NCBI GenBank assembly: GCA_965178125.1
Contig: OZ237741.1
Location: forward strand, 1,116,001-1,180,000
Length of the DNA stretch: 64,000 nucleotides
Direction of reading: 5' to 3'
DNA from: Bilabrum cf. latius
Lineage: Eukaryota
The notes under the pieces: model-generated
Databases searched by the model: none
What the model was told of the DNA's origin: nothing
What the model saw: only the letters and a program-made list of their open reading frames with translations
Shown: in pieces, positions 1 through 64,000 of the stretch
Layout of the letters: every line of letters starts with the position of its first letter
Position numbering within the stretch: the stretch's first letter is position 1
Program-made: the position numbers and the translations under genes

Positions 1-3000
1 GATGAGGCAGCTGGATGGTAACCGGCCAGCTAGTAAAACCGCCGGATGCTGCCCCATCGCCGGCGCTGGGGCGGGTCCGAAGCTTGGAATGAAGCGCAAG
101 CGATCGACGCGCGGCATCCCGAGGCACGGCCAGGGCACCGTCCTGGCCAATTACGCCCGCGAGTCCGAGCGCCAGCAGGTCAGTCGCATTCATTTGCGTC
201 GAAAACTCGTGCAGCTGGGCAGTTGCAAGAGCGTCGCTGCCATCAGAGAGGCCAGTAGCCGCAAAGAGACCAATTTTGGTTGGCGATGCGGTCGGAGGGC
301 CGAGGGTGTAGCACGGAGCACTCCATGGTCCCGCGGGCCCGGCACCCACCTCATTGGATAGGCGGGCGCGCACAGCGACGAGGAGGTCGGAAGGGATCCC
401 AGTGATACCGGCCGTTGTTGTGCTCCTGTCCGATACCGAGGCAGCGGTGGCATCAGCGGGTGGAAGCTCGACGTGGTGAGGATTCGGGAGGGCAGAGGGC
501 AGCTCGGGGCCGGTGTGCCCGATCGGTACCTTGCAGGTCCCCATGGGCTCCTCTCCAAGCACTCCCTGAGGCACGCGCCCCTTTCCAAAGAGCGATGGTG
601 GGGCGGCCTGCCACTCCAGCAGAACGTGCGTGGCCGCGCCGGGCAGCACGGACTAGAACGACTCCCTGGCAGCAGCAGGGTGCGGGTGAACTTCGCCACT
701 CTTTGATGCTTCGAGCCTAGCCCGCAATGCACTCGAGGAAGAAGACAGAAGGTCTGGCGCCCTGGATGGAGCAGCCGTGGGCCGCCCCAGCGTAGCCACG
801 CAATCGCTGCATGGCGTTTTGGGTCCCTCCCCGGCGGCGTTGACGGTGGCCACAGCAAACTCGTACTTCGTCTCAGGGCGGAGATCACCCACGACTGCTT
901 GATTTTCAGCGCCTTGTGACACCCCTTCGCCGTGATTGACCCCAGTGTGCATGGGGCCACTCCACTCGGGCTCTTTGCCCAATCCAGCACCGTCCCGGCC
1001 GGCTGCAGCAGCTGCACTGTTGCCTCCATCTTCGCTCGGCTTCACGGGATTGTCCCGCGCCGACTCGCCAGTTGCCCTTACACCATCGATTGCCGGCCTC
1101 CAGTAGAGCATGTACCCAGTGGGTGCGTCGTCATCATCCCCGACCTAGGCAACCCCCCAGTTGACGGTGATGCTGCTGCTGCTGCGGCTGGCGGCAACCG
1201 GGCTAGACGCCGGTGGTAGAGTCGGGGGTCCGAGCGTACGGATGCTCTCGCTCCAAGGGCCCGGAGGTCCCCGCCCGACCGTGCTTATTTCAGACAGTCT
1301 GACCTGAATGTCAGTGCCCGAAGGGAGGTGCTCTAGTCGGCCTGCCAGCGCCTGCGTGATTCCAGCAGCGGCTTGAACGCACGTATCCAAGGAAATGTCA
1401 AGTGTCCCACCCCTGCGAAACCCACCTGGCGTGCCGCCGCCATCTCCGTCCTCTCTTTCCGCTGCTTTCCATTCAAGCTGAAACGCAACGGCCGGCGATT
1501 CGATGGCGGAGGGCTTCCTCGCTGGCCACCCAACCACGAGGGCACAGCGCTCTCGATGCACCGAGACAGGCCGACCGCCCGGGTGCAGGGGCGGACCAAG
1601 CGTGCGGAAAACAGTGCTCCATTCGCCCGGCACGCCCCTGCCTGCCCCCGACTCGCCCAAAACACGCACAATGTACGCACGGCCGGGGGTCAGCCCCGCC
1701 AGCTTGGTCGCAACGGCGCTCGAGGACACCGTCACCGCTCCGCACGGGGGATCGGGGTCCTCCGTGCTGACTCCAGACCCCACCTCGGGGCGGTCTCCCC
1801 GGGCCACAAAGGCCGCCATGGCAGTCTCGGCAGCCAGGAGTCGGTCGGCTGGCACGGCATCCCCGTCTTGGATTCCTGCTGCAGCAGCATCACTAGCACC
1901 AGCACCAGCACCAGCACCAGCACGAGCGACAGGGGAAGACCCTCGATCGTCCATGCCTGCACCAGACGCGGGCGCCTGGCCTCCTTCAGACTATGACAAG
2001 GAGCCTTTGCCTTCTGATGCTGGGCTCAGGGGCGGCAGTGGTCCATCCACACGAGCCCATTCAACCCTCACCGACCCCAGCGGGCAGTCGTCCTCGGCCA
2101 GCTCCGGCTCCGCCCACCGGACCGAGATCGCCCGCGCGGCTCGCGCCCGCAGCCGCGGCGCTGCGGGCTCCACACTAGGAGGTCCCAGCGTCCTAAGCAC
2201 AGCCGAAGCAGGTCCCTCCGGGGAGGGCCCCAGGGCAGAGTAGGCCGCGACAGAGGCGACCCACCGTGTCCTCGGAGGCAGCCCCGAGAACGTGCACCTG
2301 GTGGTCAACCTCGGCGTGCGGAGCTGCAGGGCGCCAATCTCGGCGCGCGAATCGCCGAAGCTGGCCCCTTCGCGCACCGCAAACGCCGGGCTGCCCCCGC
2401 CTGCGTCTGCGTCTGCACCGGAGCTGGGGCTGGGCGGGCTGGGCGAGCGACCGCCGGCTGGGCTGCCTGACCTCGCACCTTGAGGAGTCTCAGAGTGTCC
2501 CTCTCCCCACTTACCCCCCTCCGTGCTGGAGCCTCCTGCCCCCTCCTATCCCTGGGCCTGCCGTGTCCGCCTGGGTCGCAGCGTCACAATGTAGCCCCCG
2601 ACGGGTGCTTCGCCCCCCTTCTCCTCAGCGCTCTTCCACCTCACAGTCAGCTCACCGACGGCATCGCCCACTCCGCGCGGCAGCAGCTTCAGCTCGGAGC
2701 CGCTGTCAGAAGCCGAGTCACCGCCCTTGAGACCCGCCTGCGTCCAAGACACGAGCTCGACGGAGGGACCAGGCGTGGAGAGCGGGGCCAGCGTGGCAGC
2801 CGAGGACGCGACAGGGCACCACGGCCCGGGCCCTGCGTCGCTCTTGGCCCGGATCTCGAAGGTGTGACGAGTGCCTGCCTTGAGACTGCTGACCCTTGCC
2901 TTGGACGCGAGCCAGCCGCCAGGGATGTCTCCCACCGTCACCTTGACAGCTGGGCCCGTGCCAGAGCCTGCAGCTGCAGCGCCGGACGGCGGAGACGACC

Positions 3001-4405
3001 CTGCTCCCGCCCCGGCGGTTGCTGATGATCCGCGCCCCTCGAATTCCTTGATCCGGAGCTGGAATCCAGTCACGGGTGCCTGGTCCTGGATGGGCTGGAG
3101 GGAGGGCAGGGGGGGCCACCGCAGCAGCACGAAGTCGGTGCCTCGCTCGGCGATCACGGGAGGTGCCAGTGCAAACGACGGTGGGGCGAGCGTGGTGAAC
3201 GGGCCGAAGCACCTGCTCGGCTTGCCGAATCCCAGGGCGTTCTTCTCTATGACTCGGATCGCGTAGGACCTGCCTGGCAGGAGTCCAGAGAGTGCGATCC
3301 TTCGCTCGCCCGAAGGCATCGACAGCTCGAAGATCCGATCGTCCGATGCCTCATCGATCGGAGCACCACCACCGCCCGCATCACCGCTGCCCCCAGTGCG
3401 CTCTTCTCCTTGTTCCGCAGCGGGCACCTGCACGTCGTTCTCATCGGAGGCCCCAGCCCCCGCCCCCGCCCCCGCCCTGGCCCTGTACGTTGGCGGCAGG
3501 GACACGAGCCACATCTAGGCCGTGAGCTTGCCGCGCCGCTTGGCGCCCTTCGTGCCACCGGTAGCACCTGTCCCAGAGGAGGAGACCAATGAGGGGTCTG
3601 CTCCCGCTCTGGAGGCGGCTCGGGCGGCAAGGTCGTCCTAGTCGGGCGCGTGGGACATGTCTGCGGGCAGCTGCACCGTGGCGAGCGCCGCAGTTGCTGT
3701 CACACGCCCGGCCCCCGCTGTCACTGTGCCGCGCGATTTTGATCGTTGCGCTTGCATGCATCGGCGGACAGCTGCTGTTGGCTCGCCTCCATCGGCGGGC
3801 ACCATTTCGACGACTTGAAGTGCGTGCGCGATTGGACGGTCCATGCGCCTCCGGGCGTGGCCGCTGGTAGCGACACTGGCATCATCCCCGGCGCGCCATT
3901 GCAACACTAAAGATTTCGATGTTCGAGTCGCTAAATCGACGGATGCTGGCGCTGGTGGCACCGTTCGTGGTACCAAGTTACCTCGCAAGGCTGCAGCCAT
4001 GCCATCGATCGCTGCGTGGGTTAGGCAGTTGCTCAGCAATGCAATCTATGATTTGCGTGTTCGATTTGATCTCTTATGGGCATAAACTAGCTGCTTACCA
4101 TCTGCCCATTCTGAGGCTAGCACGGCCGAGCTGAAGGCTATCGAGCGCATGTAACCTTGCGGCTCCGTAGCAATTCGCAGGGTGGACTTATCACCGCCAG
4201 AGATGCGAACATTAGTTGTGTCCCGAACCGATAAACTAGATATGATCCGCCCCGAGCCATCGCGAAGGATCAAGAACGGTGATTTACATTGCAGAAGACC
4301 TGAGACGAAGCCACGCCCCGCCCCGGCTCCAACTTGAGGGTCAGTGGGCTCCATTTGAACAGGAGCAGGCTGCACCTGCGGGTTGAAAATGTCATTGGCG
4401 CTCAT
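1..4405 (-). CDS. Large fibronectin type III repeat protein (host, runs off window start)
   Basis: ORFs 4046-4426, 3638-4039, 2546-3514, 1991-2377, 1145-1954 and 653-1111 share one frame and are separated only by TAG. Repeated FN3 motifs (LxPGxxYxxRV, GxGPxS, TLGPP). Probable start ATG at 4405. Confidence 0.8.
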
Positions 4406-4612
4406 TGGATCAGTGCAGCAATGCAAGAGAACGTTTTGTGCGCAAGCAAGACAGTAGGAACCGGAGCCATTTCATTGCAAGGGGCCTTGCTGCCTACACA
4501 ACAGCAATATTACCCAATCGTGCGAAGGCTTCTTCGTCGCATTGCTTCTGACAAGTCTATTTGTGCCGCTCACGTTGCGCCGTACCGCGCTTTTTGCACT
4601 AGCTTGCCTGCA

Positions 4613-5347
4613 ATGGCTGCGCATGATGGGAGTGGTTCGTTTACATACAAGTGGCCTCGACCAGCAGCCACAGCAGATTGTATTGTGCTCAGAGATACCG
4701 GGAAAATTGACGTTCTTTTGATTAAGCGAGGTGGTACGCCTTATAAGGGCTGCTGGGCGTTTCCGGGCGGCTTTGTAGATGCAATGGAGGATTTGGAATT
4801 GGCTGCAAAGCGAGAATTGGAGGAAGAAACTTGCCTGAAAGGCGTACCCATGCTTGAAATTGGTATGTTTGGAATGCCCGGGAGGGACCCGCGGGGGCAC
4901 ACGATAACTGCAGCCTACCTCGCTGCCGCAGGGGCAGAGCTTGCCAAGACCGTCAAGGCTGCAGACGACGCAGCAGAGGCTGACTGGGTGGGTCTCGCGG
5001 GGGACTCGGAGCTGCCACAGCTCGCATTTGATCATGCCAACATCCTGTGTTCGGCTCTACGGAAAGCGTCCCGCGGCATCCGCATGGGTGATAGCGATAT
5101 CCTGGACGTCCTGGCTGGCGGTGGCATCCCAGCTGCAGACCTGGCCCCTGAAGGCCGTGTGCAGCGCGAGCTGGAGCAGGGCTGGCTCAGGGCGGCCAGA
5201 ATGTGGGCGGAGCAAGTGAAGGAGCGCGCCGACTCGAAGAGCGGGTACCTGGAGAGGGCGGGCAAGCAGCTGGCGGAGGCGGAGCGGCACTGCGCCGGTC
5301 CGGCACCCTCGGCTGCTGCTGGTGGCCCGGCAGGCTCATCTTCATGA
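4613..5347 (+). CDS. Nudix hydrolase (ADP-ribose pyrophosphatase-like)
   Basis: Nudix box WAFPGGFVDAMEDLELAAKRELEEET, plus GRDPRGH and LAFDH; TGA stop. Confidence 0.9.
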   Translation: MAAHDGSGSFTYKWPRPAATADCIVLRDTGKIDVLLIKRGGTPYKGCWAFPGGFVDAMEDLELAAKRELEEETCLKGVPMLEIGMFGMPGRDPRGHTITAAYLAAAGAELAKTVKAADDAAEADWVGLAGDSELPQLAFDHANILCSALRKASRGIRMGDSDILDVLAGGGIPAADLAPEGRVQRELEQGWLRAARMWAEQVKERADSKSGYLERAGKQLAEAERHCAGPAPSAAAGGPAGSSS

Positions 5348-5569
5348 ATATTGCAGTAGTGAACAATACGAAGCACTGTGTGCAGCTTCTCTCGGGCCCA
5401 GATTGTGGCGGTTCGCAAGCGGATCCAGGACGAGATTGTGGTTGATGATGTGTCTTGCGCTAGGGGCCATGTTAGTGTTAGTCTGGAAGGCATGGCGATT
5501 GCTGTTTGAAGTGCACCATGCTGGAAAATACGAAAGCAGTTGCACCATTGGGGGGCCAATAATCAATGT

Positions 5570-8500
5570 TCAGCCCTGTGTGTCGCCGTACACGAGGCTA
5601 GAGGCGCAAGACGCCGGCCGGCTGCCTGCCGCATCGTCGGATCCCTTAGACCCAGGCCCCGAAGGGGGCAACGCATCCACCGGCTGCTGTGCAGACGTCA
5701 CCAGGAAGCTGGTGGTCCCACCCGACCGAGTCTTGAGCGCAGCCTGGGCTGCCATGCCAGAGCCCGACCGCTGCCTCGTCTGGCGCTGCGCCTGCTTGGT
5801 TGCCTCGTCCGGCATCCGCGCCAACATGTCGTCGATCTGGCCGTCACTGGCGAGCAGAACCACGTGGCCGTCGTCATCGTCATCGTCATCGTCTTTGTCA
5901 TACTCGGCGCGGCGAACACTCGATAGTACTCCCTGCCGGTTCGCATCGCCAACTACACCGCCTCGCTCGGCTGCTGTAGCGGCACCTCCCGTGCTTGACC
6001 CGCCTCCTGCCGCAGCAGCACTCGCCTCGAGATCGAGGCCCTCGCCGCTCTCGCCAGACCTCACCTCCCGCGCCTCCTTGTGTGCCTCGACCTCCGAGGG
6101 CAAGAGGTCCAAATGCTGCAGCGGGTAGTAGCCCCCAGGCCCCCGGTACCGGTCTTCGTCGCCCCTCCGGTCGATGACCACCTCCGTCATTCGCTGCTTG
6201 AGCGGCTGCGCCTCCTCGTCCTCCAGGTTCGCCTGTTTCTCTCTCTCCCAGAACTCCATGTTTGCGTCCAGCTGGGCCAGCTCCTCGTTGCTGCCCAGGA
6301 ACTCGGCGAACACAGCGTACGAGGGCCTCACCACGAACTGGATAAAGCCCAGCTGGGAGTGAGGGAGGTTGTGGTCGCCGCGGTCGCACAGAGGTGAGAT
6401 GGGCAAGCCCAGCCGCCGCTCGCAGTCGCCCTGCCTGTAGAACTCCTCCGTGATGAGGTCGGTCCACTTGAGGTGGGAGTGCAGCGGCCTCGCCGGGTGT
6501 GACACGTCCGAGCACTTGAGCACCATGTTGAGCACGAGCTGCCTGTCCTCCTCCGAGGTCTTCCCCAGGCTGACCGTGGTCGCGAGCTTGGACTTGAAGG
6601 TGTTGACGAGGTGGGCCCCCGTCGACAGGTCTGTCACCTTGATGGCCTGGATGGCGACGTACCTGACACGGCGCCTCTCCTCGTCCTCGAGGCTGACCAT
6701 CATGTTGTAGCGAGGGTGGTGCAGCAGCTGAAAACCCTCCGATGTGTGGTAGTGCTCCAGCACCGATTCATCGTTGTACCTGAGAGCCAGATCGTGGCTC
6801 GTGCTGACCAGGTATGAGTTGCTGCAGCCGGGGTGCCTGAAATCGTGGATCATTGCAGCGAATAGGAGGGCGAAGCTGTCGAGGCTGTTGGCAATCGACT
6901 TGATCTTGCTCAAAGACAGGAAATGAGCGACGCCTTGTGTAACTGCGACATGAAGATAGGGGAGGGGGGGGTGCGCTGGACCAGAGTAGAGCGGTGGCTA
7001 TGGATTGTTGCAAGCAAGCGCAAGCACGGCGGTGCAGTCGTTGTCGCGAAGACCACAAGCACGGACTTGGCCTGCGCATCTTACCGTCGGCTGCGTGCGT
7101 TGAGCAGTGGTAGGGATTCCTGCGCTGTGGATCGAAGCAGTAGTAGTACTCCATGGTGTTGAGGAAGGCCGACCGCTGCGGCTCGGGGAGACTGTACTGC
7201 TGCACGCAGCCGAACTCCTCTAGGAGTCGGTTGCCCAGCAGCGCCAGCGGCCGCCTGCCGCTGGCTCCCTCTAACGCGAAGATGTCGAAGTTCCATCGTA
7301 GCGGCTCCTTGAGGGCTTTGATCACGCTCGCAGTCTGCGGTGACAAGTCCAGGTAGGTGCACGGCAACAAGTCTGACTGGCTGTGCTCGATCCGAGCGCT
7401 CTCAACTTGCTGCGATCCGCTCTCGAATGCGGTAGCCACGCTGCCCTCGCCCGAAGGTGGGAACTTCACAGAGCCGGCAGCGAGGAGCCCCCTCATGTCC
7501 ATCGCCGCAGAACTCCCCGACCCGCGACCAGCCTGCGAGGAAGACGTCTTTGAGCTGCCCTCCGGACTGCTAGATCGACGTTTGGAAGACGAGCTCGAGT
7601 CACCAACAGCGTTGGTACCAGCCGCACCCGGCCCATTGGCACCAGCTGGGCTCTGAGTCTGCGGCGAGGCCTGCATTTGGAGCTCCTCAAACACGTCTGC
7701 AGCGCTAATGGCCCGCACGAGCCCGATCCCATACATGGATGTCGGGCCTTCCGGATTCAACAGCAGATTGACAGAGGTTTTAGCATGATGGACGGGCAGC
7801 GCAGTGCCAGTCGTGCCTTGCTGATGACCCGCCCACTTGTTCGGCGGCTTTTCGCTGCCATGCTCTCCACTGCCAGGCGCAGCATCGTCCTCACTGGATG
7901 CCAGCGAGGCGGCGCTGTCTCGATGCGGAACGCTCTCCTCGGCGCTCTCCTACACGAGCGGCATCTGCGCCACGAAGCTGCGCATGTGAGGCATGGATGC
8001 GTGCCTGGCGTGCAGGGTGTAGCGGCGTGGCAGCGGAAGCTTGTCCCCGCTGTCATGACCACCAGCTGCATCTGCTTCCGTGCCGTGCTCGGGCGCTTCA
8101 TCCGCGTCCACCACCGTGGTGCTCCCATCCTGGCCCACCACTGCCATCCCGGGGATGTGAAACGACATGGCGGGCGCCTTGTTGAGCACCGACAGGGAGT
8201 GCGCGCGGAAGAGCTGCTGCTGGGACATGCGGGTCGTGACCATGCGCGCCTCCGAGCCCATGGGCCTGAGCCGCCGGTGTGACGAGTGCCTGGAGGCCGA
8301 CGACATGGACGAGTGCTGCGTGGCGGAGGCCATGCTGCCCGAGGCCGCGGTGGAGGCGGCACGGAGCATCCGCATGCGGCGGCCGGACGTGGCCGTGCTG
8401 TTGTTGGTGCTTGCGTGGCTCCTGACGTCGTTCAGGCTAGAGCGGGACAGGGACGACCCGGCGCCAGTGTTCCCCGTCGCGGTCCTGGAAGGATTGCCCA

Positions 8501-9911
8501 GGCGCAGTCGCCGCCTGGAGCTGTGCCGCTTCCTGCCCCTGACCTGCGCCTTGCCCGAGGTGGGCGCTCCTGATGTGAGCTGGGTCGCCAGCCACTTGCG
8601 CGTGTTCTCGTCGTCCAGGGCTGCCGGCCCGGTACCTCGCTTGGATGAATCGGTGGACTTGGAGGCCTGCCGAGGACCCATGCCGGCACCGGTGGCTGCT
8701 CCAAGCTGTCCTGGTATGGTGCTGGTGGACCTTTCAGGGTCGTCAGGAGACGTATGACGACGCGACTTGCTTCCCACGGAACCGATCGACCCTGATCGAG
8801 ACGATGCTTGGGGCACGAGGCTGCTGTGCTGCCGATTGCCTCGCGCGGCGATCGAGGGCCGGCGGCGGGCGGCGGGCCCTTCCAAAACGGGATCAATGCC
8901 CGACGCCTGTCCCTGCTGCGCAGAAGGTTTGCTGGAGGCCACTGGTGAAGCGAGCAGCTTGTCGTAGTCGACCTTGTACAGGTCCGACGTGTTGTACAGA
9001 ATGTCCAGACAGCGGTCCACTCGCTGCCTCGTGGTCGAATCGGCCGCGACGTGCTTAAGCGGTCGGATGAGACGAATGAGCCGCTGTGCCGGAGTAGACG
9101 TGGGATCGTCCCCCTGCGGGTCCTCTGCATCTGGGAGTGAGGCCAGGCTTAGGCTTCGCATCCCTGGAACGCCTGCAGCGCTCCTTTCGCGAAGTCGCGA
9201 ACCTGCAGCCCTCCCGAGCGAGGCTACGGACCCGCTTCTACTCTATGTTGACAATGCAACGGAATCATTGTCCCGAGAACCTGGCTGCTTGCGTCGTGAG
9301 GCAGACTCGAACGGCGCCGGCAGCACTGGAACCACGCGCCTCGCCGAGTGTTCCGATCCCCCTCTGGAGCCCATCTTTGAGACATACCAAACATAAATAA
9401 TCAAAATAGATGCAGAGGCTCCATGGCCGCAGCCAGCAGCGATGAAATCGGATCTCTGCGCGCGGGAGCCACCCTCTCCAACCTCGAGTCCGAGCACGCA
9501 GCCACACACCACCGCGAGGCCTGGGGCACAGTCGTACCACTAAACGCCGTGTTCAATTCTGCTCGAAAACAAAGAAAGGACATAAGGCGCGGTGCTTAGC
9601 GCGCCGAGAGCAGTTGGTGCGTACAATTCGCCTTGGTTGGATGCTGTCAGCGACAGGCTCGCTGTGAAAGCCAACACTGCAGCCACTGCAGTACGTGCTA
9701 CGACATCCAGAGCGGGTTCTACCAATGTATTCGCGAGGAAGTCTATTTTCAGGAACTTTTGAACTTCTACAGCAATATTCAGAGCCAAACACGCAGCGGC
9801 TACTGCTGCCAGGGCCACTGCGAACGGCTGCTCCTCGGCAGACCATGCAGCAATTAACTCAACCGCTATCCAAACGAGCGGAATCGCTCCAAAAGGTCGT
9901 CTGGCAAGCAT
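5570..9911 (-). CDS. Class I cyclic nucleotide phosphodiesterase with N-terminal transmembrane region
   Basis: Motifs NPYHCSTHAAD, HDFRHPG, LEHYH, KCSDVSHP, EEFYRQGD, SQLGFI. One frame from 9911 to ~7085 through TAGs at 9540, 9243 and 7950, then a GTAAG intron near 7085-6950. Confidence 0.85.
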
Positions 9912-10144
9912 CGTAATTTACTAGATATATGATGGCCGATCCAAGGGTGCTGATCACGCAAAGTGGGGGGAACTGATCATGAAGAGGCGAGCGAGCATTT
10001 TTGCAGCCGGCAGTGACTGCGGCGCCGCGCCGCCGGCGGCGGAGAATCGTCATCACACTTCAAGTCGCGCAGTTTGCCGTGCCGCTCAGCATTGAAGTAC
10101 TGCCAGATGAAAAACCAGCGTAATTCTGAGGTATTTCTGCGGCA

Positions 10145-10675
10145 ATGATGGGGCGCGGCCGAGCGATGCAGCTGATCGGTTGGCGTGGGGCTGTCAAGAG
10201 ATGGCACCCCGAATCTGCGCCGGGAGATCAGTTTAGTGCTTGCGGGGCTTGCGGGCGCGCTCTACAAGTGTCTGAATCTACCATTCCCAATGCTGGCCAT
10301 GGGCTCTTTGCAGGAGAACGTATTGGGGCCAACGAGAGCGTCTGCTTGTACCGTGGTGATCTTTTGTCAACTAGAGAAGCCTTTCGATTGAAGGAGCAGC
10401 AGCGATCGTACTTGATGCGACTTGGGGGTGGAGTGTGGGTGGATTCAGCGCATTAGGAGCACATTTTGGCTCGGTACATCAACGACGCCCGGAAACCAGG
10501 GCGGTACAATGTGTATTTCGACAAGAGACCCAGCTTGGGCTTGGCGATTGTGAAAGCGTTGCGTGACATTGAACACGGGGAAGAGATATTTGCATCGTAT
10601 GGCAAGTGGTACTGGTCCAAACGGTCAGATGGGGCGACTGCACCGAGCCGAAACGCCCTCGAGGTGCCGCAGTGA
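10145..10675 (+). CDS. SET-domain protein (host)
   Basis: STIPNAGHGLFA...ARYINDA...ALRDIEHGEEIFASYG; the two ORFs join across one TAG (10454-10456). Confidence 0.8.
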
Positions 10676-11280
10676 GGCCAGCTGTAGGCTATCGGTAGGG
10701 ACGATCGAGTCCCCCCGGCGGGTAGCAGTGCGTTCGAGCGTCTCCCTGAACGCCTCATAGCCTTGGTGTCTCGGACATGGGTAGGCACATAACACTCTCC
10801 GTGGCCCTGGCCTTACGGCCGTACGTGGCAGACTCCGGGCAGGCTGGGACCGGCAAGCGACCGGTGCTAGTCTGTGCAAAACAGTGGAACTGCCGTGGAG
10901 TGGCTTTGAGTGGCTTTGCGCGAGCATGGCACATTGTAGTCCGGAGCCTGTGCACAACCGTATAGACTAACTGCATCTTCACAAGGTGCAGTTTTGGGGT
11001 GGGCACAGGGGGCCAAGGCTGCGCGGTGGCTCTCCGCCGGCGCGTTGATGCGAGGGTGGTATGCTGGCAGCTGGTGAACGACACCAGCAGACGGATCGCC
11101 CGAGCATCATTCAGATCAATCGCTGCGTTTTATAACTCACCGTTGGTTCTAGATCCGAGAGGACACAGATCTTAGTGTCGGACTCAATGCCCGGTTATAT
11201 CTACACGCTACTAATAAATCTGCATTTTGCTTTCGTGACGAGCGCACAAACGACTAGATTTCAACTGCTGATACCTCGCC

Positions 11281-12374
11281 ATGCCTAAGCGGAAGAGGTC
11301 TGAAACTGCAGGTATGTTGAAATATTGATGTTCGTATGATGCTAGCCATGTTATTATCTCCGTAATAACTTTGTAATTATCATGCTTGCTCGCATCCAGG
11401 TGCCCATGCATACATCCTTTCTCGTCCCTGCAGCAGAGCCGAAAGGCAGAAAGGCGCGAAAGGCCCCTACTGAGATTCCCTAGTCTGATGTTGAGGCACC
11501 CAGTGGCGACAAGGCGAAGGCCCCCGCTCTCACGAACGAAGAGAGACTTGCGAGACGGTAAGGGCCCTCAGATCATTTTGCTGCTCCAGTCCGAGTCTCA
11601 AAGCTTTTTACGTCCCCTCATATGGACCAGCGCCGCCCTTGTACTTGCAGTCGAGTTTTGAACCGAAAGAATGCTAGAAAAAGCCGGGAGAGGAAGCGCG
11701 AGCACAAATCGTCCCTGCAGGACAGAATAACGTAGTTGCAGCAGGAGCGCCAGGCGCTTGCCAGCCGGTTTGAAGCGCTAGGACTCCCCAGCCCGGAAGT
11801 GGTCCTCAGGGAAGGTGTCTTGGGGCTGTCTCTTGAGCAGGTCCTGCAGCAGGCGCCCGCGGACCCGGTGCAGCAGGGCGCCCTGCAAGCGGTCATCGCC
11901 GAGACACAAGCGGGCCCGCAGCGGTCCAGAGCATCCTCTGTACCGAAGCTGCCCACCGGTGCCGGTGCGGGGCACTCTAGTGCGGGGATCGGCGCGGGAT
12001 CGGTTCCGGCCGCAGCTACTGCTGCCAGCGCGGCGGCGACGGCGGCGGCTGCCGCCGCCGCGGCCAAGGCCGGGGCGGGCGCTGTGGGCCGTCGCAGCAG
12101 CGGGCCGGGAGGCGGCCGGCGGGCAGGCACCGCGGATGATGCGGCTGGCGCTGAGGCCCTGCACGCCCTCGCACGGGGGGCGGATGGGAAGATCACCGAG
12201 AGCACCCCTATGACGGCTGCGGCGGCGGCTGCGGCCGCCGCCGCCGCCGCCGTGAGCAGCGCAGGGGCGGCGAGCCGTCGCCGCGGGGGATCCAGCTCGC
12301 TTACTGCCCCTGCCGCCAGCTTCGTGCCCGGGGCGGCGGCTTCCTCCTCCTCGTCGTCCTCGACCACCTCGTGA
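11281..12374 (+). CDS. bZIP transcription factor-like protein (2 introns)
   Basis: Basic region RVLNRKNARKSRERKR followed by heptad leucines. GT-AG introns at about 11312-11432 and 11558-11650; in-frame TAGs. Confidence 0.65.
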
Positions 12375-12582
12375 CTCGATCTGGCGTGACGAGTGCACTA
12401 CTGCCAGTGCCACGCTGCATGCGGTAGGCGGTAGGCTTGTTGGTTCGGCTGTGGCGTTTGGGGGCTCGTGCTTGCTTGCCGGTTTTGAGTGACGACGGTG
12501 AAATTTGCGTACTTGATGCATGAATCGAATGCCCTTCGTCACCACCCACATGACATGCTTTGCGACCTTTACAGCCAATCTA

Positions 12583-14183
12583 TCACATGCCCCCTGCCCT
12601 CTGTCGACGCATCTGGGGGCGGGTGGTGCTCCTTCGGAGCGACCCCTGAGGCCTGCTCATCGGGTCATTATTCGACGGGGCGGGCGCGGACGTGCCCCAG
12701 CCGCTGTCCCCCCCGCTAGTTCCCCAGCCACCGCCGCTGCCAGACGATGCGCCCCAATCGCTGCCTCCCCCGCTAGTTCCCCAACCGCTGCCGCTGCTGC
12801 TGCTGCTGCTGCCTCCCCCGCTGGTGCCCCAGCCACTGTCCCCTGAGCCCCACCCGCCGCCCGTGCCGCCCGTGGCGCCCGCGCCCGCGCCTGTCTGCCC
12901 TGCCTTCTCTCGGGCCGCCACCACCGCTCGGCGAACGTTTTCTAGCTCCGAATCCGTCGCGCCGAAGGCTCCCTCTCCGTGGTCGAGCCGGGACTGCTGC
13001 TCCAGCGCCCTGAGCTGTGTGGCCGCCTCGTACTTCCGGTCTGCCTCGATGAAGGGGTCCCGCCTGTGGAGCGGCACCCCGCCCGAGGAACCGGAGGAGA
13101 GCGAGCCCGCGGCGTCGACCCCCTGCAGCCGTTGTTCCCTGGCGAGGTCCTCCTGCTCCCTCTCCCTCCACATCCGCGTGAACCTTTCCTTCACCTCGTC
13201 CAGCCTCCCACGGAACGCCTGGATGGGGCCCCCCGCCATGCGCCGGATGGCGGAGTGCTCGTTCTGCAGCGCCTGCTTGACGGCCACGGAGGGGTTCCGC
13301 CAGTGCGCAGCGCCACCAGCCCCCGTCTTGCTGGTGAGAGACACGGCTCCCCCCAGCGCCGCCTGCAACTCCTCCATCTGCTCGTCCAGAGCCGCGACTC
13401 TCCGCTTCGTGGCCTGGTAGAACGTGGACACGGCCGGGTGCGGGCGCGAGACGACCGCCGTCGGGGGTGCCCCGGAGGCGTACGCCGCCGCGTCTCCGAG
13501 CTGCTGCCTAATTTTAGTTATGGTCGCGTCCGTGTGTCGCGAGGACCAGTCTGCCTGTTTCTCGAGGGATTCCACCCGCTTCTTGAGCTGCCGCAGACGG
13601 CCGGACCACAGGTCGTGGCCGGCTCGCAGGTGGTCGCAGCTAAGCACCACCGCCCTAGCATTCTTCTATAGAGCAGCACCCTGGTCATGCGCAGCGGTCA
13701 AAAATCTGTCCTGAAGGTGAACAGCCCGGCTGCGAACAATACCAGCCAGAGCAAGCAAAGGGAATGCGTGAATAGGGGCGCTTCGGCAATTGCCATTCAA
13801 AGGTCTCAGCCTTCCTCACTGCAGTCGCCTCAGTCTTCGCTTGTCCATATCGGAATAATCCTTCATGGGGAGTTCGCCTGTCTATCTCCTGCGATGTAGT
13901 GGCGGCCATGGGAAACGACTTGAGGCAGTATGTGGTTGGGAGCCGCGAGCAGCGACGTTCCTTGCAGGCCAGCTTACATCCTAGCCCGTTGCGACTTTTC
14001 TCGTTGGGATATAGTTGTTGTCTGGCCATCACCAGCAGCAGGCGCTGCTGCGGGGCCTGGCGCAGGAGCCGAGTTCCAATCACCCCAAGAGTCCGACTTC
14101 GTGCCACCACCAGAGCTCGATCCGCTGCCTGGCGCCGGAGCTGACGCTGGCGTGCTTGATCCCCAGTCACCCCATTCGGACAT
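12583..14183 (-). CDS. Coiled-coil protein with WG repeats, possibly Nup58/Nup49-like nucleoporin (spliced)
   Basis: N- and C-terminal SGWG/DWG repeats flank a coiled coil. Exon boundaries are approximate. Confidence 0.4.
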
Positions 14184-14308
14184 GCTATTTAACCCGTTCG
14201 ATTGTATGCCCAGCAGGCCGATCGAACATCTGCTCCAGCAGCCCTATCAGCACGCTACAAATCCCACCAGTCGGTTTCAGAAGAAACGGCTATACTGCAA
14301 TCGCTAGA

Positions 14309-16274
14309 ATGGATGATGAGATGTTTGAACGAGTTTCCAAGCATTTGACTGTAAGATCTAGGCGTCAGGCCTCTTGGTACGGTCTATTTCCCTTCTTGTG
14401 TTGCCGTTCGGGCAATGAAACGCAACGGGTCTGTGTGTCCTTTCCCGGCTTCGCAGGCGTCTGAAGTCCCAGAAATGTTGGAAGAGAGCATCCAAATGTT
14501 TCGACCAAAGCGAATTTTAGGCGCTTGCATCGAAAAGTTAGGCAGCGACGAAGCCGTACTGGCCCCATACCTGGCAGTTGCAGTGGCCTCGATGAACGCT
14601 GAGGCTACAGAGCTGCTAGCCACCGCGGGAGCTGGATTGCACCTGAGTGGGACTAGCCAGCAATCTCCGCCAACTATTTTGCATGTAGCTTGCAGCATGG
14701 CGGGCGCAGCGCTCCAACGCCCAGATGTCGTGGATGGGTCGGTGGCTGGCCGCCCCGCCGGAAGCGAGCAGTCCGACCCACCGGCGGTTCTGTCCGACCC
14801 TCGCATCTCCGCGCGCGTGCTCGCTCTATTGGTGGACAACGCTTCGGACGAGCAGCTGGCGGGTGCCGCTGCCGCGAAAGATCCCTTCGGCCGGTCCCCC
14901 TTGCACTGCCTCTGCGGCTCGATCGCAGCCGCCGTGGGGAGGCGGGGCCCAGGCAGAGGCAGCGGCCCCAGGTCCCCAGCCCAGGGCAGCAACGAGGAGG
15001 AGGAGGCTGCCGCGGGTGCCCTCCGAGAATCTCTTGTCATCGCAGCAGAGACGCTCGGCCGTGCTGCCCCCGCTGCGGGGGCCTCCAGGGACGTGGCCAG
15101 CCGGACCCCCCGGGGAATCCTCAGGGGAGCAGCCTCCACCTCTTCGCTCTCGTCCGCCTCTGCCGACAGGAAGCTCATCGATCGGCTGCTGGCGGTGCTT
15201 GACGACGCTGTTCCGGCCGACGAGCAGCCAGCGGGCGCCGCGCGATCCGGTTCCGCTGCGGAAGGCAGGAACCCCATGGAGGAGCGCAAGGAGGAGGGGG
15301 GGGGCGGACAGGGGCTTGCTGCCGGGGACAAAGGCGGGCTGCTGCACCCGTGGACGCGCGCCCGGCTAGCGGCGCGGGCCCTACACGAGAAAACTGCCGC
15401 CATGGTGTAGGAGGGGGCGGGTGGGCAATCAGGGGAACAAGGTGCAGACCTGCTGTCCACCCCCGCAGGCGTGTTCCGCGTTCTTGCCGAGTCTGCGGGG
15501 TCGGATGCCGGTGCCTCTGCGCTCAGCGCAAGCGATCTAGCGCGGGGTTGTCGCGAGATAGGCATTGCAGAGGATGACGACATCGCCTTCCTCGTCGTGT
15601 CGGTGTGCCTGGGGCTGGCTCCGAGCCTCGGTGCGGACGGGGAGGAGCCTCCGGACGACGTGTGCGAGCGGGCGGCGATCGAGGCGGAGGAAGGAGGCAG
15701 GTGCAAGGAACTATCCAGGGAACAGTTCGAAGAGTTCGCGCGCGGCGCCGCGCCAGAAGTTCCGCAGGGTCACGAACAGGACGAGAGCCCGGTCAAGCAG
15801 CAGGACGATGAGGTTGTAGCTGGTGCATCGCATGGCGGTGCATCGGATGAGCTGCGCTCGTCTGGGGCTGGAGGGGAAGCTGAGCCCGAGAAGGAGGAGC
15901 AGTCGGCTTAGGACGACGGGGCGGCCGTGGGCATCGCAGGGCTGGGGTTTGGGGACGGCGGTGCGGCCGAGGACGACGAGGACGACGAGACTGCGACCAC
16001 TGCCACTGAGAGGACGGGAGCCAGCGGAGCCGACGGGCGGGGCAGCAGAGGGGGCGGCTCTGGCAGGAGACGGCGGTCGTCCACGACGGCGGGGGACGAG
16101 ATGGTGAGGCAGGTGCTGCAGGGGGCCGCGGCGGAGGCCTCGGGTGGTTCTGGGCCCAGTTTGACGGCAGCTGCCAAGGCGGTGTCCCCGTCGGTGGGGT
16201 CGGGGCGGGTTGGGGCGATTCAATTTCATCCGTCAGGTGCCGGCGAGGGCGAGAGAGGGGCTGGTCCGGGGTGA
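14309..16274 (+). CDS. Hypothetical protein (possible ankyrin-like and EF-hand-like segments)
   Basis: Short first exon with GTAAG intron. ORFs 14415-15410, 15471-15911 and 15927-16274 are in one frame, joined by TAG, ending in TGA. Confidence 0.6.
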
Positions 16275-16532
16275 TCGATTGCTCGGCGTGAAACTACAGA
16301 CGGTTCGTATTGTTGCTTCGTTTGTGCGTGTGTGCGGCTCATCCTCTCACTTTCTCGGGTGATAGGATGGGGGTCGTGGCTTTGGTAGCCTCGCGTCGGC
16401 ATTAAGATCTGCCTCGGTATCGGCGGCTGCTGCAACTGCAAAAGTGCACGCAACGACGGCTTTCGGGGACCAGCGACTACCGGTTGACACACACAGTTGA
16501 CACGAGGCCGTATCGATACATTGCCAGGAGGG

Positions 16533-18015
16533 ATGTCAGATTATGACGGGGAGACCTGGATCGAATGGTTTTGTGGGCAGGTCGGCAACGAGTACCTTTG
16601 CGAAGTCGATTCTGCATTTATCGGTAAGAAGTGTTTTTGTCTAACGGGGAGAATTACGATAAATCAAGTTGCAATATAGTGACTGGATCATGATAAGACT
16701 TTCTTATACATGTCGGTCAGTCGGTGCGATTGGGAATGGACGGATGCGCACTTCACAGTCAGTACACGCCCGATCACTCTGCCGCAGAAGATGCCTTCAA
16801 TCTGTACGGACTGAGGTCAATGGTGCCTCACTTCAGGGAGTGTCTGGATATGATATTAGATTGTGCCTCTGGATCTGGTGAGATTGAAGCGGTGGCAGCC
16901 AGACTGCCCGGTTCAGCTAGGGCGACGTATTTGAGATTCCCTCAATAGGTTCCCGCGTTTGCGCAGAGAGAGAAGAATGGACCGGAACACTGTACGAGCA
17001 TTGCAGAGACTTGTATGGGTTGGTTTAGGCGAGATTTATATTGACGGCTCGAGGCATGTCGCTCATGCTGGCAAAATTCGAGGAGCACGAATTCGGCCGC
17101 TGCCCCAACGTGCCGTGCGAAGGCTTCCCGTTGCTACCAGTTGGCCTGTCGAACGAGCTGGGCGTTGCTCCAGTGAAGGTGTTTTGCCCCAAGTGCCAGA
17201 ACATGTACCATTGCACGGGCGAGAGCCCCTCTAGGCTGGACGGTGCCTATTTCGGGACCACCTTCCCCCACTTGCTCCTTCTCGCCAAGCCACAGCTCAG
17301 GCCCCAGTTCGGGCCGGAGCCCTACATCCCCCGGATATACGGATTCAGGGTGCTCGGCTGCAGGGGCAGCCTCTCCTCCGACATTTTGCCGGAGATAGAG
17401 CGCCGGGAAGCGCTGCTGGAGGAGGAGGCGCAGCGGCAGCGGGCCGAGCTGCACGCCATGCACGGAGCCGATGTGGGGACCGATGTGGGGACCGGGGCGG
17501 GGGCTGCGGCAGGTGCAGTAGTTGCTGCCAGCAGTGGCGCGGCCGTGCAATAGGGTGCTGGTGCCTCGGGGGACAAGGCGAAGGGGTCGAGCGCGCGGCA
17601 GGCCGGGGCTGGGGCTGGGGCCGGTGTGGTGGTGGCGAGCACGAGCATAGATGGCAGCGATTTGGCCTGGTCTGGCGTGGGCGGGGCCAAGTGGGGCATC
17701 GCCGGCGGGGGGGCTTCTGTTCCGGGGGAGCTGCCCGGCGCGGTGCCGCCCTCAGTGACCGCGGTGGCGCCTGGTGTGACGAGTGCGCCTACCGCGTCGT
17801 CATCTTCCGCCGCGGCAGCAGGGGCAGGTGGGAAGCAGCAAAAGGGCCAGCAGGACGGCCCCGGCAAGCGCCGGTCCAAAGGCGGGTCCGGACGCTCGGT
17901 TGGGAGCGGGGGGGGTGTGAACGGGTCTCGTTCCGGAGCCGCGGCGAGCGATGGGGGAGGGCGGTCATCGTCCACGGGGAGGGCTTCGAAGAGAAGGCGA
18001 GCGGACGGGCATTGA
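16533..18015 (+). CDS. CKB: Casein kinase II regulatory (beta) subunit
   Basis: WIEWFC..GNEYLCEVD..FI/EDAFNLYGL, FGRCPNVPC, VKVFCPKC, LDGAYFGTTFPHL, YIPRIYGF; two introns; TAG read-through to TGA at 18015. Confidence 0.9.
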
Positions 18016-18171
18016 ATGATGTATTCTGATGTGGAGATCACGGCGTTCACTGTAATTCTGCTCTGTCCACGGGCCCGGGTTGTTGGCCAAGTGTGATGAA
18101 GACGTGGCGAAGCTCCATGGGGTGCGCTGCAGATACATCCAAGCAATCCATTAAGGCCCAGGTATTGCGCA

Positions 18172-19923
18172 ATGTCTAGCACCAAGCCGGATGCGACCGT
18201 ATCCGAAGGTTTGTACGATCCTAGTCCTCGACTGGATGGTTTCGGAGGCGCCCATGTGTGGGGCGAATTTACGCCTCTAGCGATTTAGAAGAAAGCCGTA
18301 AACCTGGGACAAGGATTTCCAGACTGGCCAGCAGAACCATTTGTCAAAAAAGCATTAGCGGATGCTGTGATGCACGATGAGAACCAGTATACCAGGTCCG
18401 CGGGGCACCCTGCCCTTGTCAAGGCACTTGCCAACAGGTACTCGAGGGTTTTAGGACGGACCATCGACGCGAATACCGAGGTGAGATGCGCTGAAGATTT
18501 GCAAACACGTTGAACACATCAATATTCCTGACAGGCACTGTCGTACCGAGTTTTACGACATTTATCCTGGGCGCAGGTAACAGTCAACGTAGGTGCAACT
18601 GAAGCGATCTATGCCCTGATGCAGGGGCTTGTCGGCGATGGGGACGAGGTGCTGCTCCTTGAACCTGCCTTTGATATCTATGCAAAGTAGGCCCAGCTCG
18701 CTGGGGGCAAGGTCGTGTTTTGCCCGCTGCACGTCCACCACAAGAGCAAGGGCAGGAAGGAGGCTGTCAGGCGAGGCCTCCGCTTGCCCTCGGCCGGCGA
18801 GACAAAGCACGTGGGAGCGCCTCCGTAGAAAAAGGCTCGGGTGGGAACGGAAGCAGATGCTTCGCCGGGCGCCTCAACAGCCCCAAGCAACGGCAGCTCG
18901 TCGGCGGCTTCATCCTCGTCCTCGTCCTCGTCCTCGTCCAGCTCCGCTGCTTCCGGCGGCGCCGCGGCTGGTCCCGCACCCGCATCCGGCTCTGACACGT
19001 CATCCACCGGGTGCGAGTGGGAGTGGAAGCTGGATCCCCTGGAGCTGGAGAGCAAGCTGTCGGCCCGCACCAGGGTGCTCGTCCTGAATGCACCCCACAA
19101 CCCTACCGGCAAGGTCTTCAGCAAGGAGGAGCTGCGGGCGGTTGCAACCGTCCTGGCCAAGTACCCGAGAGTGGTGGTCATCTCGGACGAGGTGTACGAG
19201 CACCTCGTCTACGACGGCAGGGAACATACTCACCCGGCGGCTCTCCCAGAGCTGTGGCCCCGCACCGTCACCGTGTCCTCCTCGGGCAAGACCTTTTCCA
19301 TCACCGGCTGGAAGATCGGCTGGTGCGTGGGCCCCGCGGCTCTCATCAAGCACGTCATGCAGCTCAACGCGTGGGTGCAGTTCTCCGTGCCCACCCCCAC
19401 CCAGGCCGCGGTTGCAACCATCCTAGAACAGGCCGACAAGCCGTACAAGGGGGCCCCCAGCTACTACGCCTGGATCCGAGGCGAGTACCTGAGGAAGAGA
19501 GGCATCCTGGTTGAGGGGCTGAGGGCAGCCGGCCTGGACCCCATCGTGCCGGAGGGCGGTTTCTTCGTCATGACTGCCACGGACAGCCTCGAGGTGCCCC
19601 CTGCCTGGCTCAGGGAGTCCACAGAGGCGTGCCCGGTGATGACCAGGGACTGGGCCCTCGCCAGGCACCTGCTGCTGGAGGGGGGCGTGGCCTGCATCCC
19701 ACCCTCTGCGTTCCACGAGCGAGCCACCAAGCCCGCAGCCCGCAACCTGATCCGGTTTGCCTTCTGCAAGTCGGACGACTCGCTGCAGGAGGCGTGCAGG
19801 CGACTCAAGGCCGCGTGCAGCGCACTGCGGCGCATGGCGGGCGCGAGCGCGGGGGGCATGGGCTAGGAGGAGCCGGCCGTTGGGGACGGGGAGGGGGCAG
19901 CGAGCGCCGCCATGGAGACGTAA
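18172..19923 (+). CDS. Class I/II aminotransferase (kynurenine/glutamine transaminase-like)
   Basis: NLGQGFPD, NAPHNPTGKVF, ISDEVYEHL, SSGKTFSITGWKIGW, IRFAFCK. Intron about 18481-18576. Reads through TAG at 19864 to TAA at 19921-19923. Confidence 0.9.
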
Positions 19924-19924
19924 A

Positions 19925-19969
19925 TTGCAGTGCAATGCAGTGCAATGCAGTGCAGTGCAGTGCAGTGCA
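19925..19969. repeat. (TGCAG/TGCAA)n microsatellite
   Basis: About nine tandem pentamers visible directly. Confidence 0.8.
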
Positions 19970-20577
19970 TGGCGTCACACATTGCGGGGTGGGTTGCTGG
20001 GGCTCCCGGGTGCACCTTTTTTTCCAGGGGAAAGAAATCTTTCTATTCAGTGCAGTGCAGGCCAGCTGTATCTAGTTCACAATTAGCCAAATCAACCTCA
20101 CTGCCAGTGAGCCACACGCGGCTCACCGCCTCTCTCGCATTCGGGGAACCAGAGTCCAGGTTCTGAGACGGCGCTACTAGGCGGCCTAGTAGGTAGTGCT
20201 GCTTCCAAAACGAATCGTAGCAAACTTTCGTACCGCCACCTCTTGTTCGGTCAGCCAGTTGCGTTCGCATACTGGCTTGTTGGGCTCGGCAGCCTGTGTG
20301 TCTGGCTGCACGGCATGCGATTGGAACGGCAACCCATTTGAACCGATTGCAAAAGAACCGCCGTACCCCTTGATGCGCATGGCATGCCGCTTAGTACTGG
20401 GCGGGTATGGCGCCAGCGAACCGCACCGTCACTCCCGCGCGAGCGTCCGAGATCTCACGGTAGTTTCTGCCCCGCTGCCTCAGATGGCATCGTGCCTTTT
20501 GAGATCACGCCTCTTGAGCCTACCCTCTGCCTCTGCGACCCAGTCGAGGCGTGATGCCACGTCTGCAATATTCAGGC

Positions 20578-21396
20578 TCAAGAGACGATACAGCACGGTC
20601 CGGATTCCCCCGCGCCACCCTGCCCCGGGTCCTGACCCGACTCGAGCGCGGCTCGCAGCTTGGCCGCCGATGCCTCGTCCTGCTCGCGCATGCGCCGCTG
20701 GTCCTCCGTTTCGGACCCCCTGGCATCTGCGCCGTCATCCTTGGCGGCCACGCTTGCGACAATGACCTTGTCATGGAACTCCAGCTCTGCTTCGGACAGC
20801 TTGATGCCGATGGACCTGCCGGCCACGTCGTACACGCTCCGCATCACTTGGTCGCCGTTTCGGGCAGACACAAAGAAGCCGCCGTCGAGGTTCTCGCGGG
20901 ATATGAATCGTTCGTGCTGCTTATCATCGACCCTTCTCGCGTGCAAGAGATCAATTTTGTTTCCCAGCAAATGAATGTGCGGGTTTCCAGGCGTGGCAGC
21001 GGCAACATCGTAGTCGGACTTCGCGCCTGCTCTAGGGTCAGCACTCCCATCGTCTCTCGAGCAGGCCTGCCGCACTCGCTCGAGCCAATCATCTAAATCC
21101 TAAAACGACTTCGGGTCTGTGACGTCGTAGCAGAGTAGCACGACTTGAGCGCCGTGCAAGTACGCGTCCAGCATCTTGGAGCTGATGCTCTGGCCTCCGA
21201 TATCATGAACTTGCAGAGTGACAGTCTCATCCCCACGAATTTTTAATCTCTTTTCGTAAAAGTCGATTCCAACCGTCTGCTTGTAAACCTAGGAAAACCC
21301 GTCGTCACGAAACCTGGCGCAGATACTCGTTTTGCCGACGCTACCGTTTCCGACAAGGACCAGCTTGCACGTGTGCTCTCCGGCTTTGGCAGCCAT
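20578..21396 (-). CDS. RAB28: Rab family GTPase, Rab28-like
   Basis: GNGSVGKTS, YKQTVGIDF, DIGGQ, GNKIDL, VSA, C-terminal CIVS; two in-frame TAGs (FS*VYKQT, SF*DLDDW). Confidence 0.85.
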
Positions 21397-22879
21397 GTTG
21401 ACTACTATCTATGAGAACAGATAAACCAGGTGGATTTGAGTTATAGATACGACGAGAACTGCAAATTGCGTCGTGGTGTATCTTGCGGCTTGTGTGATGA
21501 CGAGGCCTCTGCCGCCGCAGTGGTGGCCAATGGATTCCGTGTATATTGCACTTAGTGGCGGTGGATAAACCACCTCCACCTACCCTCAGTAGTTTGGTTT
21601 GAGCTGGTGAGGGGCCGCCAGCTAGCGGCCCTCGCGGCTCGCACCTACCACGTCGGCCTCGATGGCCGTTCGTGGGGTGCTACACGAGCTGCGAGCTGCA
21701 CACCAGTGAAGGATGACGGGGGGCAAAGGCACCCCCGCCGAGGGTGGTGGGTGGGTGTTTGAAACAAGTCTAGCGCTTGTCATGTTTACTCACGCTTGAG
21801 CGGTGCGTACTATTTCTTGATAGGAGTGAGGAGCTGAGCCACGCCTGACGGCCGTCTGGTATCGGCTCAGTTGCGTGCACATACACAGGCTACACATTGA
21901 CCGGCACCTAAAGGAGCATAACCAATGGATTCCGTGTATATTGCACTTAGTGGCGGTGGATAAACCACCTCCACCTACCCTCAGTAGTTTGGTTTGAGCT
22001 GGTGAGGGGCCGCCAGCTAGCGGCCCTCGCGGCTCGCACCTACCACGTCGGCCTCGATGGCCGTTCGTGGGGTGCTACACGAGCTGCGAGCTGCACCATG
22101 CTGCCGCGCAGTGGCTGCCTCTCGCCAAGACGTGTGTGGCTCATTACCAAACTCTGGGGGCACCTTAGCAAGGTGTAGCATTATGTCGCATGACAAATAC
22201 ACAATAAGTCGTGTAGCACGACACCTGGCACTAAGCGTAGTGCCAATCGCTTGACAAATACTGATGCATCAGCTAGTTAGCCCAAGCCGTTCTATCTTAT
22301 CCGGGCCCTTGCGACCAGTCGCGCTGACTGTCGCTCGCCCGCTCGGTGCGGTTCGTCCGTCACTGTGCCCAGTGCCGCTGTTGACTGCCGAAGCGTCGCT
22401 ACTGCAGACCGGCCAGCGACTTGCATTGGATGGGGTCTTGCGCCGCGTTGATGAAGCTCAGCTGTGCGCAACAGGTCGCGGTCGCTTGCTTGACCCCCCG
22501 TGTTGCTGTCGGAGTCGTCCTCGGCAGCTGCCGTTCCTTGCTGTTGGCTGTCTAGCCGTAATTGCGTTTTCCCAACGGTTGCTTCCGCTGGGTGATGGCC
22601 CTGTGCTTGGGTCCCTGCGTGCGAAGCCGCAGTTTGGCGACCTTCTGGTGCGCTGTGCTTGTCCGGTACAGGTGCCTGTGACCCGGCTGCTCGGTTTCGC
22701 TGGCCTCGAATCGTCCCGAAGAGGCCAGATTTGCCGAAAATGGCGGCCCCTTCGTGCTGGAGGACGCAAAGGTTGTTCCGAAAGGAGCGGTGCGGAGTCC
22801 GGGGTGGGGCCCGTTCCATGCGTACTGCAGTACGCCGTCGTGCTTCGAGCACTGCCTAGTCTGTCGCTGAAGAACCTGA

Positions 22880-23700
22880 TTCAGCATACACCGCTGGCAT
22901 GCTGGATTGCGGCGACCAGCCGAAAATCTGACGTAGATCGCGCCAATAATTCTACTGTCCACGAACAGCGTGGCACCCGTCCTTCTGGGAGTGTGGGTCC
23001 CCGATGGCGGGAGGTCGCAGCTGCGCAGCAGCTCGTCCCACTGGGCTCTCCACGTTGCATACGTGTATGGCACAGGGGGCGACACACCAAAGTTGGGAAA
23101 GACGTGGTCGATGGTACGCGTGAGAGGCGAGCAGCCATCTTGGATCATGCGACCTGCCAGAATCGAGGGCATAGGTATACTTTAGCCTACGACTGAATCT
23201 CGCCCCCTCGAACAGCCGGGAGCCGTGACGGCATAGGCCTAATCGGATCGACCCGCCCCTGTCTTGGCGTGAGCACGAAAACCGGTACAGGCCCCGAACA
23301 GGCGATGTGGACCTCCTCATGCTTGAGGTTAATTAGCTCGAAGTTGCGGCTGCCGAAGCCAAGCCCCCACGCTAGCATCGTCCCGAACACCGTACATCTC
23401 TTAAGTCGCCGTCATTGCAGAACTTGAGCACGGAGAGGACTAATTGTGGCAGGAGCACGGGCTGCCTGGTCGTGCGCATGTTCAGCAAGCCTTGCGCCTG
23501 TTCGATAGCTGCGATCTGGCTGGAAACCGCAAGCCACAATCTTGTCGATGTGCTTATCCGTGGTACCGCCATGCGCCCACCGGCTGGTGCGAGAGCATTG
23601 CCGACTCTTGTCGAGAGCGGCGTGCAGCACGCGTGTCCTCAGCTTCTTCGCCCGCGCACCGCTCGGGCTGCACTGAGCTGTCAGCATGACGCCTTGTCGA
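22880..23700 (-). pseudogene. Frameshifted tyrosine recombinase of the Ngaro-like element
   Basis: GSRNFEL (Arg box) and HTPRRTGAT (HxxR) lie in different frames, with a TGA between them. Confidence 0.55.
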
Positions 23701-23729
23701 ATCTGCTTTTTCAGCAGAAATGCAGTCTG

Positions 23730-26480
23730 GCAGAGCCACTCGAGCTATGGCGATCAGCTGCAATGCAAGACTAGCAAGTCGAGCAAGCACCGGGCCAGTC
23801 TGTGGCCAAGCCAAGTCAAGCAGCGTCCAGCTACACTGCCACTGCGAGGCTCGCAAGCCGGGCAAGCAGTGTGCCTATCGAGCCAAGCAGCGATCAGCTG
23901 CAATGCAAGACTCGCGAGCTATGCCGATGTATGGCAGAGCCACTCGAGCTATGGCGATCAGCTGCAATGCAAGACTAGCAAGTCGAGCAAGCACCGGGCC
24001 AGTCTGTGGCCAAGCCAAGTCAAGCAGCGGTCAGCTACACTGCCACTGCGAGGCTCGCAAGCCGGGCAAGCAGTATGCCTATCGAGCCAAGCAGCGATCA
24101 GCTGCAATGCAAGACTCGCAAGCACTATGCCGATGTATGGCAGAGCCACTCGAGCTGTGGCGATCAGCTGCAATGCAAGACTAGCAAGTCGAGCAAGCAC
24201 AAGGCCAATCTGTGGCCAAGCCAAGTCAAGCAGCGTCCAGCTACACTGCCACTGCGAGGCTCGCAAGCCGGGCAAGCAGTATGCCTATCGAGCCAAGCAG
24301 CGATCAGCTGCAATGCAAGACTCGCAAGCACTATGCCGATGTATGGCAGAGCCACTCGAGCTGTGGCGATCAGCTGCAATGCAAGACTAGCAAGTCGAGC
24401 AAGCACAAGGCCAATCTGTGGCCAAGCCAAGTCAAGCAGCGGTCAGCTACACTGCCACTGCGAGGCTCGCAAGCCGGGCAAGCAGTATGCCTATCGAGCC
24501 AAGCAGCGATCAGCTGCAATGCAAGACTCGCAAGCACTATGCCGATGTATGGCAGAGCCACTCGAGCTGTGGCGATCAGCTGCAATGCAAGACTAGCAAG
24601 TCGAGCAAGCACCGGGCCAGTCTGTGGCCAAGCCAAGTCAAGCAGCGGTCAGCTACACTGCCACTGCGAGGCTCGCAAGCCGGGCAAGCAGTGTGCCTAT
24701 CGAGCCAAGCAGCGATCAGCTGCAATGCAAGACTCGCAAGCACTATGCCGATGTATGGCAGAGCCACTCGAGCTATGGCGATCAGCTGCAATGCAAGACT
24801 AGCAAGTCGAGCAAGCACAAGGCCAATCTGTGGCCAAGCCAAGTCAAGTAGCGGCCAGCTACACTGCCACTGCGAGGCTCGCAAGCCGGGCTAGCAGTAT
24901 GCCTATCGAGCCAAGCAGCGATCAGCTGCAATGCAAGACCTGCAAGTCGAGCGGCGTGCAGCACGCGTGTCATCAGCTTCCTCGGATACTGCCTGAATCA
25001 TGCATGCTGCCTCATCAGTGCGAATGCGTGTCATGCCTCATCGCTAGCAGGCGCCGGAAGGTCGGGGGATGGCGTGGGCGGGGGGTGGTGGCCGCAGAGA
25101 CTGCACCTTCAAGGCAGGTCAGCCAGTGCACCACCACCTTGCGCTATTGGAACGGGCGCAGCCGCTCGAGCCAGTCTTGGCAAAGTCTGGTCGCCCGGGC
25201 ACCGCCCAGGCTGCAATGAGCCGTCAGCATGACGCCTTCTCGAATCTGCTTATCCAGCAGGAATGCAGTCTGGCCGAGCCACTCGAGCTATGGCGATCAG
25301 CTGCAATGCAAGACTAGCAAGTCGAGCAAGCACAAGGCCAATCTGTGGCCAAGCCAAGTCAAGTAGCGGCCAGCTACACTGCCACTGCGAGGCTCGCAAG
25401 CCGGGCTAGCAGTATGCCTATCGAGCCAAGCAGCGATCAGCTGCAATGCAAGACCTGCAAGTCGAGCGGCGTGCAGCACGCGTGTCATCAGCTTCCTCGG
25501 ATACTGCCTGAATCATGCATGCTGCCTCATCAGTGCGAATGCGTGTCATGCCTCATCGCTAGCAGGCGCCGGAAGGTCGGGGGATGGCGTGGGCGGGGGG
25601 TGGTGGCCGCAGAGACTGCACCTTCAAGGCAGGTCAGCCAGTGCACCACCACCTTGCGCTATTGGAACGGGCGCAGCCGCTCGAGCCAGTCTTGGCAAAG
25701 TCTGGTCGCCCGGGCACCGCCCGGGCTGCAATGAGCCGTCAGCATGACGCCTTCTCGAATCTGCTTATCCAGCAGGAATGCAGTCTGGCCGAGCCACTCG
25801 AGCTATGGCGATCAGCTGCAATGCAAGACTAGCAAGTCGAGCAAGCACCGGGCCAGTCTGTGGCCAAGCCAAGTCAAGCAGCGTCCAGCTACACTGCCAC
25901 TGCGAGGCTCGCAAGCCGGGCTAGCAGTATGCCTATCGAGCCAAGCAGCGATCAGCTGCAATGCAAGACTCGCAAGCTATGCCGATGTATGGCAGAGCCA
26001 CTCAAGCTATGGCGATCAGCTGCAATGCAAGACTAGCAAGTCGAGCAAGCACAAGGCCAATCTGTGGCCAAGCCAAGTCAAGCAGCGTCCAGCTACACTG
26101 CCACTGCGAGGCTCGCAAGCCGGGCAAGCAGTATGCCTATCGAGCCAAGCAGCGATCAGCTGCAATGCAAGACTCGCGAGCTATGCCGATGTATGGCGGA
26201 GCCACTCAAGCTATGGCGATCAGCTGCAATGCAAGACTAGCAAGTCGAGCAAGCACAAGGCCAATCTGTTGCCAAGCCAAGTCAAGCAGCGCCCAGCTAC
26301 ACTGCCACTGCGAGGCTCGCAAGCCGGGCAAGCAGTATGCCTATCGAGCCAAGCAGCGATCAGCTGCAATGCAAGACTCGCGAGCTATGCCGATGTATGG
26401 CGGAGCCACTCAAGCTATGGCGATCAGCTGCAATGCAAGACTAGCAAGTCGAGCAAGCACCGGGCCAATCTGTGGCCGAG
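23730..26480. repeat. Tandem array of 204-206 bp units plus a 515-bp higher-order duplication
   Basis: Unit starts at 23733, 23937, 24143, 24349, 24555 and 24761; a block is repeated at offset 515 (e.g. 24830 vs 25345); degenerate relatives continue to 27570 and after 55652. Confidence 0.95.
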
Positions 26481-27572
26481 CCAATAAGTCAAAGCAAGCA
26501 GCGATTGAGCTGCACTTCGAGGCTTACACGCCGAAGAGGTACGAGACACCGCTGCGGCCGAGGCAACCAAGGCAGGCCGCGAGCAGCCACACTTCCCTGC
26601 GCTCTTGCGCCGAGCAAGCACAATTCTAGTCGCTGCTGAGCCGCTCACCGAAGGCAAGCAGCAATCCGCTGCCATACAAGGCTCCATCCATCCAGCCGAG
26701 CCAGCACGAGGCACGCGTGAGGCTGAGCCAATCAGTATAGGCAAGCATTGAGCAGTCGCGATACAGGGCTCTCAAGCCGAGCAAGTACGATGCCAATCTG
26801 TTGCAGAGCCAGTCAAAGTTCGTAGCGACTATCGGCGGAGCACACATGGCCGAGCTTCCGTCGTTCGCATTGCTTGAGAATCATGACGGACTCAACTGCG
26901 GCGAGCAGCAATGAATCATCATCGTGGGGATCACTCGCCTCCATACGATACTAAGATAGCATCCGCCGTACAATTCGAGCTATCTGATGCAACACGCACG
27001 GATGCAACTGTACATTACAGGCGTGCAGAAACTGTGTGCCGCGGATCTAGGCTAAGCCAGCCAGCAAGCAGCTGCACTGAATGCCCTCGCGCCGAGCAAG
27101 CACGAGGCCTATCCATGGGCGAGCCATAATCTCAAAATAACCAGCGAGCAGCTGCAATATGAGGCTTTCAAGCCGAGTCAAGTCAGTACCCGGCGAGTCG
27201 TGGGCCAAGCCAGTCACCGCAAGCCGCAAGAAGCTGCAGTGCAAGGCTCACAATCCATGCAAGCAGAAGGCACACTTGCCAAGTCAAGCACGCCAAGCAG
27301 CGAGCAGCTACCCAAGTAGGCGCGAGGTCATCGAAGCCGGGGCGAGCAAGTCAGAGACCTAGTGGGTGCACTACCCGACCCCAACGTCGTCACCAGCGCG
27401 ATGCGTGTCTGTGGTGGAGCTAGGCAGAGCAAGTAGCGGGCTGTTGCACTGCACGGCGAGCAAGTCGAGCAAGCACGAAGCCAGTCTGTGTTTGGATCCG
27501 GGAGAAGCTGAACGTTCGCGAACGAACAGCTGACCGTGCCGGAGCCACTAATTCAATGCAAGCAGCAAGCAG

Positions 27573-27875
27573 CTCTCGCAGTCCATATGAAACCCGTAGT
27601 ATACTACGGGTTTCATATGGACTGCGAGAGTAGAGTATAGGGGATTTTACTTTTGTTAAAAGTAATTACTTTCCATGAATTGTACAAGAGTCGAAATTTC
27701 TGAATGGGTTATTCTGTACGTGCAGAGATGGATCGGGAGAGAGTGTTGCTGGGCGCGAACAGATTCTCCTGCGAGTTGCTGTGGATTCCGCAATTCCTTA
27801 ATGGATATAATTTACTTCTCTAGGGGTTTCAAACGGGCGAGGGGCGGTCGCGGAGCGCACGTGCGCAGCGCGTGG
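27573..27875 (+). repeat. Left terminal inverted repeat, starting with a perfect 58-bp palindrome (27573-27630)
   Basis: CTCTCGCAGTCCATATGAAACCCGTAGTA|TACTACGGGTTTCATATGGACTGCGAGAG; the remainder is an imperfect reverse complement of 55361-55594. Confidence 0.95.
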
Positions 27876-28338
27876 TTCAGGTCCTCGATACCTCTCTTTG
27901 CACCCCTGATTTATGATCTTTCCGCCATGCCCTCCCTTTCCTGCTTAGCACTAGTATGGTTTGATCTCTTACACATGTGTATAATGTTCAAGGATCTAAT
28001 GCTTTGATCCATTCGCCCCTGAATTGGTCGTGAGGCATCAACCGTGAGGCATTGCTCCGTTCCTATGTAGACCGGAGCACTTTCCTTTGTAGATCGGAGG
28101 TGCCTCACCATTTCCTCGTGCCTCTCCTTGCCAATCAAGAGCAACAATTAAACTTCTACCCAGACCATTATATCATTTACTATACTATCCACCTATTGTG
28201 TTGCACCCTGCTCTCTAACCTCTTTCCTTAACGAGTGATACCCCTCGCAAATTTCTCACAACTACAAGTGCAATCTGCAACCTTTACATTTTTACATTTC
28301 ATAAAATTGAAACCTTTTTTCTACCATTATTATAGTAT

Positions 28339-29571
28339 ATGAGTTCTACTAACACACTAGTACAAGAAATCAAAGCATGGCTAGCCACACAGTACCACAA
28401 TCCCAAAACCTTGGGCAACTACCATCGCGAGTGCAACACCGTTCTCCGCTCCCTACTCCAAAAGATTGGATGCAACCCCGATGCCCCTCTATCCCAAGAA
28501 CAAATAGATACCGCCATGAAACAACTCAACAGCACCTATGCTTCGATGCGATGCTACTACGCCCTGCACCACCTAACAGCCTACCTCGGATGCCAAGGCT
28601 GCCAGAGCGAGCGCTTTCACCTGCTATGCAAAACCAAAGGCGAATGGGCGCTCAAGTTTCAATCAGATCGCGAAGAGCAACCCAAAAAGGATCTGCCTCT
28701 CACCCTTTAGCAGGCTCAAGAGCGGTTAGGTGCTGTGGATGCCACTGGGCTCAAGCAGCCCGAGCAGGTGGCACTCTTGTTTCTAACCATACTCTACTAC
28801 ATATCTCCAATCAGACCATCTGCTCTGTGCCAATTAGTTATCAGCACAGATCCATCTTTTCCCAATCGAATCGATCTCGATCGCAAGGTGCTGGTGGTGG
28901 GCAGCGACAAGGGGGTGGTCATTGGCACATCCTAGGAGCGAGATATGCCCATCAACGATCGTGTAGTGGAGATTGCCAGTCTACTATCCGATGATACACC
29001 CTTGTGGGGCAGTGGTTCAAAGAATTTCACCAGTCGGCTTGTAAAACCCTACAGCCTCAAGTGGCTGGAGTGCTACGTTTCACCCCAAGATATCCGCAAG
29101 ATCTGGAGTTCCCAGATGGCACGTGGTTTATCACTCGATCAACGCAAAGCACTGTGCAGTGCCATGGGGCATTCTAAGAAAACCCAAAAAACCTACTATT
29201 AGGAGTACAGAACCAGTGAGGAATAGGAGCATCTAAATGGATGCGATCTACCTGTACTGGGATTGAAATCGCCCAAACCTAAACCCAAGATCAAGATCAA
29301 ACCCAAGCAGATCTCACTACCTATAGTGGAAATAAAATCGCCTGAACCTATACTTAAGCCTATTAAACCTAAACATAACAAACAATCCACTCTACCTGTG
29401 ATCGAGATTGAAAGCGATGAAAAAATGAAAACTCAATCTCCTAACAAACCTACTCCACCTGAACCTTCGGTTCTCTTATCTAAACAAGATGGGTTGTACA
29501 ACCTACAAATCAATTACAAAGGGTTATCTAGAGATCAATACAAAACAATCATGGATTTACTTGAAATTTAA
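28339..29571 (+). CDS. Tyrosine recombinase / possible telomere resolvase (410 aa with TAG=Gln)
   Basis: Four ORF-track fragments in one frame joined by TAG. Catalytic-like motifs SPIRPS (R), SDKG (K), QDIRK (xxxR), MGHSKKTQKTYY (H...Y). Confidence 0.8.
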
Positions 29572-29876
29572 AAGAGTTCCACATTTTGTGTCTCACTTTT
29601 TATTTGGTTTAGTACGGATTTAATACGGAAGTTCTGTGTTCCATGTTTTTTTCACAATCTCTCTCAATATTTCATTTTTCACATTTCTCTCGAATTTTCA
29701 AATTTATCATAATATCTGTGGTTGTCAGAAAAAAGAAGGAAACATGGAACATTTCTTTTAATTTCTTTTAAATTATGGAACATAACTTAGAACAAACTTA
29801 GAACAACTCAAAAAAACTGAGAACACACTTATAATATACTCAAAACAAAATCATTTTAATCTTTGGACTAACTATA

Positions 29877-30617
29877 ATGAAACCGAAACTTCGAGTTTTG
29901 GAATTGTTTTGTGGCACAAAGTCAATCAGCAAAGCACTACACAAACTACTTGGTAATAGAGTCGAGGTTGTCTCACTAGATATCGAACAAAAATATAAAC
30001 CCACCATCTGCACTGATATCATGCAATGGGATTACAAACAAGCGTTCCCTGTGGGATACTTTGATTTTATACACGCATCCCCAGTTTGCCACTATTATAG
30101 TATGGGTAAAAGAATGGTACGGGATAAGAGCAATCTAGAAGCCAACCGGAAAGAATCAGATAAGATGGTGTAGCGAGTGTTGGACATAATTGATTTTTAC
30201 AAACCTTCGGCTTGGACCATGGAAAACCCCTCTACAGGTTGTTTAAAGACACGTGATGTGGTTGCTGGCATACCATACGTTGATGCTTGTTACTGTATGT
30301 ACGGCTATGTGTACTCAAAGAAAACTAGATTCTGGGGCAGTGCCAATCTTATCGATCAACTCCTGCCAAAGCTAAAAGTATGCTGTAAAAGCGATCATTG
30401 TCCACATTCATCAATCACCACCAAAGGTAACCTAAAGCACCATTACTCAATCGCTAGTGGACCATCAAAAGGTTATCGATCTCAAAAAATCATGTGGCAA
30501 ATGATGCGGTAGATTGTTGGAATGCACACTCAAACACCCACTGAAGTCCTGTATACCATACCTCCTGCCTTAACCGAAACCCTAATGAAAACCGTTATCG
30601 ATTTAGTGAATTCTTAA
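29877..30617 (+). CDS. C5 DNA cytosine methyltransferase, short viral type
   Basis: VLELFCGTKS (motif I), ASPVC (IV), MENP (VI), KKTRFW; two TAGs; TAA stop. Confidence 0.75.
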
Positions 30618-30718
30618 AATAATTCCATTTTTTACCTTTAATCCCGTACTAAATTGATACGGATTAAATGCAAAATAATATCTGGCTAGATACTCACACA
30701 GAGAAAATCCTGTTTTCA

Positions 30719-30880
30719 TTATCTAAGCCCAAACTTCTTGCATAATCTCTTGATCTCGGTACGGATCGCTTTGGGAGCACTAGTCTCAGCCCACCACTGG
30801 TTCAAGAAGGTTATCTCTTCGGTGTTTAACTTTCCTTTGGTAGTTTTCTTATCAAACAAGGCACTCTACTCTATTGGCAT
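30719..30880 (-). CDS. Small hypothetical protein (53 aa)
   Basis: ATG to TAA with one TAG; preceded by the conserved AAAyGATTTAAG motif at about -35. Confidence 0.55.
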
Positions 30881-30927
30881 ATACCCTACTATAGACTACC
30901 ATCCTTAAATCGTTTCTAAAAAATCGA

Positions 30928-31218
30928 TTATGTAGTATGCATAATCATCTTGGATAAAAGGCTTTTGTATTCATCCATTGATACCCATTTCATTGGTTTG
31001 CGAATTGGAAAGTATTCCCCCTCTTCTAGCTTATCCACTTTGTAAATCTTATGCAGTGAACTATTTTTATAGTATTTACCCTATTTAATTGATTTTAGAG
31101 TTGCTACACTAATTTTTAACTCAGGATACTTTTCCTTAATCAACTCAACCCCCATCTGAGCATTTCGAACTATGTATTGATCCCCCTTTACACTCAACTT
31201 AAAATTATGATTTACCAT
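30928..31218 (-). CDS. Hypothetical protein (96 aa), paralog of 35377-35679
   Basis: MVNHNFKLSVKGDQYIVRN...KYPE...GKY...YKV...WV; one TAG; conserved upstream motif. Confidence 0.65.
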
Positions 31219-31273
31219 CTTACTATATAATATCAAAAAATGTTTAAATCATTTTCCGAAATTCGATGATGAT

Positions 31274-31546
31274 TCATTTATTTGGTTATGATCAGAAAAA
31301 ACGAAAAAATGTACAGAATAATCGCAAAATGTCAAAAATGAGAGATTTTGAGATTACCGTTACTGAAAAAAAAATTATTGAAAAAAAACTCCTAAGGGCA
31401 ACTCAAAATCTCTAACCAAATATTCCTATCATAAACCAAGTATTTCCTATCATAAAAACTCTAAATTCCTATCATACTTCTGATCATAAAAATTACTTAC
31501 TACCAAATAATCCTATCATAAATCTTATCATAACCAAATAAAATAA
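31274..31546 (+). repeat. Internal inverted repeat, left arm, with CCTATCATA iteron-like units
   Basis: Imperfect reverse complement of 34176-34450; about 6 short repeat units. Confidence 0.9.
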
Positions 31547-31624
31547 TATAACCAGAATTGATTCTACATTATATATTCGATTTTATAAAAATGAATTAAA
31601 ACAATTTCTATGATTATAATATAA

Positions 31625-34174
31625 ATGAATACGATCCAATCTGATTTGATGTTAAAACAATTAGTGCCTTGCGAAACTACAGGATTCAAAGTAAAAACCA
31701 AGATGAAATTTCCAATGGAAAAGGTCGAACTAGTTAAAAAGTACCTCAAGTTTATCATGCCCAAAATCATTCACACCTCAACCAAACAATAGGATGTTCA
31801 AGCACAAACATCTATGGTTGCTAACGCATGTAACTAGTGGCTTTCGGGATCAAAAGATAGTTCGATTCCTCTTACTTTCCATGTTAAAAACAACTTCGGC
31901 AGACTGGTCTCCAAAAAAGTGATAACTCCTGTTCAAATCATTCGTGGCATTCGGCACTATTTGTTTGAAAACCTGTACACCGATCTCGATATTGCCAATG
32001 CACACATCGAGTTTGCTTTCCAATTGTATCCCGTTTTAATGAATGGAGTTGTTCCTAAAGGCATTGAGTACATTGTTAAGAATCGCAAAGCCATCTTTCA
32101 ACCATTCATGGATGAACACAAACTAACCAAGGATCAATGCAAAACTTTCGTATTTACTGTTTGTTATAAAGGTTCACTGGAAAAAACCCTTAGAAAACTT
32201 GGATTTGGTGGAGTTGCCGATCTCAAAAAAAATAGCCGATGGGCATACAATAGAATTTAGGAAGCGGCTTCCGAGTTTGAAACCCTTGCCAAGGCGGTTA
32301 AACAGCACATGGGTGATACTTGGAAAATTGTTCATTGTTCTGATAAATCCATTCAACAAAATAGATAGGATGTGAGCAAGTTTAGCATTGTGATGCAACA
32401 CATTGAACACAAAATCACACTTGTGATTGCCGATTTCTTAAAACGCAAATATAATCTCGATGTTGCGGATTTCCAATTCGATGGTGTGTTTGTTGATAGC
32501 ATAAACCATAAACTAATCGAATCAATTATTCCTGAAATCGAATAGCACATTACCAAAATTACTGGTTTTAAACTCAAATTAACCGTTAAACCAATCGATG
32601 GCACTATGGTTCGAGAAATCGTAGAAAAACTACAAACCGAAATCAGTGATGATTCCCCCGAGTTATTAGAAGGATCTGAAGTGGATAGCGATTTAGAGGC
32701 ATCCGAAGTGTTTTGGAAAATCTACAAGAATCAAGTCGTAATTACCGAATCATCTATCTATTGTCTCGATAAATCCACACATCTCTACCAGCACTACAGC
32801 AAATTCAATAAATTTCACCCTCTTTTTAATATGGTTCAAACCCTACGCTTAACTCGTAACAACAAACCTTACTCAGCCAACAACACGAACGCCAAAAACA
32901 TTGTTGCCACCATTCTGGGAGATACCTCATTAATTGTCAATGATGTTGAATTTATCGATCAGATCAATCAATCCACCAAAGGATTACTGTTTTTTACCGA
33001 TAAAGTATGGAATTTCGCCACTCAAAAATTCGAGGAGTTTGAAAACCGATTTACACTATGTAACACTGGATACCCTGCTCCTATAGATGCATTTAAACAA
33101 CTAAATATTGAAAAGGATAACTACCAATCAATCCAGTACCTCAAGAAAACCATTTTTAACGCCTTCGAAACCCAAGATGAGGTTGATTACAACTTATTTA
33201 TTTTAGCACGAGCTCTTGCCGGACATGTTGAAGATAAATATTTTTCCTGCTGGGTTGGTGAGCGCGATTGTGGTAAAGGTACTTTTATGGATATCATCAA
33301 GTGTGCCATTGGAAACTATGCAAGGGATTCAGTTCCTCCTATTTGCTCTGATGTTTCCAACAGTGATGTTGCCCAACGAAACAGATTTGCTGTTACGAGC
33401 AAGATAAATACTGGTAGATTGTGTTTTACCAATGAAGCAGGGATTGCCAAAAAATCCAATTCAACCATTACCTTGGATGGTGAGGTAATTAAGAGTGTGG
33501 TTGCAAGTGGCGGTGATGTTTTCTAGACTCGTAGAATGTTTGAAAACGAACAATCAATGAAAAACAACTGCACCTTTTTCATGCTGTTTAACTCTTATCC
33601 AAAAGCCAATCCATACGATGCCTTTCAAACTTGTTTGCCTGTTATTTTTCCAAAGAAATTCAGCAAGAAAGATCCGGATGTGGTTGGATAGGAGGATTGC
33701 ATCACAGATCTAAGAGAAAAAATTAGATAGCCTGAAATCTATATTGCGTTCTTATGGTGTTTGTTACACGCTTACAAACCCATTCCGGCACGTAAATATC
33801 CTCGACCAGAATCCTTTTCTAAATCGATAATTGAGGTTGATTCTAAACCCTCTACTCGATTTGAAGTGTTTAAAAAATGCTTTCACAGAGATGAATCATC
33901 CGTCTTGTCTTGGAACGAAATACGGGAAGTATTTGATCAATACATTAAAATCTCTCCATAGGCACTCCGTAAATTCCTAGAAAAACAAAAGTGCTCTATT
34001 CTTAGAACCTCTTACAAAGGTAAAACCCTTAAAATAGTCAAAGGAGTTGAGTTACGGGATCAATCCGAACCACAAGATGAAGAAATACAGAGTTCCGAAC
34101 TCTCACTTAGTTAGTACCAGAAGCTCTTTCCTGATAGTTTTACTGATGATGATAGCGAACAATGTCAAATTTAA
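31625..34174 (+). CDS. TVpol (family A-related primase-polymerase) fused to D5-like SF3 helicase (849 aa)
   Basis: FGRL, YTDLDIANAH (motif A), MQHIE...FQFDG (motif C), Walker A GERDCGKGT, CFTNE. Single frame across many TAGs, ending in TAA. Confidence 0.85.
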
Positions 34175-34175
34175 T

Positions 34176-34450
34176 TTATTTTTATTTGGTTATGATAAGA
34201 TTTATGATAAGAATATTTGGTTACGAATAAAATTTATGATAGGAATTATGATAGGAAATTAGAGTTTTATGATAGGAAATAATTGGTTTATGATAGGAAT
34301 ATTTGGTCTGGATTTCAAACTGCTCTTAGGAGTATTTTTTTTTTTTAATTTTTTTTTTGAGTAGCGCTAATCTCAAAATCTCAGTTTTTTGACATTTTGC
34401 GATTATTCTGAACATTTTTCATTTTTTTCTGATCATAACCAAATAAATGA
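34176..34450 (-). repeat. Internal inverted repeat, right arm
   Basis: TATGATAGG/TATGATAAG units; mirrors 31274-31546. Confidence 0.9.
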
Positions 34451-34479
34451 AAATGAAATCATCTGATGTTGTTTTTTAA

Positions 34480-34743
34480 ATGACAGACAAACAACAGTTA
34501 GATACATTCAACAAATACTTTCAACCCTCGTTATCATCCGTTCTAATTTGGAGCGAGGTGCGAGAGAGGTTTAAACAAGAGATGCAAATCTCACCAATGA
34601 AACTACGTAAATTCCTAGTAAAGCAAGGATATCAAGTTCTCAGAGCCAGATATGAAGGTAAAATTACAAAGGTAGTTAGAGGAATTGAAATAAGGAAACT
34701 AAATTTAAATAACTATTCATAGTTATGGCTCATGGCTTTTTAA
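34480..34743 (+). CDS. Stand-alone copy of the helicase C-terminal (putative DNA-binding) domain
   Basis: SSVLIWSEVRERF...ISPMKLRKFL...YEGKITKVVRGIEIR aligns with helicase SSVLSWNEIREVF...ISP*ALRKFL...YKGKTLKIVKGVELR. Confidence 0.75.
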
Positions 34744-34802
34744 ACTGGATATCATTTAAAAAAGAAATCATTTAAGATTAATTTGTTTATTATAATATAT
34801 AT

Positions 34803-35312
34803 ATGGAAAGAAGCGACTCCGATGAATCAATTCCAGAGGATTTCGATACACGATTAACTATTCAAAACAAAAATTGTTTGCTAGAAGCTGTTTCTGCTAA
34901 TCTGATATTTGAAATCGATAAATCAGCAGTTCATCGCATCGGCACTCTATACAACGAACGTGTTGATGAAGGTACTGTACCAACTGGAATCCATTGGTCA
35001 CCATTGTTGGTTCATGTTACAACTCTTGAAAATAAATATGAGAGTAAACTCCTCCCTTATCCAGATGATTTACTTGATAAAATTGTCTATCCTGAAAAAT
35101 AGATCAGGCTTAAATCATTCGATACCCTAAAATCATTCGATAGCAATAAGGAAGGCGGATTTACCACACGTTACTTACTCGATTGTATTCTGGAACTCGA
35201 ACAAGAGGCTAGATTGCAATCCAAATGGTTTGGTGGTGTTGATATCCATCATCAGTATTTTGAAGGATTGTCTCCTAGAAATGGATACTGGTACGTTAAT
35301 TGGGGATCATGA
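34803..35312 (+). CDS. Hypothetical protein (169 aa) ending HHQYFEGL...WGS
   Basis: Open through one TAG to TGA; conserved upstream motif. Confidence 0.7.
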
Positions 35313-35376
35313 CTGAACAACTGGATATCATTTTAAAAGTAAATCATTTAAGATTAATTTGATTTACTTTGTATAT

Positions 35377-35679
35377 ATGGCGAAAGGAACTCATAACATT
35401 ATTTTAACAGTAACGGATTTGCAAGGTGATTAGCATACATATTTGGTTTACAATATCAATAAGGCTATAGAATTGCTAGAGCAACAGTATCCAGATGTGC
35501 TAAAACAACATCCCGTATCTCGATTAATTTTAAACCAACTTAAGTTGGGCAAATACCCTCATTCAATCACTAATTACAAAGTTGAACAGCGACCTGAGTA
35601 TTTAGCAACTTTACCCAAAGCAATCGATTGGGTGCCTTTACATAAACAAAACGTGTTTGTGCCAATTAAATCTAATTAA
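35377..35679 (+). CDS. Hypothetical protein (100 aa), paralog of 30928-31218
   Basis: GD*HTYLVYN aligns with the paralog's GDQ-YIVRN. Confidence 0.7.
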
Positions 35680-35734
35680 TCTTAAATCATTTCATTGGTA
35701 AATGATTTAAGATTAAAATGTTATATAGTTATAT

Positions 35735-36570
35735 ATGGGATACAATATAACGATTTATGAAAACAAAACAGGTACAAAGATGAAAGGAATGTATTTGAGA
35801 GACACTGTGTATTGATGCCAGAGTGTACGCGCAACCTAGTCTCGTTAACAATCAGACATGGCAAGACCTGACAAAGCTGTGCCTGTGCGCGACCCTTGAC
35901 CGGACTGACCGGGGCTGGGAAGAGCACGTGCACTACTCCGCCGAGGAGGAGGGGGTTGGGAGGGTGGGCAAAAATTACCCAATCTCCGCCCCTCTCCTGA
36001 ACACAGAGAGGGTATGCGCGTCATCGCAAGCAATCCGTTGGCTTGGTCGCACCTTCCCGGTCGCAACCGCCATCGGAACCCAACGAGACGTTCACGCGCT
36101 CCCACTCTGGCATCAACACCGAACCCCATCCGGCGTTAGGATCAGAAACTTTGATCACAATATTCATGGATGAGTGTGATGGAGTTGGATGGCATGGATA
36201 TCCGGATGTTGGAAGGAGGGTATCGTGCCGAAAACTAAAGATGTTTTCAGAGCAACTAGAAACACTGAAAGAGTATATTGATCAAAACAAAAGTTACATA
36301 AAGCCCTGGATTGAGAAACCAAAGTATAGTTGTATAACACCGTTACCAGAAATGAGTGAGGATGAATATGAAAGACGTGTAGAAGAGGATTTAGAAAATC
36401 AGTGGCAAGATAAAATAGATAGTTACAGCGATCAATTCAAAACATTTGGAACGTTTATACAATCAGTAGCAGATACTGATCACTTTTTTGAGGTACATTC
36501 AGAACGCTAGAAACATGCAAAAGATCCTTGTAGTGTCATAGTAAGAATTAGGAAGAACTTAAGGTTATAA
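35735..36570 (+). CDS. Hypothetical gene interrupted by a GC-rich intervening sequence
   Basis: Promoter motif plus ATG at 35735; AT-rich coding resumes at about 36139 and runs to TAA 36570. Removing the insert restores the frame. Confidence 0.5.
35976..36144. repeat. 169-bp GC-rich repeat, copy 1 (right arm of a ~310-nt fold-back)
   Basis: Appears identical to 46660-46828. Confidence 0.9.
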
Positions 36571-36623
36571 ATATATCATTTCATTGGTAAATGATTTAAG
36601 ATTAAAATGTTATACAATAATAT

Positions 36624-37192
36624 ATGAACAATTTAAAATGTTGTATTTGTTTGAATGAGATAACGGATCATAGGTATTACCATAAAGGGTGTTGTGGAGA
36701 AGGCACTATTTGTAATAGTTGTATGGAAACTATGCCACCGCAGGAAAAATGCCCGACTTGCAGATAGCCGTGGATTGATCTGAACCTGAACCACAACCAC
36801 AACCACAACCAGTTCTGTAGCGGAATCAAACCAATAATGCGTCAACGCAGATAAATTTAACTAAGGAGTTTGTAGATAGAGTGGGATATAGTGAATGGAT
36901 GCGTGAGGAGTTACAACGAAAGGCAGATGAAATGTTATACCAAAATGATTTTAATATATATATTGACCAATTAGAAGCAATATACATTAATACACAAACA
37001 GAACGAGTGCATATTTGTAAGATGCGAGAAGGACCATCAATTGATGGTAGTGATTATCTAGCCATTCTGTACATATTTATACTAAAAAAACAATTGAGAA
37101 CTAGCAATCACCCACGCTATAGTGTTCAACAAGATTGTAGAATCACTTGGCGAGAAATTTACGACAAATACAAATGCATAATTGGCGAATGA
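36624..37192 (+). pseudogene. RING-like zinc finger protein with apparent frameshift near 36775
   Basis: CCIC...H.GCC...CNSC...CPTCR*P; the EPEPQPQP linker and the 36881-37192 ORF continue in another frame (mutation or sequencing error). Confidence 0.6.
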
Positions 37193-37257
37193 TTGGAATT
37201 AATAATAAATCATTTTTTAAATAAATGATTTAAGATTAAAATGATATATTATAATAT

Positions 37258-37638
37258 ATGAGAACATCAGAATCAGAAATAGAAATAAAAATAAAAAAAG
37301 TATATGGATGTCACAGTGAAATATGTACAGGATTATCGGCTATAACAGCCATAAGTTTGTTCATGTATTTTTATGGACAAGATGAATACACAACGACAGT
37401 AAAGGTAGGTATTGGAATATTTGGTTTTTTTTCATATTTATATATTTGTATGAGCATTATGTAGTCAATGTTTAGTGTTCGTGCTATTAATGAAGAAATA
37501 CGACCAGAAATTGAGTTGTTGAAAGAACGACTTCAACAATTAGAATCCTCAGGACCAAGACCGATGACAAATGTTCCAAATCAACCAAACATAATAACTA
37601 TTGGATCAACAGCACCAAGACAACAAGAATCAGTATAA
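37258..37638 (+). CDS. Small protein with two hydrophobic segments (126 aa)
   Basis: Two predicted TM stretches; one TAG; TAA stop. Confidence 0.65.
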
Positions 37639-37660
37639 AAAAATACAAACATTAATTATA

Positions 37661-38257
37661 ATGCAATGTTGTATTTGTTTATAGGATATAAATGATTGGA
37701 AATATGTTCATAATGGATGTTGTAAAGATGGCACGTTTTGTAATGAGTGCCATAATTCTTTGGATACAACCAAGTGTCCAGTTTGTAGACAAGTTAATTC
37801 AGCAACTCAACCAATTCTAAGAACTGATAGCCAATCTGTAAGATTGCATTGGGGTTCAAATTATATATTTATATTAAGGGGGAAGTTACATTCAATTGAT
37901 GATTTGCCATCAATTAGGTGGAATAACACGATATGGCGTGACACAACGATGTGGCATAAGTATGGCAAACTTCACAGAGAAAATGGTCCAGCAGTTATTG
38001 AAAAATGGATACTACTGCATCGTACAACTAAAACATGGTACAAAAATGGTAAACGTCACAGAGACGGTGATCTACCAGCAGAAACTATAAATCATCAAGG
38101 TAATGTATCTAAAAAATGGTTCATAAATGGCAAACTTCACAGAGATGATGGTCCAGCAGTTATTAATTTTCATGGAACACAAACATGGTACAAAAATGGT
38201 GTTAAAGGTAAAATTAAACCAGTGTTCGTGAAAAGAAATACACAAAATGCTAGTTAA
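37661..38257 (+). CDS. RING-like zinc finger + WYKNGKLHR (MORN-variant/YwqK-like) repeat protein
   Basis: MQCCICL*D...CPVCRQ followed by repeats of WxxNGKLHRxxGPA. Confidence 0.8.
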
Positions 38258-38418
38258 TTTGAGTTTGAGTTTCTTACAATAAGAAACCCAGAAACAAATG
38301 ATGTTTTTGCAGAAAACATTGCTCGCTGCTGTGACTAGTGATACTAGGTATCACCTCGGAATCGAACCGAGATTTGCAGAGTGGAACGCAAATTAATTGC
38401 TGTTAGTTTTCTTTGGAT

Positions 38419-38489
38419 TTGGATCATCAGGAATCGAACCTGAATCTCTAGCTTATGAGGCTAGTATGCTACCGTTACAACATAATCCA
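38419..38489 (-). tRNA. tRNA with CAT anticodon (Met)
   Basis: Acceptor TGGATTA/TGATCCA, D region TTGTAACGGTAGCAT (weak stem), anticodon arm CTAGC-CTCATAA-GCTAG, T arm TCAGG-TTCGATT-CCTGA. Confidence 0.8.
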
Positions 38490-38650
38490 ATTGGTGAATT
38501 TAATGAGTAAATACTTAGAATCAATGGATTAACAAACAGGTATTTCCATGGTATTTCCTATACTAGTACGATGAAAACTAATTCAAATTTCGAATGACAA
38601 GGAGGAAACGCTTTTAAGATTCATCGCACAAAGTATATTGAGATATTTCT

Positions 38651-38974
38651 TTAAGTAGAAATTAGATTTAATGTATCTAAGATTTGGTTTATCACTTTAA
38701 TTTTGTTTTCGGTATTGAGTGATTGATAAAGGGATGGACCACCAGTGTTAGGCTTAACTGCTTTGTATTTTAGATCAGAGTGATTAGGATCAATATCCAT
38801 TAGCTCGAGTTCTTTTTTAAGTAAAGGCAGGTGGAAATCGATGGCATTTTTGCTAATGCGAGATAGTTCTATTCTTTCTATTTCTTCGATTGGAAATTCC
38901 ACACATCCAAGCAATAATCGATCGGATTTCTTATCAAACATGATTTTAAAAGGAAGGAGTTGACTGTATTCCAT
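38651..38974 (-). CDS. Hypothetical protein (107 aa)
   Basis: ATG to TAA ORF with the conserved upstream motif. Confidence 0.65.
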   Translation of the reverse strand: MEYSQLLPFKIMFDKKSDRLLLGCVEFPIEEIERIELSRISKNAIDFHLPLLKKELELMDIDPNHSDLKYKAVKPNTGGPSLYQSLNTENKIKVINQILDTLNLIST

Positions 38975-39062
38975 ATATTCTAATTAATGTAAATTAGCCT
39001 TAAATCATTTTTTATGTAAATGATTTAATGCATAAATGATATCCAGTTCTTTTAACAGCGCG

Positions 39063-40073
39063 TCATTTTCCCCCTTTCAATCCCATCAGCATGCTTTTTA
39101 GAATAAAACACACCACATTAACCGACATTGCATTTCCAACCTGTTTATATGTCTGTGCTCTACTAACGCAAATTTTAAAATCTGGAGGAAATCCCTGCAA
39201 TCTTAGATATTCTAGGGGTGTTAGTTTGCGCATGAGTGATGTAATAAAAAATGTGCAATTACCACCACCTCCAGCAAGTAAACATGGTGATATTCCCAGC
39301 TAAGCACCTGTTCTTTTGTATGATGATACATTCAAATTCATTACCCAATCATTCTTGATGTTATCAATCAAACCATTGGACAAAGAATCTTTGATTAATT
39401 GTTTCTTGTGTGGGGTGATTTGAAAATAATATGGATCATTAACATTTTGTTCAAGTATTTCCTTAATTCCTATGGGTAATTTTATGGGCTCGGGCGGCAC
39501 AAATGATCCTTTTGTACCCACTATGTAAACGCGATCTCTGGATTGCGGCAATCCATAATCCAGTGTATTGTAAACCTAGTGATGAATGAAATATCCTTTT
39601 AATGCTGAAAGATGATCCATGATTGTTTTAAAAGTTTTGCCTTTATCATGGCTTAACAGTCCTTTAACGTTTTCTAGAATAAACATTTGTGGTTGAGTTT
39701 GTTTTATGGTTTCGTAACAGTGAAAAAACACAGTTCCTCTGTTTTTATTATCGTCAAATCCCTGACGTTTACCCAATGTTGAAAATGATTGGCATGGAAA
39801 TCCGGCACAATATAAATCTAGTTTGGGTAATTTTGAATGATCACGTGTCATTATATTATCATAAAATATGCGCGGTTGGTGGTTGCATTTAATACTGGCT
39901 TTAGCTGATTTATCTATATCTGATGCAAATTCATATTGAAAAGGTATATTCATGATTTTTAAGGAATGAATTGGTGCATCTATGCCACTACAATCGGTTC
40001 CAACTTTTAACTTTGGTGTGCTGTTAATGATTCTATATAAATCATCATCATATATACTTTTAAGATAACTCAT
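39063..40073 (-). CDS. C5 DNA cytosine methyltransferase (Dcm/HhaI-like, 336 aa)
   Basis: DCSGID, AGFPCQSFS, ENVKG, PQSRDRV, RKLTPLE..RLQGFP, YKQVGNA; two TAGs; TGA stop. Confidence 0.9.
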
Positions 40074-40159
40074 GTACTATGGCAACGTGCTAATACGTGT
40101 GTTTTTATACTTCAAATACTATTCATAACTCATATAATATGATCAATGAAATTTAACTG

Positions 40160-41365
40160 TTATTTTTTCCATGAGAAAGTCCATTTGTCTTTCTTGTCTT
40201 TTTTCCAAACCACATTGTGTCGCTTATCAAATAGCCGTACCATTTTTGGTACATCCAATTCCAAATTTTTCAGACTATTCCATTCCGGTTTAGAGTATCC
40301 TTTGTATCTAACAATGTATCCCTATTCGCCATCTCGGACACTGGGACGTGTAATGCTACTAAGTTCAAATCGCTCCGCTAATTTACTCTTGTTTTCCACC
40401 GCATTGATTTGTTGCAAATCCTCGTTGCCATACTTGGTTTTAAGTAAGCCTCCCTGGCTATCCTTAACTTGATACTGGAAAGGACTCCAAGGCTATCGTG
40501 GCTTAAACACCTCGGCAACCTGGTATAAATCCTTGGACCAATTCTCCGCACGCTTTTGGTTTTGGTTCTAGACTAATTTAATTCGTACCTGATCGCCAAT
40601 CTTGAATTGCTGGGTTGCCAAATCTTGCTTGGATGCTTGTTTGATTTCAGGAGCCTCTTTCATATTTGATTGTTTCCATTCCTCAACCAATTTATCAGGT
40701 GCTTTACCCGTGGTAGTTTGTGGAGTGGAATTGTATGCTTTGAGATATAATGGCAAGTTAACATCCCAATCATTTTCGCCTGTGCTCAGTAAATCGCTTT
40801 TAATAAATCGTTTGAGTGTGCCATTGAATCTTTCAACGAGTCCATTGGTCTAAGGCTTTCCTGCAGTACTCAAGATCTGTTTAATTTTCAAGGATTTTAA
40901 ACGGGCTTTAAATTTCTTGTTGATAAACTCTGAACCGTTATCGCTCTAGATGGATTTGGGTAATTTGGGTAATTCATCCAGCAATAGGTCTAAACTATCA
41001 AGAACAGTCTTTTCATTTTTATTGGGCATTGGCAAAGCGTATGCTTTTCGGGTATAGGCATCAATGGCAGTTAGTAACCAATTTGCTCCTCTTGCAGTTG
41101 TGCTACTACTCATATCAACTAAATCTATTTGTAGTTTGTTGAATGGTGCTTTGGATCGGCTGGATTTGATGCTTTTGGCTTGGCGTGTTGGCTTTTGCAT
41201 TTGATACACCTCTTGATTACTCAGCCAAGAGTAGACGGTTCGTCGTGGAAGATCGACACCGTTATCCAAAGCAAGTTTCCAAAAGCGATCGCGCCCCAAA
41301 AAGGATTTCTTATCGTAGTACAAGTGGTTTAGTATTTCTCGCTATTTATCTGTGATGCTATTCAT
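40160..41365 (-). CDS. Retroviral-type (rve) integrase with C-terminal chromodomain-like region
   Basis: QIDLVD, I*SDNGSEF, KP*TNGLVERFNGTLKR (DDE triad), YIVRYKGY...W; TAA stop. Confidence 0.9.
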
Positions 41366-41426
41366 TAGTATTTCTTAGATATTTTGATCTGGCAGTGAGT
41401 TAAAAAAAATACTATTATTAAGTATA

Positions 41427-42296
41427 ATGCAATGTTGTATTTGTTTAAAGGATATAAATGATTGGAAGTATGTTCATACTGGATGTTGTAAAGACGGCAC
41501 GGTTTGTAAGGAGTGCCATAAATCTTTGAGTGGAAATAAATGTCCAGTTTGTAGATATGAGATTCCAGGACAAACTCAGCAACAACCTTATTAGGAGGAG
41601 TTACCTGATTTTATTGTACAGACGAATGGACCTGAATTAGTTACGGTTATAACAAACCGCCCGGAGGGAACGGGTACAAATAGAATGACAGCCGTGAATG
41701 GTAAATTACATTCAATTGATGATTTACCATCAGTTAAGGGAGATTTTGTAGAGATGTGGCATAAAGATGGTGAATTACACAGAGAAAATGATCTACCAGC
41801 ATATTTAGAATCTAATCTTGGCGGATCAAAATTAAAGTGGTACAAAAATGGTCAATTACACAGAGATGTTGAATAGCCATCATATATTGAAAGTTGGAAT
41901 GGCAAAGAAACCAAAAAGTGGAACAAAAACGGTAAGCTACATAGAGTAAATGGTCCAGCATTTATTGAAACTTGTAGAGATAGTATATCCGGAAGGTGGT
42001 TCGAATTAAGACGGTGGTACAAAAATGGTCAATTACACAGAGATGATGGTCCAGCAGTTATTGATAATTATGATAATGAAAAAACAGAAAAGTGGTACAA
42101 AAATGGTCAATTACACAGAGATAATGATGATCCAGCAATTATTGAAACTAAGAATAGTGAAATAACTAGAACATGGTACAAAAATGGTCAATTACACAGA
42201 GAAAATGGTCCAGCAATTATTGAAACTCAGAATAGCGAAATAACTAGAATATGGTACAAAAATGGAGTGCTACAATTCGTAAAATAGAACCCGTAA
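41427..42296 (+). CDS. RING-like zinc finger + WYKNGQLHR repeat protein (paralog of 37661-38257)
   Basis: 5' region nearly identical to 37661 onward; about 7 repeat units; three TAGs. Confidence 0.8.
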
Positions 42297-42398
42297 TCGT
42301 GAGGAGATGAAATTCTCTCTATGTAAGTACACAGACAACTGTGATTTTGCGAATAATTCCGTATTAATTTAATTGATATTAATAGGGAATTTCTGAAA

Positions 42399-43844
42399 TC
42401 ATCCATTAGCACGTCGACGACGTCTTAATCGATCTAATAGGAATTGTTCATCTTGGGCTTTCTATCCTTTCTTGCCAGATCGGCGTTCATTAGCATTGAT
42501 CCTCCTGTGTGCTTTTGGAGCAACTGCTTTTAATCCCTTATCACCAATTACTTTGCGTAAAGGTCCAGCTACTAAACCATCAAAAGCTAGTTTACCAACC
42601 TCTTGCAGTAAGCCTCCGCCTTTCAAATTACTTGCTTGTTTATCTTGAGCAACAGGAAACTAAGGTTTGCCTCCTTTAATTACATTATACGCATCTCGTA
42701 AAGCTTCGCCTTGTGTGGCGTTCACGTATGCACGGCGTTTAGCACCAGCGAGTTGCATGGCACGTTTCTGGATGGAATCGGGTTTGCTGGAGTTTTTCTT
42801 GCTTGGTTGCTTAGCACCTCTGCCTTTAACCTCACCACTTGCAGAACCACTTGCAGCACCACTTGCACCTTCACTAGAACCACTTGCACCACTAGAACCA
42901 CTTGCAGAACCACTTGCGCTCTCGCTAGCACCTTGAGCAGCTGCTTTGCCTTCGGCGCTGCCTTGTTCGGCACTAGCACGTGCTTTAGCGGATACTTTAA
43001 TTTTCCGTTTGGATTTGGCTTTTGGTTTAATTGGAATCCTGGATTTTGCCCTAAGAGCTTTTGATTTTTTAGGTGATGCAATACTTGGTCTGTATATGCC
43101 CTAACGATTAGAGGATTCTGTTGGTGCTTTAGACTCTTGGGTGTTGCTATTTGAGAAAAAGCTTGCTCCATCAACATATTGGGTATCATCATCTGCACTA
43201 TCATCATCATCATCATCTCCACCTCCATCTTTACCAACATCATCTCCGCCATCGCCGCCTTGTCCAGCACCGCTAGCCGGTCCGATACCATCATCCAGAT
43301 CAATGGGATTGATAGATGATGAAGGACCACCAGTTGCACTGCTTTGTGTTCCTCGGCGTCTGAGTTCGGGATCTTGAACTTTCTTGAGTAAAGCTTGACT
43401 GGCAGATTCCATGGCTTCATCGTAGGCAACTTGGGCTAAAGCACCTATACGGTTTGGTTCTAATTTGTCAACTCGTCGATTTAGGGACTCGATGTATTTG
43501 GGATCAACAATATCGTGCATTCCAAGGGTTTCAACAATTTTGGCGGCAATATTTATCATGGAATCCATATTTTCATCATCCTCTCGCTCTAATTGAGTCA
43601 TCAAGGTACTGATTCTGGCTTTTGCCCTGCGATCATCACGCATTTCATCCTAATTTAGGAAACCTGCTTGGCGCAACTTCTTGGTTCGCTCGGCACGTTT
43701 AAAGGCTTGTACGCGATCCTAGATATCTTGCTGTAATTCACCGATTCGTTCCTACTCGATTCCTGCAGAACCAGCGATACTTTGTTGTAATAGTTTAAGG
43801 AGCATCAATCGCTCTTGTTCTTGTGTAGAGATATTACTACTCAT
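42399..43844 (-). CDS. Low-complexity acidic/basic protein (481 aa), candidate virion core protein
   Basis: Single frame across TAGs to TGA; D-rich, K/R-rich and ASG-repeat tracts; IKGG and LKGG motifs. Confidence 0.7.
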
Positions 43845-43886
43845 ATATACTTGGCAAGAAATAATTTCTCATGTACGTCTATATAT

Positions 43887-44897
43887 ATGAGTTTAAGTAC
43901 CATGAGATAGGAAAACAGTAATCCAATAGCATATTCACTTTACGGAGATGGAAAGGTGATTTATTTCATGCCGAAAGTTTATGAAAACGTAAGCGACAGC
44001 GATTCTGAAGACTCAGAAGAAGAAACAGTAGATTAGGCTTACCTAAGGTACAAGATCGGCGAACGCAAGGCTAGAATCGTCAAGAATCAACCAAAGCACT
44101 GGGAGGAGTTACGAGATAGGGGTTTTAAAATCTACAAATTTAAAAACTAGAGTGGAAAGATCATCCCCTTGATGACTAAAGAGAGTCCTCGTTGTTGTAT
44201 TTACAACTTTGGAATGTCTGGAAGTGGCAAGACGACTCTTGGAATTGAGATATTGCAAACAATGAGAAACTTAAATCCAAACTTGTAGATTGTAGTAGTA
44301 AACGGAAAACCCTAGGAATCTCGATTCAAAGAATTAGGAATGATAGAAGTCCCGATACATGAACTGGTTGTTCCAGACGATTCAGCAAGATTATATCGAG
44401 ATGCAGTAATTGAGTTTAAACATACAAAGAAAGGCATGGATCCAGAACAAAGGATTGAGGGTGAGAAAGCCTTGGATAGAATGAAAGTTGCCATGAAAAG
44501 AGGTGGTAAATATACTTTAACACCGGGATTGCACAAATTACTAGAACGTCCAAGTGTGTTGATGTTTGATGATATCGAGGGTGAATTAGAATCAAGAGCC
44601 ATGTTTTTAGCGGAACACTTACTTGTTAAAGGAAGAAGTCATGGAGCGAGTGTAATATGGGTTACGCACTCTCCCAGTGATTACAGGAAAACCCGTTTGT
44701 TGCATCGAGAGTGTTAGAGTTATATTATTTACAGATAGACTCCTGAACGTGATCGTAATTTCCTAATGGATAAATATTTGAGTTTAAACAAGAAACAGAT
44801 GCATCTTTTAGAGGATTAGTTTAAATCTAGTAGATGGGTGTACATAGATAAGATTAATAGATACGCGGTCACTCAAAGCAAGTGCTTTTTATTCTGA
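43887..44897 (+). CDS. FtsK-HerA family DNA packaging ATPase
   Basis: GMSGSGKT, VLMFDDIE, GRSHGASVIWVTH, SRWV; many TAGs; TGA stop. Confidence 0.9.
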
Positions 44898-44931
44898 GAA
44901 ACTTGAAATTGATTTTCATTTGAATAATCTA

Positions 44932-45594
44932 ATGCCAGATTACTCAAAAGGAAAGATTTATATGATTTATTCAACAGAATCACCTGTGCTATTGCCATAT
45001 TATGGTAGTACAACACAAACTTTAAACTAGAGATTACAAGGGCACAAAGATAATTTTAAACGGTGGCAAGATGGGAAAACTACCAAGTGCTCCTCATTTA
45101 GATTGTTAGAACGCGATCTAGATAAGGTTGCAATCAAGTTAGTTGAAAAATGTCCTTGCTCAACTCGACAAGAACTAGAACTACGTGAAGCCGATTGGAT
45201 TAAAAGTCATCCTTGTATAAACCAGTGTGTTCCATCTGGAATTGTTGCGGGATCTATACAAGATTGGCAAAAACAATACTATCAAATTAATCGTGATAAA
45301 TACCTAAAACGTTATAAACAGTATAGTCAAGCTAATCGAGAGCGCATTCAAGTATACAGCAAACAATACCGCCAAGCTAATCGAGAGAAAATTAACGAAC
45401 GTAAAAAGCAATACCGCCAAGCTAATCGAGAGAAAATTAACGAACGGTAGCGCTAGAAGATTACTTGTGAATGTGGAACAGAAATAAGACGCGCGGGTAT
45501 AGCAGAGCATCGCCGTACTAAGAAACACCAGAAATGGCTTGAATAGCAATCAAGACCAAAGATTAAAGTGAAAATCAAGATTACTCCAATTTGA
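44932..45594 (+). CDS. GIY-YIG endonuclease with C-terminal zinc ribbon
   Basis: MPDYSKGKIY...YYGSTTQTLN*R...H, ELREADWI, CECG...H..TKKH. Confidence 0.8.
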
Positions 45595-45955
45595 CGTCAC
45601 GAAAGTACCCTTTTGGATATTTTAGCAACAGTTCCTCCCCTTGTTTAATATCCCGAGTTGGCAATAGCCATCTTTCTTTGATTATAACATTGGGTTGCAT
45701 ATCGGCACTCTTACCAAAGCCCACTCCATTTACAAAGTTAATAACGTGGGGCAATTCACGGGAACAGATCCATTTGCGGAATGGTCTCCTTAAACAGAAT
45801 CTAAAGTTACCATATTTGAGTCGAATATCAGCACTGCTCATTTCAATTCCAAAGAAATAAGCAATGGGTGTGCCTTTAGGGATATCTCTAGATGCAAATA
45901 CTCCATAACCAGCAATGGGACTTTTCTTTATTATTACTATATCATTTTGATACAT
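45581..45955 (-). CDS. Viral SET-domain protein
   Basis: KSPIAGYGVFASRDIPKG, NFVN, PNV, RDIKQGEELLLKY. Confidence 0.8.
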   Translation of the reverse strand: MYQNDIVIIKKSPIAGYGVFASRDIPKGTPIAYFFGIEMSSADIRLKYGNFRFCLRRPFRKWICSRELPHVINFVNGVGFGKSADMQPNVIIKERWLLPTRDIKQGEELLLKYPKGYFRDVKLE

Positions 45956-45999
45956 ATATGAAATAGTAGTAATTTTATTTCTAGAGTATAGTTTTTAGT

Positions 46000-46629
46000 T
46001 TAGACAGCGTGTTTGAGTGATCGATAGGTAACCATAACCTCGGAGGCTAGTTGTCCAATGCTGTCGAAAGTTACGTATTCATCACCACCAAACTCAAACT
46101 GGCGAAATTGCTCTCTGGAGTGATCGAATACTTGTTTATCAGAATCACTGAGTTGTTTTCTGATTTGTTCAGAATAGCGTTTGCTTGGAATGGCAACACA
46201 GACACTTGTTCGCTTAAAGCGTTCGAGGGCTACATCTACATCACTAGTTACGAATATCGCCTTACGATCCTTGTTGATCAACCATTCACGTTTTACATCT
46301 TCAATTGCTTGAAGCACAAACTTACGCCGGATATCGGCACTTACCCCTTTATCTTGGTGTTGTTCACCCCAAGCTAATTTTAATTGTTCGGTAGCGTTGC
46401 CAAATACTGATGCTTTGACACATTCATCAAGATCAACTAATCTAAGATTCTTGTTGCGTGATTGAAGCGTCTTGCATAGCTAACTCTTACCACATTTGCT
46501 GGGAATTAAGAGCACTAGCTTTTTACGTTGATCAAGAGGGCGTTCAAATACATATTTATAAAGAAACCAAACGGCATGATAGCCTAAAGAAACTAATCCT
46601 GTGGCTACTACGGAAGTATTTATCTCCAT
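46000..46629 (-). CDS. Hypothetical protein with N-terminal hydrophobic segment and P-loop-like motif
   Basis: LVLLIPSKCGKS*LCK...LVDLDE; 209 aa; TAA stop. Confidence 0.6.
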
Positions 46630-46659
46630 TATACTCTAGATAAGAAAAAAAATAAGAAA

Positions 46660-46828
46660 TACCCAATCTCCGCCCCTCTCCTGAACACAGAGAGGGTATG
46701 CGCGTCATCGCAAGCAATCCGTTGGCTTGGTCGCACCTTCCCGGTCGCAACCGCCATCGGAACCCAACGAGACGTTCACGCGCTCCCACTCTGGCATCAA
46801 CACCGAACCCCATCCGGCGTTAGGATCA
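46660..46828. repeat. 169-bp GC-rich repeat, copy 2 (intergenic)
   Basis: Appears identical to 35976-36144. Confidence 0.9.
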
Positions 46829-46830
46829 TA

Positions 46831-47361
46831 ATGGCAGATATACTGACCGACCCAAGAAATACCAATAACCTTTATGCCCCAAGAATGGGAACAAAGACTT
46901 TACGCTTAAATCCAGTTTTAGGTCCAAGCGATGTATTAGTTGGCAACTCAAGTATTATATTTGAGGGCTCAATAGGAGTACCTTACATCCTTTCAGAAGC
47001 AGATGAGCTTAGATTTGGTAAAAACGCACTATCCGCTGGAATGAGATTATTGTTTAGCAATGATGGCGAGAATTGTAATATTGATCTGAATGGCACAGTT
47101 AATTCCACTAATGCAGTTAAAGCCCATGGATCAGGCAGTTGGACTGGTGGTTCATCATTGGCAACCTAGACCTTTTCAGCCCCAGGTGTGGTTGCAGGTG
47201 ATCACGTTCATATTACTACAACTACTGAACCAACAGGAGGGGCAACTGAGTTTTTGAAAGTGGTTGCAGGAACTGATGAGTTTACAGTCCATCTATCCGG
47301 TAACGCAGCAGGTAATGAGGATTATGCTTTCAACTATTTGGTTCTTCCTTAGAGTTCTTAA
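46831..47361 (+). CDS. G/T/S-rich beta-structure protein, candidate fibre/spike
   Basis: 176 aa through two TAGs; function inferred from composition only. Confidence 0.5.
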
Positions 47362-47416
47362 GTTGATAATTACTGTTATTTAATTATACAATTAACTAAT
47401 AGTAACAATTTAGTTT

Positions 47417-48085
47417 TTAGTTTTGTGCTAAGTAGTATTTTTGCTCCCATTTCCATCGATCGAGAGATCCATCAGACACCGGACGGTGTTGTTTAAGATA
47501 TCTATGGACTCGGGAATAAGCACGTCTCCAACTGCACATTTTACGATCCACCATTTCTTTGGCAGTCAGAGCACCTTTATCACCAAAATAGATCCATTCA
47601 CCGTTTTCCTGCTCTTGTACCATCCATCGAAATTCGGGTTTATCACTATCAACCACTTCGACTTTAAATGGTTCAGGTTCGGGTTCGGGTTCGGGTTCGG
47701 GTTCGGGTTCGGGTTCGGGATCACCGAAACCTGGAATTACAAAAGAAACCTATCGCTCTCGTTGTAATTTAGGTGGGCTTAAATCCACAACAGATGGTGG
47801 AATGGCAGGTTTAGGTTCAGGTTTTGGAACAGGTTCGGGTTTAGGTGCAGATGGTGGAGTGGCAGGTCTAGATTCTGGTTCAGGCTCAGGTTCATCTGAA
47901 TCGCTATCAGGTTCAAGAACAGGTTCGGGTTCGGGTTCGGGTTCGGGTTCGGGTTCTGGATCGGGTTCTATTCGTAGTTCTTTACGCATTAATTCAAGGT
48001 ATTTGTCACGGGCAACTTTATCGTGAGGATAGGTTTGTTGAGCAACAGACAAAACGTGCAACCATAATTGGTTTTTGGCGTTCAT
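47417..48085 (-). CDS. Hypothetical protein with (PE)n repeats
   Basis: ORFs 47750-48085 and 47417-47656 join across a TAG; GGTTCG hexamer arrays. Confidence 0.7.
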
Positions 48086-48124
48086 ATATATTAGCTTAGA
48101 TTTAATTTGCCACGTAAGATTAAG

Positions 48125-49258
48125 ATGAATTACGATAGCGTATTTAATGCTTTAGAACAGTGGAAGTTTCCTACCTTTTCAGTTGGAAAAACAAGACGTA
48201 AGATTTCAGGTGGAAAGAAAAGTATACCAACTTGTAACTTTGGATTGGTCTAGAAAATGTTTTCTAAAGATAAATCTTGGCAACCAAGTACTGTTATGGT
48301 TAAGAATCCCGAGATTCATCAAATGCTGGTGAAGTTGGGGCGCTAGATTGATCCTAATTTGCGTTTCAGCAATATAACCGTCAACAAAAACTTTTTGTGT
48401 GCCCCTCATACAGATAGCCTAAACAAAGGTATAACCATGATTGTGGCTTTTGGAAATTACAAAGGAGGAGAGTTAGTGGTAAAAAACTAGGATGGAACTC
48501 AATAGCAAATCGATATTAATCGGAAACCGTTTTACTTTTATGGTCACAGTTAGGAGCATTGGACAGCACCGTTCACAGGAACTAGATACAGTTTGGTTTT
48601 TTATAATCATCATCATCATTTGGTAGAGAGACCGCAAACTACTGATAGCAAGGTGATTAAGGAATTGTTAGGAAAAAAGATGGAATATACACAGTTTTTC
48701 AAGTAGGAGAAAGGGGAGAAGTGGTGTGATATCGGAGCAAATATTGGTGCATTTACAGCCAGATGTTAGATGCATGGAATAGCAATCAAGAGTTATGAAC
48801 CAGATGAGGGTAATTATAATATATTGGTTTAGAATTCTGTAACCCCCGATAATTGTTTTAACCAAGCGGTGGTGGCGGATAGTGAGACCCGAGAAATCCC
48901 TTTGTATCTAGCAAAATCAGAGTGGAATCATACCACCTTAAGAAAGGTGCGAGGAAGAAAACGGGTGATTGTGCCAGCCATTAGTTTTAAAAAAGCAATC
49001 GAGGGTTGTGATTGTGTTAAGATGGATATAGAGGGAGCAGAATTGCCGATCTTGGATCAATGTGATTTTACTGGATTGAAAAAGATGGTAGTAGCCTATC
49101 ATGTTAACTATGCTCCAGATTTAGATGAGTTATTGAGGCGAATAGAGAGATTAAAGACTTTCTTTCAAAAGGTACAACATGCACGACTACCAAAGCGAGA
49201 AGCCATGGCAAACAAGAGGGTGTTTCCAAATGAGGTCATGTTGTATTGTAGTAATTGA
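48125..49258 (+). CDS. 2OG-Fe(II) dioxygenase (TET/JBP-like) fused to FkbM-family methyltransferase (377 aa)
   Basis: VNKN..CAPHTDSLN...GNYKGGEL...FNG..*EHWT.PF.GTRYSLVFY, then DIGANIGAF, YEPD, KMDIEGAE; one frame with several TAGs. Confidence 0.8.
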
Positions 49259-49372
49259 ATCCTCAATCCTGAATCTTGAAACCTCAAATTAATTTATTTC
49301 TGTATTAAAACCAAGTCGATTAATACGGAATTAATTGTAAAATCACACTCGTCTGTGTAAGTATCCAGAGGA

Positions 49373-49615
49373 TTATTCAATTTTCTTTTCTTTTTTCCAC
49401 TGGGCAAACCACGAGTGGGAACTAGCATCTTTGGTAAAATTGCCGACGTTCTTGTATCGCTCGGGGTCCTTTTTGCGCATAACGGGGTACATTTCTTTTA
49501 CAAACAGGTTATAGTTGCTGAGTTTCTATTTGGGTCTCTACTTGAGTTGTTGTTTCTTGAGTTTAACAAGTTCGTGTAGGCGTTTAAGGCTAATCTTTCG
49601 AAGATCGATATCCAT
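49373..49615 (-). CDS. Small basic protein, HMG-box-like
   Basis: KLSNYNLFVKE...WKK; 80 aa with two TAGs. Confidence 0.5.
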
Positions 49616-49641
49616 ATATTATTGTAATCTATATTATTTTC

Positions 49642-51069
49642 TTATCTTAATTTCCATTGCTTTAATAAATCCATAACTTGTTTAACGTTTGCTTTAGTTC
49701 CTTTATTGAGTAACTTGCTAACCTCTGCTTGTTGTTTACGAGTGAGTACATTGGATAAATCTTGTTTTATCCATTGAAGCGAGGTACGCTTTGCGTTTGG
49801 AAAACGTAAGAACGCCTCTAAATGGTTGGCGGTGTGATTGATTTGTGCAAGTTTAGGATTTTCGAGTGTTTTAAGGGCAGCTCGGCGTTGTTTGAGAGTA
49901 CCTTTATTGGATTGAATCACTCGTTTACTTGCTTTGTACCGCATTCCTTGTTTGCGATATTCCCGACTATCGTTTAGTAGTTGGGTTTGGATTTCCTTGG
50001 GATTGGCAAGAGGTTCGAATAGGTAAACCACAGTGATTTCTTGGTAGTATTTGCCATCAAACATGATTAAATCTAGTTTGGCAAAAGGGTCTTTGCTGAT
50101 AATAGATTGTATTCTGGGTTCTAACTGTTTTAGATTTTTGACTGTGGGTTTGTAGTGTTTGCCACCTAGTTTAAGTTCCACTGGTCGAAGGGGAGAACTT
50201 TTGGAACTCAATAATTCTACTAGATGGATTAAGTGTGGTACAAACATTGGAATATCTTTTTGTGTTAGTTGTTGAAAGAAATCGTAATCACTAGCGTACA
50301 AGGAAATAACGGGATTGGTTTGCGAACCTTTAAGTTCAATCACGGATTGTTTGGAGGTATTATCTAATTCTAAAAGATTGGCAACTTTGAGTAGTGGTTT
50401 AGCAAAGTTAAACAAGTTGAATTTGCGAATAATGGGATCAGTTTGTGCTTTACCGCCTTGAATTACAAAGTTTCCAAGACTGTGTGGATCTAGACCAGCT
50501 TTGCGATTGATGCGTTTGCTAAAAGGATTTCCAAGAGAAATAGGATCGCTACTAACGTTGTAACTTTTGGTTTTGCCTTGGGTGGCAAATCGTCGAATGG
50601 TGTTGCCAACTAAGTTTCGAGCGGTAGGGGCTGTTCCAGCATTCCAACCCACACTTTCGATTCCTAATTGCTATCCAATCTAATTGGCTAAAGCACCTCC
50701 TAATGAGTGTCCAGTAAGCACAACTTGTCCATTGCTAAGTTGTTTGATTTCCTCAACCTTTTTTTTCTCTCGTTGAAATCTATTTCCATTAGGAAGTGTG
50801 TTTTTAATGATTCGAGCATCGTCTAATAGATCCTCAGGATCGCTGACAACTGTTCCTCGAAAAGCAACAATATATTGATTTTTATCGTTACGATAGACGG
50901 ATCGTTTGGTATCGCTTAAACTGGGGATGTACATATATTTTCCTTGTTTGGAGATTATTGTGGTTCGGGCATTGGGTGATTGATAGGCTTGACCAGATGC
51001 TTTGACTAGGTGTTGCAACTATCTGACTTCGTTTAAATTACGGGCTTTTTTTCGCTTTCCAGCAAACAT
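49642..51069 (-). CDS. Lipase (alpha/beta hydrolase) fused to nucleotidyltransferase-like domain (475 aa)
   Basis: VAFRGT and GHSLGG, then KGS...ASDYD; ORFs join across TAGs. Confidence 0.7.
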
Positions 51070-51114
51070 TCTATATTACATAGTGAGATATATAATTTAG
51101 AATGAATTTATTGA

Positions 51115-52836
51115 TTAGTAAGAACCTCCCATTGCATCTGCCTAGCTTGAACTCATCACTTGACCTCCAACCATCTAAACCCCACCGCCAACGTGAGTTG
51201 TTCCAGCCCCCGCAAGAGCCATAACCTGTCCTAGAGCGGTACTATCACCAGCGACCTTGTTTACACCTGGTAGGTTGCGTACAAATTTGCTGGCTTTTTG
51301 GACAAATGGTGTAGCTTTCTTGACGAAGTTCTTGAATTTCTTCCAACCGCGTCCACCGCGTCCGCCTTGAATAGCATGTTCGCTGTCATCCTCAAGATAG
51401 ACCACAGGAGCGCTGGTGAGTGTTTTGGCTACTGGAATAACAACCTCTTTGGCTTGAATGCGTCCATTTTTAAATTCAATGTATCCGCCATACATGAAAG
51501 GGATTTGGATGGTGTAATCGCCGGCTGCGATTGCATTGGCTGTGCGGTTGGCAATGGTGAGTTGTAGGCTGGTGAGTCTAAACTCTTTCTTGACACCACT
51601 CATTAATTCGGCATCTAGTGGCATCTAACTGGGGCGTAAAGGTAAGATGCTCCAATTGGCGAGTACCTAATTGGCAAGGGTACTTTCAGCGGGGTTGAGT
51701 AGTAAACCAGCAAACTAGGCATAACTACCAACGTAACCATTTGAAACGGCTAAATCGTAAAGATCGCGAGTGCTGTGATCATCAAGAAGTTTGAATTTAT
51801 TGCCGACGGTGCAACTTATGTGAGTAATAGGTAGAGTTATATCAGGACCATAATCATCAGCACCACGATTGACCACAACATGAGGAACAAACATATCGGG
51901 AACAACGTCTTCTCTGATGATGGGAATGTTGACAACGGTTTCGCTATTAGCAAGTAAAGCAGTATTACCCACAAATTCATGAGGAATTGTTTTTTCCCAT
52001 GGGTAGGCGTAATTGGTGCTGAGAGGAACTTGGAGTGCAGCGTTCTTAGTGTGTAGACGCATATTTACAGTTCCTCCTTCTAATGCAACTCTTAAGTCGT
52101 CAAGACCAGAACGAACAAGGCTGGCGGCAACGTTATTAAGTTTTAGTTCAAGACTCCATTGATCCATGCTATTGCATGGTTTTGGGTACTCTGATTTGAA
52201 ATCAAAAGCATCGGAGGGTAGACGGCAAATTAAACTAGGAATAGTAAATCTAACGGTGGCGGCATCTACAGCCTCTAGAGTGGCATTGTACCGTAAGCCT
52301 AAACCGCGAGTGTTGGTGTTTGAGGTGGAGTTAAAACCATCCCGAAGCACATTGCTTTGTGCCAGAGGTACATATTTTGAACTGGTATCAGGTTCAGGAC
52401 CATTGGTGATAAGGGAGTTGACTTCAATGGAGTTCATACCAGCCCAGATGTATCGCATTTTGGATGGCTCGGTTTGGATATTTTGTCCTGCTTGATTGAA
52501 ATCGATTCTCTCAACAACTGATGATTCGCCGAAGGTGGCGATACCAAGGTTGTTTTTAAGGTCATCGGGGACAAGATTGCCACCACCATTGAGAGTTAGT
52601 AAGAAACTAAGGTTCTAGAATTCCATATCGGGAATACCAAGCAATCCATCAGCAGGATCAAACTGCCAACGGTAGCTCCAACCAGTGTTTGAAAGTGGTT
52701 TGGTTGATGGGTGATCCTCATAAACGGCATTACGTGCATCGGCTTGACTTTGGTACTTAAGTTGAGAGGGGGCGGTAAATTGGTAGCTTTTGCTGATTCC
52801 AATTTCTAAAGGGAGATTAGAGTTAATTTCACTCAT
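51115..52836 (-). CDS. Virophage major capsid protein (573 aa)
   Basis: Resembles Sputnik-type MCP as recalled: PDITLPI, LYDLAVSNGY, GG..WKKFKNFV, GG-rich tail. Three ORF fragments joined by TAG; TAA stop. Confidence 0.9.
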
Positions 52837-52861
52837 TATAACTAGGTTGTAGAAAAAAAAA

Positions 52862-53773
52862 TCAAGTGAATTCGCTAATTTCCTTAAACAAACCTTTGAT
52901 ATCGCCGGCTGATTCGCTGGGTAAACTTATTCTTGTTTCAACACCTCTATAATCTAACCAGTATAATTCAAAGGTTAAGTTTTTAGTACTACCAGATACA
53001 TCCAGCATTTGAGTCCATCGTGGAGTGCTACTAGCATTATATAAGAAAGATCTATAAGGAGATCCGTTGGTCATAACCACTTTAAAATCGGTAACAATAC
53101 TTTCGCTTTTATCGGAGATTTTGCCTTGTGAGTTGAGTGGTAAAGGTGTTAGTTCTTGATTAATGGGTAAACCCCGTGCTTTGATAAGGATACGGGCAAC
53201 AGGATCGATATTTTCGAGTGAATCGGTGAATTGTGTTTCGAGATCATTTTCTAGTAGTAGCCAGTTCCAACTATCGGATGGATTGCCGCTGCCTGATTCA
53301 AAACGAAAAGTGTGTAACATTCGGGTTAATCTGGGGTTGAATCCAAGACGATTGGCGGAACGAAAGGCGGTATTGGAGTTGATGGAAAATAGTTTGCCGT
53401 CGAAACTAACTGATGGTTGATCACCTGTACCAATAGATAGATTATCACATGCAACTTTGATTGAGGCATTGAGTTCGGCGACGAGATCCTGCATGTTGTA
53501 GTACAGATCCTCGGAAAAGGTAAGATCAATTATTTCGGCAGTGCCAGAATTGGGTTCAACACTAATTGAAAGTGGATTGAGTGGTGCTTGGAAAACAGGT
53601 AAGGCAACACCGTTGCTAATAAACCATCTAACAATGCCAAACAGGTATCCTTTGTTGGGTTTGAGGAAGGTTGATTGTCGTGTTTGTTCAAGATTGGTTT
53701 CAAGATCGGTTTTGCCTTGGTTGAACTACTATAGGTTTACGTATTGGTAATCAATTACGTGACTTTTTGCCAT
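52862..53773 (-). CDS. Minor capsid protein (penton)
   Basis: N-terminal QTRQSTFL..Y.FGIVRW....LPVF; C-terminal IVTDF, RW, LYWLD; lies between protease and MCP. Confidence 0.8.
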
Positions 53774-53796
53774 ATAATTACTACCAGTGATAATAA

Positions 53797-54318
53797 TTAC
53801 TGAGTTATTTGAAACACTAGTTTATCTAGATTGGGTTGATTGTTTAGTTTGCTAAGGTATTTGAGGTACTTGTGGTATTGATCATTGCTCATCTAGCGAT
53901 TGGCAAGGCGTAAGACGCAGTGTCGACCACATGTTGCGATATCATCGGAGTATTGTTGGTGTGGGTAGTGTGAATAATCAACTAACTTACCAGTTTGCCA
54001 GAGTAACTTGGTGAGGTTTTGGTGGTTGAGTTTGCGATCGTATAGGATTTGTTTTTGTGCACCAGAAAGGTTTACTTTGTGTGTATCAGGAAGTTCGCCA
54101 TAAGGATCGTAGAAATAGATAACATTGGGAGTTTGAATAACACAGGTGTAGTGACCGCTGATGGTGTTGCCGGATTGTTCTTGAGGGTAAAAAAGTACGA
54201 AATCGCCTTGGGGTAAACCATGATGTAAGATATCTTTGTATTGTATCCAATTGAAATTGGGTATGCTGAAACGATTGGCAAGATGAGTTAGTTGTGTGGG
54301 GTTTAGGGTTTGATCCAT
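53797..54318 (-). CDS. Virophage/adenain-like cysteine maturation protease
   Basis: GHYT (His), FYDPYG (Asp), HQQ (Gln), TCGRHC (Cys). Confidence 0.9.
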
Positions 54319-54998
54319 ATAATCTTAGGTAGAGAAAATTAAGGATTGAGGATAATTATATTGAACTAGAATATCAATATGAAAATCCTATTGATGAACC
54401 AGACAACTTTTAGAACTGTAAGAATGAACGGTACTATTCATTAGAATAGTTTTTGAATCGTTCAAACCGTTTCCGTTCTAATAAAATTATTTGGTAATCG
54501 TGTTCCTTTCCGTATTAAAAATTTAACTCGGATAAAATTTAAATTCGTATTATTTTATTTAGACGTTTATAATTTACATTTATAAATGTAAAATGTAAAC
54601 CACATGTTAAATAATATGACGACTAAAAAAAACACGAGTAAACTTTTTAATTCAGAATAGGAACACGATTACCAAATAATATTTTAATACGAAATCCCAA
54701 CAAACCAAGCCTATTTGTTTAATACGGAATCTGTAGGTGTGCAAGTAAAATCTTGAAAACGGATTTTAAATTTCATGAAATTTAAAAAAATAATGTAAAT
54801 ATTTATGTAAATAACTGTCAACGTAATTCTTTAAAATTCATGAAAATTAAAGAATCTGTCAACGTATTTTATTAAATTTCATGAAATTTAAATAAATTGT
54901 AAACGTGTCAACATGTCAACATGTCAACGTGTCAACGTGTCAATGTGTAAACGTGATTATATAATTTTTGAAAAAATGATTTATGATTTTTAGTATTA

Positions 54999-55343
54999 AT
55001 GAATAATCTAGAAAACGATGCTAAAAAACTTTTAGAAATCCTAGCAAAAGTTCGTGCTATTGAAGATGGAGTGTTAATAGCATTAAGCAACAAAAAAGAG
55101 GGTGATTTTATAACAGCAATGTCATTAAAACACGTAATGAAACTATATGAAAAGGTTTGTGGTTTGTCGATGGATAACATATTAATAACACTAAATGCGA
55201 TAAAAGATAAAAAATCACCTGGTATGAAAGTAGTAAAAGGGATGCTTGGAGCACTATTATGTGGTGATACATTTAATGTGGCAAGTGTGAATTCAAAGAA
55301 TGAATTATCATTGATACGTTTAACAAACAAGATCAACAGATAA
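54999..55343 (+). CDS. Hypothetical protein (114 aa)
   Basis: ATG to TAA ORF adjoining the right TIR. Confidence 0.55.
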   Translation: MNNLENDAKKLLEILAKVRAIEDGVLIALSNKKEGDFITAMSLKHVMKLYEKVCGLSMDNILITLNAIKDKKSPGMKVVKGMLGALLCGDTFNVASVNSKNELSLIRLTNKINR

Positions 55344-55360
55344 TTTATGTAAGATGTGTG

Positions 55361-55652
55361 CCACGCGCTCCGCACGTGCGCTCCGCGACCGCGTGAAACC
55401 CCTAAAGAAGTAAAATCATCCATTCAGAAATTCAGGGAATCCACTTGAACTCGTAGGAGAATCTGTTCTTGCCCAGCAACACTCTCTCCCGATCCACCTC
55501 CACACGAACAGAATAACCCATTCAGAAATTTCAACTCTTGTACAATTTATGGAAAGTAATTTCTTTTGTTAAAAGTAAACTCCCCGATACTCTACTCTCG
55601 CAGTCCATATGAAACCCGTAGTATACTACGGGTTTCATATGGACTGCGAGAG
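55361..55652 (-). repeat. Right terminal inverted repeat, ending in the same perfect 58-bp palindrome (55595-55652)
   Basis: Palindrome identical to 27573-27630. Confidence 0.95.
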
Positions 55653-56340
55653 CAGCTGCATTACGATGTGCTCAAGCTAAGCCAGCACCAGGCCAGCCTG
55701 TCGTCGAGAATGTGACAGCCAAGCAGTGTGCATCTGCACGATAAGGCACACAAGCCGAGCAAACCCGAGGCAAGGTTTGCGCCCTAGCCGGTCAAGGCAA
55801 ACAGCAAGCAGCTGCATCAAGCCGAGCTAGCACAAGGCCAGTCTGGGCCGAGTCACTGGTGGTAGGCCAGGCCCTGTGGACGTTCCGAGACTGCTGCCGT
55901 GAAACGCGCACGAGGTGGGCCGGCCGGCACTGCAAGCACTGCCGCTGCGGCGAATATGCTTGCGCCTGCACCTGTGGCATCGTTGCCTCAGGGCCGGTGT
56001 TCATCGTCCACCGTAAGGTCCAACACCATATTCCGTTGAGTCCGGGGTATACTATTTCTCACGAGCCGCTTGCGTGGCCTCCGCCAAGAGGCCGGCCGGC
56101 CGGTTATGAAATGCAGCGAGGAGCCGGTACCGCTCCGGGTCGGCCACAGCCTGGCCCGCGTCCTGAGCGCCTGCTGCTGGGTCAGCCTGGCCGCCCTCCG
56201 GGCCCGACTGGTGGTCAGGACGAAGCCACCGGGTCCGCGTTCTGCATATTCGGCACTCTGCTAGAAGAGATAGGTGCAAGGAAGTCAGCGCATGCTGGTG
56301 GGGCAGGTGCTGGACCCCGCGCGGGGCCAGACAGAGCAAA

Positions 56341-56967
56341 TTGAATGGAGGACGCTGTCCAACCAAAGCCGCAAGGCTGTGCGAGTGCGGAGGGTACAAC
56401 CACTGTCTTGCAGCAGCAAGAGAAAAGCAACTCATGACACATGAGCATGCCCTGCACCGATGGGGCAAAACCTCGCGAATGCAGGGCGCCGTCCGGAACC
56501 CACCGGCAAACCGCATGCGTGCGGAATGCGCGGGGGAAGGACTTGCTGCAGCGTGCAGCATAATCAAGCTAAAGAACTCTTCCATTCCAACATATTATGA
56601 CCCCCGGCCGGCACTGGGAGAGCCCAGCCCGACGGAAGGTCAAGCACACTCTGAGCCCATTGAAGGGAGGACGCTGTCCAACCAAAGCCGCAAGGCTGTG
56701 CGAGTGCGGAGGGTACAACCCCTGTCTTGCAGCAGCAAGAGAAAAGCAACTCATGACACATGAGCATGCCCTGCACCGATGGGGCAAAACCTCGCGAATG
56801 CAGGGCGCCGTCCGGAACCCACCGGCAAACCGCATGCGTGCGGAATGCGCGGGGGAAGGACTTGCTGCAGCGTGCAGCATAATCAAGCTAAAGAACTCTT
56901 CCATTCCAACATATTATGACCCCCGGCCGGCACTGGGAGAGCCCAGCCCGACGGAAGGTCAAGCACA
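56341..56967. repeat. 319-bp tandem duplication inside the Ngaro-like element
   Basis: 56347 onward recurs at 56666 onward with few substitutions. Confidence 0.9.
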
Positions 56968-57470
56968 TTGATGGTGCGAGCACAGTGAACGGACAATCAC
57001 ATAACAGCACGGCCGCAGCCGCGGGGCCAGCGGCCGGCGACATCCGACTCTAGCAAGAGACAAGAAAAATCCTACAATAACTAAATACGCAGGGCAGCGA
57101 CACCATGGTATCACCTGGGGCGAGGGCGGCGGGAAAGCGGGCGCACGCCCGCTGCCCGTTGCTACCCACCCGGAGGCCGGGATTGAGACACACACCAAAG
57201 CCGCAGCATGCGGAAGTAAGCACTGTTTGAAACAAGTCTAGCGCTTGTCATGTTTACTCACGCTTGAGCGGTGCGTACTATTTCTTGATAGGAGTGAGGA
57301 GCTGAGCCACGCCTGACGGCCGTCTGGTATCGGCTCAGTTGCGTGCACATACACAGGCTACACATTGACCGGCACCTAAAGGAGCATAACGACAGTGGTG
57401 ATGGTCATCATGGTCACTCCCGCACGAGTACCTGCAGCCCTACATCCCTCCTCCCGGCCAGTACACCTCT

Positions 57471-59090
57471 TCAGTGCCCCGAGGCGGCGTGCAGCTGCTT
57501 TGCTTGCTGGTTCACCTCGGCAAACGCCGCCTGGTAGGCCGTGTAGCTGTCTCCGTCCAGGTGCACCACCCCGTAGTTGGAATCGGCTCCGAATAGGTTC
57601 CCGGACCCGGGCATCTCGGCCCAGGCAAAGAGGTGATACCCCACCACGAAGGGGTGCGACAGCAGACTGGTCACGTAGTTCCGCAGCGCGGCGCCGCGCT
57701 CGGCCTGCGTGTCTACAATCGGCCCGGCCCCCTTGGTGTTCGGAAGCCCGGAGTCCCGGCTCCGGAATCCAAATTCCGACACGAGCACCGGGTGCCCTCC
57801 AGAGGCCGAGTGGGCCAGCTCTAGCGCTGACCCGCTCGGAGTCTCGGCGTAAAGGTGCAGGTCCACCGCGTCCGTGTGCGGGGCCTGGCCGCGGATCAGG
57901 GGCTCTAGGACCTCGTTCATGCGAGAGCCCAGCACCATGTGGTTCGGGTCCGCGGACCGGATCGCCCCGGTTGCAACCTCGGAGTACACCCCCGCGTAGT
58001 GCTCCAGGAAATCTCCGTCGTCCTGCAGCCTGGCTTGCGTCCTTGGGAATGGCGCCTCCAAGGGGAGGGATTGGAACGATGCCGCGTGCGAGTGCCACGC
58101 CGCGTTCAGCTTGCCGATGCTGCCGTCGTACCGCGCTGACAGCCACGCCAGTGTGGCATTCAGCCCGGCGGGCGATGGGTCGCTCGCATTGGAAAAACGG
58201 ACGAGGGCGCCTGTGAGCAGGGAATCGAACCCGGGACCCCTCGGGCTCCATATGGCCTCGTTGTCCAGCCAGTAGCCCAGCAAGCGGGGATCCTCCCGAC
58301 GAGGTGCGCACTCCTTCTCTGCGATCGCCTCGCACCGCTATAAGAATTCAGACCCAAACACGTCCACGGGCATGCCCCCGAATGGCAAAAACCTGTGCTC
58401 GAACGAGGTCATGAGCATGTCAAGCGGGTAGCCGTACAGGAGGCCGGAGCCGGGGGAAGGGGGGCTTTTACGGGTGCGACAGCTCGCGTCATGGTGGCCA
58501 TCTTGCATGTCGGTGGTACCTTGGTTGATGCCTGCATCGGTCACCATGGTGGCATCGGCAGCCCGAGCCTTCCAGTGGCAGCGGTCAGTGTCATCACTGG
58601 CGGTGGCAGGCGGGGGAGCAGTGAGCTCTGGAGAGGACCAGCAGCCGATCGTGTTGGTGCCCATCGAGGCAAGTTCATCCGCGGCGTGGCGCGCCCATGC
58701 CGTCTCATTGCCGAATGTGGCCAAGGCAGATTTCCTGTACGGCGCATAGCCGCAGCTCCTGTCGTATCCAATGCAGAACCAAGAGCAGAAAGTTCCGAGA
58801 ACTGGGTCGCTTCTTTGAGGGCCGAACTTGCCCGCATCGCACCCATAGGACCGGCTATCGTTCGTTTGTAGAGCGCATATTTCGATGTGGTTCAATCCAA
58901 TCGAGAGACCTTGCGTAACTCCCATGCTCGGGCAGCTCAGCCATGATACGTTTCGCTAGTCCTGTTCGAAGCGGCAGTATCCACTAGAAGCATCCTTGCA
59001 GAGAGCAACCGCAGCTGTGCACACTAATAATATGGCGCAGACACGGATGCCTTGTTGGCAGTGCCTTCTTGTGCTGGTGTGGGGTGGCAT
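57471..59090 (-). CDS. Secreted clan GH-A glycoside hydrolase (GH50 agarase-like/GH42-like)
   Basis: Signal peptide, GTNTIGCWS, DPRLLGYWLDNE, ADPNHMVLGSR, PVLVSEFGF; joined by TAGs at 58956 and 58338. Confidence 0.7.
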
Positions 59091-59357
59091 GCCTCGCTGT
59101 TGGATCCAGTTGCAGTTCGACCTGTGCGACTCGACTTCCAAATCGTATCGCAACCAAAAAGATGCACAGAATCCCTGCCGGGTCTTGGGTACTATGTTCA
59201 CGCAGAAAGGGCTCACGTGCCGCGGCAAAATGCCAATGGGAGACAATTGTGGTTGAATGGAGAGATAGCGAGCAGCAACTCGGATCTGACCCGATTCCTC
59301 CAGCACAAATCACGCAAACAAACACGCACGAAATAAGCAACTATCCCAACTGCGGCA

Positions 59358-60713
59358 TCACTGCTTGCAGTTCTTAAAGAAAGCGTTCCCCACAGCATTC
59401 AGGCCGCCGTACGGATTGAAGAGCGTGCTCACCCAAACCTCATTCGGCCTAGGCGCGATCCCGCTCACGTTGAACGAGCTGAAAGCATCGTCGCTGAACC
59501 AGCTCACTGCCTCGAGGTACGGGAACTGGTTTTTGTCGGTGAGACCGCCGTTCGATCGGAAGAGCTCCTCGATGAACGGCACAATCTCGGTCGCGTTGTC
59601 CGAGCCCATGGCCAGCTCGGTGATCCACAGGGTCTTCTTGGTCCTCCCGTTCTTGCCCGCAAAATCGTCCGCGAACACTTTCCCGTAGCCCTGCACCTTC
59701 TCGATCACGTCTGCAGGCCGCTTGGAGTACGCGTGGATCTGGATCGTGTCGATCACGTCCCAGCAGTTGGTCTGCGTGCCGTCCATGCGCTTGCAGTCCA
59801 GCTGCATGGTGTACGACTTGAAGGCTGCCAGCCAGCCCGGGCACGTCTTGGGGTTACCGGAGAGGGAAGGGTCAACGCCCACACAGCTAGGCCCGGGGCC
59901 CGCCGCCTGTGCCATGGACGGAGACACGATCTTGGAGATGGAGGGGTGCGGGTAGGCAGCCTGTGCCGTCAGGTTGTTCACGGTCTGCTACCAGAAGTGG
60001 GAGGCGTGCCACTGGTCCGCGTTGCCCACGCTTGGGTCGAACAGGGGGAACCACCCGGAGGAGGTGGCTGGGCTGTAGGCTCCCGGGGCGCAACCGTATG
60101 CGGGTGGGTTCCAACTGCCGACGCACGACGGGCCGTACTGGTCGGGCTCGCTGCGAGTATAGTATAGTACAAAAATGGGGCGCGGGAGAAAGAAAAAAAA
60201 TGTGCTCGTTGCATGTGTGGCATACACTGATTTACTCTGTGGCTCCCAAGCTGAGTGAAATGGTGAGCAGTTGGGGCTGCGCCGGCTCTTGGATTGCCGG
60301 ACGGCAGGCGCGTCATCGGGAGCGAGACACATCTCAAGGTGTGATGGCACATGGGTGGCACACCGGTGGATTCCAAAATGAAAGATCTGCCGCGAGTCAA
60401 GGAGAACTCACTTGAATCCCATGACATACGTTCCATTGTTCAGGAAACCGTACCCGTTGTCTGGCGGAGCTTGGCCCCAGAGCATGGGTATGAAAGTCTG
60501 GTGCATCGACTGGATCTACTGCGACGTCAGCTGTGTCTCGTCCACCTTGGGGTGCGTGTCCCAGTTCCACCAGAAATCGATTAGATTACCGTCCAAACCT
60601 TGGCCTAAGCATGACGGGCATGCGGGGAACGTATTCGTGGCCACACCGCACCGAAGACTCAGTGCCGTTCCAAGCACTGCGGCTCCAAGCAACACTTTCA
60701 ACGCCGTTTTCAT
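59358..60713 (-). CDS. Secreted GH128-like beta-1,3-glucanase (one intron)
   Basis: Signal peptide, WWNW, FIPMLWG, MGF(N)/EPD split by an intron at about 60153-60411, IHAY, LWITE. Confidence 0.7.
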
Positions 60714-61060
60714 CGCTTTACTACGCAAATAGAAGATCATTGAAGCAGCATATGAATGAACGTTATACTGTTTCAGGATCGAAAGAGAAGAAAGGGGCTG
60801 ACGCAACATGGCGACGTGCTGGTTACTGGTGGGATGAAGAACCAAATGAAGACACCATTATTTCACGAATGTCGCGGGGACTCACACTTCGCACAAAAGG
60901 ATGCGATTCCTAAGCCAAGCACCTCAACGAGGATCGTTTTTGTGGGCGTACACTCCGGCCTGCCTGGTAATAATACGGATTTTGTTGCGAGCTGCTTACG
61001 CGGTGAAGCACTGGAGCAGGTGGCACTTGATTACCACAGTTTCGAGTCCAAGCGCCAAAC

Positions 61061-62341
61061 ATGAATTACCACTCGGTTTCTGATATAAGAATCTCTCAAC
61101 GAAGGGAGACAAATTCACTGCGTTCTGTCGGTAAGGATGATAACTGCAAGTGTACCGTGTTCCAATCTCGTGTTTTAAAGGGACATTATTTGACTCAGCC
61201 AATTAGTCTTCACCATTGTGCAGATATATAGGTAGGTACTAATCCATAGGCATCCGGTTCCTGCAAGGTCTAGTTGGGAAGCACGTTGGTCTTTTGTGCA
61301 GTGCAGGGGCCACGAGCAAGTGCAAGCAGCAATACTGGGGTCGTCCAGGACGATGCTATCATAAACTGCGAATGTCAGATCGTACCTTTTGCCATGAGCA
61401 GCCTGGAGGCACCATAGGAAGCTCGTGACCTGGCTCCACTAGAGCGACAAATCGCAGCCTTTGTTCGGCAGGCCGTCCTCGGATCGGTGCAGCTCGAGCT
61501 GTACCCCAAGAGCGTGATCGACATGTATCTCCTTGTTACCAGCGACAATGGTGGCGTCCTGAGCGCCGCGGTGACCGCGGCCTCGGCCGCACTGGTGGAC
61601 GCGGGCATTTGCTGCAAGGGCACAGTGGCGGCATGCCAGGCGGTCGCCCTCCCCTCCCAGGCACCCTCCCTTCCTAAGGGCAGGGCACCGGCATCATCAT
61701 CATCCTCGGCGTCAGACGGTGCAGCCTCCTCCTCGTCTTCCTCCGCGGGGGGGCGGAATAAAGGCACCGGTGCCGAGGCCGTGCTGGTGGACCCCGATGC
61801 CGTGGAGCTGAGGGCCTGCCGTGCTGCGAGGGCGAGGGCAGAAGCGGAGGCGTGCGGGCTGCGGGCATCGGGGAGGAGCGACGCGGCCAGTGGGGCAGGG
61901 TCGAGTGCATCGCATGGTGGTGCCTCTAGCTCGGCCCCTATGGAGGGCGACGGCAGCGAAGGACCCAAGTCAGGTTCCGCAACTCTCGCGGCGCCGTCGC
62001 ACAGCCTCGCGACCGTGGCCGTGCTGTGCCCCTCTAGACTCGTCACTGCCATGGAGTGCTCCGGGTCCACCGGCGCCGCGCGTCTTGCGGAACTTGCAGA
62101 GGCCGCATCAGAGGGCGCGGTGGCCCTTGGTGGGGTGGTGAGGACGGCGCTGGGCAGGCAGGCCGCGAGCAGGATACTGAGGCAGAGAGAGGTGGCAGGG
62201 GCGCTCGCCAAAGTGGTCAGGGGGCGGGCAGGGGTGGCTTCAGACGAGGACGACGCGGCTGCGGGGGTGGGTGCAGCGCACGATGCTGCGAAGGGTCAGG
62301 CGGACCCTGCGAGAGCCGGGCAGCTCGCGATGGTGTCTTGA
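61061..62341 (+). CDS. RNA exosome RNase PH-like subunit (Mtr3/Rrp41-like)
   Basis: ASGS..V*LGST.V.CAVQGPR, YPKSVID, DNGGVLSAAVTAASAALVDAGI; 5' exon boundary approximate. Confidence 0.75.
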
Positions 62342-62461
62342 GACTCGTGGCCTTTTCTTGAATAGTTCGCAATCAGCCAGCTTGACACGGATGACCGAAA
62401 AATTAAAAATTGCTCGTCTGGCAGCGTACCAAAGTACGGACGCTTACCTTCGAAATCCGAA

Positions 62462-64000
62462 TCACTGCCCGGCAACACGGCCGTAACCCCCCCCGTAAAA
62501 CTCCGCCTCGGCCTCGTCCTCCTCGCTCCCCACGTCCCTGTCTCCCATGGCCAGAGGGATCCCGCCCTTAGTGAACCGCTCCACGACCTCCCGCCCGTGC
62601 CGCATGGCGAACCGCCCCCCCTGCATCTCCAGCTGCCGCACCGTGGGCAGAGGGGCCTTCCTCCCCCTGCCCCTCCTCCTCCTGGTAGCGTCGGCCATGG
62701 GGCCCTATGTCTGTGCGCTGAGACTCTCTGGTCTGCACTCGGGGCAGCAGCAGCAGAAGCAGCAGCATACAAACCCGCAGGACACGCAACCAGCCACGTC
62801 ACCCACCCCCTCGAGGCACCCGGCGCACCCGTTGCCCTTGTGAGCCTCGCCGTGGGGGGCAGTCAGCAGCAGCACCAGGCACCCACAGACCAGCTCAGGC
62901 AGCGTGTAGAAGAACCAGGGGTAGAACGCCTGGCCCCACACGCCCTCCAGACGCAGGTTCCCGATCGGACCCAGCGCGAACAGCACCGCCCGCAGCGCGA
63001 AGAGAAAAGCGCACGCTACCATGATAGCCCCCACCCTTGTCATGGCAGCCTCGAGCAGCACCAGCAGCCTGGCCACCCGGCGCATCGTCGGCGTCTTGCC
63101 CCCCTCCCCTCTCCCTTCCCTGTCCTGCTCCTCTTCATCCTCGAACCACCCGAGAGCATCCCCGTCCCCGTCCCCGTCCACACCGGACCCCAGAGCCCCC
63201 GCCACACCAGCCTGCACCGACTGCACCATCGTGGACAGCAGAGCCACCGCCCCGCCGGCCCCGTCCTCCCGATTGGAGCCGCCACCGCTGGCCACCCTGT
63301 CTGCCGCCCGCTCCATCTCCCGCTCCAGACCGAACAGGGGATCCGACCACGGGCTCGCAGCTGCGCCCACCTGCCCCCCCGCACCCCGGGCGGACACGGA
63401 GCTCACCGAAGCGAAAGAAGCGCCCCGCAGACTACCCGCCACCGAGCCCCTGTGCCCCCCCAGCCCGCCCAGGGGCCCGCCTGCCGGCCCGAACGGAGAC
63501 CCCAGGCCGGTACCAGCCGCGGACCCGGCACCCGCTCGGCGGCCCATCCGGCCGGTCTCGCCCGCCAGCGCCCGGCGCCCCGAGAGCCTCGTTCCCCCGC
63601 CAAGATAGGAACCAGCCCCCACGTGGCTGTGCCCTGGTGTCCCTTTTGCGGGGGCACCCGCAGAGGAACCCCCGGGGGACGCACCCGCAGCGGTCCCCAA
63701 CCGGGGGACGGGCAGCTCCGGCCCCGTCATGGCAGCCCCTTGCGTGCTGCTGGGCTATGCGTCATCGTAATCAGCAGCAGCAGCAGCAGCCCGTCCGCGT
63801 TGTTCTATTCCCGCCGTCGTCGTCGTCTCCGCGCGCCGAACCGCCCGCAGCTCGATTCCCTTGCCGGATGCAGCAGCAGACCCCGGCCCGGGGACGCTCG
63901 TCACACCACCTTCTACCGATCCAAGCAGCGGCCGGCGGTGCTCCGGAGACCCCATTCCCTTCCCTCCCCCTCCCACACCTCGCACGGGTGTGTGACGAGC
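62462..64000 (-). CDS. Multi-pass membrane protein, 3' part (TOM1/GPR137-like region)
   Basis: ACAFLFALRAV...FYPWFFYTLPELV; three ORFs in one frame joined by TAG at 63755 and 62705. Confidence 0.5.

Follow-up and report, generated by a model that had tools for sequence, protein, structure and literature searches.

NCBI translation table 15, in which TAG encodes glutamine (Gln) and TAA and TGA are stops, is a formal table and not a lineage. Uncoupling of UAG from UAA is rare (PMC11687900), and the organisms named in the cited sections as having reassigned UAG alone to Gln are the fornicate Iotanema spirale, Protocruzia tuzeti, and two phyllopharyngean ciliate lineages (PMC11687900; PMC5304391). 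As portrayed there, all of them resemble the present host in that UAG is Gln with UAA still a stop. Variant codes have also been described in mobile and viral DNA. Endogenous Polinton-like elements of Streblomastix strix follow the variant code of their host, which was taken to mean that element and host have long been associated (PMC10120064). Some crAss-like and other phages use TAG as Gln in their own genes (code 15; PMC9523058); the code of these phages is, according to that part of the paper, unlike that of their host and thought to act in phage regulation, whereas host and virus share the code here.

The stretch of DNA analyzed, 64 kb in total and in the following “the window,” very probably comes from the nucleus of a GC-rich protist with introns, probably a stramenopile, in which UAG is read as sense, most likely as Gln, and UGA (mostly) and UAA are stops. 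The codon table would be the same as table 15, and the class is the already known UAG-to-Gln type of code, to which the present host is added. In comparison to Iotanema and the ciliates, as far as the cited sections describe them, this host differs by its GC-rich genome, its introns, a stramenopile-like Rab28, and an endogenous virophage sharing its code.

TAG codons in the host genes

Host genes with their positions in the window:
2–4471, minus strand: FN3-repeat protein gene (Pfam fn3, E=1.4e-30), running off the left end of the window
4304–5347, plus strand: NUDIX hydrolase gene, no in-frame TAG, terminator TGA
5570–9917, minus strand: cyclic-nucleotide phosphodiesterase (PDE) gene (PDEase_I, E=6.6e-68), terminator TGA
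10130–10675, plus strand: SET-domain gene, TAG at 10454–10456 within the domain, terminator TGA
11444–12374, plus strand: bZIP gene, intron 11557–11649, TAG at 11733–11735 in the leucine zipper, terminator TGA
16966–18015, plus strand: last exon of casein kinase 2 (CK2) beta, terminator TGA
18172–19923, plus strand: kynurenine/glutamine-type aminotransferase gene, exons about 18172–18480 and about 18575–19920, terminator TAA
20578–21393, minus strand: Rab28-like GTPase gene, TGA directly after the CCIVS motif
61184–62341, plus strand: exosome RNase PH gene (Rrp41-like), located in the host flank on the right, terminator TGA

The curated host coding segments contained 32 TAGs in 7,407 codons but no TAA and no TGA. 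In at least 10 host genes, TAG was the only stop codon to interrupt the frame. Seven gene families (fn3, SET, bZIP, CK_II_beta, Aminotran_1_2, Ras, and RNase_PH) had TAGs within regions aligned to Pfam or PDB, at least 13 host TAGs in all, with the frame continuous on either side. When the virophage-like element described below was included, about 15,000 codons included 115 in-frame TAGs and not a single TAA or TGA, and translation of TAG as Gln restored all frames.

The first-pass annotation had proposed that TAG is read as sense in this genome and TAA and TGA serve as terminators, which is borne out in the host genes by the in-domain TAGs and by the spliced contigs discussed below. Its leading example, an FN3 gene interrupted repeatedly in one frame and always by TAG, was confirmed: this gene contained seven in-frame TAGs (4046, 3638, 3515, 2546, 1991, 1145, and 653), no TAA, and no TGA, and the TAG at 1145–1147 falls within an fn3-matched stretch. 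The frame from 2 to 4471 on the minus strand was open over 1,490 codons. TAA and TGA together accounted for about 1.45% of the codons in all six frames of positions 1 to 28000, and our own arithmetic from this frequency gave a chance probability of about 4e-10 for an open run of 1,490 codons.

Internal TAGs had also been claimed for the PDE, SET, CK2 beta, aminotransferase, Rab28, and exosome genes. This was correct for the in-domain codon of SET, for four codons across the two exons of the aminotransferase gene (18286–18288, 18688–18690, 18826–18828, and 19864–19866), and for two sites in Rab28 (21289–21291 and 21100–21102), but the remaining three genes needed a more differentiated view. In the PDE gene, the long upstream exon (frame 6771–9917, minus strand) contained three TAGs (9540, 9243, and 7950), but this is the non-catalytic part; the PDEase_I domain, residues 125 to 347 of the catalytic exon (frame 5573–7321, minus strand), had none. 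The exon junction was placed near 7000 from the start of the domain, with no joint seen there, and the three TAGs that ORF 5573–7321 has among its first 108 residues, before PDEase_I, are probably intronic. In CK2 beta, a TAG in the domain (17026–17028) and another in the tail (17551–17553) were present, but the first TAG of the ORF sits in the intron 16877–16965, for which a joint was seen; a further intron upstream of the last exon is 16623–16786. The exosome gene possessed four in-frame TAGs (61229, 61247, 61271, and 61415), but it is located at 61 to 62 kb and not within positions 1 to 21396, to which the first-pass annotation had assigned it.

The integrated virophage-like element

Features of the element:
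27573–55652, no strand assigned: low-GC virophage-like element with terminal inverted repeats (TIRs) at both borders, 24 ORFs with 83 in-frame TAGs
31625–34174, plus strand: virophage primase-helicase (DUF5906) gene, 10 in-frame TAGs
40163–41374, minus strand: rve integrase match (E=1.9e-16)
43791–44897, plus strand: virophage gene resembling a packaging ATPase, Walker A motif present, 9 in-frame TAGs, 8 of them in the stretch searched
51115–52926, minus strand: virophage major capsid protein gene (MCP_V20_C match on ORF 51118–52926, E=1.4e-10, 41.3 bits versus a cut-off of 27), 6 in-frame TAGs

The arms of the TIRs, 27568–27789 and 55436–55657, are 222 nt long and 91% complementary. Pfam matches in the element were MCP_V20_C, rve, DUF5906, and DNA_methylase. 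The ATPase-like ORF had 453 homologues at an E value of 0.001 or lower, which came without a family name, and no close relatives of the capsid and primase-helicase proteins were found in IMG/VR. A putative penton (52865–53821) and a putative cysteine protease (53800–54324) were guessed from gene position and had no Pfam match.

The endogenous mavirus-like virophages (EMALEs) of Cafeteria are low-GC, TIR-bounded elements of about 28 kb that encode an rve integrase and virophage capsid proteins and are inserted in a GC-rich genome of the heterotrophic-flagellate type. The element in the window resembles them in its low GC content, size of about 28 kb, TIRs, rve integrase, virophage capsid genes, and location in a GC-rich genome of this type; Cafeteria is not known to recode TAG. 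The element and those of Streblomastix, in the section cited above, are alike in being integrated, capsid-bearing DNA elements that obey the stop-codon reassignment of the host. The differences are that the oxymonad Streblomastix uses both TAA and TAG for Gln and the present host TAG only, and that the element in the window is virophage-like, with a match to the Sputnik V20-type capsid, an rve integrase, and TIRs.

The 24 ORFs comprised 7,556 codons, and TAG provided about one fifth of the presumed Gln codons of the element. When TAG was read as sense, 61% of the element was covered by ORFs of at least 250 amino acids; the standard code gave 13%, a sense reading of TAA 15%, and a sense reading of TGA 22%. 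Similarly, the 38%-GC insert contained 11 ORFs of at least 300 amino acids if TAG was treated as sense but 2 with the standard code, and treating TAA or TGA as sense instead yielded 2 and 3, respectively. These data support the conclusion that the virophage shares TAG as a sense codon with its host, which extends the proposal beyond the part of the window covered before. An integrated element must be translated by the ribosomes and tRNAs of the host, and this one has very probably adapted to the host code.

Reading of TAG: translation, termination, and the amino acid

Contigs of the sequencing runs X5, X6, and X7, but none of the listed contigs of run X1, joined across six intervals of 89 to 164 nt with GT..AG or CT..AC borders. 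The library type of X5 to X7 is a guess, and X5 was flagged as “probably DNA.” The same contigs covered TAGs of six genes, the bZIP, CK2 beta, Rab28, and aminotransferase (19864) genes and those at 12586–13815 (minus strand) and 14457–16271 (plus strand), without any other letter at these positions. The bZIP joint 11556>11650 occurred in X5, X6, and X7, and the spliced contigs over the TAG of this gene had 0 other letters. The TAG of CK2 beta was covered unchanged by X6 and X7 contigs, the aminotransferase TAG at 19864 by an X5 contig (18918–19877), and both Rab28 TAGs by another one (20024–21446), again with 0 other letters. Since contigs with GT..AG joints kept TAG unchanged, editing and splicing are excluded for the covered genes. 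The possibility that TAG is edited or spliced out of the transcripts, named in the first-pass annotation as an argument against the proposal, was thus not what the spliced, RNA-like contigs revealed.

It had also been stated that every gene traced has TAA or TGA at its end. Indeed, the 12 traced host gene ends were 11 TGA and 1 TAA, and the 24 virophage ORFs ended with TAA (16) or TGA (8), but these counts are partly given by construction, with the ORFs delimited by TAA and TGA. Three ends, those of Rab28, RNase PH, and the virophage primase-helicase, coincided with the C-termini of relatives (CCIVS in Rab28 versus CCIIA in P0166; ...LAMVS in RNase PH versus ...LTMVT in P0003), and TAG was the terminator in 0 of these 3 genes with homology-defined ends.

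The amino acid is best indicated by the virophage primase-helicase, which supports Gln. This protein and that of the metagenomic contig L002 could be aligned over 845 codons and were 76% identical. At the 10 TAG sites of the window, L002 had CAA or CAG six times and TAG, Ser, Glu, and Leu once each; at the 8 TAG sites of L002, the window had CAA or CAG six times, TAG once, and Lys once. Of the 36 true Gln codons of the window, 26 were opposite Gln or TAG, as were 11 of the 799 codons for all other residues. In Fisher tests, the TAG sites differed from other residues (p=8.4e-11) but not from Gln codons (p=1.0). In the contig L001 (87% identical), TAG was common to both sequences at three sites and one L001 TAG was opposite a CAA of the window; two window TAGs were opposite Lys and Leu. 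The Gln assignment proposed in the first-pass annotation is supported by this reciprocal exchange of TAG and CAA/CAG and not by Rab28; it is based on a single virophage gene and a pair of related contigs that, to judge by their record names, may come from one project.

That the TAGs are not translated at all, due to pseudogenes, assembly errors, RNA editing, or unrecognized introns, is extremely improbable and largely refuted. Long ORFs do arise by chance in GC-rich DNA and some TAGs are intronic, such as the first one of the CK2 beta ORF, but only one type of stop codon is involved, the domains are free of frameshifts, four runs have the same sequence as the window wherever they cover a TAG, the spliced contigs keep TAG, and TAG positions are common to related virophages from other samples. 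An ambiguous code, with TAG mostly as Gln and yet as a context-dependent stop in some genes, comparable to the stop/sense codes found in certain ciliates, is unlikely, albeit the least so of the alternatives. The gene ends examined are few and come from 64 kb, and any TAG acting as a terminator would have escaped notice, given that TAA and TGA were used to set the ORF limits. Nevertheless, late TAGs are read through at residues 584 and 595 of the 603-codon capsid ORF and in the aminotransferase gene 19 codons ahead of TAA, and the primase-helicases of the window and of L002 pass late TAGs and reach matching C-termini.

Slightly less likely than an ambiguous code is a sense codon for a residue other than Gln in the host, such as Glu, Lys, or His, or for a mixture of residues by near-cognate decoding. 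The host-only alignments appear compatible with Gln at best and are partly unfavorable. All five PDB alignments shown have a conserved, invariant His opposite the TAG of CK2 beta at 17026–17028. At the exon 1 site of the aminotransferase gene, the homologues have Asp, Gln, or Glu, and at an exon 2 site, Met is found in the alignment. The RNase PH sites correspond to Q/E, R/R/Q/R, and E/E/E/A, and the relative P0003 (49% identical) has Asp opposite the TAG site within the alignment of both. The argument that the Rab28 motif SF*DLDDW fits Gln turned out to be weak: among 120 homologues, this column contained Ala (46), Ser (22), Gln (12), and Asp (10), Gln ranked third in both Rab28 TAG columns (13 and 12 of 120), and Glu occupies the second site in P0166, the closest relative (74% identical). 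A Codetta-style likelihood over nine TAG columns from the Rab28 and ATPase alignments placed Lys, Ser, and Asp first and Gln 5.5 nats lower; since true Gln sites in the same alignments were recovered as Gln, these nine TAGs are in variable columns. In the virophage paralogues 37665–37744 and 41431–41510 (family D14), TAG is opposite AAG. On the other side, none of the L002 partners of the window TAGs was Lys or His, and virophage and host genes need the same cytoplasmic decoding apparatus. Lys, Glu, Ser, and Leu are to be expected at variable sites even with TAG as Gln because their codons are single-base neighbors of TAG.

Reading of UAG as Gln, our preferred interpretation, means that UAG would be translated in the cytoplasm of the host, most likely as glutamine, and that UGA (mostly) and UAA would end translation. 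The mechanism may be the usual one, a tRNA-Gln with the anticodon CUA and an eRF1 that no longer recognizes UAG. The 64-kb window contains no tRNA with the anticodon CUA, its sole tRNA being Met(CAT) at 38418–38490, and no eRF1 gene; no Pfam match to a release-factor family was found among 59 ORFs translated with TAG as X, which had been selected from 198 ORFs with at least 120 amino acids.

Host affinity and a possible code-locked virosphere

A full-text literature search retrieved no UAG-only nuclear reassignment for any stramenopile or virophage host. The window may tentatively be regarded, with chances somewhat below even, as the first stramenopile-affiliated variant nuclear code (UAG as Gln only) with a “code-locked” virosphere, composed of the endogenous virophage, L001, L002, and, by implication, giant viruses. 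If so, the environmental virophages represented by L001 and L002, free or integrated, would write Gln as TAG, and the giant viruses needed by these virophages would also use TAG as Gln. In-frame TAGs would then be a barrier to host switching and also a sequence marker tying uncultured virophages to a host lineage. A code of this kind, with TAG as sense, is rare and breaks standard gene prediction.

Judged from its sequence, the host probably belongs to the stramenopiles, with which its Rab28 groups, and not with metamonads or ciliates. The GC content of the host is about 62%, and its GT-AG introns are 89 to 164 nt long.

Gene content of the window and of the low-GC block

The GC content of the flanks (positions 1-28000 and 56000-64000) was about 62%, and that of the block between them 34 to 43%. 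Open reading frames (ORFs) were translated with TAG as X, and chosen ORFs were then searched against Pfam. Typical eukaryotic genes were found in this way in both flanks:

Genes of the host flanks identified by Pfam
2-4471 (-), FN3-repeat protein
flank, NUDIX hydrolase
flank, class-I cyclic-nucleotide phosphodiesterase (PDE)
flank, SET-domain protein
flank, bZIP factor
flank, casein kinase 2 (CK2) beta
flank, class I/II aminotransferase
flank, Rab28-like GTPase
right flank, glycosyl-hydrolase-like genes
right flank, exosome RNase PH subunit

Pfam matches in the low-GC block comprise the virophage capsid model MCP_V20_C, an rve integrase, a DUF5906 primase-helicase, a SET domain, a lipase, a Tet/JBP-FkbM fusion and two C5 DNA methylases. 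It is bounded by terminal inverted repeats (TIRs) of 222 nt (27568-27789 and 55436-55657). From this content the block is read as an integrated virophage-like element. The element (27573-55652) comprises about 28 kb with about 38% GC, uses TAG as a sense triplet throughout, and encodes in addition an ATPase and two RING-MORN paralogues. IMG/VR scans with the capsid, with the C-terminal piece of the FN3 protein and with P0154, a database relative of the primase-helicase, returned no relatives.

TAG within genes, at gene ends and in transcripts

Along 1,490 codons, the FN3 reading frame is interrupted by 7 TAG and by no other stop triplet; the first-pass annotation had likewise described this gene as broken by TAG alone. 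All curated host coding segments together, 7,407 codons, contain 32 TAG, no TAA and no TGA. At least 13 of the host TAGs are located within regions aligned to a Pfam model or a PDB chain, with the frame unchanged on either side:

TAGs internal to domains of host proteins
Rab28, 2
CK2 beta, 1
RNase PH, 4
aminotransferase, 2
SET, 1
bZIP, 1
fn3, 1
glycosyl-hydrolase piece, 1

TAA is the most frequent of the three stop triplets in the 38%-GC element. Reading TAG as sense raises the number of ORFs of at least 300 aa in the element from 2 with the standard code to 11, against 2 when TAA and 3 when TGA is taken as sense instead; ORFs of at least 250 aa cover 13% of the element with the standard code, and 61%, 15% and 22% when TAG, TAA or TGA, respectively, is sense. 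In shuffled sequence with TAG as sense, ORFs of at least 150 aa covered 4%. The open-frame effect is specific to TAG, and it is nearly certain that TAG is a sense codon in host and virophage genes. If these triplets are counted as Gln codons, TAG accounts for 32 of the 297 Gln codons of the host segments and, in the virophage, for 83 of 420.

The terminators seen are TAA and TGA. The 12 host gene ends comprise 11 TGA and one TAA; in the virophage, TAA closes 16 ORFs and TGA 8. The assertion that genes end in TAA or TGA held for 12 of 12 host ends, three gene ends matching the C-termini of homologues, but it is partly true by construction. TAG is read through near true ends, at residues 584 and 595 of the 603-codon capsid ORF and 19 codons upstream of the TAA of the aminotransferase gene, which argues against position-dependent termination. 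With 64 kb as the evidence base, TAG may terminate occasionally. The internal TAGs listed for individual genes were confirmed overall, with corrections: those of the PDE gene are in an upstream exon, outside the catalytic domain; CK2 beta has its domain TAG at 17026, but one other TAG is intronic; and the exosome gene does contain TAGs but is located at 61 kb, beyond the range over which the claim had been made.

Ten public sequencing runs contained part of 16600-21700, and four were compared with the window over 4200-21700. In three of these (X5, X6 and X7), contigs skip six short intervals whose ends are GT..AG, or CT..AC for genes on the minus strand:

Contig joints and the introns they define
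11556>11650, intron 11557-11649
13729>13820, intron 13730-13819
13887>13977, intron 13888-13976
14350>14457, intron 14351-14456
16622>16787, intron 16623-16786
16876>16966, intron 16877-16965

The host introns so defined are short (89-164 nt), and their ends are the canonical GT..AG. The joints are present in X5 to X7 and absent from the contigs of the most deeply covered run, X1, and the contigs of X5 to X7 should therefore derive from spliced RNA; no run is on record as RNA, the library type of X5 to X7 ("RNA?") is a guess, and X5 is flagged "probably DNA." Contigs of X5 to X7, some of them spliced, span the following TAGs without any other letter, and no TAG is among the differences listed:

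TAGs spanned by contigs
11733, bZIP
13666, gene at 12586-13815 (-)
15408 and 15909, gene at 14457-16271 (+)
17026, CK2 beta
19864, aminotransferase
21100 and 21289, Rab28

Since TAG is unchanged in splice-joined contigs, the finding that the first-pass annotation had named as evidence against its claim, TAG edited or spliced out of the transcripts, was not made for those genes.

The amino acid assigned to TAG

The primase-helicase gene (31625-34171) contains 10 TAG and had one match in a word-indexed search, P0154, which is 76% identical and has Gln at 7 of the 10 TAG sites. A metagenome scan recovered two contigs: L002, which hardly differs from P0154, and L001, whose identity over residues 4-377 is 86-87%. 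L002 carries in-frame TAG at several positions where P0154 shows Gln, so that P0154 was apparently translated with TAG as Gln. The Gln residues of P0154 were set aside as possibly circular proof, and for this reason the codons of L002 itself were compared instead. Opposite the 10 TAGs of the window, L002 has CAA or CAG six times and TAG, AGT, GAG and TTA once each; opposite the 8 TAGs of L002, the window has CAA or CAG six times and TAG and AAG once each. Gln or TAG occurs in L002 opposite 26 of 36 Gln codons of the window and opposite 11 of 799 codons for all other residues. The TAG sites differ from the other residues (p=8.4e-11) and are indistinguishable from Gln codons (p=1.0). L001 and the window have three TAGs in common, one L001 TAG is opposite a CAA of the window, and two TAGs of the window are opposite K and L. 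An exchange of TAG and CAR in both directions among relatives is the signature of TAG as Gln, and this reading is well supported by the virophage codons. The exchange also marks this usage as a trait of a virophage lineage that is present in other samples as well. The remaining ORFs of L002 gave no further information beyond the primase-helicase gene.

Distant homologues did not contribute in the same direction. The TAG of CK2 beta (17026-17028) is opposite His in all five PDB alignments shown; it stands in place of the His of the LYGLIHARY motif, and if TAG is Gln, CK2 beta has Gln where His is normally invariant. The two Rab28 sites align with K/L/P/E/T and E/E/A/D/E in PDB chains, and with R (59), K (22), Q (13) and P (12) at the first and A (46), S (22), Q (12) and D (10) at the second in 120 database homologues. 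RNase PH sites align with Q/E, R/R/Q/R and E/E/E/A, those of the aminotransferase with M at one and D/Q/E at the other. Among 453 homologues recovered by an exhaustive search with the virophage ATPase, the best true relative had 35% identity; the TAG columns of the ATPase are mostly polar, and two ATPase alignments (A1 and A2) showed too little conservation to seed a further scan. Across the Rab28 and ATPase alignments, 9 TAG columns were usable for a Codetta-style likelihood calculation, in which K, S and D came first and Q was 5.5 nats behind. The same calculation recovered sites coded by Gln codons in these alignments as Q, which indicates that the TAGs of Rab28 and the ATPase are in variable columns. 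The commonest partners at those columns are single-base neighbors of TAG, namely AAG, TCG and GAG. Distant homologues may thus be considered uninformative or mildly contrary with respect to the identity of the amino acid. With RNase PH as the query, word-indexed searching also returned a single match. At the two TAG sites covered by the nearest host relatives, E is present in P0166, a Rab28 relative (74% identical), and D in P0003, an RNase PH relative (49% identical), which is not significant but does not support Gln either.

The proposal that TAG is Gln was therefore well supported by the virophage primase-helicase codons, but the host genes on their own were uninformative or mildly contrary. 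Virophages do not possess a translation apparatus of their own. The sole tRNA gene of the element is tRNA-Met(CAT), and the element is located amid host genes with in-frame TAG of their own. Because of this dependence and these neighbors, a single cytoplasmic code with UAG as Gln, common to host and element, would be the simplest reading, and we infer that the host also decodes TAG as Gln. The tRNA-Met(CAT) gene is at 38418-38490 (-) (ARAGORN; Rfam, 61.5 bits) and is not a UAG suppressor. A tRNA is unusual cargo for a virophage.

Host lineage, relation to known codes, and repeats of the element

Named Rab28 matches are nearly all from stramenopiles, ochrophytes and oomycetes, with 45-55% identity. 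In a FastTree phylogeny of 121 Rab28 sequences, the query paired with P0166 (support, 0.999) inside a clade of 25 sequences, which is itself next to a group of ochrophytes and oomycetes, this join having a weak support of 0.22. Judged from this one short gene, the host probably belongs to a stramenopile lineage that has been poorly sampled.

The code type, UAG as Gln with TAA and TGA as stops, is already known. In passages of PMC11687900, UAG and UAA are nearly always reassigned together and only a few nuclear lineages uncouple them; examples of UAG alone as Gln in parts of that paper and of PMC5304391 are Iotanema spirale, Protocruzia tuzeti and two phyllopharyngean ciliate lineages, and the former also mentions UAG as Leu in an uncultured rhizarian and as Ser in Scotinosphaera. 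Endogenous capsid-bearing elements of Streblomastix strix follow the variant code of their host, according to a portion of PMC10120064. A full-text search over the main texts of one library of papers returned no report of a nuclear code change in a stramenopile or of a TAG-recoded virophage. Two candidate precedents were discarded: an Antarctic virus paper mentions virophages and alternative codes, but the latter concern Crassvirales only, and a stramenopile review touches on genetic codes solely through a citation on mitochondria. For this code type, the lineage is probably a new one.

A further independent uncoupling of UAG and UAA beyond the ciliates, apparently in stramenopiles, would inform the coevolution of eRF1 and tRNA-Gln. 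The code shared by host and virophage, which metagenomic virophage relatives use as well, is an additional point of interest and direct sequence evidence of a long virus-host association, and it could help to assign uncultured virophages to hosts. Gene calling with the standard code cuts short proteins of host and virophage. Database predictions for the lineage are inconsistent: P0004, an ATPase piece of 125 aa, is cut at two TAGs, P0154 seemingly has TAG as Q, and P0166 begins at an internal Met downstream of the position of the first TAG in Rab28 of the window.

A satellite with a period of 204-206 nt (23725-26490; 10 copies of a 300-nt reference and 21 of a 58-nt core) is located just left of the element, and a single diverged core copy (55645-55702) immediately to its right. 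Insertion of the element into a repeat tract seems likely; no target-site duplication was evident by eye at the TIR ends. Perfect or near-perfect direct repeats (21756-21922 = 57224-57390, 21527-21701 = 21922-22096, and 56334-56633 / 56653-56952) enclose the whole satellite and virophage region with a spacing of 35.5 kb. They could mark where a larger mobile element begins and ends, or reflect a segmental duplication. An AT-rich intergenic motif with the core AAATCATTTAAGATTAA occurs shortly 5' of the ATG, upstream of several virophage ORFs, which makes it a promoter candidate for the element or the helper virus:

Copies of the AT-rich motif
34743-34810
35319-35386
35674-35740
36563-36629
37197-37263
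38992-39058

A 178-nt segment is present twice in the element (35970-36147 and 46654-46831; 98% identical), is GC-richer than its surroundings and had no Rfam match; it could represent a small mobile element nested in the larger one. The primase-helicase gene has inverted repeats (pairs I2, I3 and I5) of about 270 nt on either side (31273-31543 and 34180-34451), and a partial copy of the C terminus of this protein, 67 residues, is located just downstream of the gene.

Follow-up and report, generated by a model that had tools for sequence, protein, structure and literature searches.

Mavirus carries a protein-primed PolB, uses the standard code and has target duplications of 5–6 bp, the same size as at the locus described here; Sputnik has a circular genome without an rve integrase. 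A protein-primed PolB is also found in low-GC EMALEs, and for the mid-GC EMALEs of Cafeteria the available parts of the same paper describe an integrase of the rve type and a predicted tyrosine recombinase together with a long primase/helicase, inverted repeats and no PolB (Hackl et al., 2021, PMC8547959). Replicases of the D5 primase-helicase type, and the joint occurrence of RVE and Yrec, are described for virophages in the available text of Haro et al. (2026, bioRxiv 10.64898/2026.07.28.741278), where those of Halocafeteria seosinensis are reported to swap replicases, with the D5 primase-helicase found either with or without pPolB and RVE plus Yrec in a subset. In Streblomastix strix the use of the host code by endogenous elements was read, in the portion of the study available, as pointing to a long-standing association (Bellas et al., 2023, PMC10120064).

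The element that we describe here occupies positions 27574–55651 of the window, by which we mean the whole 64-kb stretch of DNA that was analysed, and as a whole it is best explained, with a probability of about 0.88, as a full-length mavirus-type provirophage written in the TAG=Gln code of its host. The preliminary description of the locus had claimed an intact endogenous virophage, which is supported. It had also claimed an unusual type, which is not upheld: the gene set is already published for mid-GC EMALEs and the Halocafeteria virophages, and an already described lineage with this gene set is what that description had itself named as speaking against its claim. What is unusual for a virophage is that its genes follow the altered code of the host throughout. 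The novelty lies in a capsid lineage that is divergent and in the complete adaptation of a virophage to a host with TAG=Gln, a case for which we found no report in the literature.

The double jelly-roll major capsid protein (MCP), the penton and the clan-CE protease, used as a test of membership in the virophages, are all present. The MCP gene (51115..52836, minus strand) encodes 573 aa with 6 TAG codons and matches PF22031 (1.7e-11); it shares only 20–28% identity with its closest representatives in the database. Against the PDB the MCP matches mavirus MCP 6g45 at 1.4e-10 and Sputnik V20 at 5.7e-5, and with the MCP family profile these become 7e-137 and 9.4e-40, respectively. The penton, or minor capsid, protein (303 aa, 52862..53773, minus strand) matches mavirus penton 6g41 over residues 27–299 (1.8e-22) and the Sputnik minor virion protein at 3.5e-4. 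The Sputnik-like MCP of the preliminary description was accordingly rejected: the E-values for mavirus lie many orders of magnitude below those for Sputnik, and both capsid proteins are far closer to mavirus. The adjoining protease (173 aa, 53797..54318, minus strand) has invariant H56, D71, Q121 and C130 (12 homologs), and its structural model (pLDDT 85), whose top Foldseek matches include OtDUB, adenovirus protease, NEDP1/SENP, ASFV pS273R and poxvirus I7L, has the predicted fold of clan CE (adenain/Ulp1-like).

The probable packaging ATPase (336 aa, 43887..44897, plus strand) would complete the four core genes that had been claimed, in this case by weak family matches: it has a Walker A motif (GMSGSGKT) and a Walker B motif (VLMFDD) and matches phrog_2666 (terminase) at 1.4e-6, with weak HerA/VirB4 matches and only P-loop noise from the PDB. 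Its ortholog adjoining PRO-PEN-MCP in L002 is 26% identical to it (E 5e-21); L002 is a metagenomic virophage contig of 18.7 kb which has the same PRO-PEN-MCP order and, besides the ATPase, also has the rve, lipase and 209-aa genes in common with the element. All genes for which a comparison was made have the full length of their homologs (573 against 574 aa for the MCP, 849 against 847 for the replicase, 336 against 336 for the ATPase), and we count this as support for a full-length provirophage.

The replicase (849 aa with 10 TAG codons, 31625..34174, plus strand) consists of an N-terminal part of ~420 aa and a D5/P4-type primase C-terminal / superfamily-3 helicase part, the C-terminal half matching PF19263 (2.8e-6), phrog_1156 (1e-12) and, over residues 461–674, TIGR01613 (9.1e-9). 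For the N-terminal 420 aa there was no family match and one homolog only, the structural model was unusable (pLDDT 39), and atlas leads for this region point to D5_N-bearing clusters. Therefore, of the TVpol-helicase suggested previously, the helicase half stands, while the TVpol half finds no family behind it. The absence of a protein-primed PolB, in contrast, was correctly noted, as no PolB family was found in a Pfam scan of all 33 ORFs. The two arms of an internal inverted repeat bracket the replicase gene: the left arm, just upstream of the gene (31273..31543), holds 5 CCTATCATAA iterons, and the right arm (34180..34451) holds 6 iterons on the opposite strand. These two inverted arrays may act as an internal origin or mark a replication cassette that can move. 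An 87-aa ORF further on (34480..34743, plus strand) is a paralog of the replicase C-terminus (residues 745–839; BLASTP 40% identity, E 7e-20).

The rve (DDE, retroviral-type) integrase that had been claimed is present (401 aa, 40160..41365, minus strand; PF00665, 9.4e-17) and also has an IS481-type transposase match (1.1e-31). Its homolog in L002 bears a chromodomain, and a search of the C-terminus of the element's integrase for such a domain gave no match. The tyrosine recombinase of the preliminary description holds as a candidate: the 410-aa ORF at 28339..29571 (plus strand, 4 TAG codons) has box I/II-like motifs (R...K...R...GHS...Y) that were read by eye, with no Pfam match at E<=0.01 and no PHROG match at E<=0.001.

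With the capsid, replicase and integrase genes at hand, it can be asked whether the element is a Polinton-like virus or a Polinton and not a virophage, since those groups, too, have an rve integrase and inverted repeats, encode a primase-helicase and integrate into protist genomes, according to the available parts of the literature (PMC4642659, PMC10120064). However, the MCP matches the virophage family PF22031, the PDB matches of the capsid proteins are to mavirus and Sputnik only, and pPolB is lacking, so that this assignment, the best surviving of the alternatives, is very improbable.

Around the core of the provirophage there is a set of accessory genes. A C5 cytosine DNA methyltransferase (356 aa, 39063..40133, minus strand; PF00145, 4.5e-63) is accompanied by a weak C5 methyltransferase-like ORF (246 aa, 29877..30617, plus strand) that falls under the curated cut-off (PF00145, 2.8e-4). 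A TET/JBP-like 2OG-Fe(II) dioxygenase and an FkbM methyltransferase form one fusion protein (377 aa, 48125..49258, plus strand; PF05050 4e-9, PF12851 2.9e-6, TIGR01444 7.3e-12), and there are a SET-domain protein (124 aa, 45581..45955, minus strand; PF00856, 1.4e-6), a lipase-like alpha/beta hydrolase (475 aa, 49642..51069, minus strand; PF01764, 2.4e-4) with a homolog in L002, and a 209-aa conserved protein (46000..46629, minus strand) common to L002 (BLASTP E 1.9e-16). A RING finger and MORN-like repeat protein (41427..42296, plus strand) has a paralog at 37661–38257, and a small RING ORF lies at 36624–36854. A 220-aa ORF (44932..45594, plus strand) has a GIY-YIG-like N-terminal motif by eye and no family match, and a tRNA-Met with anticodon CAU (38418..38490, minus strand) was identified by ARAGORN and Rfam (RF00005, 61.5 bits). 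An HMG box protein is also found among the accessory genes. The motif ATTTAAGATTAA, a putative promoter motif, is found upstream of 5 of 30 ORFs, a modest enrichment.

Copies of the element differ in this part. The C5 methyltransferase is missing in some of them (joint 39045>40159 in sequencing runs X1 and X2) and the GIY-YIG-like ORF is absent from a variant copy in X2 (joint 44887>45580); the RING-MORN gene is likewise lacking in variant contigs. A GC-rich (~60%) insert that has inverted ends of its own (35809..36147) is probably a host MITE-like repeat, and a second, partial copy (46662..46831), identical to its 3' part, is high-copy in all four sequencing runs compared; variant contigs without the insert exist. 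Since copies differ by whole accessory genes and one run shows the site without the element (see below), the family has been mobile recently.

Most of the genes are readable in full only when TAG is taken as a sense codon. Freeing TAG raises the number of ORFs of at least 150 aa in the element from 13 (2,923 aa) to 27 (8,311 aa), and the table-15-type re-translation proposed in the preliminary description opens 33 ORFs, with ~85% of the element coding. At least one in-frame TAG is found in 26 of the 33, in agreement with the claim that standard-code annotation shreds the genes. It is TAG alone that interrupts them, TAA and TGA being never found inside the 33 ORFs and serving as their terminators (23 and 10, respectively). 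The total of 7,942 codons includes 81 in-frame TAG, against 52 CAG and 289 CAA. With about one codon in 100 being TAG, and TAG exceeding CAG, the element would not be expressible in a standard-code cell. TAG sites align with glutamine at 5 of 6 positions of the MCP in homolog P0001 and 3 of 3 in P0002, and at 7 of 10 positions of the replicase in P0088. In distant homologs (20–37% identity) the TAG sites are not glutamine: 4 of the 6 MCP sites are mostly non-Q among 23 distant homologs, and the single site of the protease is D, S, P or A in all 11 homologs. Because of this it is the three close homologs that carry the glutamine reading.

The same usage is found outside the element. In the host flanks, an RNase PH/Rrp41-like gene has four and a kynurenine aminotransferase-like gene three in-frame TAG codons inside conserved domains, and an fn3 ORF of 1,490 codons has 7 TAG and no TAA or TGA, where ~21 would be expected. 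Judged from these sequences, the nuclear code of the host has TAG as glutamine and TAA and TGA as stops. As host genes carry in-frame TAG, the recoding is a property of the host and no device of the virus; genes written in this way can thus be translated with the tRNAs and release factor of the host, while a standard-code reader sees fragments. Recoding by the virus itself in a standard-code host, as in code-15 phages, would be in line with the excess of TAG over CAG (81 against 52), and also with the close relatives P0001 and P0088 being recorded uninterrupted while the protease of this element is recorded cut at its TAG, as the 141-aa database entry P0076. Nevertheless, TAG has to be read through in host ORFs whose domains are supported by Pfam or the PDB, and the sole tRNA of the element is Met-CAU and not a suppressor, leaving viral recoding an even slimmer chance than a Polinton. 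A decayed relic in a standard-code host, with the TAGs as genuine premature stops, is harder still to credit: the longest ORFs are indeed short under table 11, and stop codons are reported in many endogenous virus genes, often from assembly errors (Bellas et al., 2023, PMC10120064, available part), but interruption by TAG alone in the 33 ORFs, glutamine at these sites in close homologs, TAG inside conserved domains of host genes in both flanks and gene lengths that match those of homologs all speak against decay.

The borders given in the preliminary description are exact. The element measures 28,078 bp and has 37.9% GC against 62% in the host flanks, the GC content along the window dropping from ~0.6 to ~0.37 between 28 and 55.6 kb with a sharp break at both ends. 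The terminal inverted repeats and target duplication that had been claimed were both seen, as repeats of ~300 nt (left, 302 nt, 27574..27875, plus strand; right, 291 nt, 55361..55651, minus strand) and a duplication of 5–6 bp, GCAGC at 27569..27573 (AGCAGC if 27568 / the terminal A is counted) and at 55652..55656. Chromosomal insertion of this kind, bounded by inverted repeats and by a target duplication that is short, is what characterises EMALE-type elements. The repeats are 87.6% identical over ungapped columns, with the outermost 65 nt identical and a perfect 58-nt palindrome at each end (27573–27630 and 55595–55652) covering the outer repeat ends; the differences at ~12% of positions, plus an 11-nt indel, could reflect some age or an imperfect copy. 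Both flanks belong to one satellite-like repeat family. The empty site is found as a 717-nt contig in another sequencing run, X9, where 27538–27567 is joined directly to 55651–56257, without a mismatch across 607 nt of flanking sequence and with the target site as a single copy. The element was inserted recently into a GC-rich protist chromosome. A free virophage genome misjoined to host DNA by the assembler, which could be suspected from the abrupt GC change at both ends and from the absence of a junction-bridging piece among the X1 contig pieces listed, is as hard to credit as the relic, given the duplication flanking exact inverted-repeat ends, the same repeat family on both sides and flanks that fuse seamlessly into sequence existing as a contig in another run.

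A life cycle of the provirophage can be proposed. The rve integrase would have put the element into the genome of a GC-rich eukaryote, within a satellite-like repeat, generating the target duplication, and by analogy with mavirus and EMALEs the element would remain dormant in the chromosome until infection of the cell by a compatible giant virus. The transcription machinery of the giant virus would then fire short AT-rich promoters, and the primase-type helicase fusion would copy the genome, possibly from the two iteron arrays. MCP and penton are expected to form the capsid, matured by the clan-CE protease and filled with DNA by the FtsK/HerA-type ATPase, while the two C5 methylases, the TET/JBP-FkbM fusion, the SET, HMG box and RING-MORN proteins, the lipase and the tRNA-Met may act in DNA or chromatin modification or in entry. 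No giant-virus sequence is found within the window. Tentatively, and at somewhat less than even odds, the virophage lineage is locked into a UAG=Gln host lineage, implying an undiscovered giant virus of the same code in the host. If so, stop-codon reassignment would be no shield for a protist against the giant virus/virophage system. Relatives at 72–77% protein identity, recorded uninterrupted, may lie across the code boundary.

Compared with known systems, the element resembles Sputnik in that its replicase is not a PolB and is fused to a superfamily-3 helicase, and possibly in a tyrosine recombinase, but Sputnik capsid proteins match it much more weakly than those of mavirus (5.7e-5 and 3.5e-4). 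Mavirus provides the nearest solved relatives of MCP and penton (6g41–6g45) and shares the rve integrase and inverted repeats, while the element differs in lacking PolB and in its TAG=Gln code. As in the endogenous virophages of Halocafeteria seosinensis, there are inverted repeats, target duplications and, probably, host transposons inside, although that host has 47% GC and the available text mentions no code change (Haro et al., 2026). A search of the phage collection gave no match. Going by their published description, as far as available, the mid-GC EMALEs (types 5–8) of Cafeteria burkhardae are similarly low-GC islands with inverted repeats in a GC-rich host, with mavirus-type capsid genes, PEN before MCP, a long primase/helicase ORF without pPolB, nested host transposons and insertion sites varying between strains, and they combine rve with a predicted tyrosine recombinase where the element has rve and a candidate one (PMC8547959). 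However, the element is longer (28.1 kb against 5.5–21.5 kb for complete EMALEs), has a lower GC content (38% against 47–53%) and, unlike EMALEs as published there, has TAG=Gln genes and the extra TET/JBP-FkbM, SET, HMG, RING-MORN and tRNA-Met genes (PMC8547959). The endogenous PLV-like elements of Streblomastix strix are likewise integrated small DNA viruses written in a host's non-standard code; as described in the available part of that study, they use table 6 (TAA and TAG as Gln) and have a PLV-type MCP in a metamonad, whereas in our element TAG alone is reassigned and the capsid is of virophage type (Bellas et al., 2023, PMC10120064).

GC content stays at ~0.55-0.72 across the window except between 28.0 and 55.6 kb, where it is 0.30-0.48; the provirophage found there is 28,078 bp long with a GC content of 37.9%, and its flanks are at 62%. 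A repeat finder placed inverted arms of 222 nt (91%) at 27568-27789 and 55436-55657, with more matching pieces inward, and gapped alignment gave terminal inverted repeats of 302 and 291 nt, which are 87.6% identical over ungapped columns, with their first 65 nt identical and one 11-nt indel. Each tip of the element is a perfect 58-nt palindrome. Since GCAGC is duplicated directly outside the tips (27569-27573 and 55652-55656), the element is exactly 27574-55651, as the preliminary description had proposed. When the flanks were joined in silico with a single copy of the duplication, the core AGCAAGCAGCTGCA was found to recur at 27063 and 55803, in neighbouring repeat units (3 matches vs 0.03 expected, with one mismatch allowed). 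The empty insertion site is found in a public sequencing run, X9: a 717-nt contig matches 55651-56257 with zero differences, and 57 letters precede this match, the 30 displayed being those of 27538-27567. The insertion is real: it produced a 5-6 bp duplication, and closely related genomes differ in whether they carry it. The host DNA around it is satellite-like (23728-24946, 25786-26484, 26500-27570 and 55650-55850), where tandem units of 204-206 bp are 97% identical and related units of ~80 bp occur on either side of the insertion; in the right flank, at 56340-56967, a 319-bp unit stands in two tandem copies with 99% identity.

Six public runs, under two organism labels and from two studies, carry at least half of the sampled words of 49600-56300, one of these possibly being the window's own source, and a third organism label carries 21% of them. 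Contigs of run X1 are near-identical to the window (18 differences over 6,345 nt), run X2 holds many variant contigs, and a 14.6 kb contig of run X7 is ~94% identical from the integrase through the protease. Variant contigs skip whole accessory genes: the GIY-YIG-like gene (joint 44887>45580, where 9 other letters intervene), the C5 methylase (joint 39045>40159) and the RING-MORN gene (joint 41367>42313, with a short side of 30). The accessory gene content thus changes from copy to copy. The element also contains a GC-rich insert with inverted ends of its own (35809-36147), an identical partial copy of which is found at 46662-46831. In X1, X2 and X7 this insert is sequenced 15-30 times as deeply as the adjacent bins; all four runs compared, X9 included, carry it at very high copy number, and some contigs lack it. 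It is present in X9, where the aligned stretch otherwise lacks element genes, although this run covers just the GC-rich repeat and the right end, and the uncovered parts are not evidence of absence. The insert is probably a high-copy MITE-like transposon of the host that invaded the virophage. Similar nesting of host repeats is described for endogenous mavirus-like elements (EMALEs; PMC8547959) and Halocafeteria virophages (bioRxiv 10.64898/2026.07.28.741278).

Freeing TAG as a sense codon raised the stop-to-stop frames of at least 150 aa from 13 (2,923 aa) to 27 (8,311 aa), the gain being much smaller when TAA or TGA was freed instead. Re-translation with table 15, for which the preliminary description had called, opened 33 non-overlapping ATG-initiated ORFs of at least 60 aa, covering ~85% of the element and terminated by TAA (23) or TGA (10). 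In-frame TAG occurs 81 times among their 7,942 codons, vs 52 CAG and 289 CAA, and at least once in 26 of the 33. The expectation that standard-code annotation would fragment the genes is thus borne out, and the element's own protease is already in the database (P0076), cut short at its TAG. This is a practical warning for surveys: standard gene callers fragment such elements, and endogenous-virophage surveys will therefore miss those of recoded hosts. The assignment of TAG to glutamine rests on close homologs, because residues at these sites vary in distant homologs and are mostly not Gln. In the major capsid protein (MCP), TAG sites are Gln at five of six positions in a database homolog with 72% identity (P0001) and at all three covered sites in another (P0002); in the replicase they are Gln at seven of ten in a homolog with 77% identity (P0088), the remaining three being S, E and L. 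Among distant homologs, nearly all have D at one MCP site, and all 11 have D, S, P or A at the protease site.

The recoding belongs to the host, because flanking ORFs with clear domains require TAG readthrough. An Rrp41-like RNase PH gene (61031-62341) has four in-frame TAG codons, three of them within 15 codons, in the conserved strand region where it aligns with Rrp41 proteins of solved structure. In-frame TAG also occurs in the conserved domains of a kynurenine aminotransferase-like gene (18532-19923; three TAG in all), a PDEase gene region (5570-9917) and a fibronectin-III ORF of 1,490 codons (2-4471). This last ORF contains seven TAG and zero TAA or TGA, vs ~21 predicted from composition, and complete host ORFs in the flanks terminate with TGA or TAA. 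The element is without a viral suppressor tRNA, as its sole tRNA gene is Met-CAU; Paez-Espino et al. (2019) report tRNA genes, often Met-CAT, from metagenomic virophages. A second stretch at 38340-38400 (minus strand), immediately downstream of the tRNA-Met gene, has a T-arm like that of a tRNA, GGTTCGATTCC; it is called by neither ARAGORN nor Rfam and may be a tRNA remnant.

The genes of the capsid module are arranged protease, penton, MCP, all on the minus strand. The MCP (51115-52836) matches the virophage MCP family PF22031. It had been described as Sputnik-like, which does not stand, as mavirus outscores Sputnik both in the PDB comparison (mavirus MCP 1.4e-10 vs Sputnik V20 5.7e-5) and with a profile of 25 family members (7e-137 over the full length vs 9.4e-40). 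The penton (52862-53773, minus strand) finds the mavirus penton (1.8e-22) ahead of the Sputnik minor virion protein (3.5e-4). The 173-aa protease (53797-54318, minus strand) has 12 database homologs with H56, D71, Q121 and C130 invariant, and the top structural matches of its predicted model (pLDDT 85) include OtDUB, adenovirus protease and NEDP1/SENP as well as ASFV pS273R and poxvirus I7L. A word-indexed search returned two MCP relatives, at 72% and 76%, and a HMMER search of 1.84 billion representatives returned 71 at E<=1e-3, 25 at E<=1e-10 and two at E<=1e-30, the nearest full-length MCP there being 28% identical. Judged by sequence, the MCP belongs to a divergent branch of mavirus-type capsids, and its lineage is new to the databases searched.

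A tblastn search of a phage collection with the MCP gave zero matches, and scans of IMG/VR with the close MCP alignment and with the replicase homolog P0088 found zero relatives. A scan with a single MCP-family protein (P0005) led to two contigs, L001 and L002. The latter, a metagenomic virophage contig of 18.7 kb with 29% GC and the nearest relative for which gene context is available, has an rve integrase, a lipase and a 209-aa protein in common with the element. Two large ORFs of L002 (12535-14292, 585 aa, and 1-1227, 409 aa) match zero Pfam families at E<=0.001. The packaging ATPase of our element (43887-44897, plus strand) carries both Walker motifs (A and B), matches a PHROG terminase (1.4e-6) and is 26% identical (E 5e-21) to the L002 ATPase, which immediately precedes the protease-penton-MCP block. 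Its matches to curated families are weak, and its profile retrieved only P-loop noise from the PDB.

The rve integrase of the preliminary description is indeed present, ORF 40160-41365 being a solid rve/DDE enzyme; a Pfam search of its C-terminal 146 aa gave no chromodomain, which is clear in the homologous integrase of L002. The reported absence of PolB is likewise upheld, with zero PolB family matches across all 33 ORFs. The 849-aa replicase (31625-34174, plus strand) has a D5/P4-type primase C-terminal and S3 helicase half. Its first 420 residues have zero family matches and one database homolog; an AlphaFold model of this part from a two-sequence alignment is unusable (pLDDT 39), and the protein atlas gives leads only, to D5_N-bearing Preplasmiviricota clusters. 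It is thus only a putative TVpol, the identity assigned in the preliminary description; TVpol, as defined by Yutin et al. (2015, PMC4642659), is a PolA homolog fused to S3H, found in Sputnik and some PLVs. ORF 28339-29571 has zero matches in Pfam or PHROG; it carries box I/II-like motifs read by eye (PIRPSAL ... DIRKIW ... MGHSKKTQKTYY), and we consider it a likely candidate for a tyrosine recombinase.

Inverted arms of ~280 nt (31273-31543 and 34180-34451, ~85% alike) bracket the replicase gene and contain 11 of the 12 window matches to the iteron CCTATCATAA, five upstream on one strand and six downstream on the opposite one, several spaced 21-22 nt. An 87-aa ORF just past the right arm is a second version of the replicase C-terminal domain (40% identity, E 7e-20). 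This arrangement fits an internal origin or operator to which that domain would bind. It also fits a movable replicase cassette that would have displaced an older gene, whose tail remains.

The accessory genes comprise a strong C5 methylase (39063-40133) and a weak second one (29877-30617), a fusion of a TET/JBP-like dioxygenase with an FkbM methyltransferase (48125-49258), a SET protein, an HMG-box protein, a lipase, three RING ORFs (two with MORN-like repeats) and a GIY-YIG-like ORF assigned from its motif alone. The co-occurrence of the TET/JBP-FkbM fusion with two C5 methylases suggests that the element may methylate its own DNA and perhaps oxidise the methyl groups. In the small-gene cluster at 34740-39060, a common palindrome-plus-motif, AAATCATTT...AAATGATTTAAGATTAA, stands ~30 nt ahead of the ATG, and TTTCTAC-like motifs instead precede the MCP, the protease and ORF 28339. 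The split hints at two promoter classes, or else at a promoter placed after a hairpin terminator.

The element is a complete endogenous virophage of the mavirus/EMALE kind, real and recently mobile, and presumably depends on a giant virus. A common view is that endogenous virophages serve as a defence that giant viruses induce and that also protects against them, and changes of genetic code are frequently named as obstacles to viruses and mobile DNA. The two meet here, with the host's TAG=Gln code adopted throughout the element (81 sites, 26 of 33 genes), which raises a testable question: what giant virus infects the recoded host, and is TAG a sense codon for that virus as well?

A literature search confined to article text turned up no virophage described as using a TAG=Gln code. 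Its only find was Streblomastix strix, whose PLV-type endogenous elements use the host's table 6 (Bellas et al., 2023, PMC10120064). Other candidate precedents have no bearing: the matches in Paez-Espino (2019) are to an ochre tRNA of one clade, those in the Cafeteria genome preprint to UGA=Trp in mitochondria, those in the Phaeocystales paper to UGA=Trp in plastids and those in the Antarctic virus paper to Crassvirales, and a 2026 preprint on mosaicism leaves altered codes unmentioned. In that preprint rve is usually found with PolB, whereas tyrosine recombinases accompany PolA or AEP replicases, which explains why the gene mix had looked odd in the preliminary description. The claim of an unusual type nevertheless has to be given up: the mix is already published for mid-GC EMALEs of Cafeteria (Hackl et al., 2021, PMC8547959), and among Halocafeteria virophages there are replicases of the D5 primase-helicase type, some of the elements having RVE together with Yrec (Haro et al., 2026, bioRxiv 10.64898/2026.07.28.741278). 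The gene maps and tables for these and for EMALEs may contain closer matches. The architecture is already known, and the thorough use of TAG=Gln is the feature worth following.

What the first reader, a model, noticed from the sequence alone, without database searches (positions are those of the whole stretch)
28339..54318. The virus itself is recoded: TAG=Gln, matching its host
Seen: dozens of in-frame TAGs in essential genes, at conserved Gln sites: integrase I*SDNGSEF and P*TNGLVERFN, GIY-YIG LN*R, RING CPTCR* vs paralog CPVCRQ, and GD* vs paralog GDQ. No viral gene I traced needs TAG as a stop. Inference: long co-evolution with a UAG-recoded host. The code would restrict host range and implies a helper giant virus adapted to the same code.
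Basis: partly seen in the sequence, partly recalled or inferred. Interest (0 to 1): 0.9.

Follow-up and report, generated by a model that had tools for sequence, protein, structure and literature searches.

The report
Integrated virophage reads TAG as glutamine
A 28-kb mavirus-like virophage sits in the chromosome of a GC-rich protist, and its genes make sense only if the stop codon TAG is read as glutamine, as the host's own genes also seem to require; it is a clear but not unprecedented case of a virus sharing its host's altered genetic code.

Summary
The 38% GC island is a 28,090-bp element (27568-55657) with about 320-bp terminal inverted repeats, lying in 62% GC eukaryotic DNA. With TAG read as sense it has 26 intact ORFs. 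These hold 77 in-frame TAGs in 23 of the 26 ORFs and end in TAA (18) or TGA (8). No gene is split by TAA or TGA.

At the 8 TAG sites covered by close relatives (72-82% identity), the relative has Gln at 6, Thr at 1 and Ser at 1. The invariant Gln of the integrase motif P-Q-T-x-G is also a TAG.

The capsid and penton proteins match mavirus. Host genes in the flanks (Rab28, kynurenine aminotransferase, CK2-beta) carry TAG inside conserved blocks, so the host reads TAG as sense too.

TAG/CAG in the element is 1.67, close to its TTG/CTG (2.42) and TTA/CTA (1.56). TAG therefore behaves as an ordinary synonymous codon at the element's own AT-rich composition, which argues for long evolution under this code.

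A recoded helper giant virus and a restricted host range are reasonable inferences that I could not test. Endogenous polinton-like viruses using the TAA/TAG=Gln code of Streblomastix strix are already in print. This is a new variant of that kind: a virophage with a TAG-only code.

The parts
27568..55657 (.). Whole integrated element, 28,090 bp, 37.9% GC against 62.0% GC in the flanks
   Evidence: Composition profile; inverted repeats; GC computed
27568..27890 (+). Left terminal inverted repeat (47.7% GC). It starts with a perfect 58-bp palindrome at 27573-27630
   Evidence: I1, I6, I14; sequence read
55346..55657 (-). Right terminal inverted repeat. Main arm is 222 nt and 91% complementary to the left arm; it carries the same terminal palindrome (55592-55655)
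   Evidence: I1, I6, I13
27569..27573 (+). Candidate 5-bp target-site duplication GCAGC, left copy. The right copy is at 55652-55656, if the repeat proper starts at TCTCGCAG
   Evidence: Read by eye. The alternative is that the inverted repeat runs 5 nt further with one mismatch
28339..29571 (+). ORF of 410 aa, 4 TAG, no family hit
29877..30617 (+). ORF of 246 aa, 2 TAG. Weak C5 DNA methylase match (20.8 bits, below the cut-off of 22)
31625..34174 (+). Primase-helicase-like ORF, 849 aa, 10 TAG (DUF5906, 28.4 bits against cut-off 27.6). Flanked by inverted repeats at 31272-31547 and 34169-34459
36624..36854 (+). Small RING ORF, 76 aa, with CPTCR[TAG]
37661..38257 (+). RING plus MORN-like repeat protein, 198 aa, 1 TAG
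38418..38490 (-). tRNA-Met (anticodon CAT) inside the element. It is not a TAG suppressor
   Evidence: ARAGORN; Rfam tRNA 61.5 bits; anticodon loop read
39063..40133 (-). C5 cytosine DNA methyltransferase, 356 aa, 4 TAG
   Evidence: Pfam E 4.5e-63; HhaI methylase E 2.9e-38
40160..41365 (-). rve-type integrase, 401 aa, 6 TAG, one at the invariant Gln of P-Q-T-x-G
   Evidence: Pfam rve E 9.4e-17; Ty3 and PFV integrase alignments
41427..42296 (+). RING plus MORN-repeat protein, 289 aa, 3 TAG
43887..44897 (+). Putative packaging ATPase, 336 aa, 8 TAG. Walker A GMSGSGKT seen by eye; no Pfam hit
   Evidence: structure model too poor to use
44932..45594 (+). GIY-YIG-like ORF (motifs by eye only), 220 aa, 4 TAG. 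Missing from some copies in other data sets
   Evidence: joint 44887>45580
45581..45955 (-). SET-domain ORF, 124 aa, no TAG
   Evidence: Pfam SET 29.1 bits against cut-off 22.4
48125..49258 (+). ORF of 377 aa, 8 TAG: a 2OG-Fe(II)/TET-JBP-like N-terminal half (below cut-off) fused to an FkbM methyltransferase (37.3 bits against 22.7)
49642..51069 (-). Lipase-like ORF, 475 aa, 3 TAG (GHSLGG motif; Lipase_3 21.4 bits against cut-off 22)
51115..52836 (-). Major capsid protein, 573 aa, 6 TAG
   Evidence: Pfam MCP_V20_C E 1.7e-11; mavirus MCP 6g45 E 1.4e-10 and Sputnik V20 E 5.7e-5; relatives aligned
52862..53773 (-). Penton (minor capsid) protein, 303 aa, 2 TAG
   Evidence: Mavirus minor capsid protein 6g41 E 1.8e-22; Sputnik minor virion protein E 3.5e-4
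53797..54318 (-). Putative cysteine protease, 173 aa, 1 TAG. Assigned from position and an H..D..Q..C pattern seen by eye only
   Evidence: No hit in Pfam or PDB; structure model poor
35813..36145 (+). GC-rich insert of about 333 bp. A second, 100% identical partial copy of about 170 bp lies at 46659-46828. It is a high-copy host repeat that is absent from other copies of the element
   Evidence: Alignment; depth 4506 against about 240, and joints 35812>36145 and 46658>46828
20578..21585 (-). Host Rab28-like gene with 2 TAGs inside the conserved GTPase block
18532..19923 (+). Host kynurenine aminotransferase exon with a TAG inside a conserved block
16888..18015 (+). Host casein kinase II beta exon with a TAG at LYGLV[TAG]ARF

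Best explanation
The island is an endogenous mavirus-like virophage. It has a double-jelly-roll capsid protein, a penton, a putative packaging ATPase and protease, an rve integrase, a primase-helicase, DNA methyltransferases and accessory genes. It was probably inserted by its own integrase, given the terminal inverted repeats and a candidate 5-bp target duplication. The host is a GC-rich eukaryote whose ribosomes read UAG as a sense codon. The element's genes are written in that same code: TAG means glutamine, and TAA and TGA end genes. TAG is used as an ordinary synonymous Gln codon in nearly every gene, at the frequency expected from the element's own AT-rich composition. The lineage has therefore evolved under this code for a long time and did not pick up TAGs as recent damage. 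Shown: the in-frame TAGs, Gln at the matching sites of relatives, TAA/TGA as stops, virophage capsid genes, and TAG inside conserved host exons. Inferred: that the host inserts Gln, that the element is or recently was an infectious virus, that it needs a giant virus, and that such a helper also tolerates UAG=Gln.
For: Code. There are 77 in-frame TAGs in 23 of 26 ORFs, which end in TAA (18) or TGA (8). The longest ORF is 342 aa under the standard code and 849 aa with TAG sense. No coding-strand gene is split by TAA or TGA. TAGs are spread evenly along the ORFs (20, 13, 13, 13, 18 per fifth).

Gln. Eight TAG sites are covered by close relatives. Six align to Gln (capsid aa74, 374, 390, 404, 565; ATPase aa277), one to Thr and one to Ser. 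P(6 or more of 8) is 7e-7 at a 5.5% Gln background. The integrase TAG172 aligns to Gln in 3 of 3 printed alignments (Ty3, PFV). Three relatives' called proteins end exactly where ours has TAG (P0002 before aa404, P0075 before aa277) or CAG (P0074 before aa304).

Stops. The capsid C-terminus coincides with that of the 574-aa relative.

Virophage. Pfam MCP_V20_C, mavirus MCP 6g45 at 1.4e-10, and mavirus penton 6g41 at 1.8e-22.

Host. Four TAGs lie in gap-free conserved blocks of Rab28, KAT and CK2-beta. Nine host ORFs hold 26 in-frame TAGs, while their off-frames hold 148 TGA against 62 TAG.

Equilibrium. In the element TAG/CAG is 1.67, against TTG/CTG 2.42 and TTA/CTA 1.56. In the host the same ratios are 0.17, 0.37 and 0.39.

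Family. Copies at 99% and about 94% identity occur in runs of four differently labelled sources, and accessory genes are present or absent exactly at gene borders.
Against: The code used to call P0001, which supplies 5 of the 6 Gln matches, is unknown. If it was called with TAG=Gln, some of those Q could themselves be TAG. Only 4 matches are free of that doubt: P0002 at three sites and P0074 at one. Paralogues inside the element are mixed across 5 TAG sites: Gln at 1, Gln or Tyr at 1, Leu, Lys/Asn and Arg. Distant homologues give Thr/His, Lys and Thr at 3 of 4 sites. Distant capsid proteins show Asp (25 of 31) at aa404 and Val (16 of 31) at aa554. None of the 4 host TAGs in conserved blocks aligns to Gln; one sits at the His of LYGLIHARY in human CK2-beta. 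No tRNA-Gln(CUA) or release-factor gene could be examined because no genome is held. The inverted-repeat arms are only 91% alike and host repeats have inserted, so this copy may be old. The 6 of 8 ATPase TAG sites without a covering relative remain untested.
Confidence: 0.85

Rival explanations
1. Drift after endogenisation. A standard-code virophage integrated once, and its CAG codons then mutated to TAG without harm because the host reads TAG as Gln. The code match would reflect residence in the genome, not evolution of an infectious virus under this code.
For: The inverted-repeat arms are 91% alike. A high-copy host repeat has inserted twice. The 72%-identical relative P0001 is a full 574-aa protein; at this element's TAG density the chance of no TAG in 574 codons is 0.002, so some relatives may avoid TAG.
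Against: GC is still 38% against 62%, so there is no amelioration. TAG outnumbers CAG 77 to 46 and follows the element's own T/C bias, which needs long evolution at the element's AT-rich composition. All 26 ORFs are intact. Diverged relatives (76-98% identity) break at TAG or Gln positions. Copies differ by whole accessory genes, as in active virophage populations.
Confidence: 0.15
2. Ordinary pseudogene decay: the TAGs are nonsense mutations in a dead element.
For: Under the standard code no ORF exceeds 342 aa.
Against: There are 77 TAG and no TAA or TGA breaking a gene, although TAA and TGA are each commoner than TAG in the other frames (228 and 194 against 130 per frame). There are no frameshifts in homology-supported genes, and Gln is enriched at TAG sites.
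Confidence: 0.01
3. Virus-driven recoding as in code-15 phages: the element or its helper supplies a suppressor tRNA and uses TAG to time late genes, independently of the host's code.
For: Phages that read TAG as Gln against their host's code are known (PMC9523058, abstract seen in the listing). The element does carry a tRNA gene.
Against: That tRNA has anticodon CAT. TAG occurs in 23 of 26 ORFs, including the integrase and the replication gene, not only in capsid genes. Host genes also carry in-frame TAG.
Confidence: 0.03
4. TAG is sense but stands for an amino acid other than Gln (for example Glu, Lys, Leu or Tyr), or is read ambiguously.
For: Host TAGs align to Met, Lys/Glu, Glu/Asp and His. 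Some paralogue sites show Leu, Lys, Arg or Tyr. UAG=Leu exists in a rhizarian (PMC5304391, abstract read).
Against: No residue other than Gln recurs. Gln appears at 6 of 8 close-relative sites and at the invariant integrase Gln.
Confidence: 0.05

Closest known systems
Endogenous polinton-like viral elements of Streblomastix strix that use the host's TAA/TAG=Gln code (Bellas et al. 2023, PMC10120064; passages read)
   Same: Integrated capsid-encoding viral elements in a protist genome, translated with the host's reassigned stop codons, and read by those authors as a sign of long virus-host association.
   Different: That case involves a different capsid group (their 'Metamonada group'), a different host lineage, and a code in which both TAA and TAG are Gln. 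Here the capsid and penton are mavirus-type, and only TAG is reassigned, with TAA the main stop (18 of 26 ORFs). Their supplementary files could not be seen.
Mavirus and the endogenous mavirus-like elements of Cafeteria burkhardae (recalled; PMC10945749 seen only in the listing)
   Same: Capsid and penton are most similar to mavirus. Other shared features are the rve integrase, terminal inverted repeats, a low-GC element in a high-GC host, many polymorphic copies and host transposon insertions.
   Different: The capsid is only remotely related: the best full-length relative outside its own small group is 28% identical. No protein-primed polymerase was found, and a primase-helicase is present instead. 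In-frame TAG is used throughout.
Nuclear codes with UAG=Gln while UAA stays a stop, e.g. Iotanema spirale (Panek et al. 2017, PMC5304391; abstract read)
   Same: The same codon table is implied for the host and the element: UAG sense, UAA and UGA stops.
   Different: That organism is an anaerobic fornicate known from a transcriptome. The host here is unidentified, and I did not establish whether its code is already described.
Code-15 phages (TAG=Gln in crAss-like phages; PMC9523058, abstract seen in the listing)
   Same: A virus whose genes hold in-frame TAG read as Gln.
   Different: In those phages the code differs from the host's. Here it matches the host, no suppressor tRNA is encoded, and the TAGs are not confined to late genes.
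Hints of recoded hosts among virophages and giant viruses: an ochre-suppressor tRNA in a metagenomic virophage (PMC6905037, passage read) and giant-virus MAGs better annotated with alternative codes (PMC13524828, passages read)
   Same: They point to virophage and giant-virus systems in hosts with reassigned stop codons.
   Different: Those reports are indirect (a tRNA gene, or gene-calling scores). They name no virophage with in-frame TAG in its core genes and no host.

Membership tests
Virophages (mavirus-like) | Virophage-type double-jelly-roll major capsid protein | tested here: met
   Pfam MCP_V20_C, 44.3 bits against cut-off 27. Mavirus MCP 6g45 E 1.4e-10 over aa 88-549; Sputnik V20 E 5.7e-5
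Virophages (mavirus-like) | Penton (minor capsid) protein | tested here: met
   Mavirus minor capsid protein 6g41, E 1.8e-22 over aa 27-299 of 303; Sputnik minor virion protein E 3.5e-4
Virophages (mavirus-like) | FtsK/HerA-type packaging ATPase | tested here: inconclusive
   Walker A and B motifs seen by eye in 43887-44897. No Pfam hit. AlphaFold model has mean pLDDT 35.7 and was not searched
Virophages (mavirus-like) | Maturation cysteine protease | tested here: inconclusive
   53797-54318 sits next to the penton gene and shows an H/D/Q/C pattern by eye. No Pfam or PDB hit. Model has pLDDT 37.8
Virophages (mavirus-like) | rve integrase with terminal inverted repeats and a short target duplication | tested here: met
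   rve E 9.4e-17. Inverted repeats of 222 + 47 nt. The 5-bp GCAGC on both sides is a candidate only
Virophages (mavirus-like) | Protein-primed family B DNA polymerase (mavirus and Polintons) | tested here: not met
   No polymerase family in the 20 of 26 ORFs scanned; the six unscanned ORFs are 134 aa or shorter. The largest ORF is primase-helicase-like (DUF5906). Other virophages also replicate with a primase-helicase (recalled)
Virophages (mavirus-like) | Replication depends on a co-infecting giant virus | not testable with these tools
   Only an inference from capsid kinship
Genetic code with TAG=Gln and TAA/TGA as stops (as NCBI table 15) | TAG in frame within conserved genes | tested here: met
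   77 TAGs in 23 of 26 element ORFs; 4 TAGs in conserved host blocks
Genetic code with TAG=Gln and TAA/TGA as stops (as NCBI table 15) | TAG columns enriched for Gln in homologues | tested here: met
   Element: 6 of 8 close-relative sites plus the invariant integrase Gln. Host: 0 of 4 sites, so not shown for host genes
Genetic code with TAG=Gln and TAA/TGA as stops (as NCBI table 15) | TAA and TGA still terminate | tested here: met
   ORFs end in TAA (18) or TGA (8). The capsid end matches the relative's end. No gene is split by TAA or TGA. Host ORFs end in TGA (7) or TAA (1)
Genetic code with TAG=Gln and TAA/TGA as stops (as NCBI table 15) | tRNA-Gln with anticodon CUA and an altered release factor | not testable with these tools
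   No genome is held. The only tRNA in the window is Met-CAT
Phage-style recoding (viral code differs from the host's) | Host keeps TAG as stop; the virus encodes a suppressor; recoding is limited to late genes | tested here: not met
   Host genes contain in-frame TAG. No suppressor tRNA is present. TAG occurs in integrase, replication and capsid genes alike

The most novel reading that the evidence does not exclude
This is one copy of a living virophage lineage that circulates among several related protists which all read UAG as glutamine, together with an undiscovered giant virus that has also given up TAG as a stop. That would be a small virus, helper and host system sealed off from the rest of the virosphere by a genetic-code barrier. 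The virophage copies in the genome would act as an inducible defence that only works in this code.
Probability: 0.3. Interest if true: 0.8.

Novelty: new variant of a known kind. Interest (0 to 1): 0.6.

Why it matters
An altered genetic code has long been proposed as a barrier to viruses. Here a DNA virus of the virophage type has fully adopted its host's code: with 77 in-frame TAGs it could not make capsids in a standard-code cell. That gives a concrete, testable prediction. A giant virus infecting this host should avoid TAG as a stop and may carry in-frame TAG. Giant-virus catalogues have only recently begun to consider alternative codes, and all isolates so far come from standard-code hosts (PMC13524828, passages read). 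The window also flags a GC-rich eukaryote with the rare UAG-only reassignment. In practice, standard-code gene callers cut such elements into fragments. The close relatives in the protein databases appear only as pieces that end at TAG, so recoded virophages are probably under-counted in surveys.

Tried and rejected
- Whole genome: none is held, so tRNA-Gln(CUA), eRF1 and other copies could not be examined.
- Scans of IMG/VR with the capsid, the penton and the nearest distant capsid (P0004) found no relative. A 26-sequence capsid alignment was too diverged to scan with. One JGI metagenome scan found none. I therefore could not survey other virophages for TAG recoding.
- HMMER search of the capsid against 1.84 billion representatives gave 71 hits. 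Apart from fragments, the best was 28% identical. Such distant capsids say little about TAG columns.
- ATPase search at near-full length found none. The 'shorter' search found two fragments.
- Structure models of the ATPase and protease were too poor to search with (pLDDT 35.7 and 37.8).
- PDB search with the primase-helicase gave no hit, and with the protease none significant.
- Host identity: the protein atlas would not take a TAG=Gln translation of the aminotransferase. A TAG-free phosphodiesterase stretch returned only generic eukaryotic PDE clusters. The host remains unidentified.
- Sequencing runs: no RNA holder was listed, so nothing can be said about expression. Read laying printed only 40 of about 1,640 differing positions, so TAG sites in the 94% relatives could not be tabulated.
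- Literature searches for a virophage with a reassigned stop codon found no report of in-frame TAG in virophage genes.
- Coverage by ORFs of 100 aa or more is not decisive on its own: it is 0.58 under the standard code, 0.88 with TAG sense and 0.89 with TAA sense. TAA sense opens many spurious frames in AT-rich DNA.


Full report
**What is there**

The window is 62% GC eukaryotic DNA interrupted by a 38% GC island. The island is bounded by terminal inverted repeats: arms 27568-27789 and 55436-55657 (222 nt, 91% complementary) plus 27844-27890 and 55346-55392. Each repeat begins with a perfect 58-bp palindrome (I13 and I14). If the repeat proper starts at TCTCGCAG, the pentamer GCAGC lies directly outside both ends. 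That is a candidate 5-bp target-site duplication, read by eye; the alternative is that the inverted repeat runs five bases further with one mismatch. The element is 28,090 bp.

**The observation**

Under the standard code the longest stop-to-stop frame in the island is 342 aa. With TAG as sense the longest frames are 849, 603, 489, 477 and 450 aa. With TAA as sense the longest is 501 aa, and with TGA as sense 342 aa.

Reading TAG as sense gives 26 ATG-started ORFs of 96-849 aa that cover 84% of 28339-54318. They hold 7247 codons and 77 in-frame TAGs, in 23 of the 26 ORFs, and they end in TAA (18) or TGA (8). A further 76-aa RING ORF has one more TAG.

These ORFs were delimited by TAA and TGA, so their lack of internal TAA/TGA proves nothing by itself. 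Three checks give it meaning:
- The other two frames of the same genes carry 228 TAA, 194 TGA and 130 TAG per frame.
- No pair of same-frame segments of 70 aa or more separated by a single TAA/TGA lies on a coding strand. The five such pairs are antisense to genes or inside a repeat insert.
- The 573-aa capsid ORF ends at the same alignment column as a 574-aa relative.

TAGs are spread evenly along the ORFs. Two ORFs have a TAG within their last three codons, against 0.83 expected (P = 0.2). So nothing suggests that TAG ever terminates a gene here.

**Which amino acid**

Close relatives are few. Word-based searches found two capsid relatives: P0001 (72% identical, 574 aa) and P0002 (76%, 404 aa). 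They also found two ATPase fragments: P0074 (82%) and P0075 (98%).

Eight of our TAG sites are covered by a residue in these relatives. Six are Gln (capsid aa74, 374, 390, 404, 565; ATPase aa277), one is Thr (capsid aa554) and one is Ser (ATPase aa284). With Gln at 5.5% of residues, six or more of eight has probability 7e-7.

One caveat applies. I do not know which code was used to call P0001. If it was called with TAG=Gln, some of its Q could be TAG. Four matches are free of that doubt: P0002 at three sites and P0074 at one. Those two proteins themselves stop at a TAG/Gln position, so they were called with TAG as a stop.

The ends of the relatives' proteins are informative too. P0002 stops just before our TAG404. 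P0075 runs from the first Met after our TAG143 to just before TAG277, on a 27,186-nt contig. P0074 stops just before aa304, where ours has CAG. No near-full-length ATPase relative exists in the database, although runs with 94-99% identical DNA exist. This is what in-frame TAGs in the relatives would produce.

In solved structures, integrase TAG172 sits at the Gln of P-Q-T/S-x-G in Ty3 and PFV integrases, in 3 of 3 printed alignments. The other comparable sites are in variable positions: integrase aa140 aligns to Thr/His, and methylase aa186 and aa278 align to Lys and Thr.

Paralogues inside the element are mixed:
- orf100 aa19 aligns to Gln.
- Small RING aa48 is followed by Gln in one paralogue and Tyr in the other.
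- orf96 aa46 aligns to Leu.
- RING-MORN1 aa8 aligns to Lys/Asn.
- RING-MORN2 aa287 aligns to Arg.

Distant capsids (about 25% identical) show Gln as the commonest residue only at aa565 (10 of 31). No residue other than Gln recurs. I take TAG=Gln as established for the element.

**What the element is**

The capsid ORF hits Pfam MCP_V20_C above its cut-off, the mavirus capsid protein 6g45 (E 1.4e-10) and Sputnik V20. The neighbouring ORF hits the mavirus penton 6g41 (E 1.8e-22).

Other family hits:

| Gene | Evidence |
|---|---|
| rve integrase | above cut-off |
| C5 DNA methyltransferase | E 4.5e-63 |
| Primase-helicase-like ORF | DUF5906, above cut-off |
| SET domain | above cut-off |
| FkbM methyltransferase fused to a TET/JBP-like half | the TET/JBP-like half is below cut-off |
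| Lipase-like ORF | just below cut-off |
| Three RING proteins, two with MORN-like repeats | weak matches |

The ATPase, protease and GIY-YIG labels rest on motifs seen by eye. Pfam gave nothing for them, and single-sequence structure models were unusable. No protein-primed polymerase was found.

A full HMMER search found 71 capsid relatives. Outside its own small group the best is 28% identical. This is therefore a deep mavirus-like branch, not a close relative of any described virophage.

**The host**

The flanks encode eukaryotic genes: a Rab28-like GTPase, kynurenine aminotransferase, casein kinase II beta, a PDE-type phosphodiesterase and a long FN3-repeat protein. Four TAGs lie inside gap-free conserved blocks (aminotransferase 1, Rab28 2, CK2-beta 1), so they are not introns. 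Nine host ORFs (5699 codons) hold 26 in-frame TAGs and end in TGA (7) or TAA (1), while their off-frames hold 148 TGA against 62 TAG. The host therefore also reads TAG as sense.

Which amino acid it inserts is not shown directly. The four sites align to Met, Lys/Glu, Glu/Asp and His. These are acceptable partners of Gln, but none is Gln. That the host inserts Gln follows only from the element being translated by host ribosomes. I could not identify the host.

**How old is the match**

In the element the Gln codons are TAG 77, CAG 46 and CAA 274. TAG/CAG is 1.67, close to the other synonymous T-versus-C first-position pairs: TTG/CTG 2.42 and TTA/CTA 1.56. In the host the same three ratios are 0.17, 0.37 and 0.39. 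In each genome TAG's share follows that genome's own base bias.

The element's TAG usage is therefore at equilibrium with its own AT-rich composition. That takes long evolution under this code at the element's composition and is hard to get from recent drift inside a GC-rich chromosome. TAG is also not confined to capsid genes, and the element's only tRNA is Met-CAT. Together these argue against phage-style, virus-driven recoding.

**A family, not a single copy**

Logan contigs of runs labelled with four different sources hold the element or relatives. Two sources hold it at about 99% identity and may include the source of the window itself. One 2019 run and one 'protist metagenome' hold it at about 94%, on contigs of 14.6 and 10.6 kb that are colinear from the integrase or ATPase to the protease.

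Within one run the laid pieces fall into all identity classes (131 at 99% or more, 45, 52, and 31 below 90%). Some contigs join precisely across single accessory genes:
- 39045>40159 removes the C5 methylase.
- 44887>45580 removes the GIY-YIG-like ORF.
- 41367>42313 removes a RING-MORN gene.
- 45987>46624 removes orf209.

The GC-rich 333-bp insert at 35813-36145 has a 170-bp twin at 46659-46828. It has about 20 times the depth of the element and is absent from other copies, so it is a host repeat that has jumped in. This is the pattern of a polymorphic, repeatedly integrating virophage population.

No RNA run was listed, so expression is unknown. That blank counts neither for nor against activity.

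**Comparison with what is known**

Bellas et al. 2023 state that endogenous viral elements of Streblomastix strix use that host's TAA/TAG=Gln table, and they read this as long association (PMC10120064, passages read). The principle is therefore in print.

Paez-Espino et al. 2019 noted an ochre-suppressor tRNA, and Met-CAT tRNAs, in metagenomic virophages as a hint of recoded hosts (PMC6905037, passage read). A 2026 giant-virus catalogue reports MAGs that annotate better under alternative codes. It also states that all isolates so far come from standard-code hosts (PMC13524828, passages read). UAG=Gln with UAA kept as a stop is described for Iotanema spirale (PMC5304391, abstract read).

My searches found no report of a virophage with in-frame TAG in its core genes. 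I rate this a new variant of a known kind.

**Verdict**

'Long co-evolution' has indirect support from codon equilibrium and from the relatives. Restricted host range is a sound deduction.

Noticed in passing
38418-38490 (-): A tRNA-Met gene (anticodon CAT) lies inside the virophage, between a RING-MORN gene and orf107. Met-CAT tRNAs were reported in one clade of metagenomic virophages (PMC6905037).
   Followed up: partly
35813-36145 and 46659-46828: A GC-rich repeat occurs twice in the element; the shared 170 bp are 100% identical. Both copies end directly upstream of a start codon (orf134, orf176). Its depth is about 20 times that of the element, and it is absent from other copies. It looks like a miniature host transposon.
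   Followed up: partly
27573-27630 and 55592-55655: Each end of the element starts with a perfect 58-bp palindrome that could fold into a hairpin. Its role, whether as integrase site, replication origin or telomere-like end, is unknown.
   Followed up: no
31272-31547 and 34169-34459: The primase-helicase gene is bracketed by its own inverted repeats of about 270 nt (85-98% complementary in pieces), as if it were a nested cassette.
   Followed up: no
start codons across 28339-54318: 14 of 26 start codons sit in TATA(A/T)ATG or ATATATG. Only 31 of 929 ATGs in the element have this context. It may be a promoter or initiator abutting the start codon, as expected if transcripts have almost no leader.
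   Followed up: partly
34751-34788, 35316-35369, 35664-35716, 36572-36605, 37199-37248, 38994-39051: A conserved intergenic motif (about AAATCATTTAAGATTAA, often as an inverted pair) recurs between the small genes on the left side of the element.
   Followed up: no
54905-54960: Tandem GTTGACA(C/T) heptamers lie in the 1-kb non-coding stretch between the protease gene and the right inverted repeat.
   Followed up: no
39063-40133, 29877-30617, 45581-45955, 48125-49258: The element has an unusual load of nucleic-acid and chromatin modifiers: a C5 DNA methylase, a second weak methylase-like ORF, a SET domain, and a TET/JBP-like oxygenase half fused to an FkbM methyltransferase.
   Followed up: no
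window 34401-54400 laid on runs X1, X5, X7, X8: Other copies lack single accessory genes exactly at gene borders (C5 methylase, GIY-YIG-like ORF, RING-MORN2, orf209, and the RING-MORN1 region). One copy has a 24-nt in-frame expansion of the Pro/Glu repeat at 47888.
   Followed up: partly
17023-17025 (+), host CK2-beta: A host TAG sits where human CK2-beta has His in LYGLIHARY. If TAG is Gln, this is a His-to-Gln change in a strongly conserved stretch.
   Followed up: no
23229-27500 and 56000-56900: Both host flanks next to the insertion are tandemly repeated sequences. Repeated ORF translations are seen.
   Followed up: no
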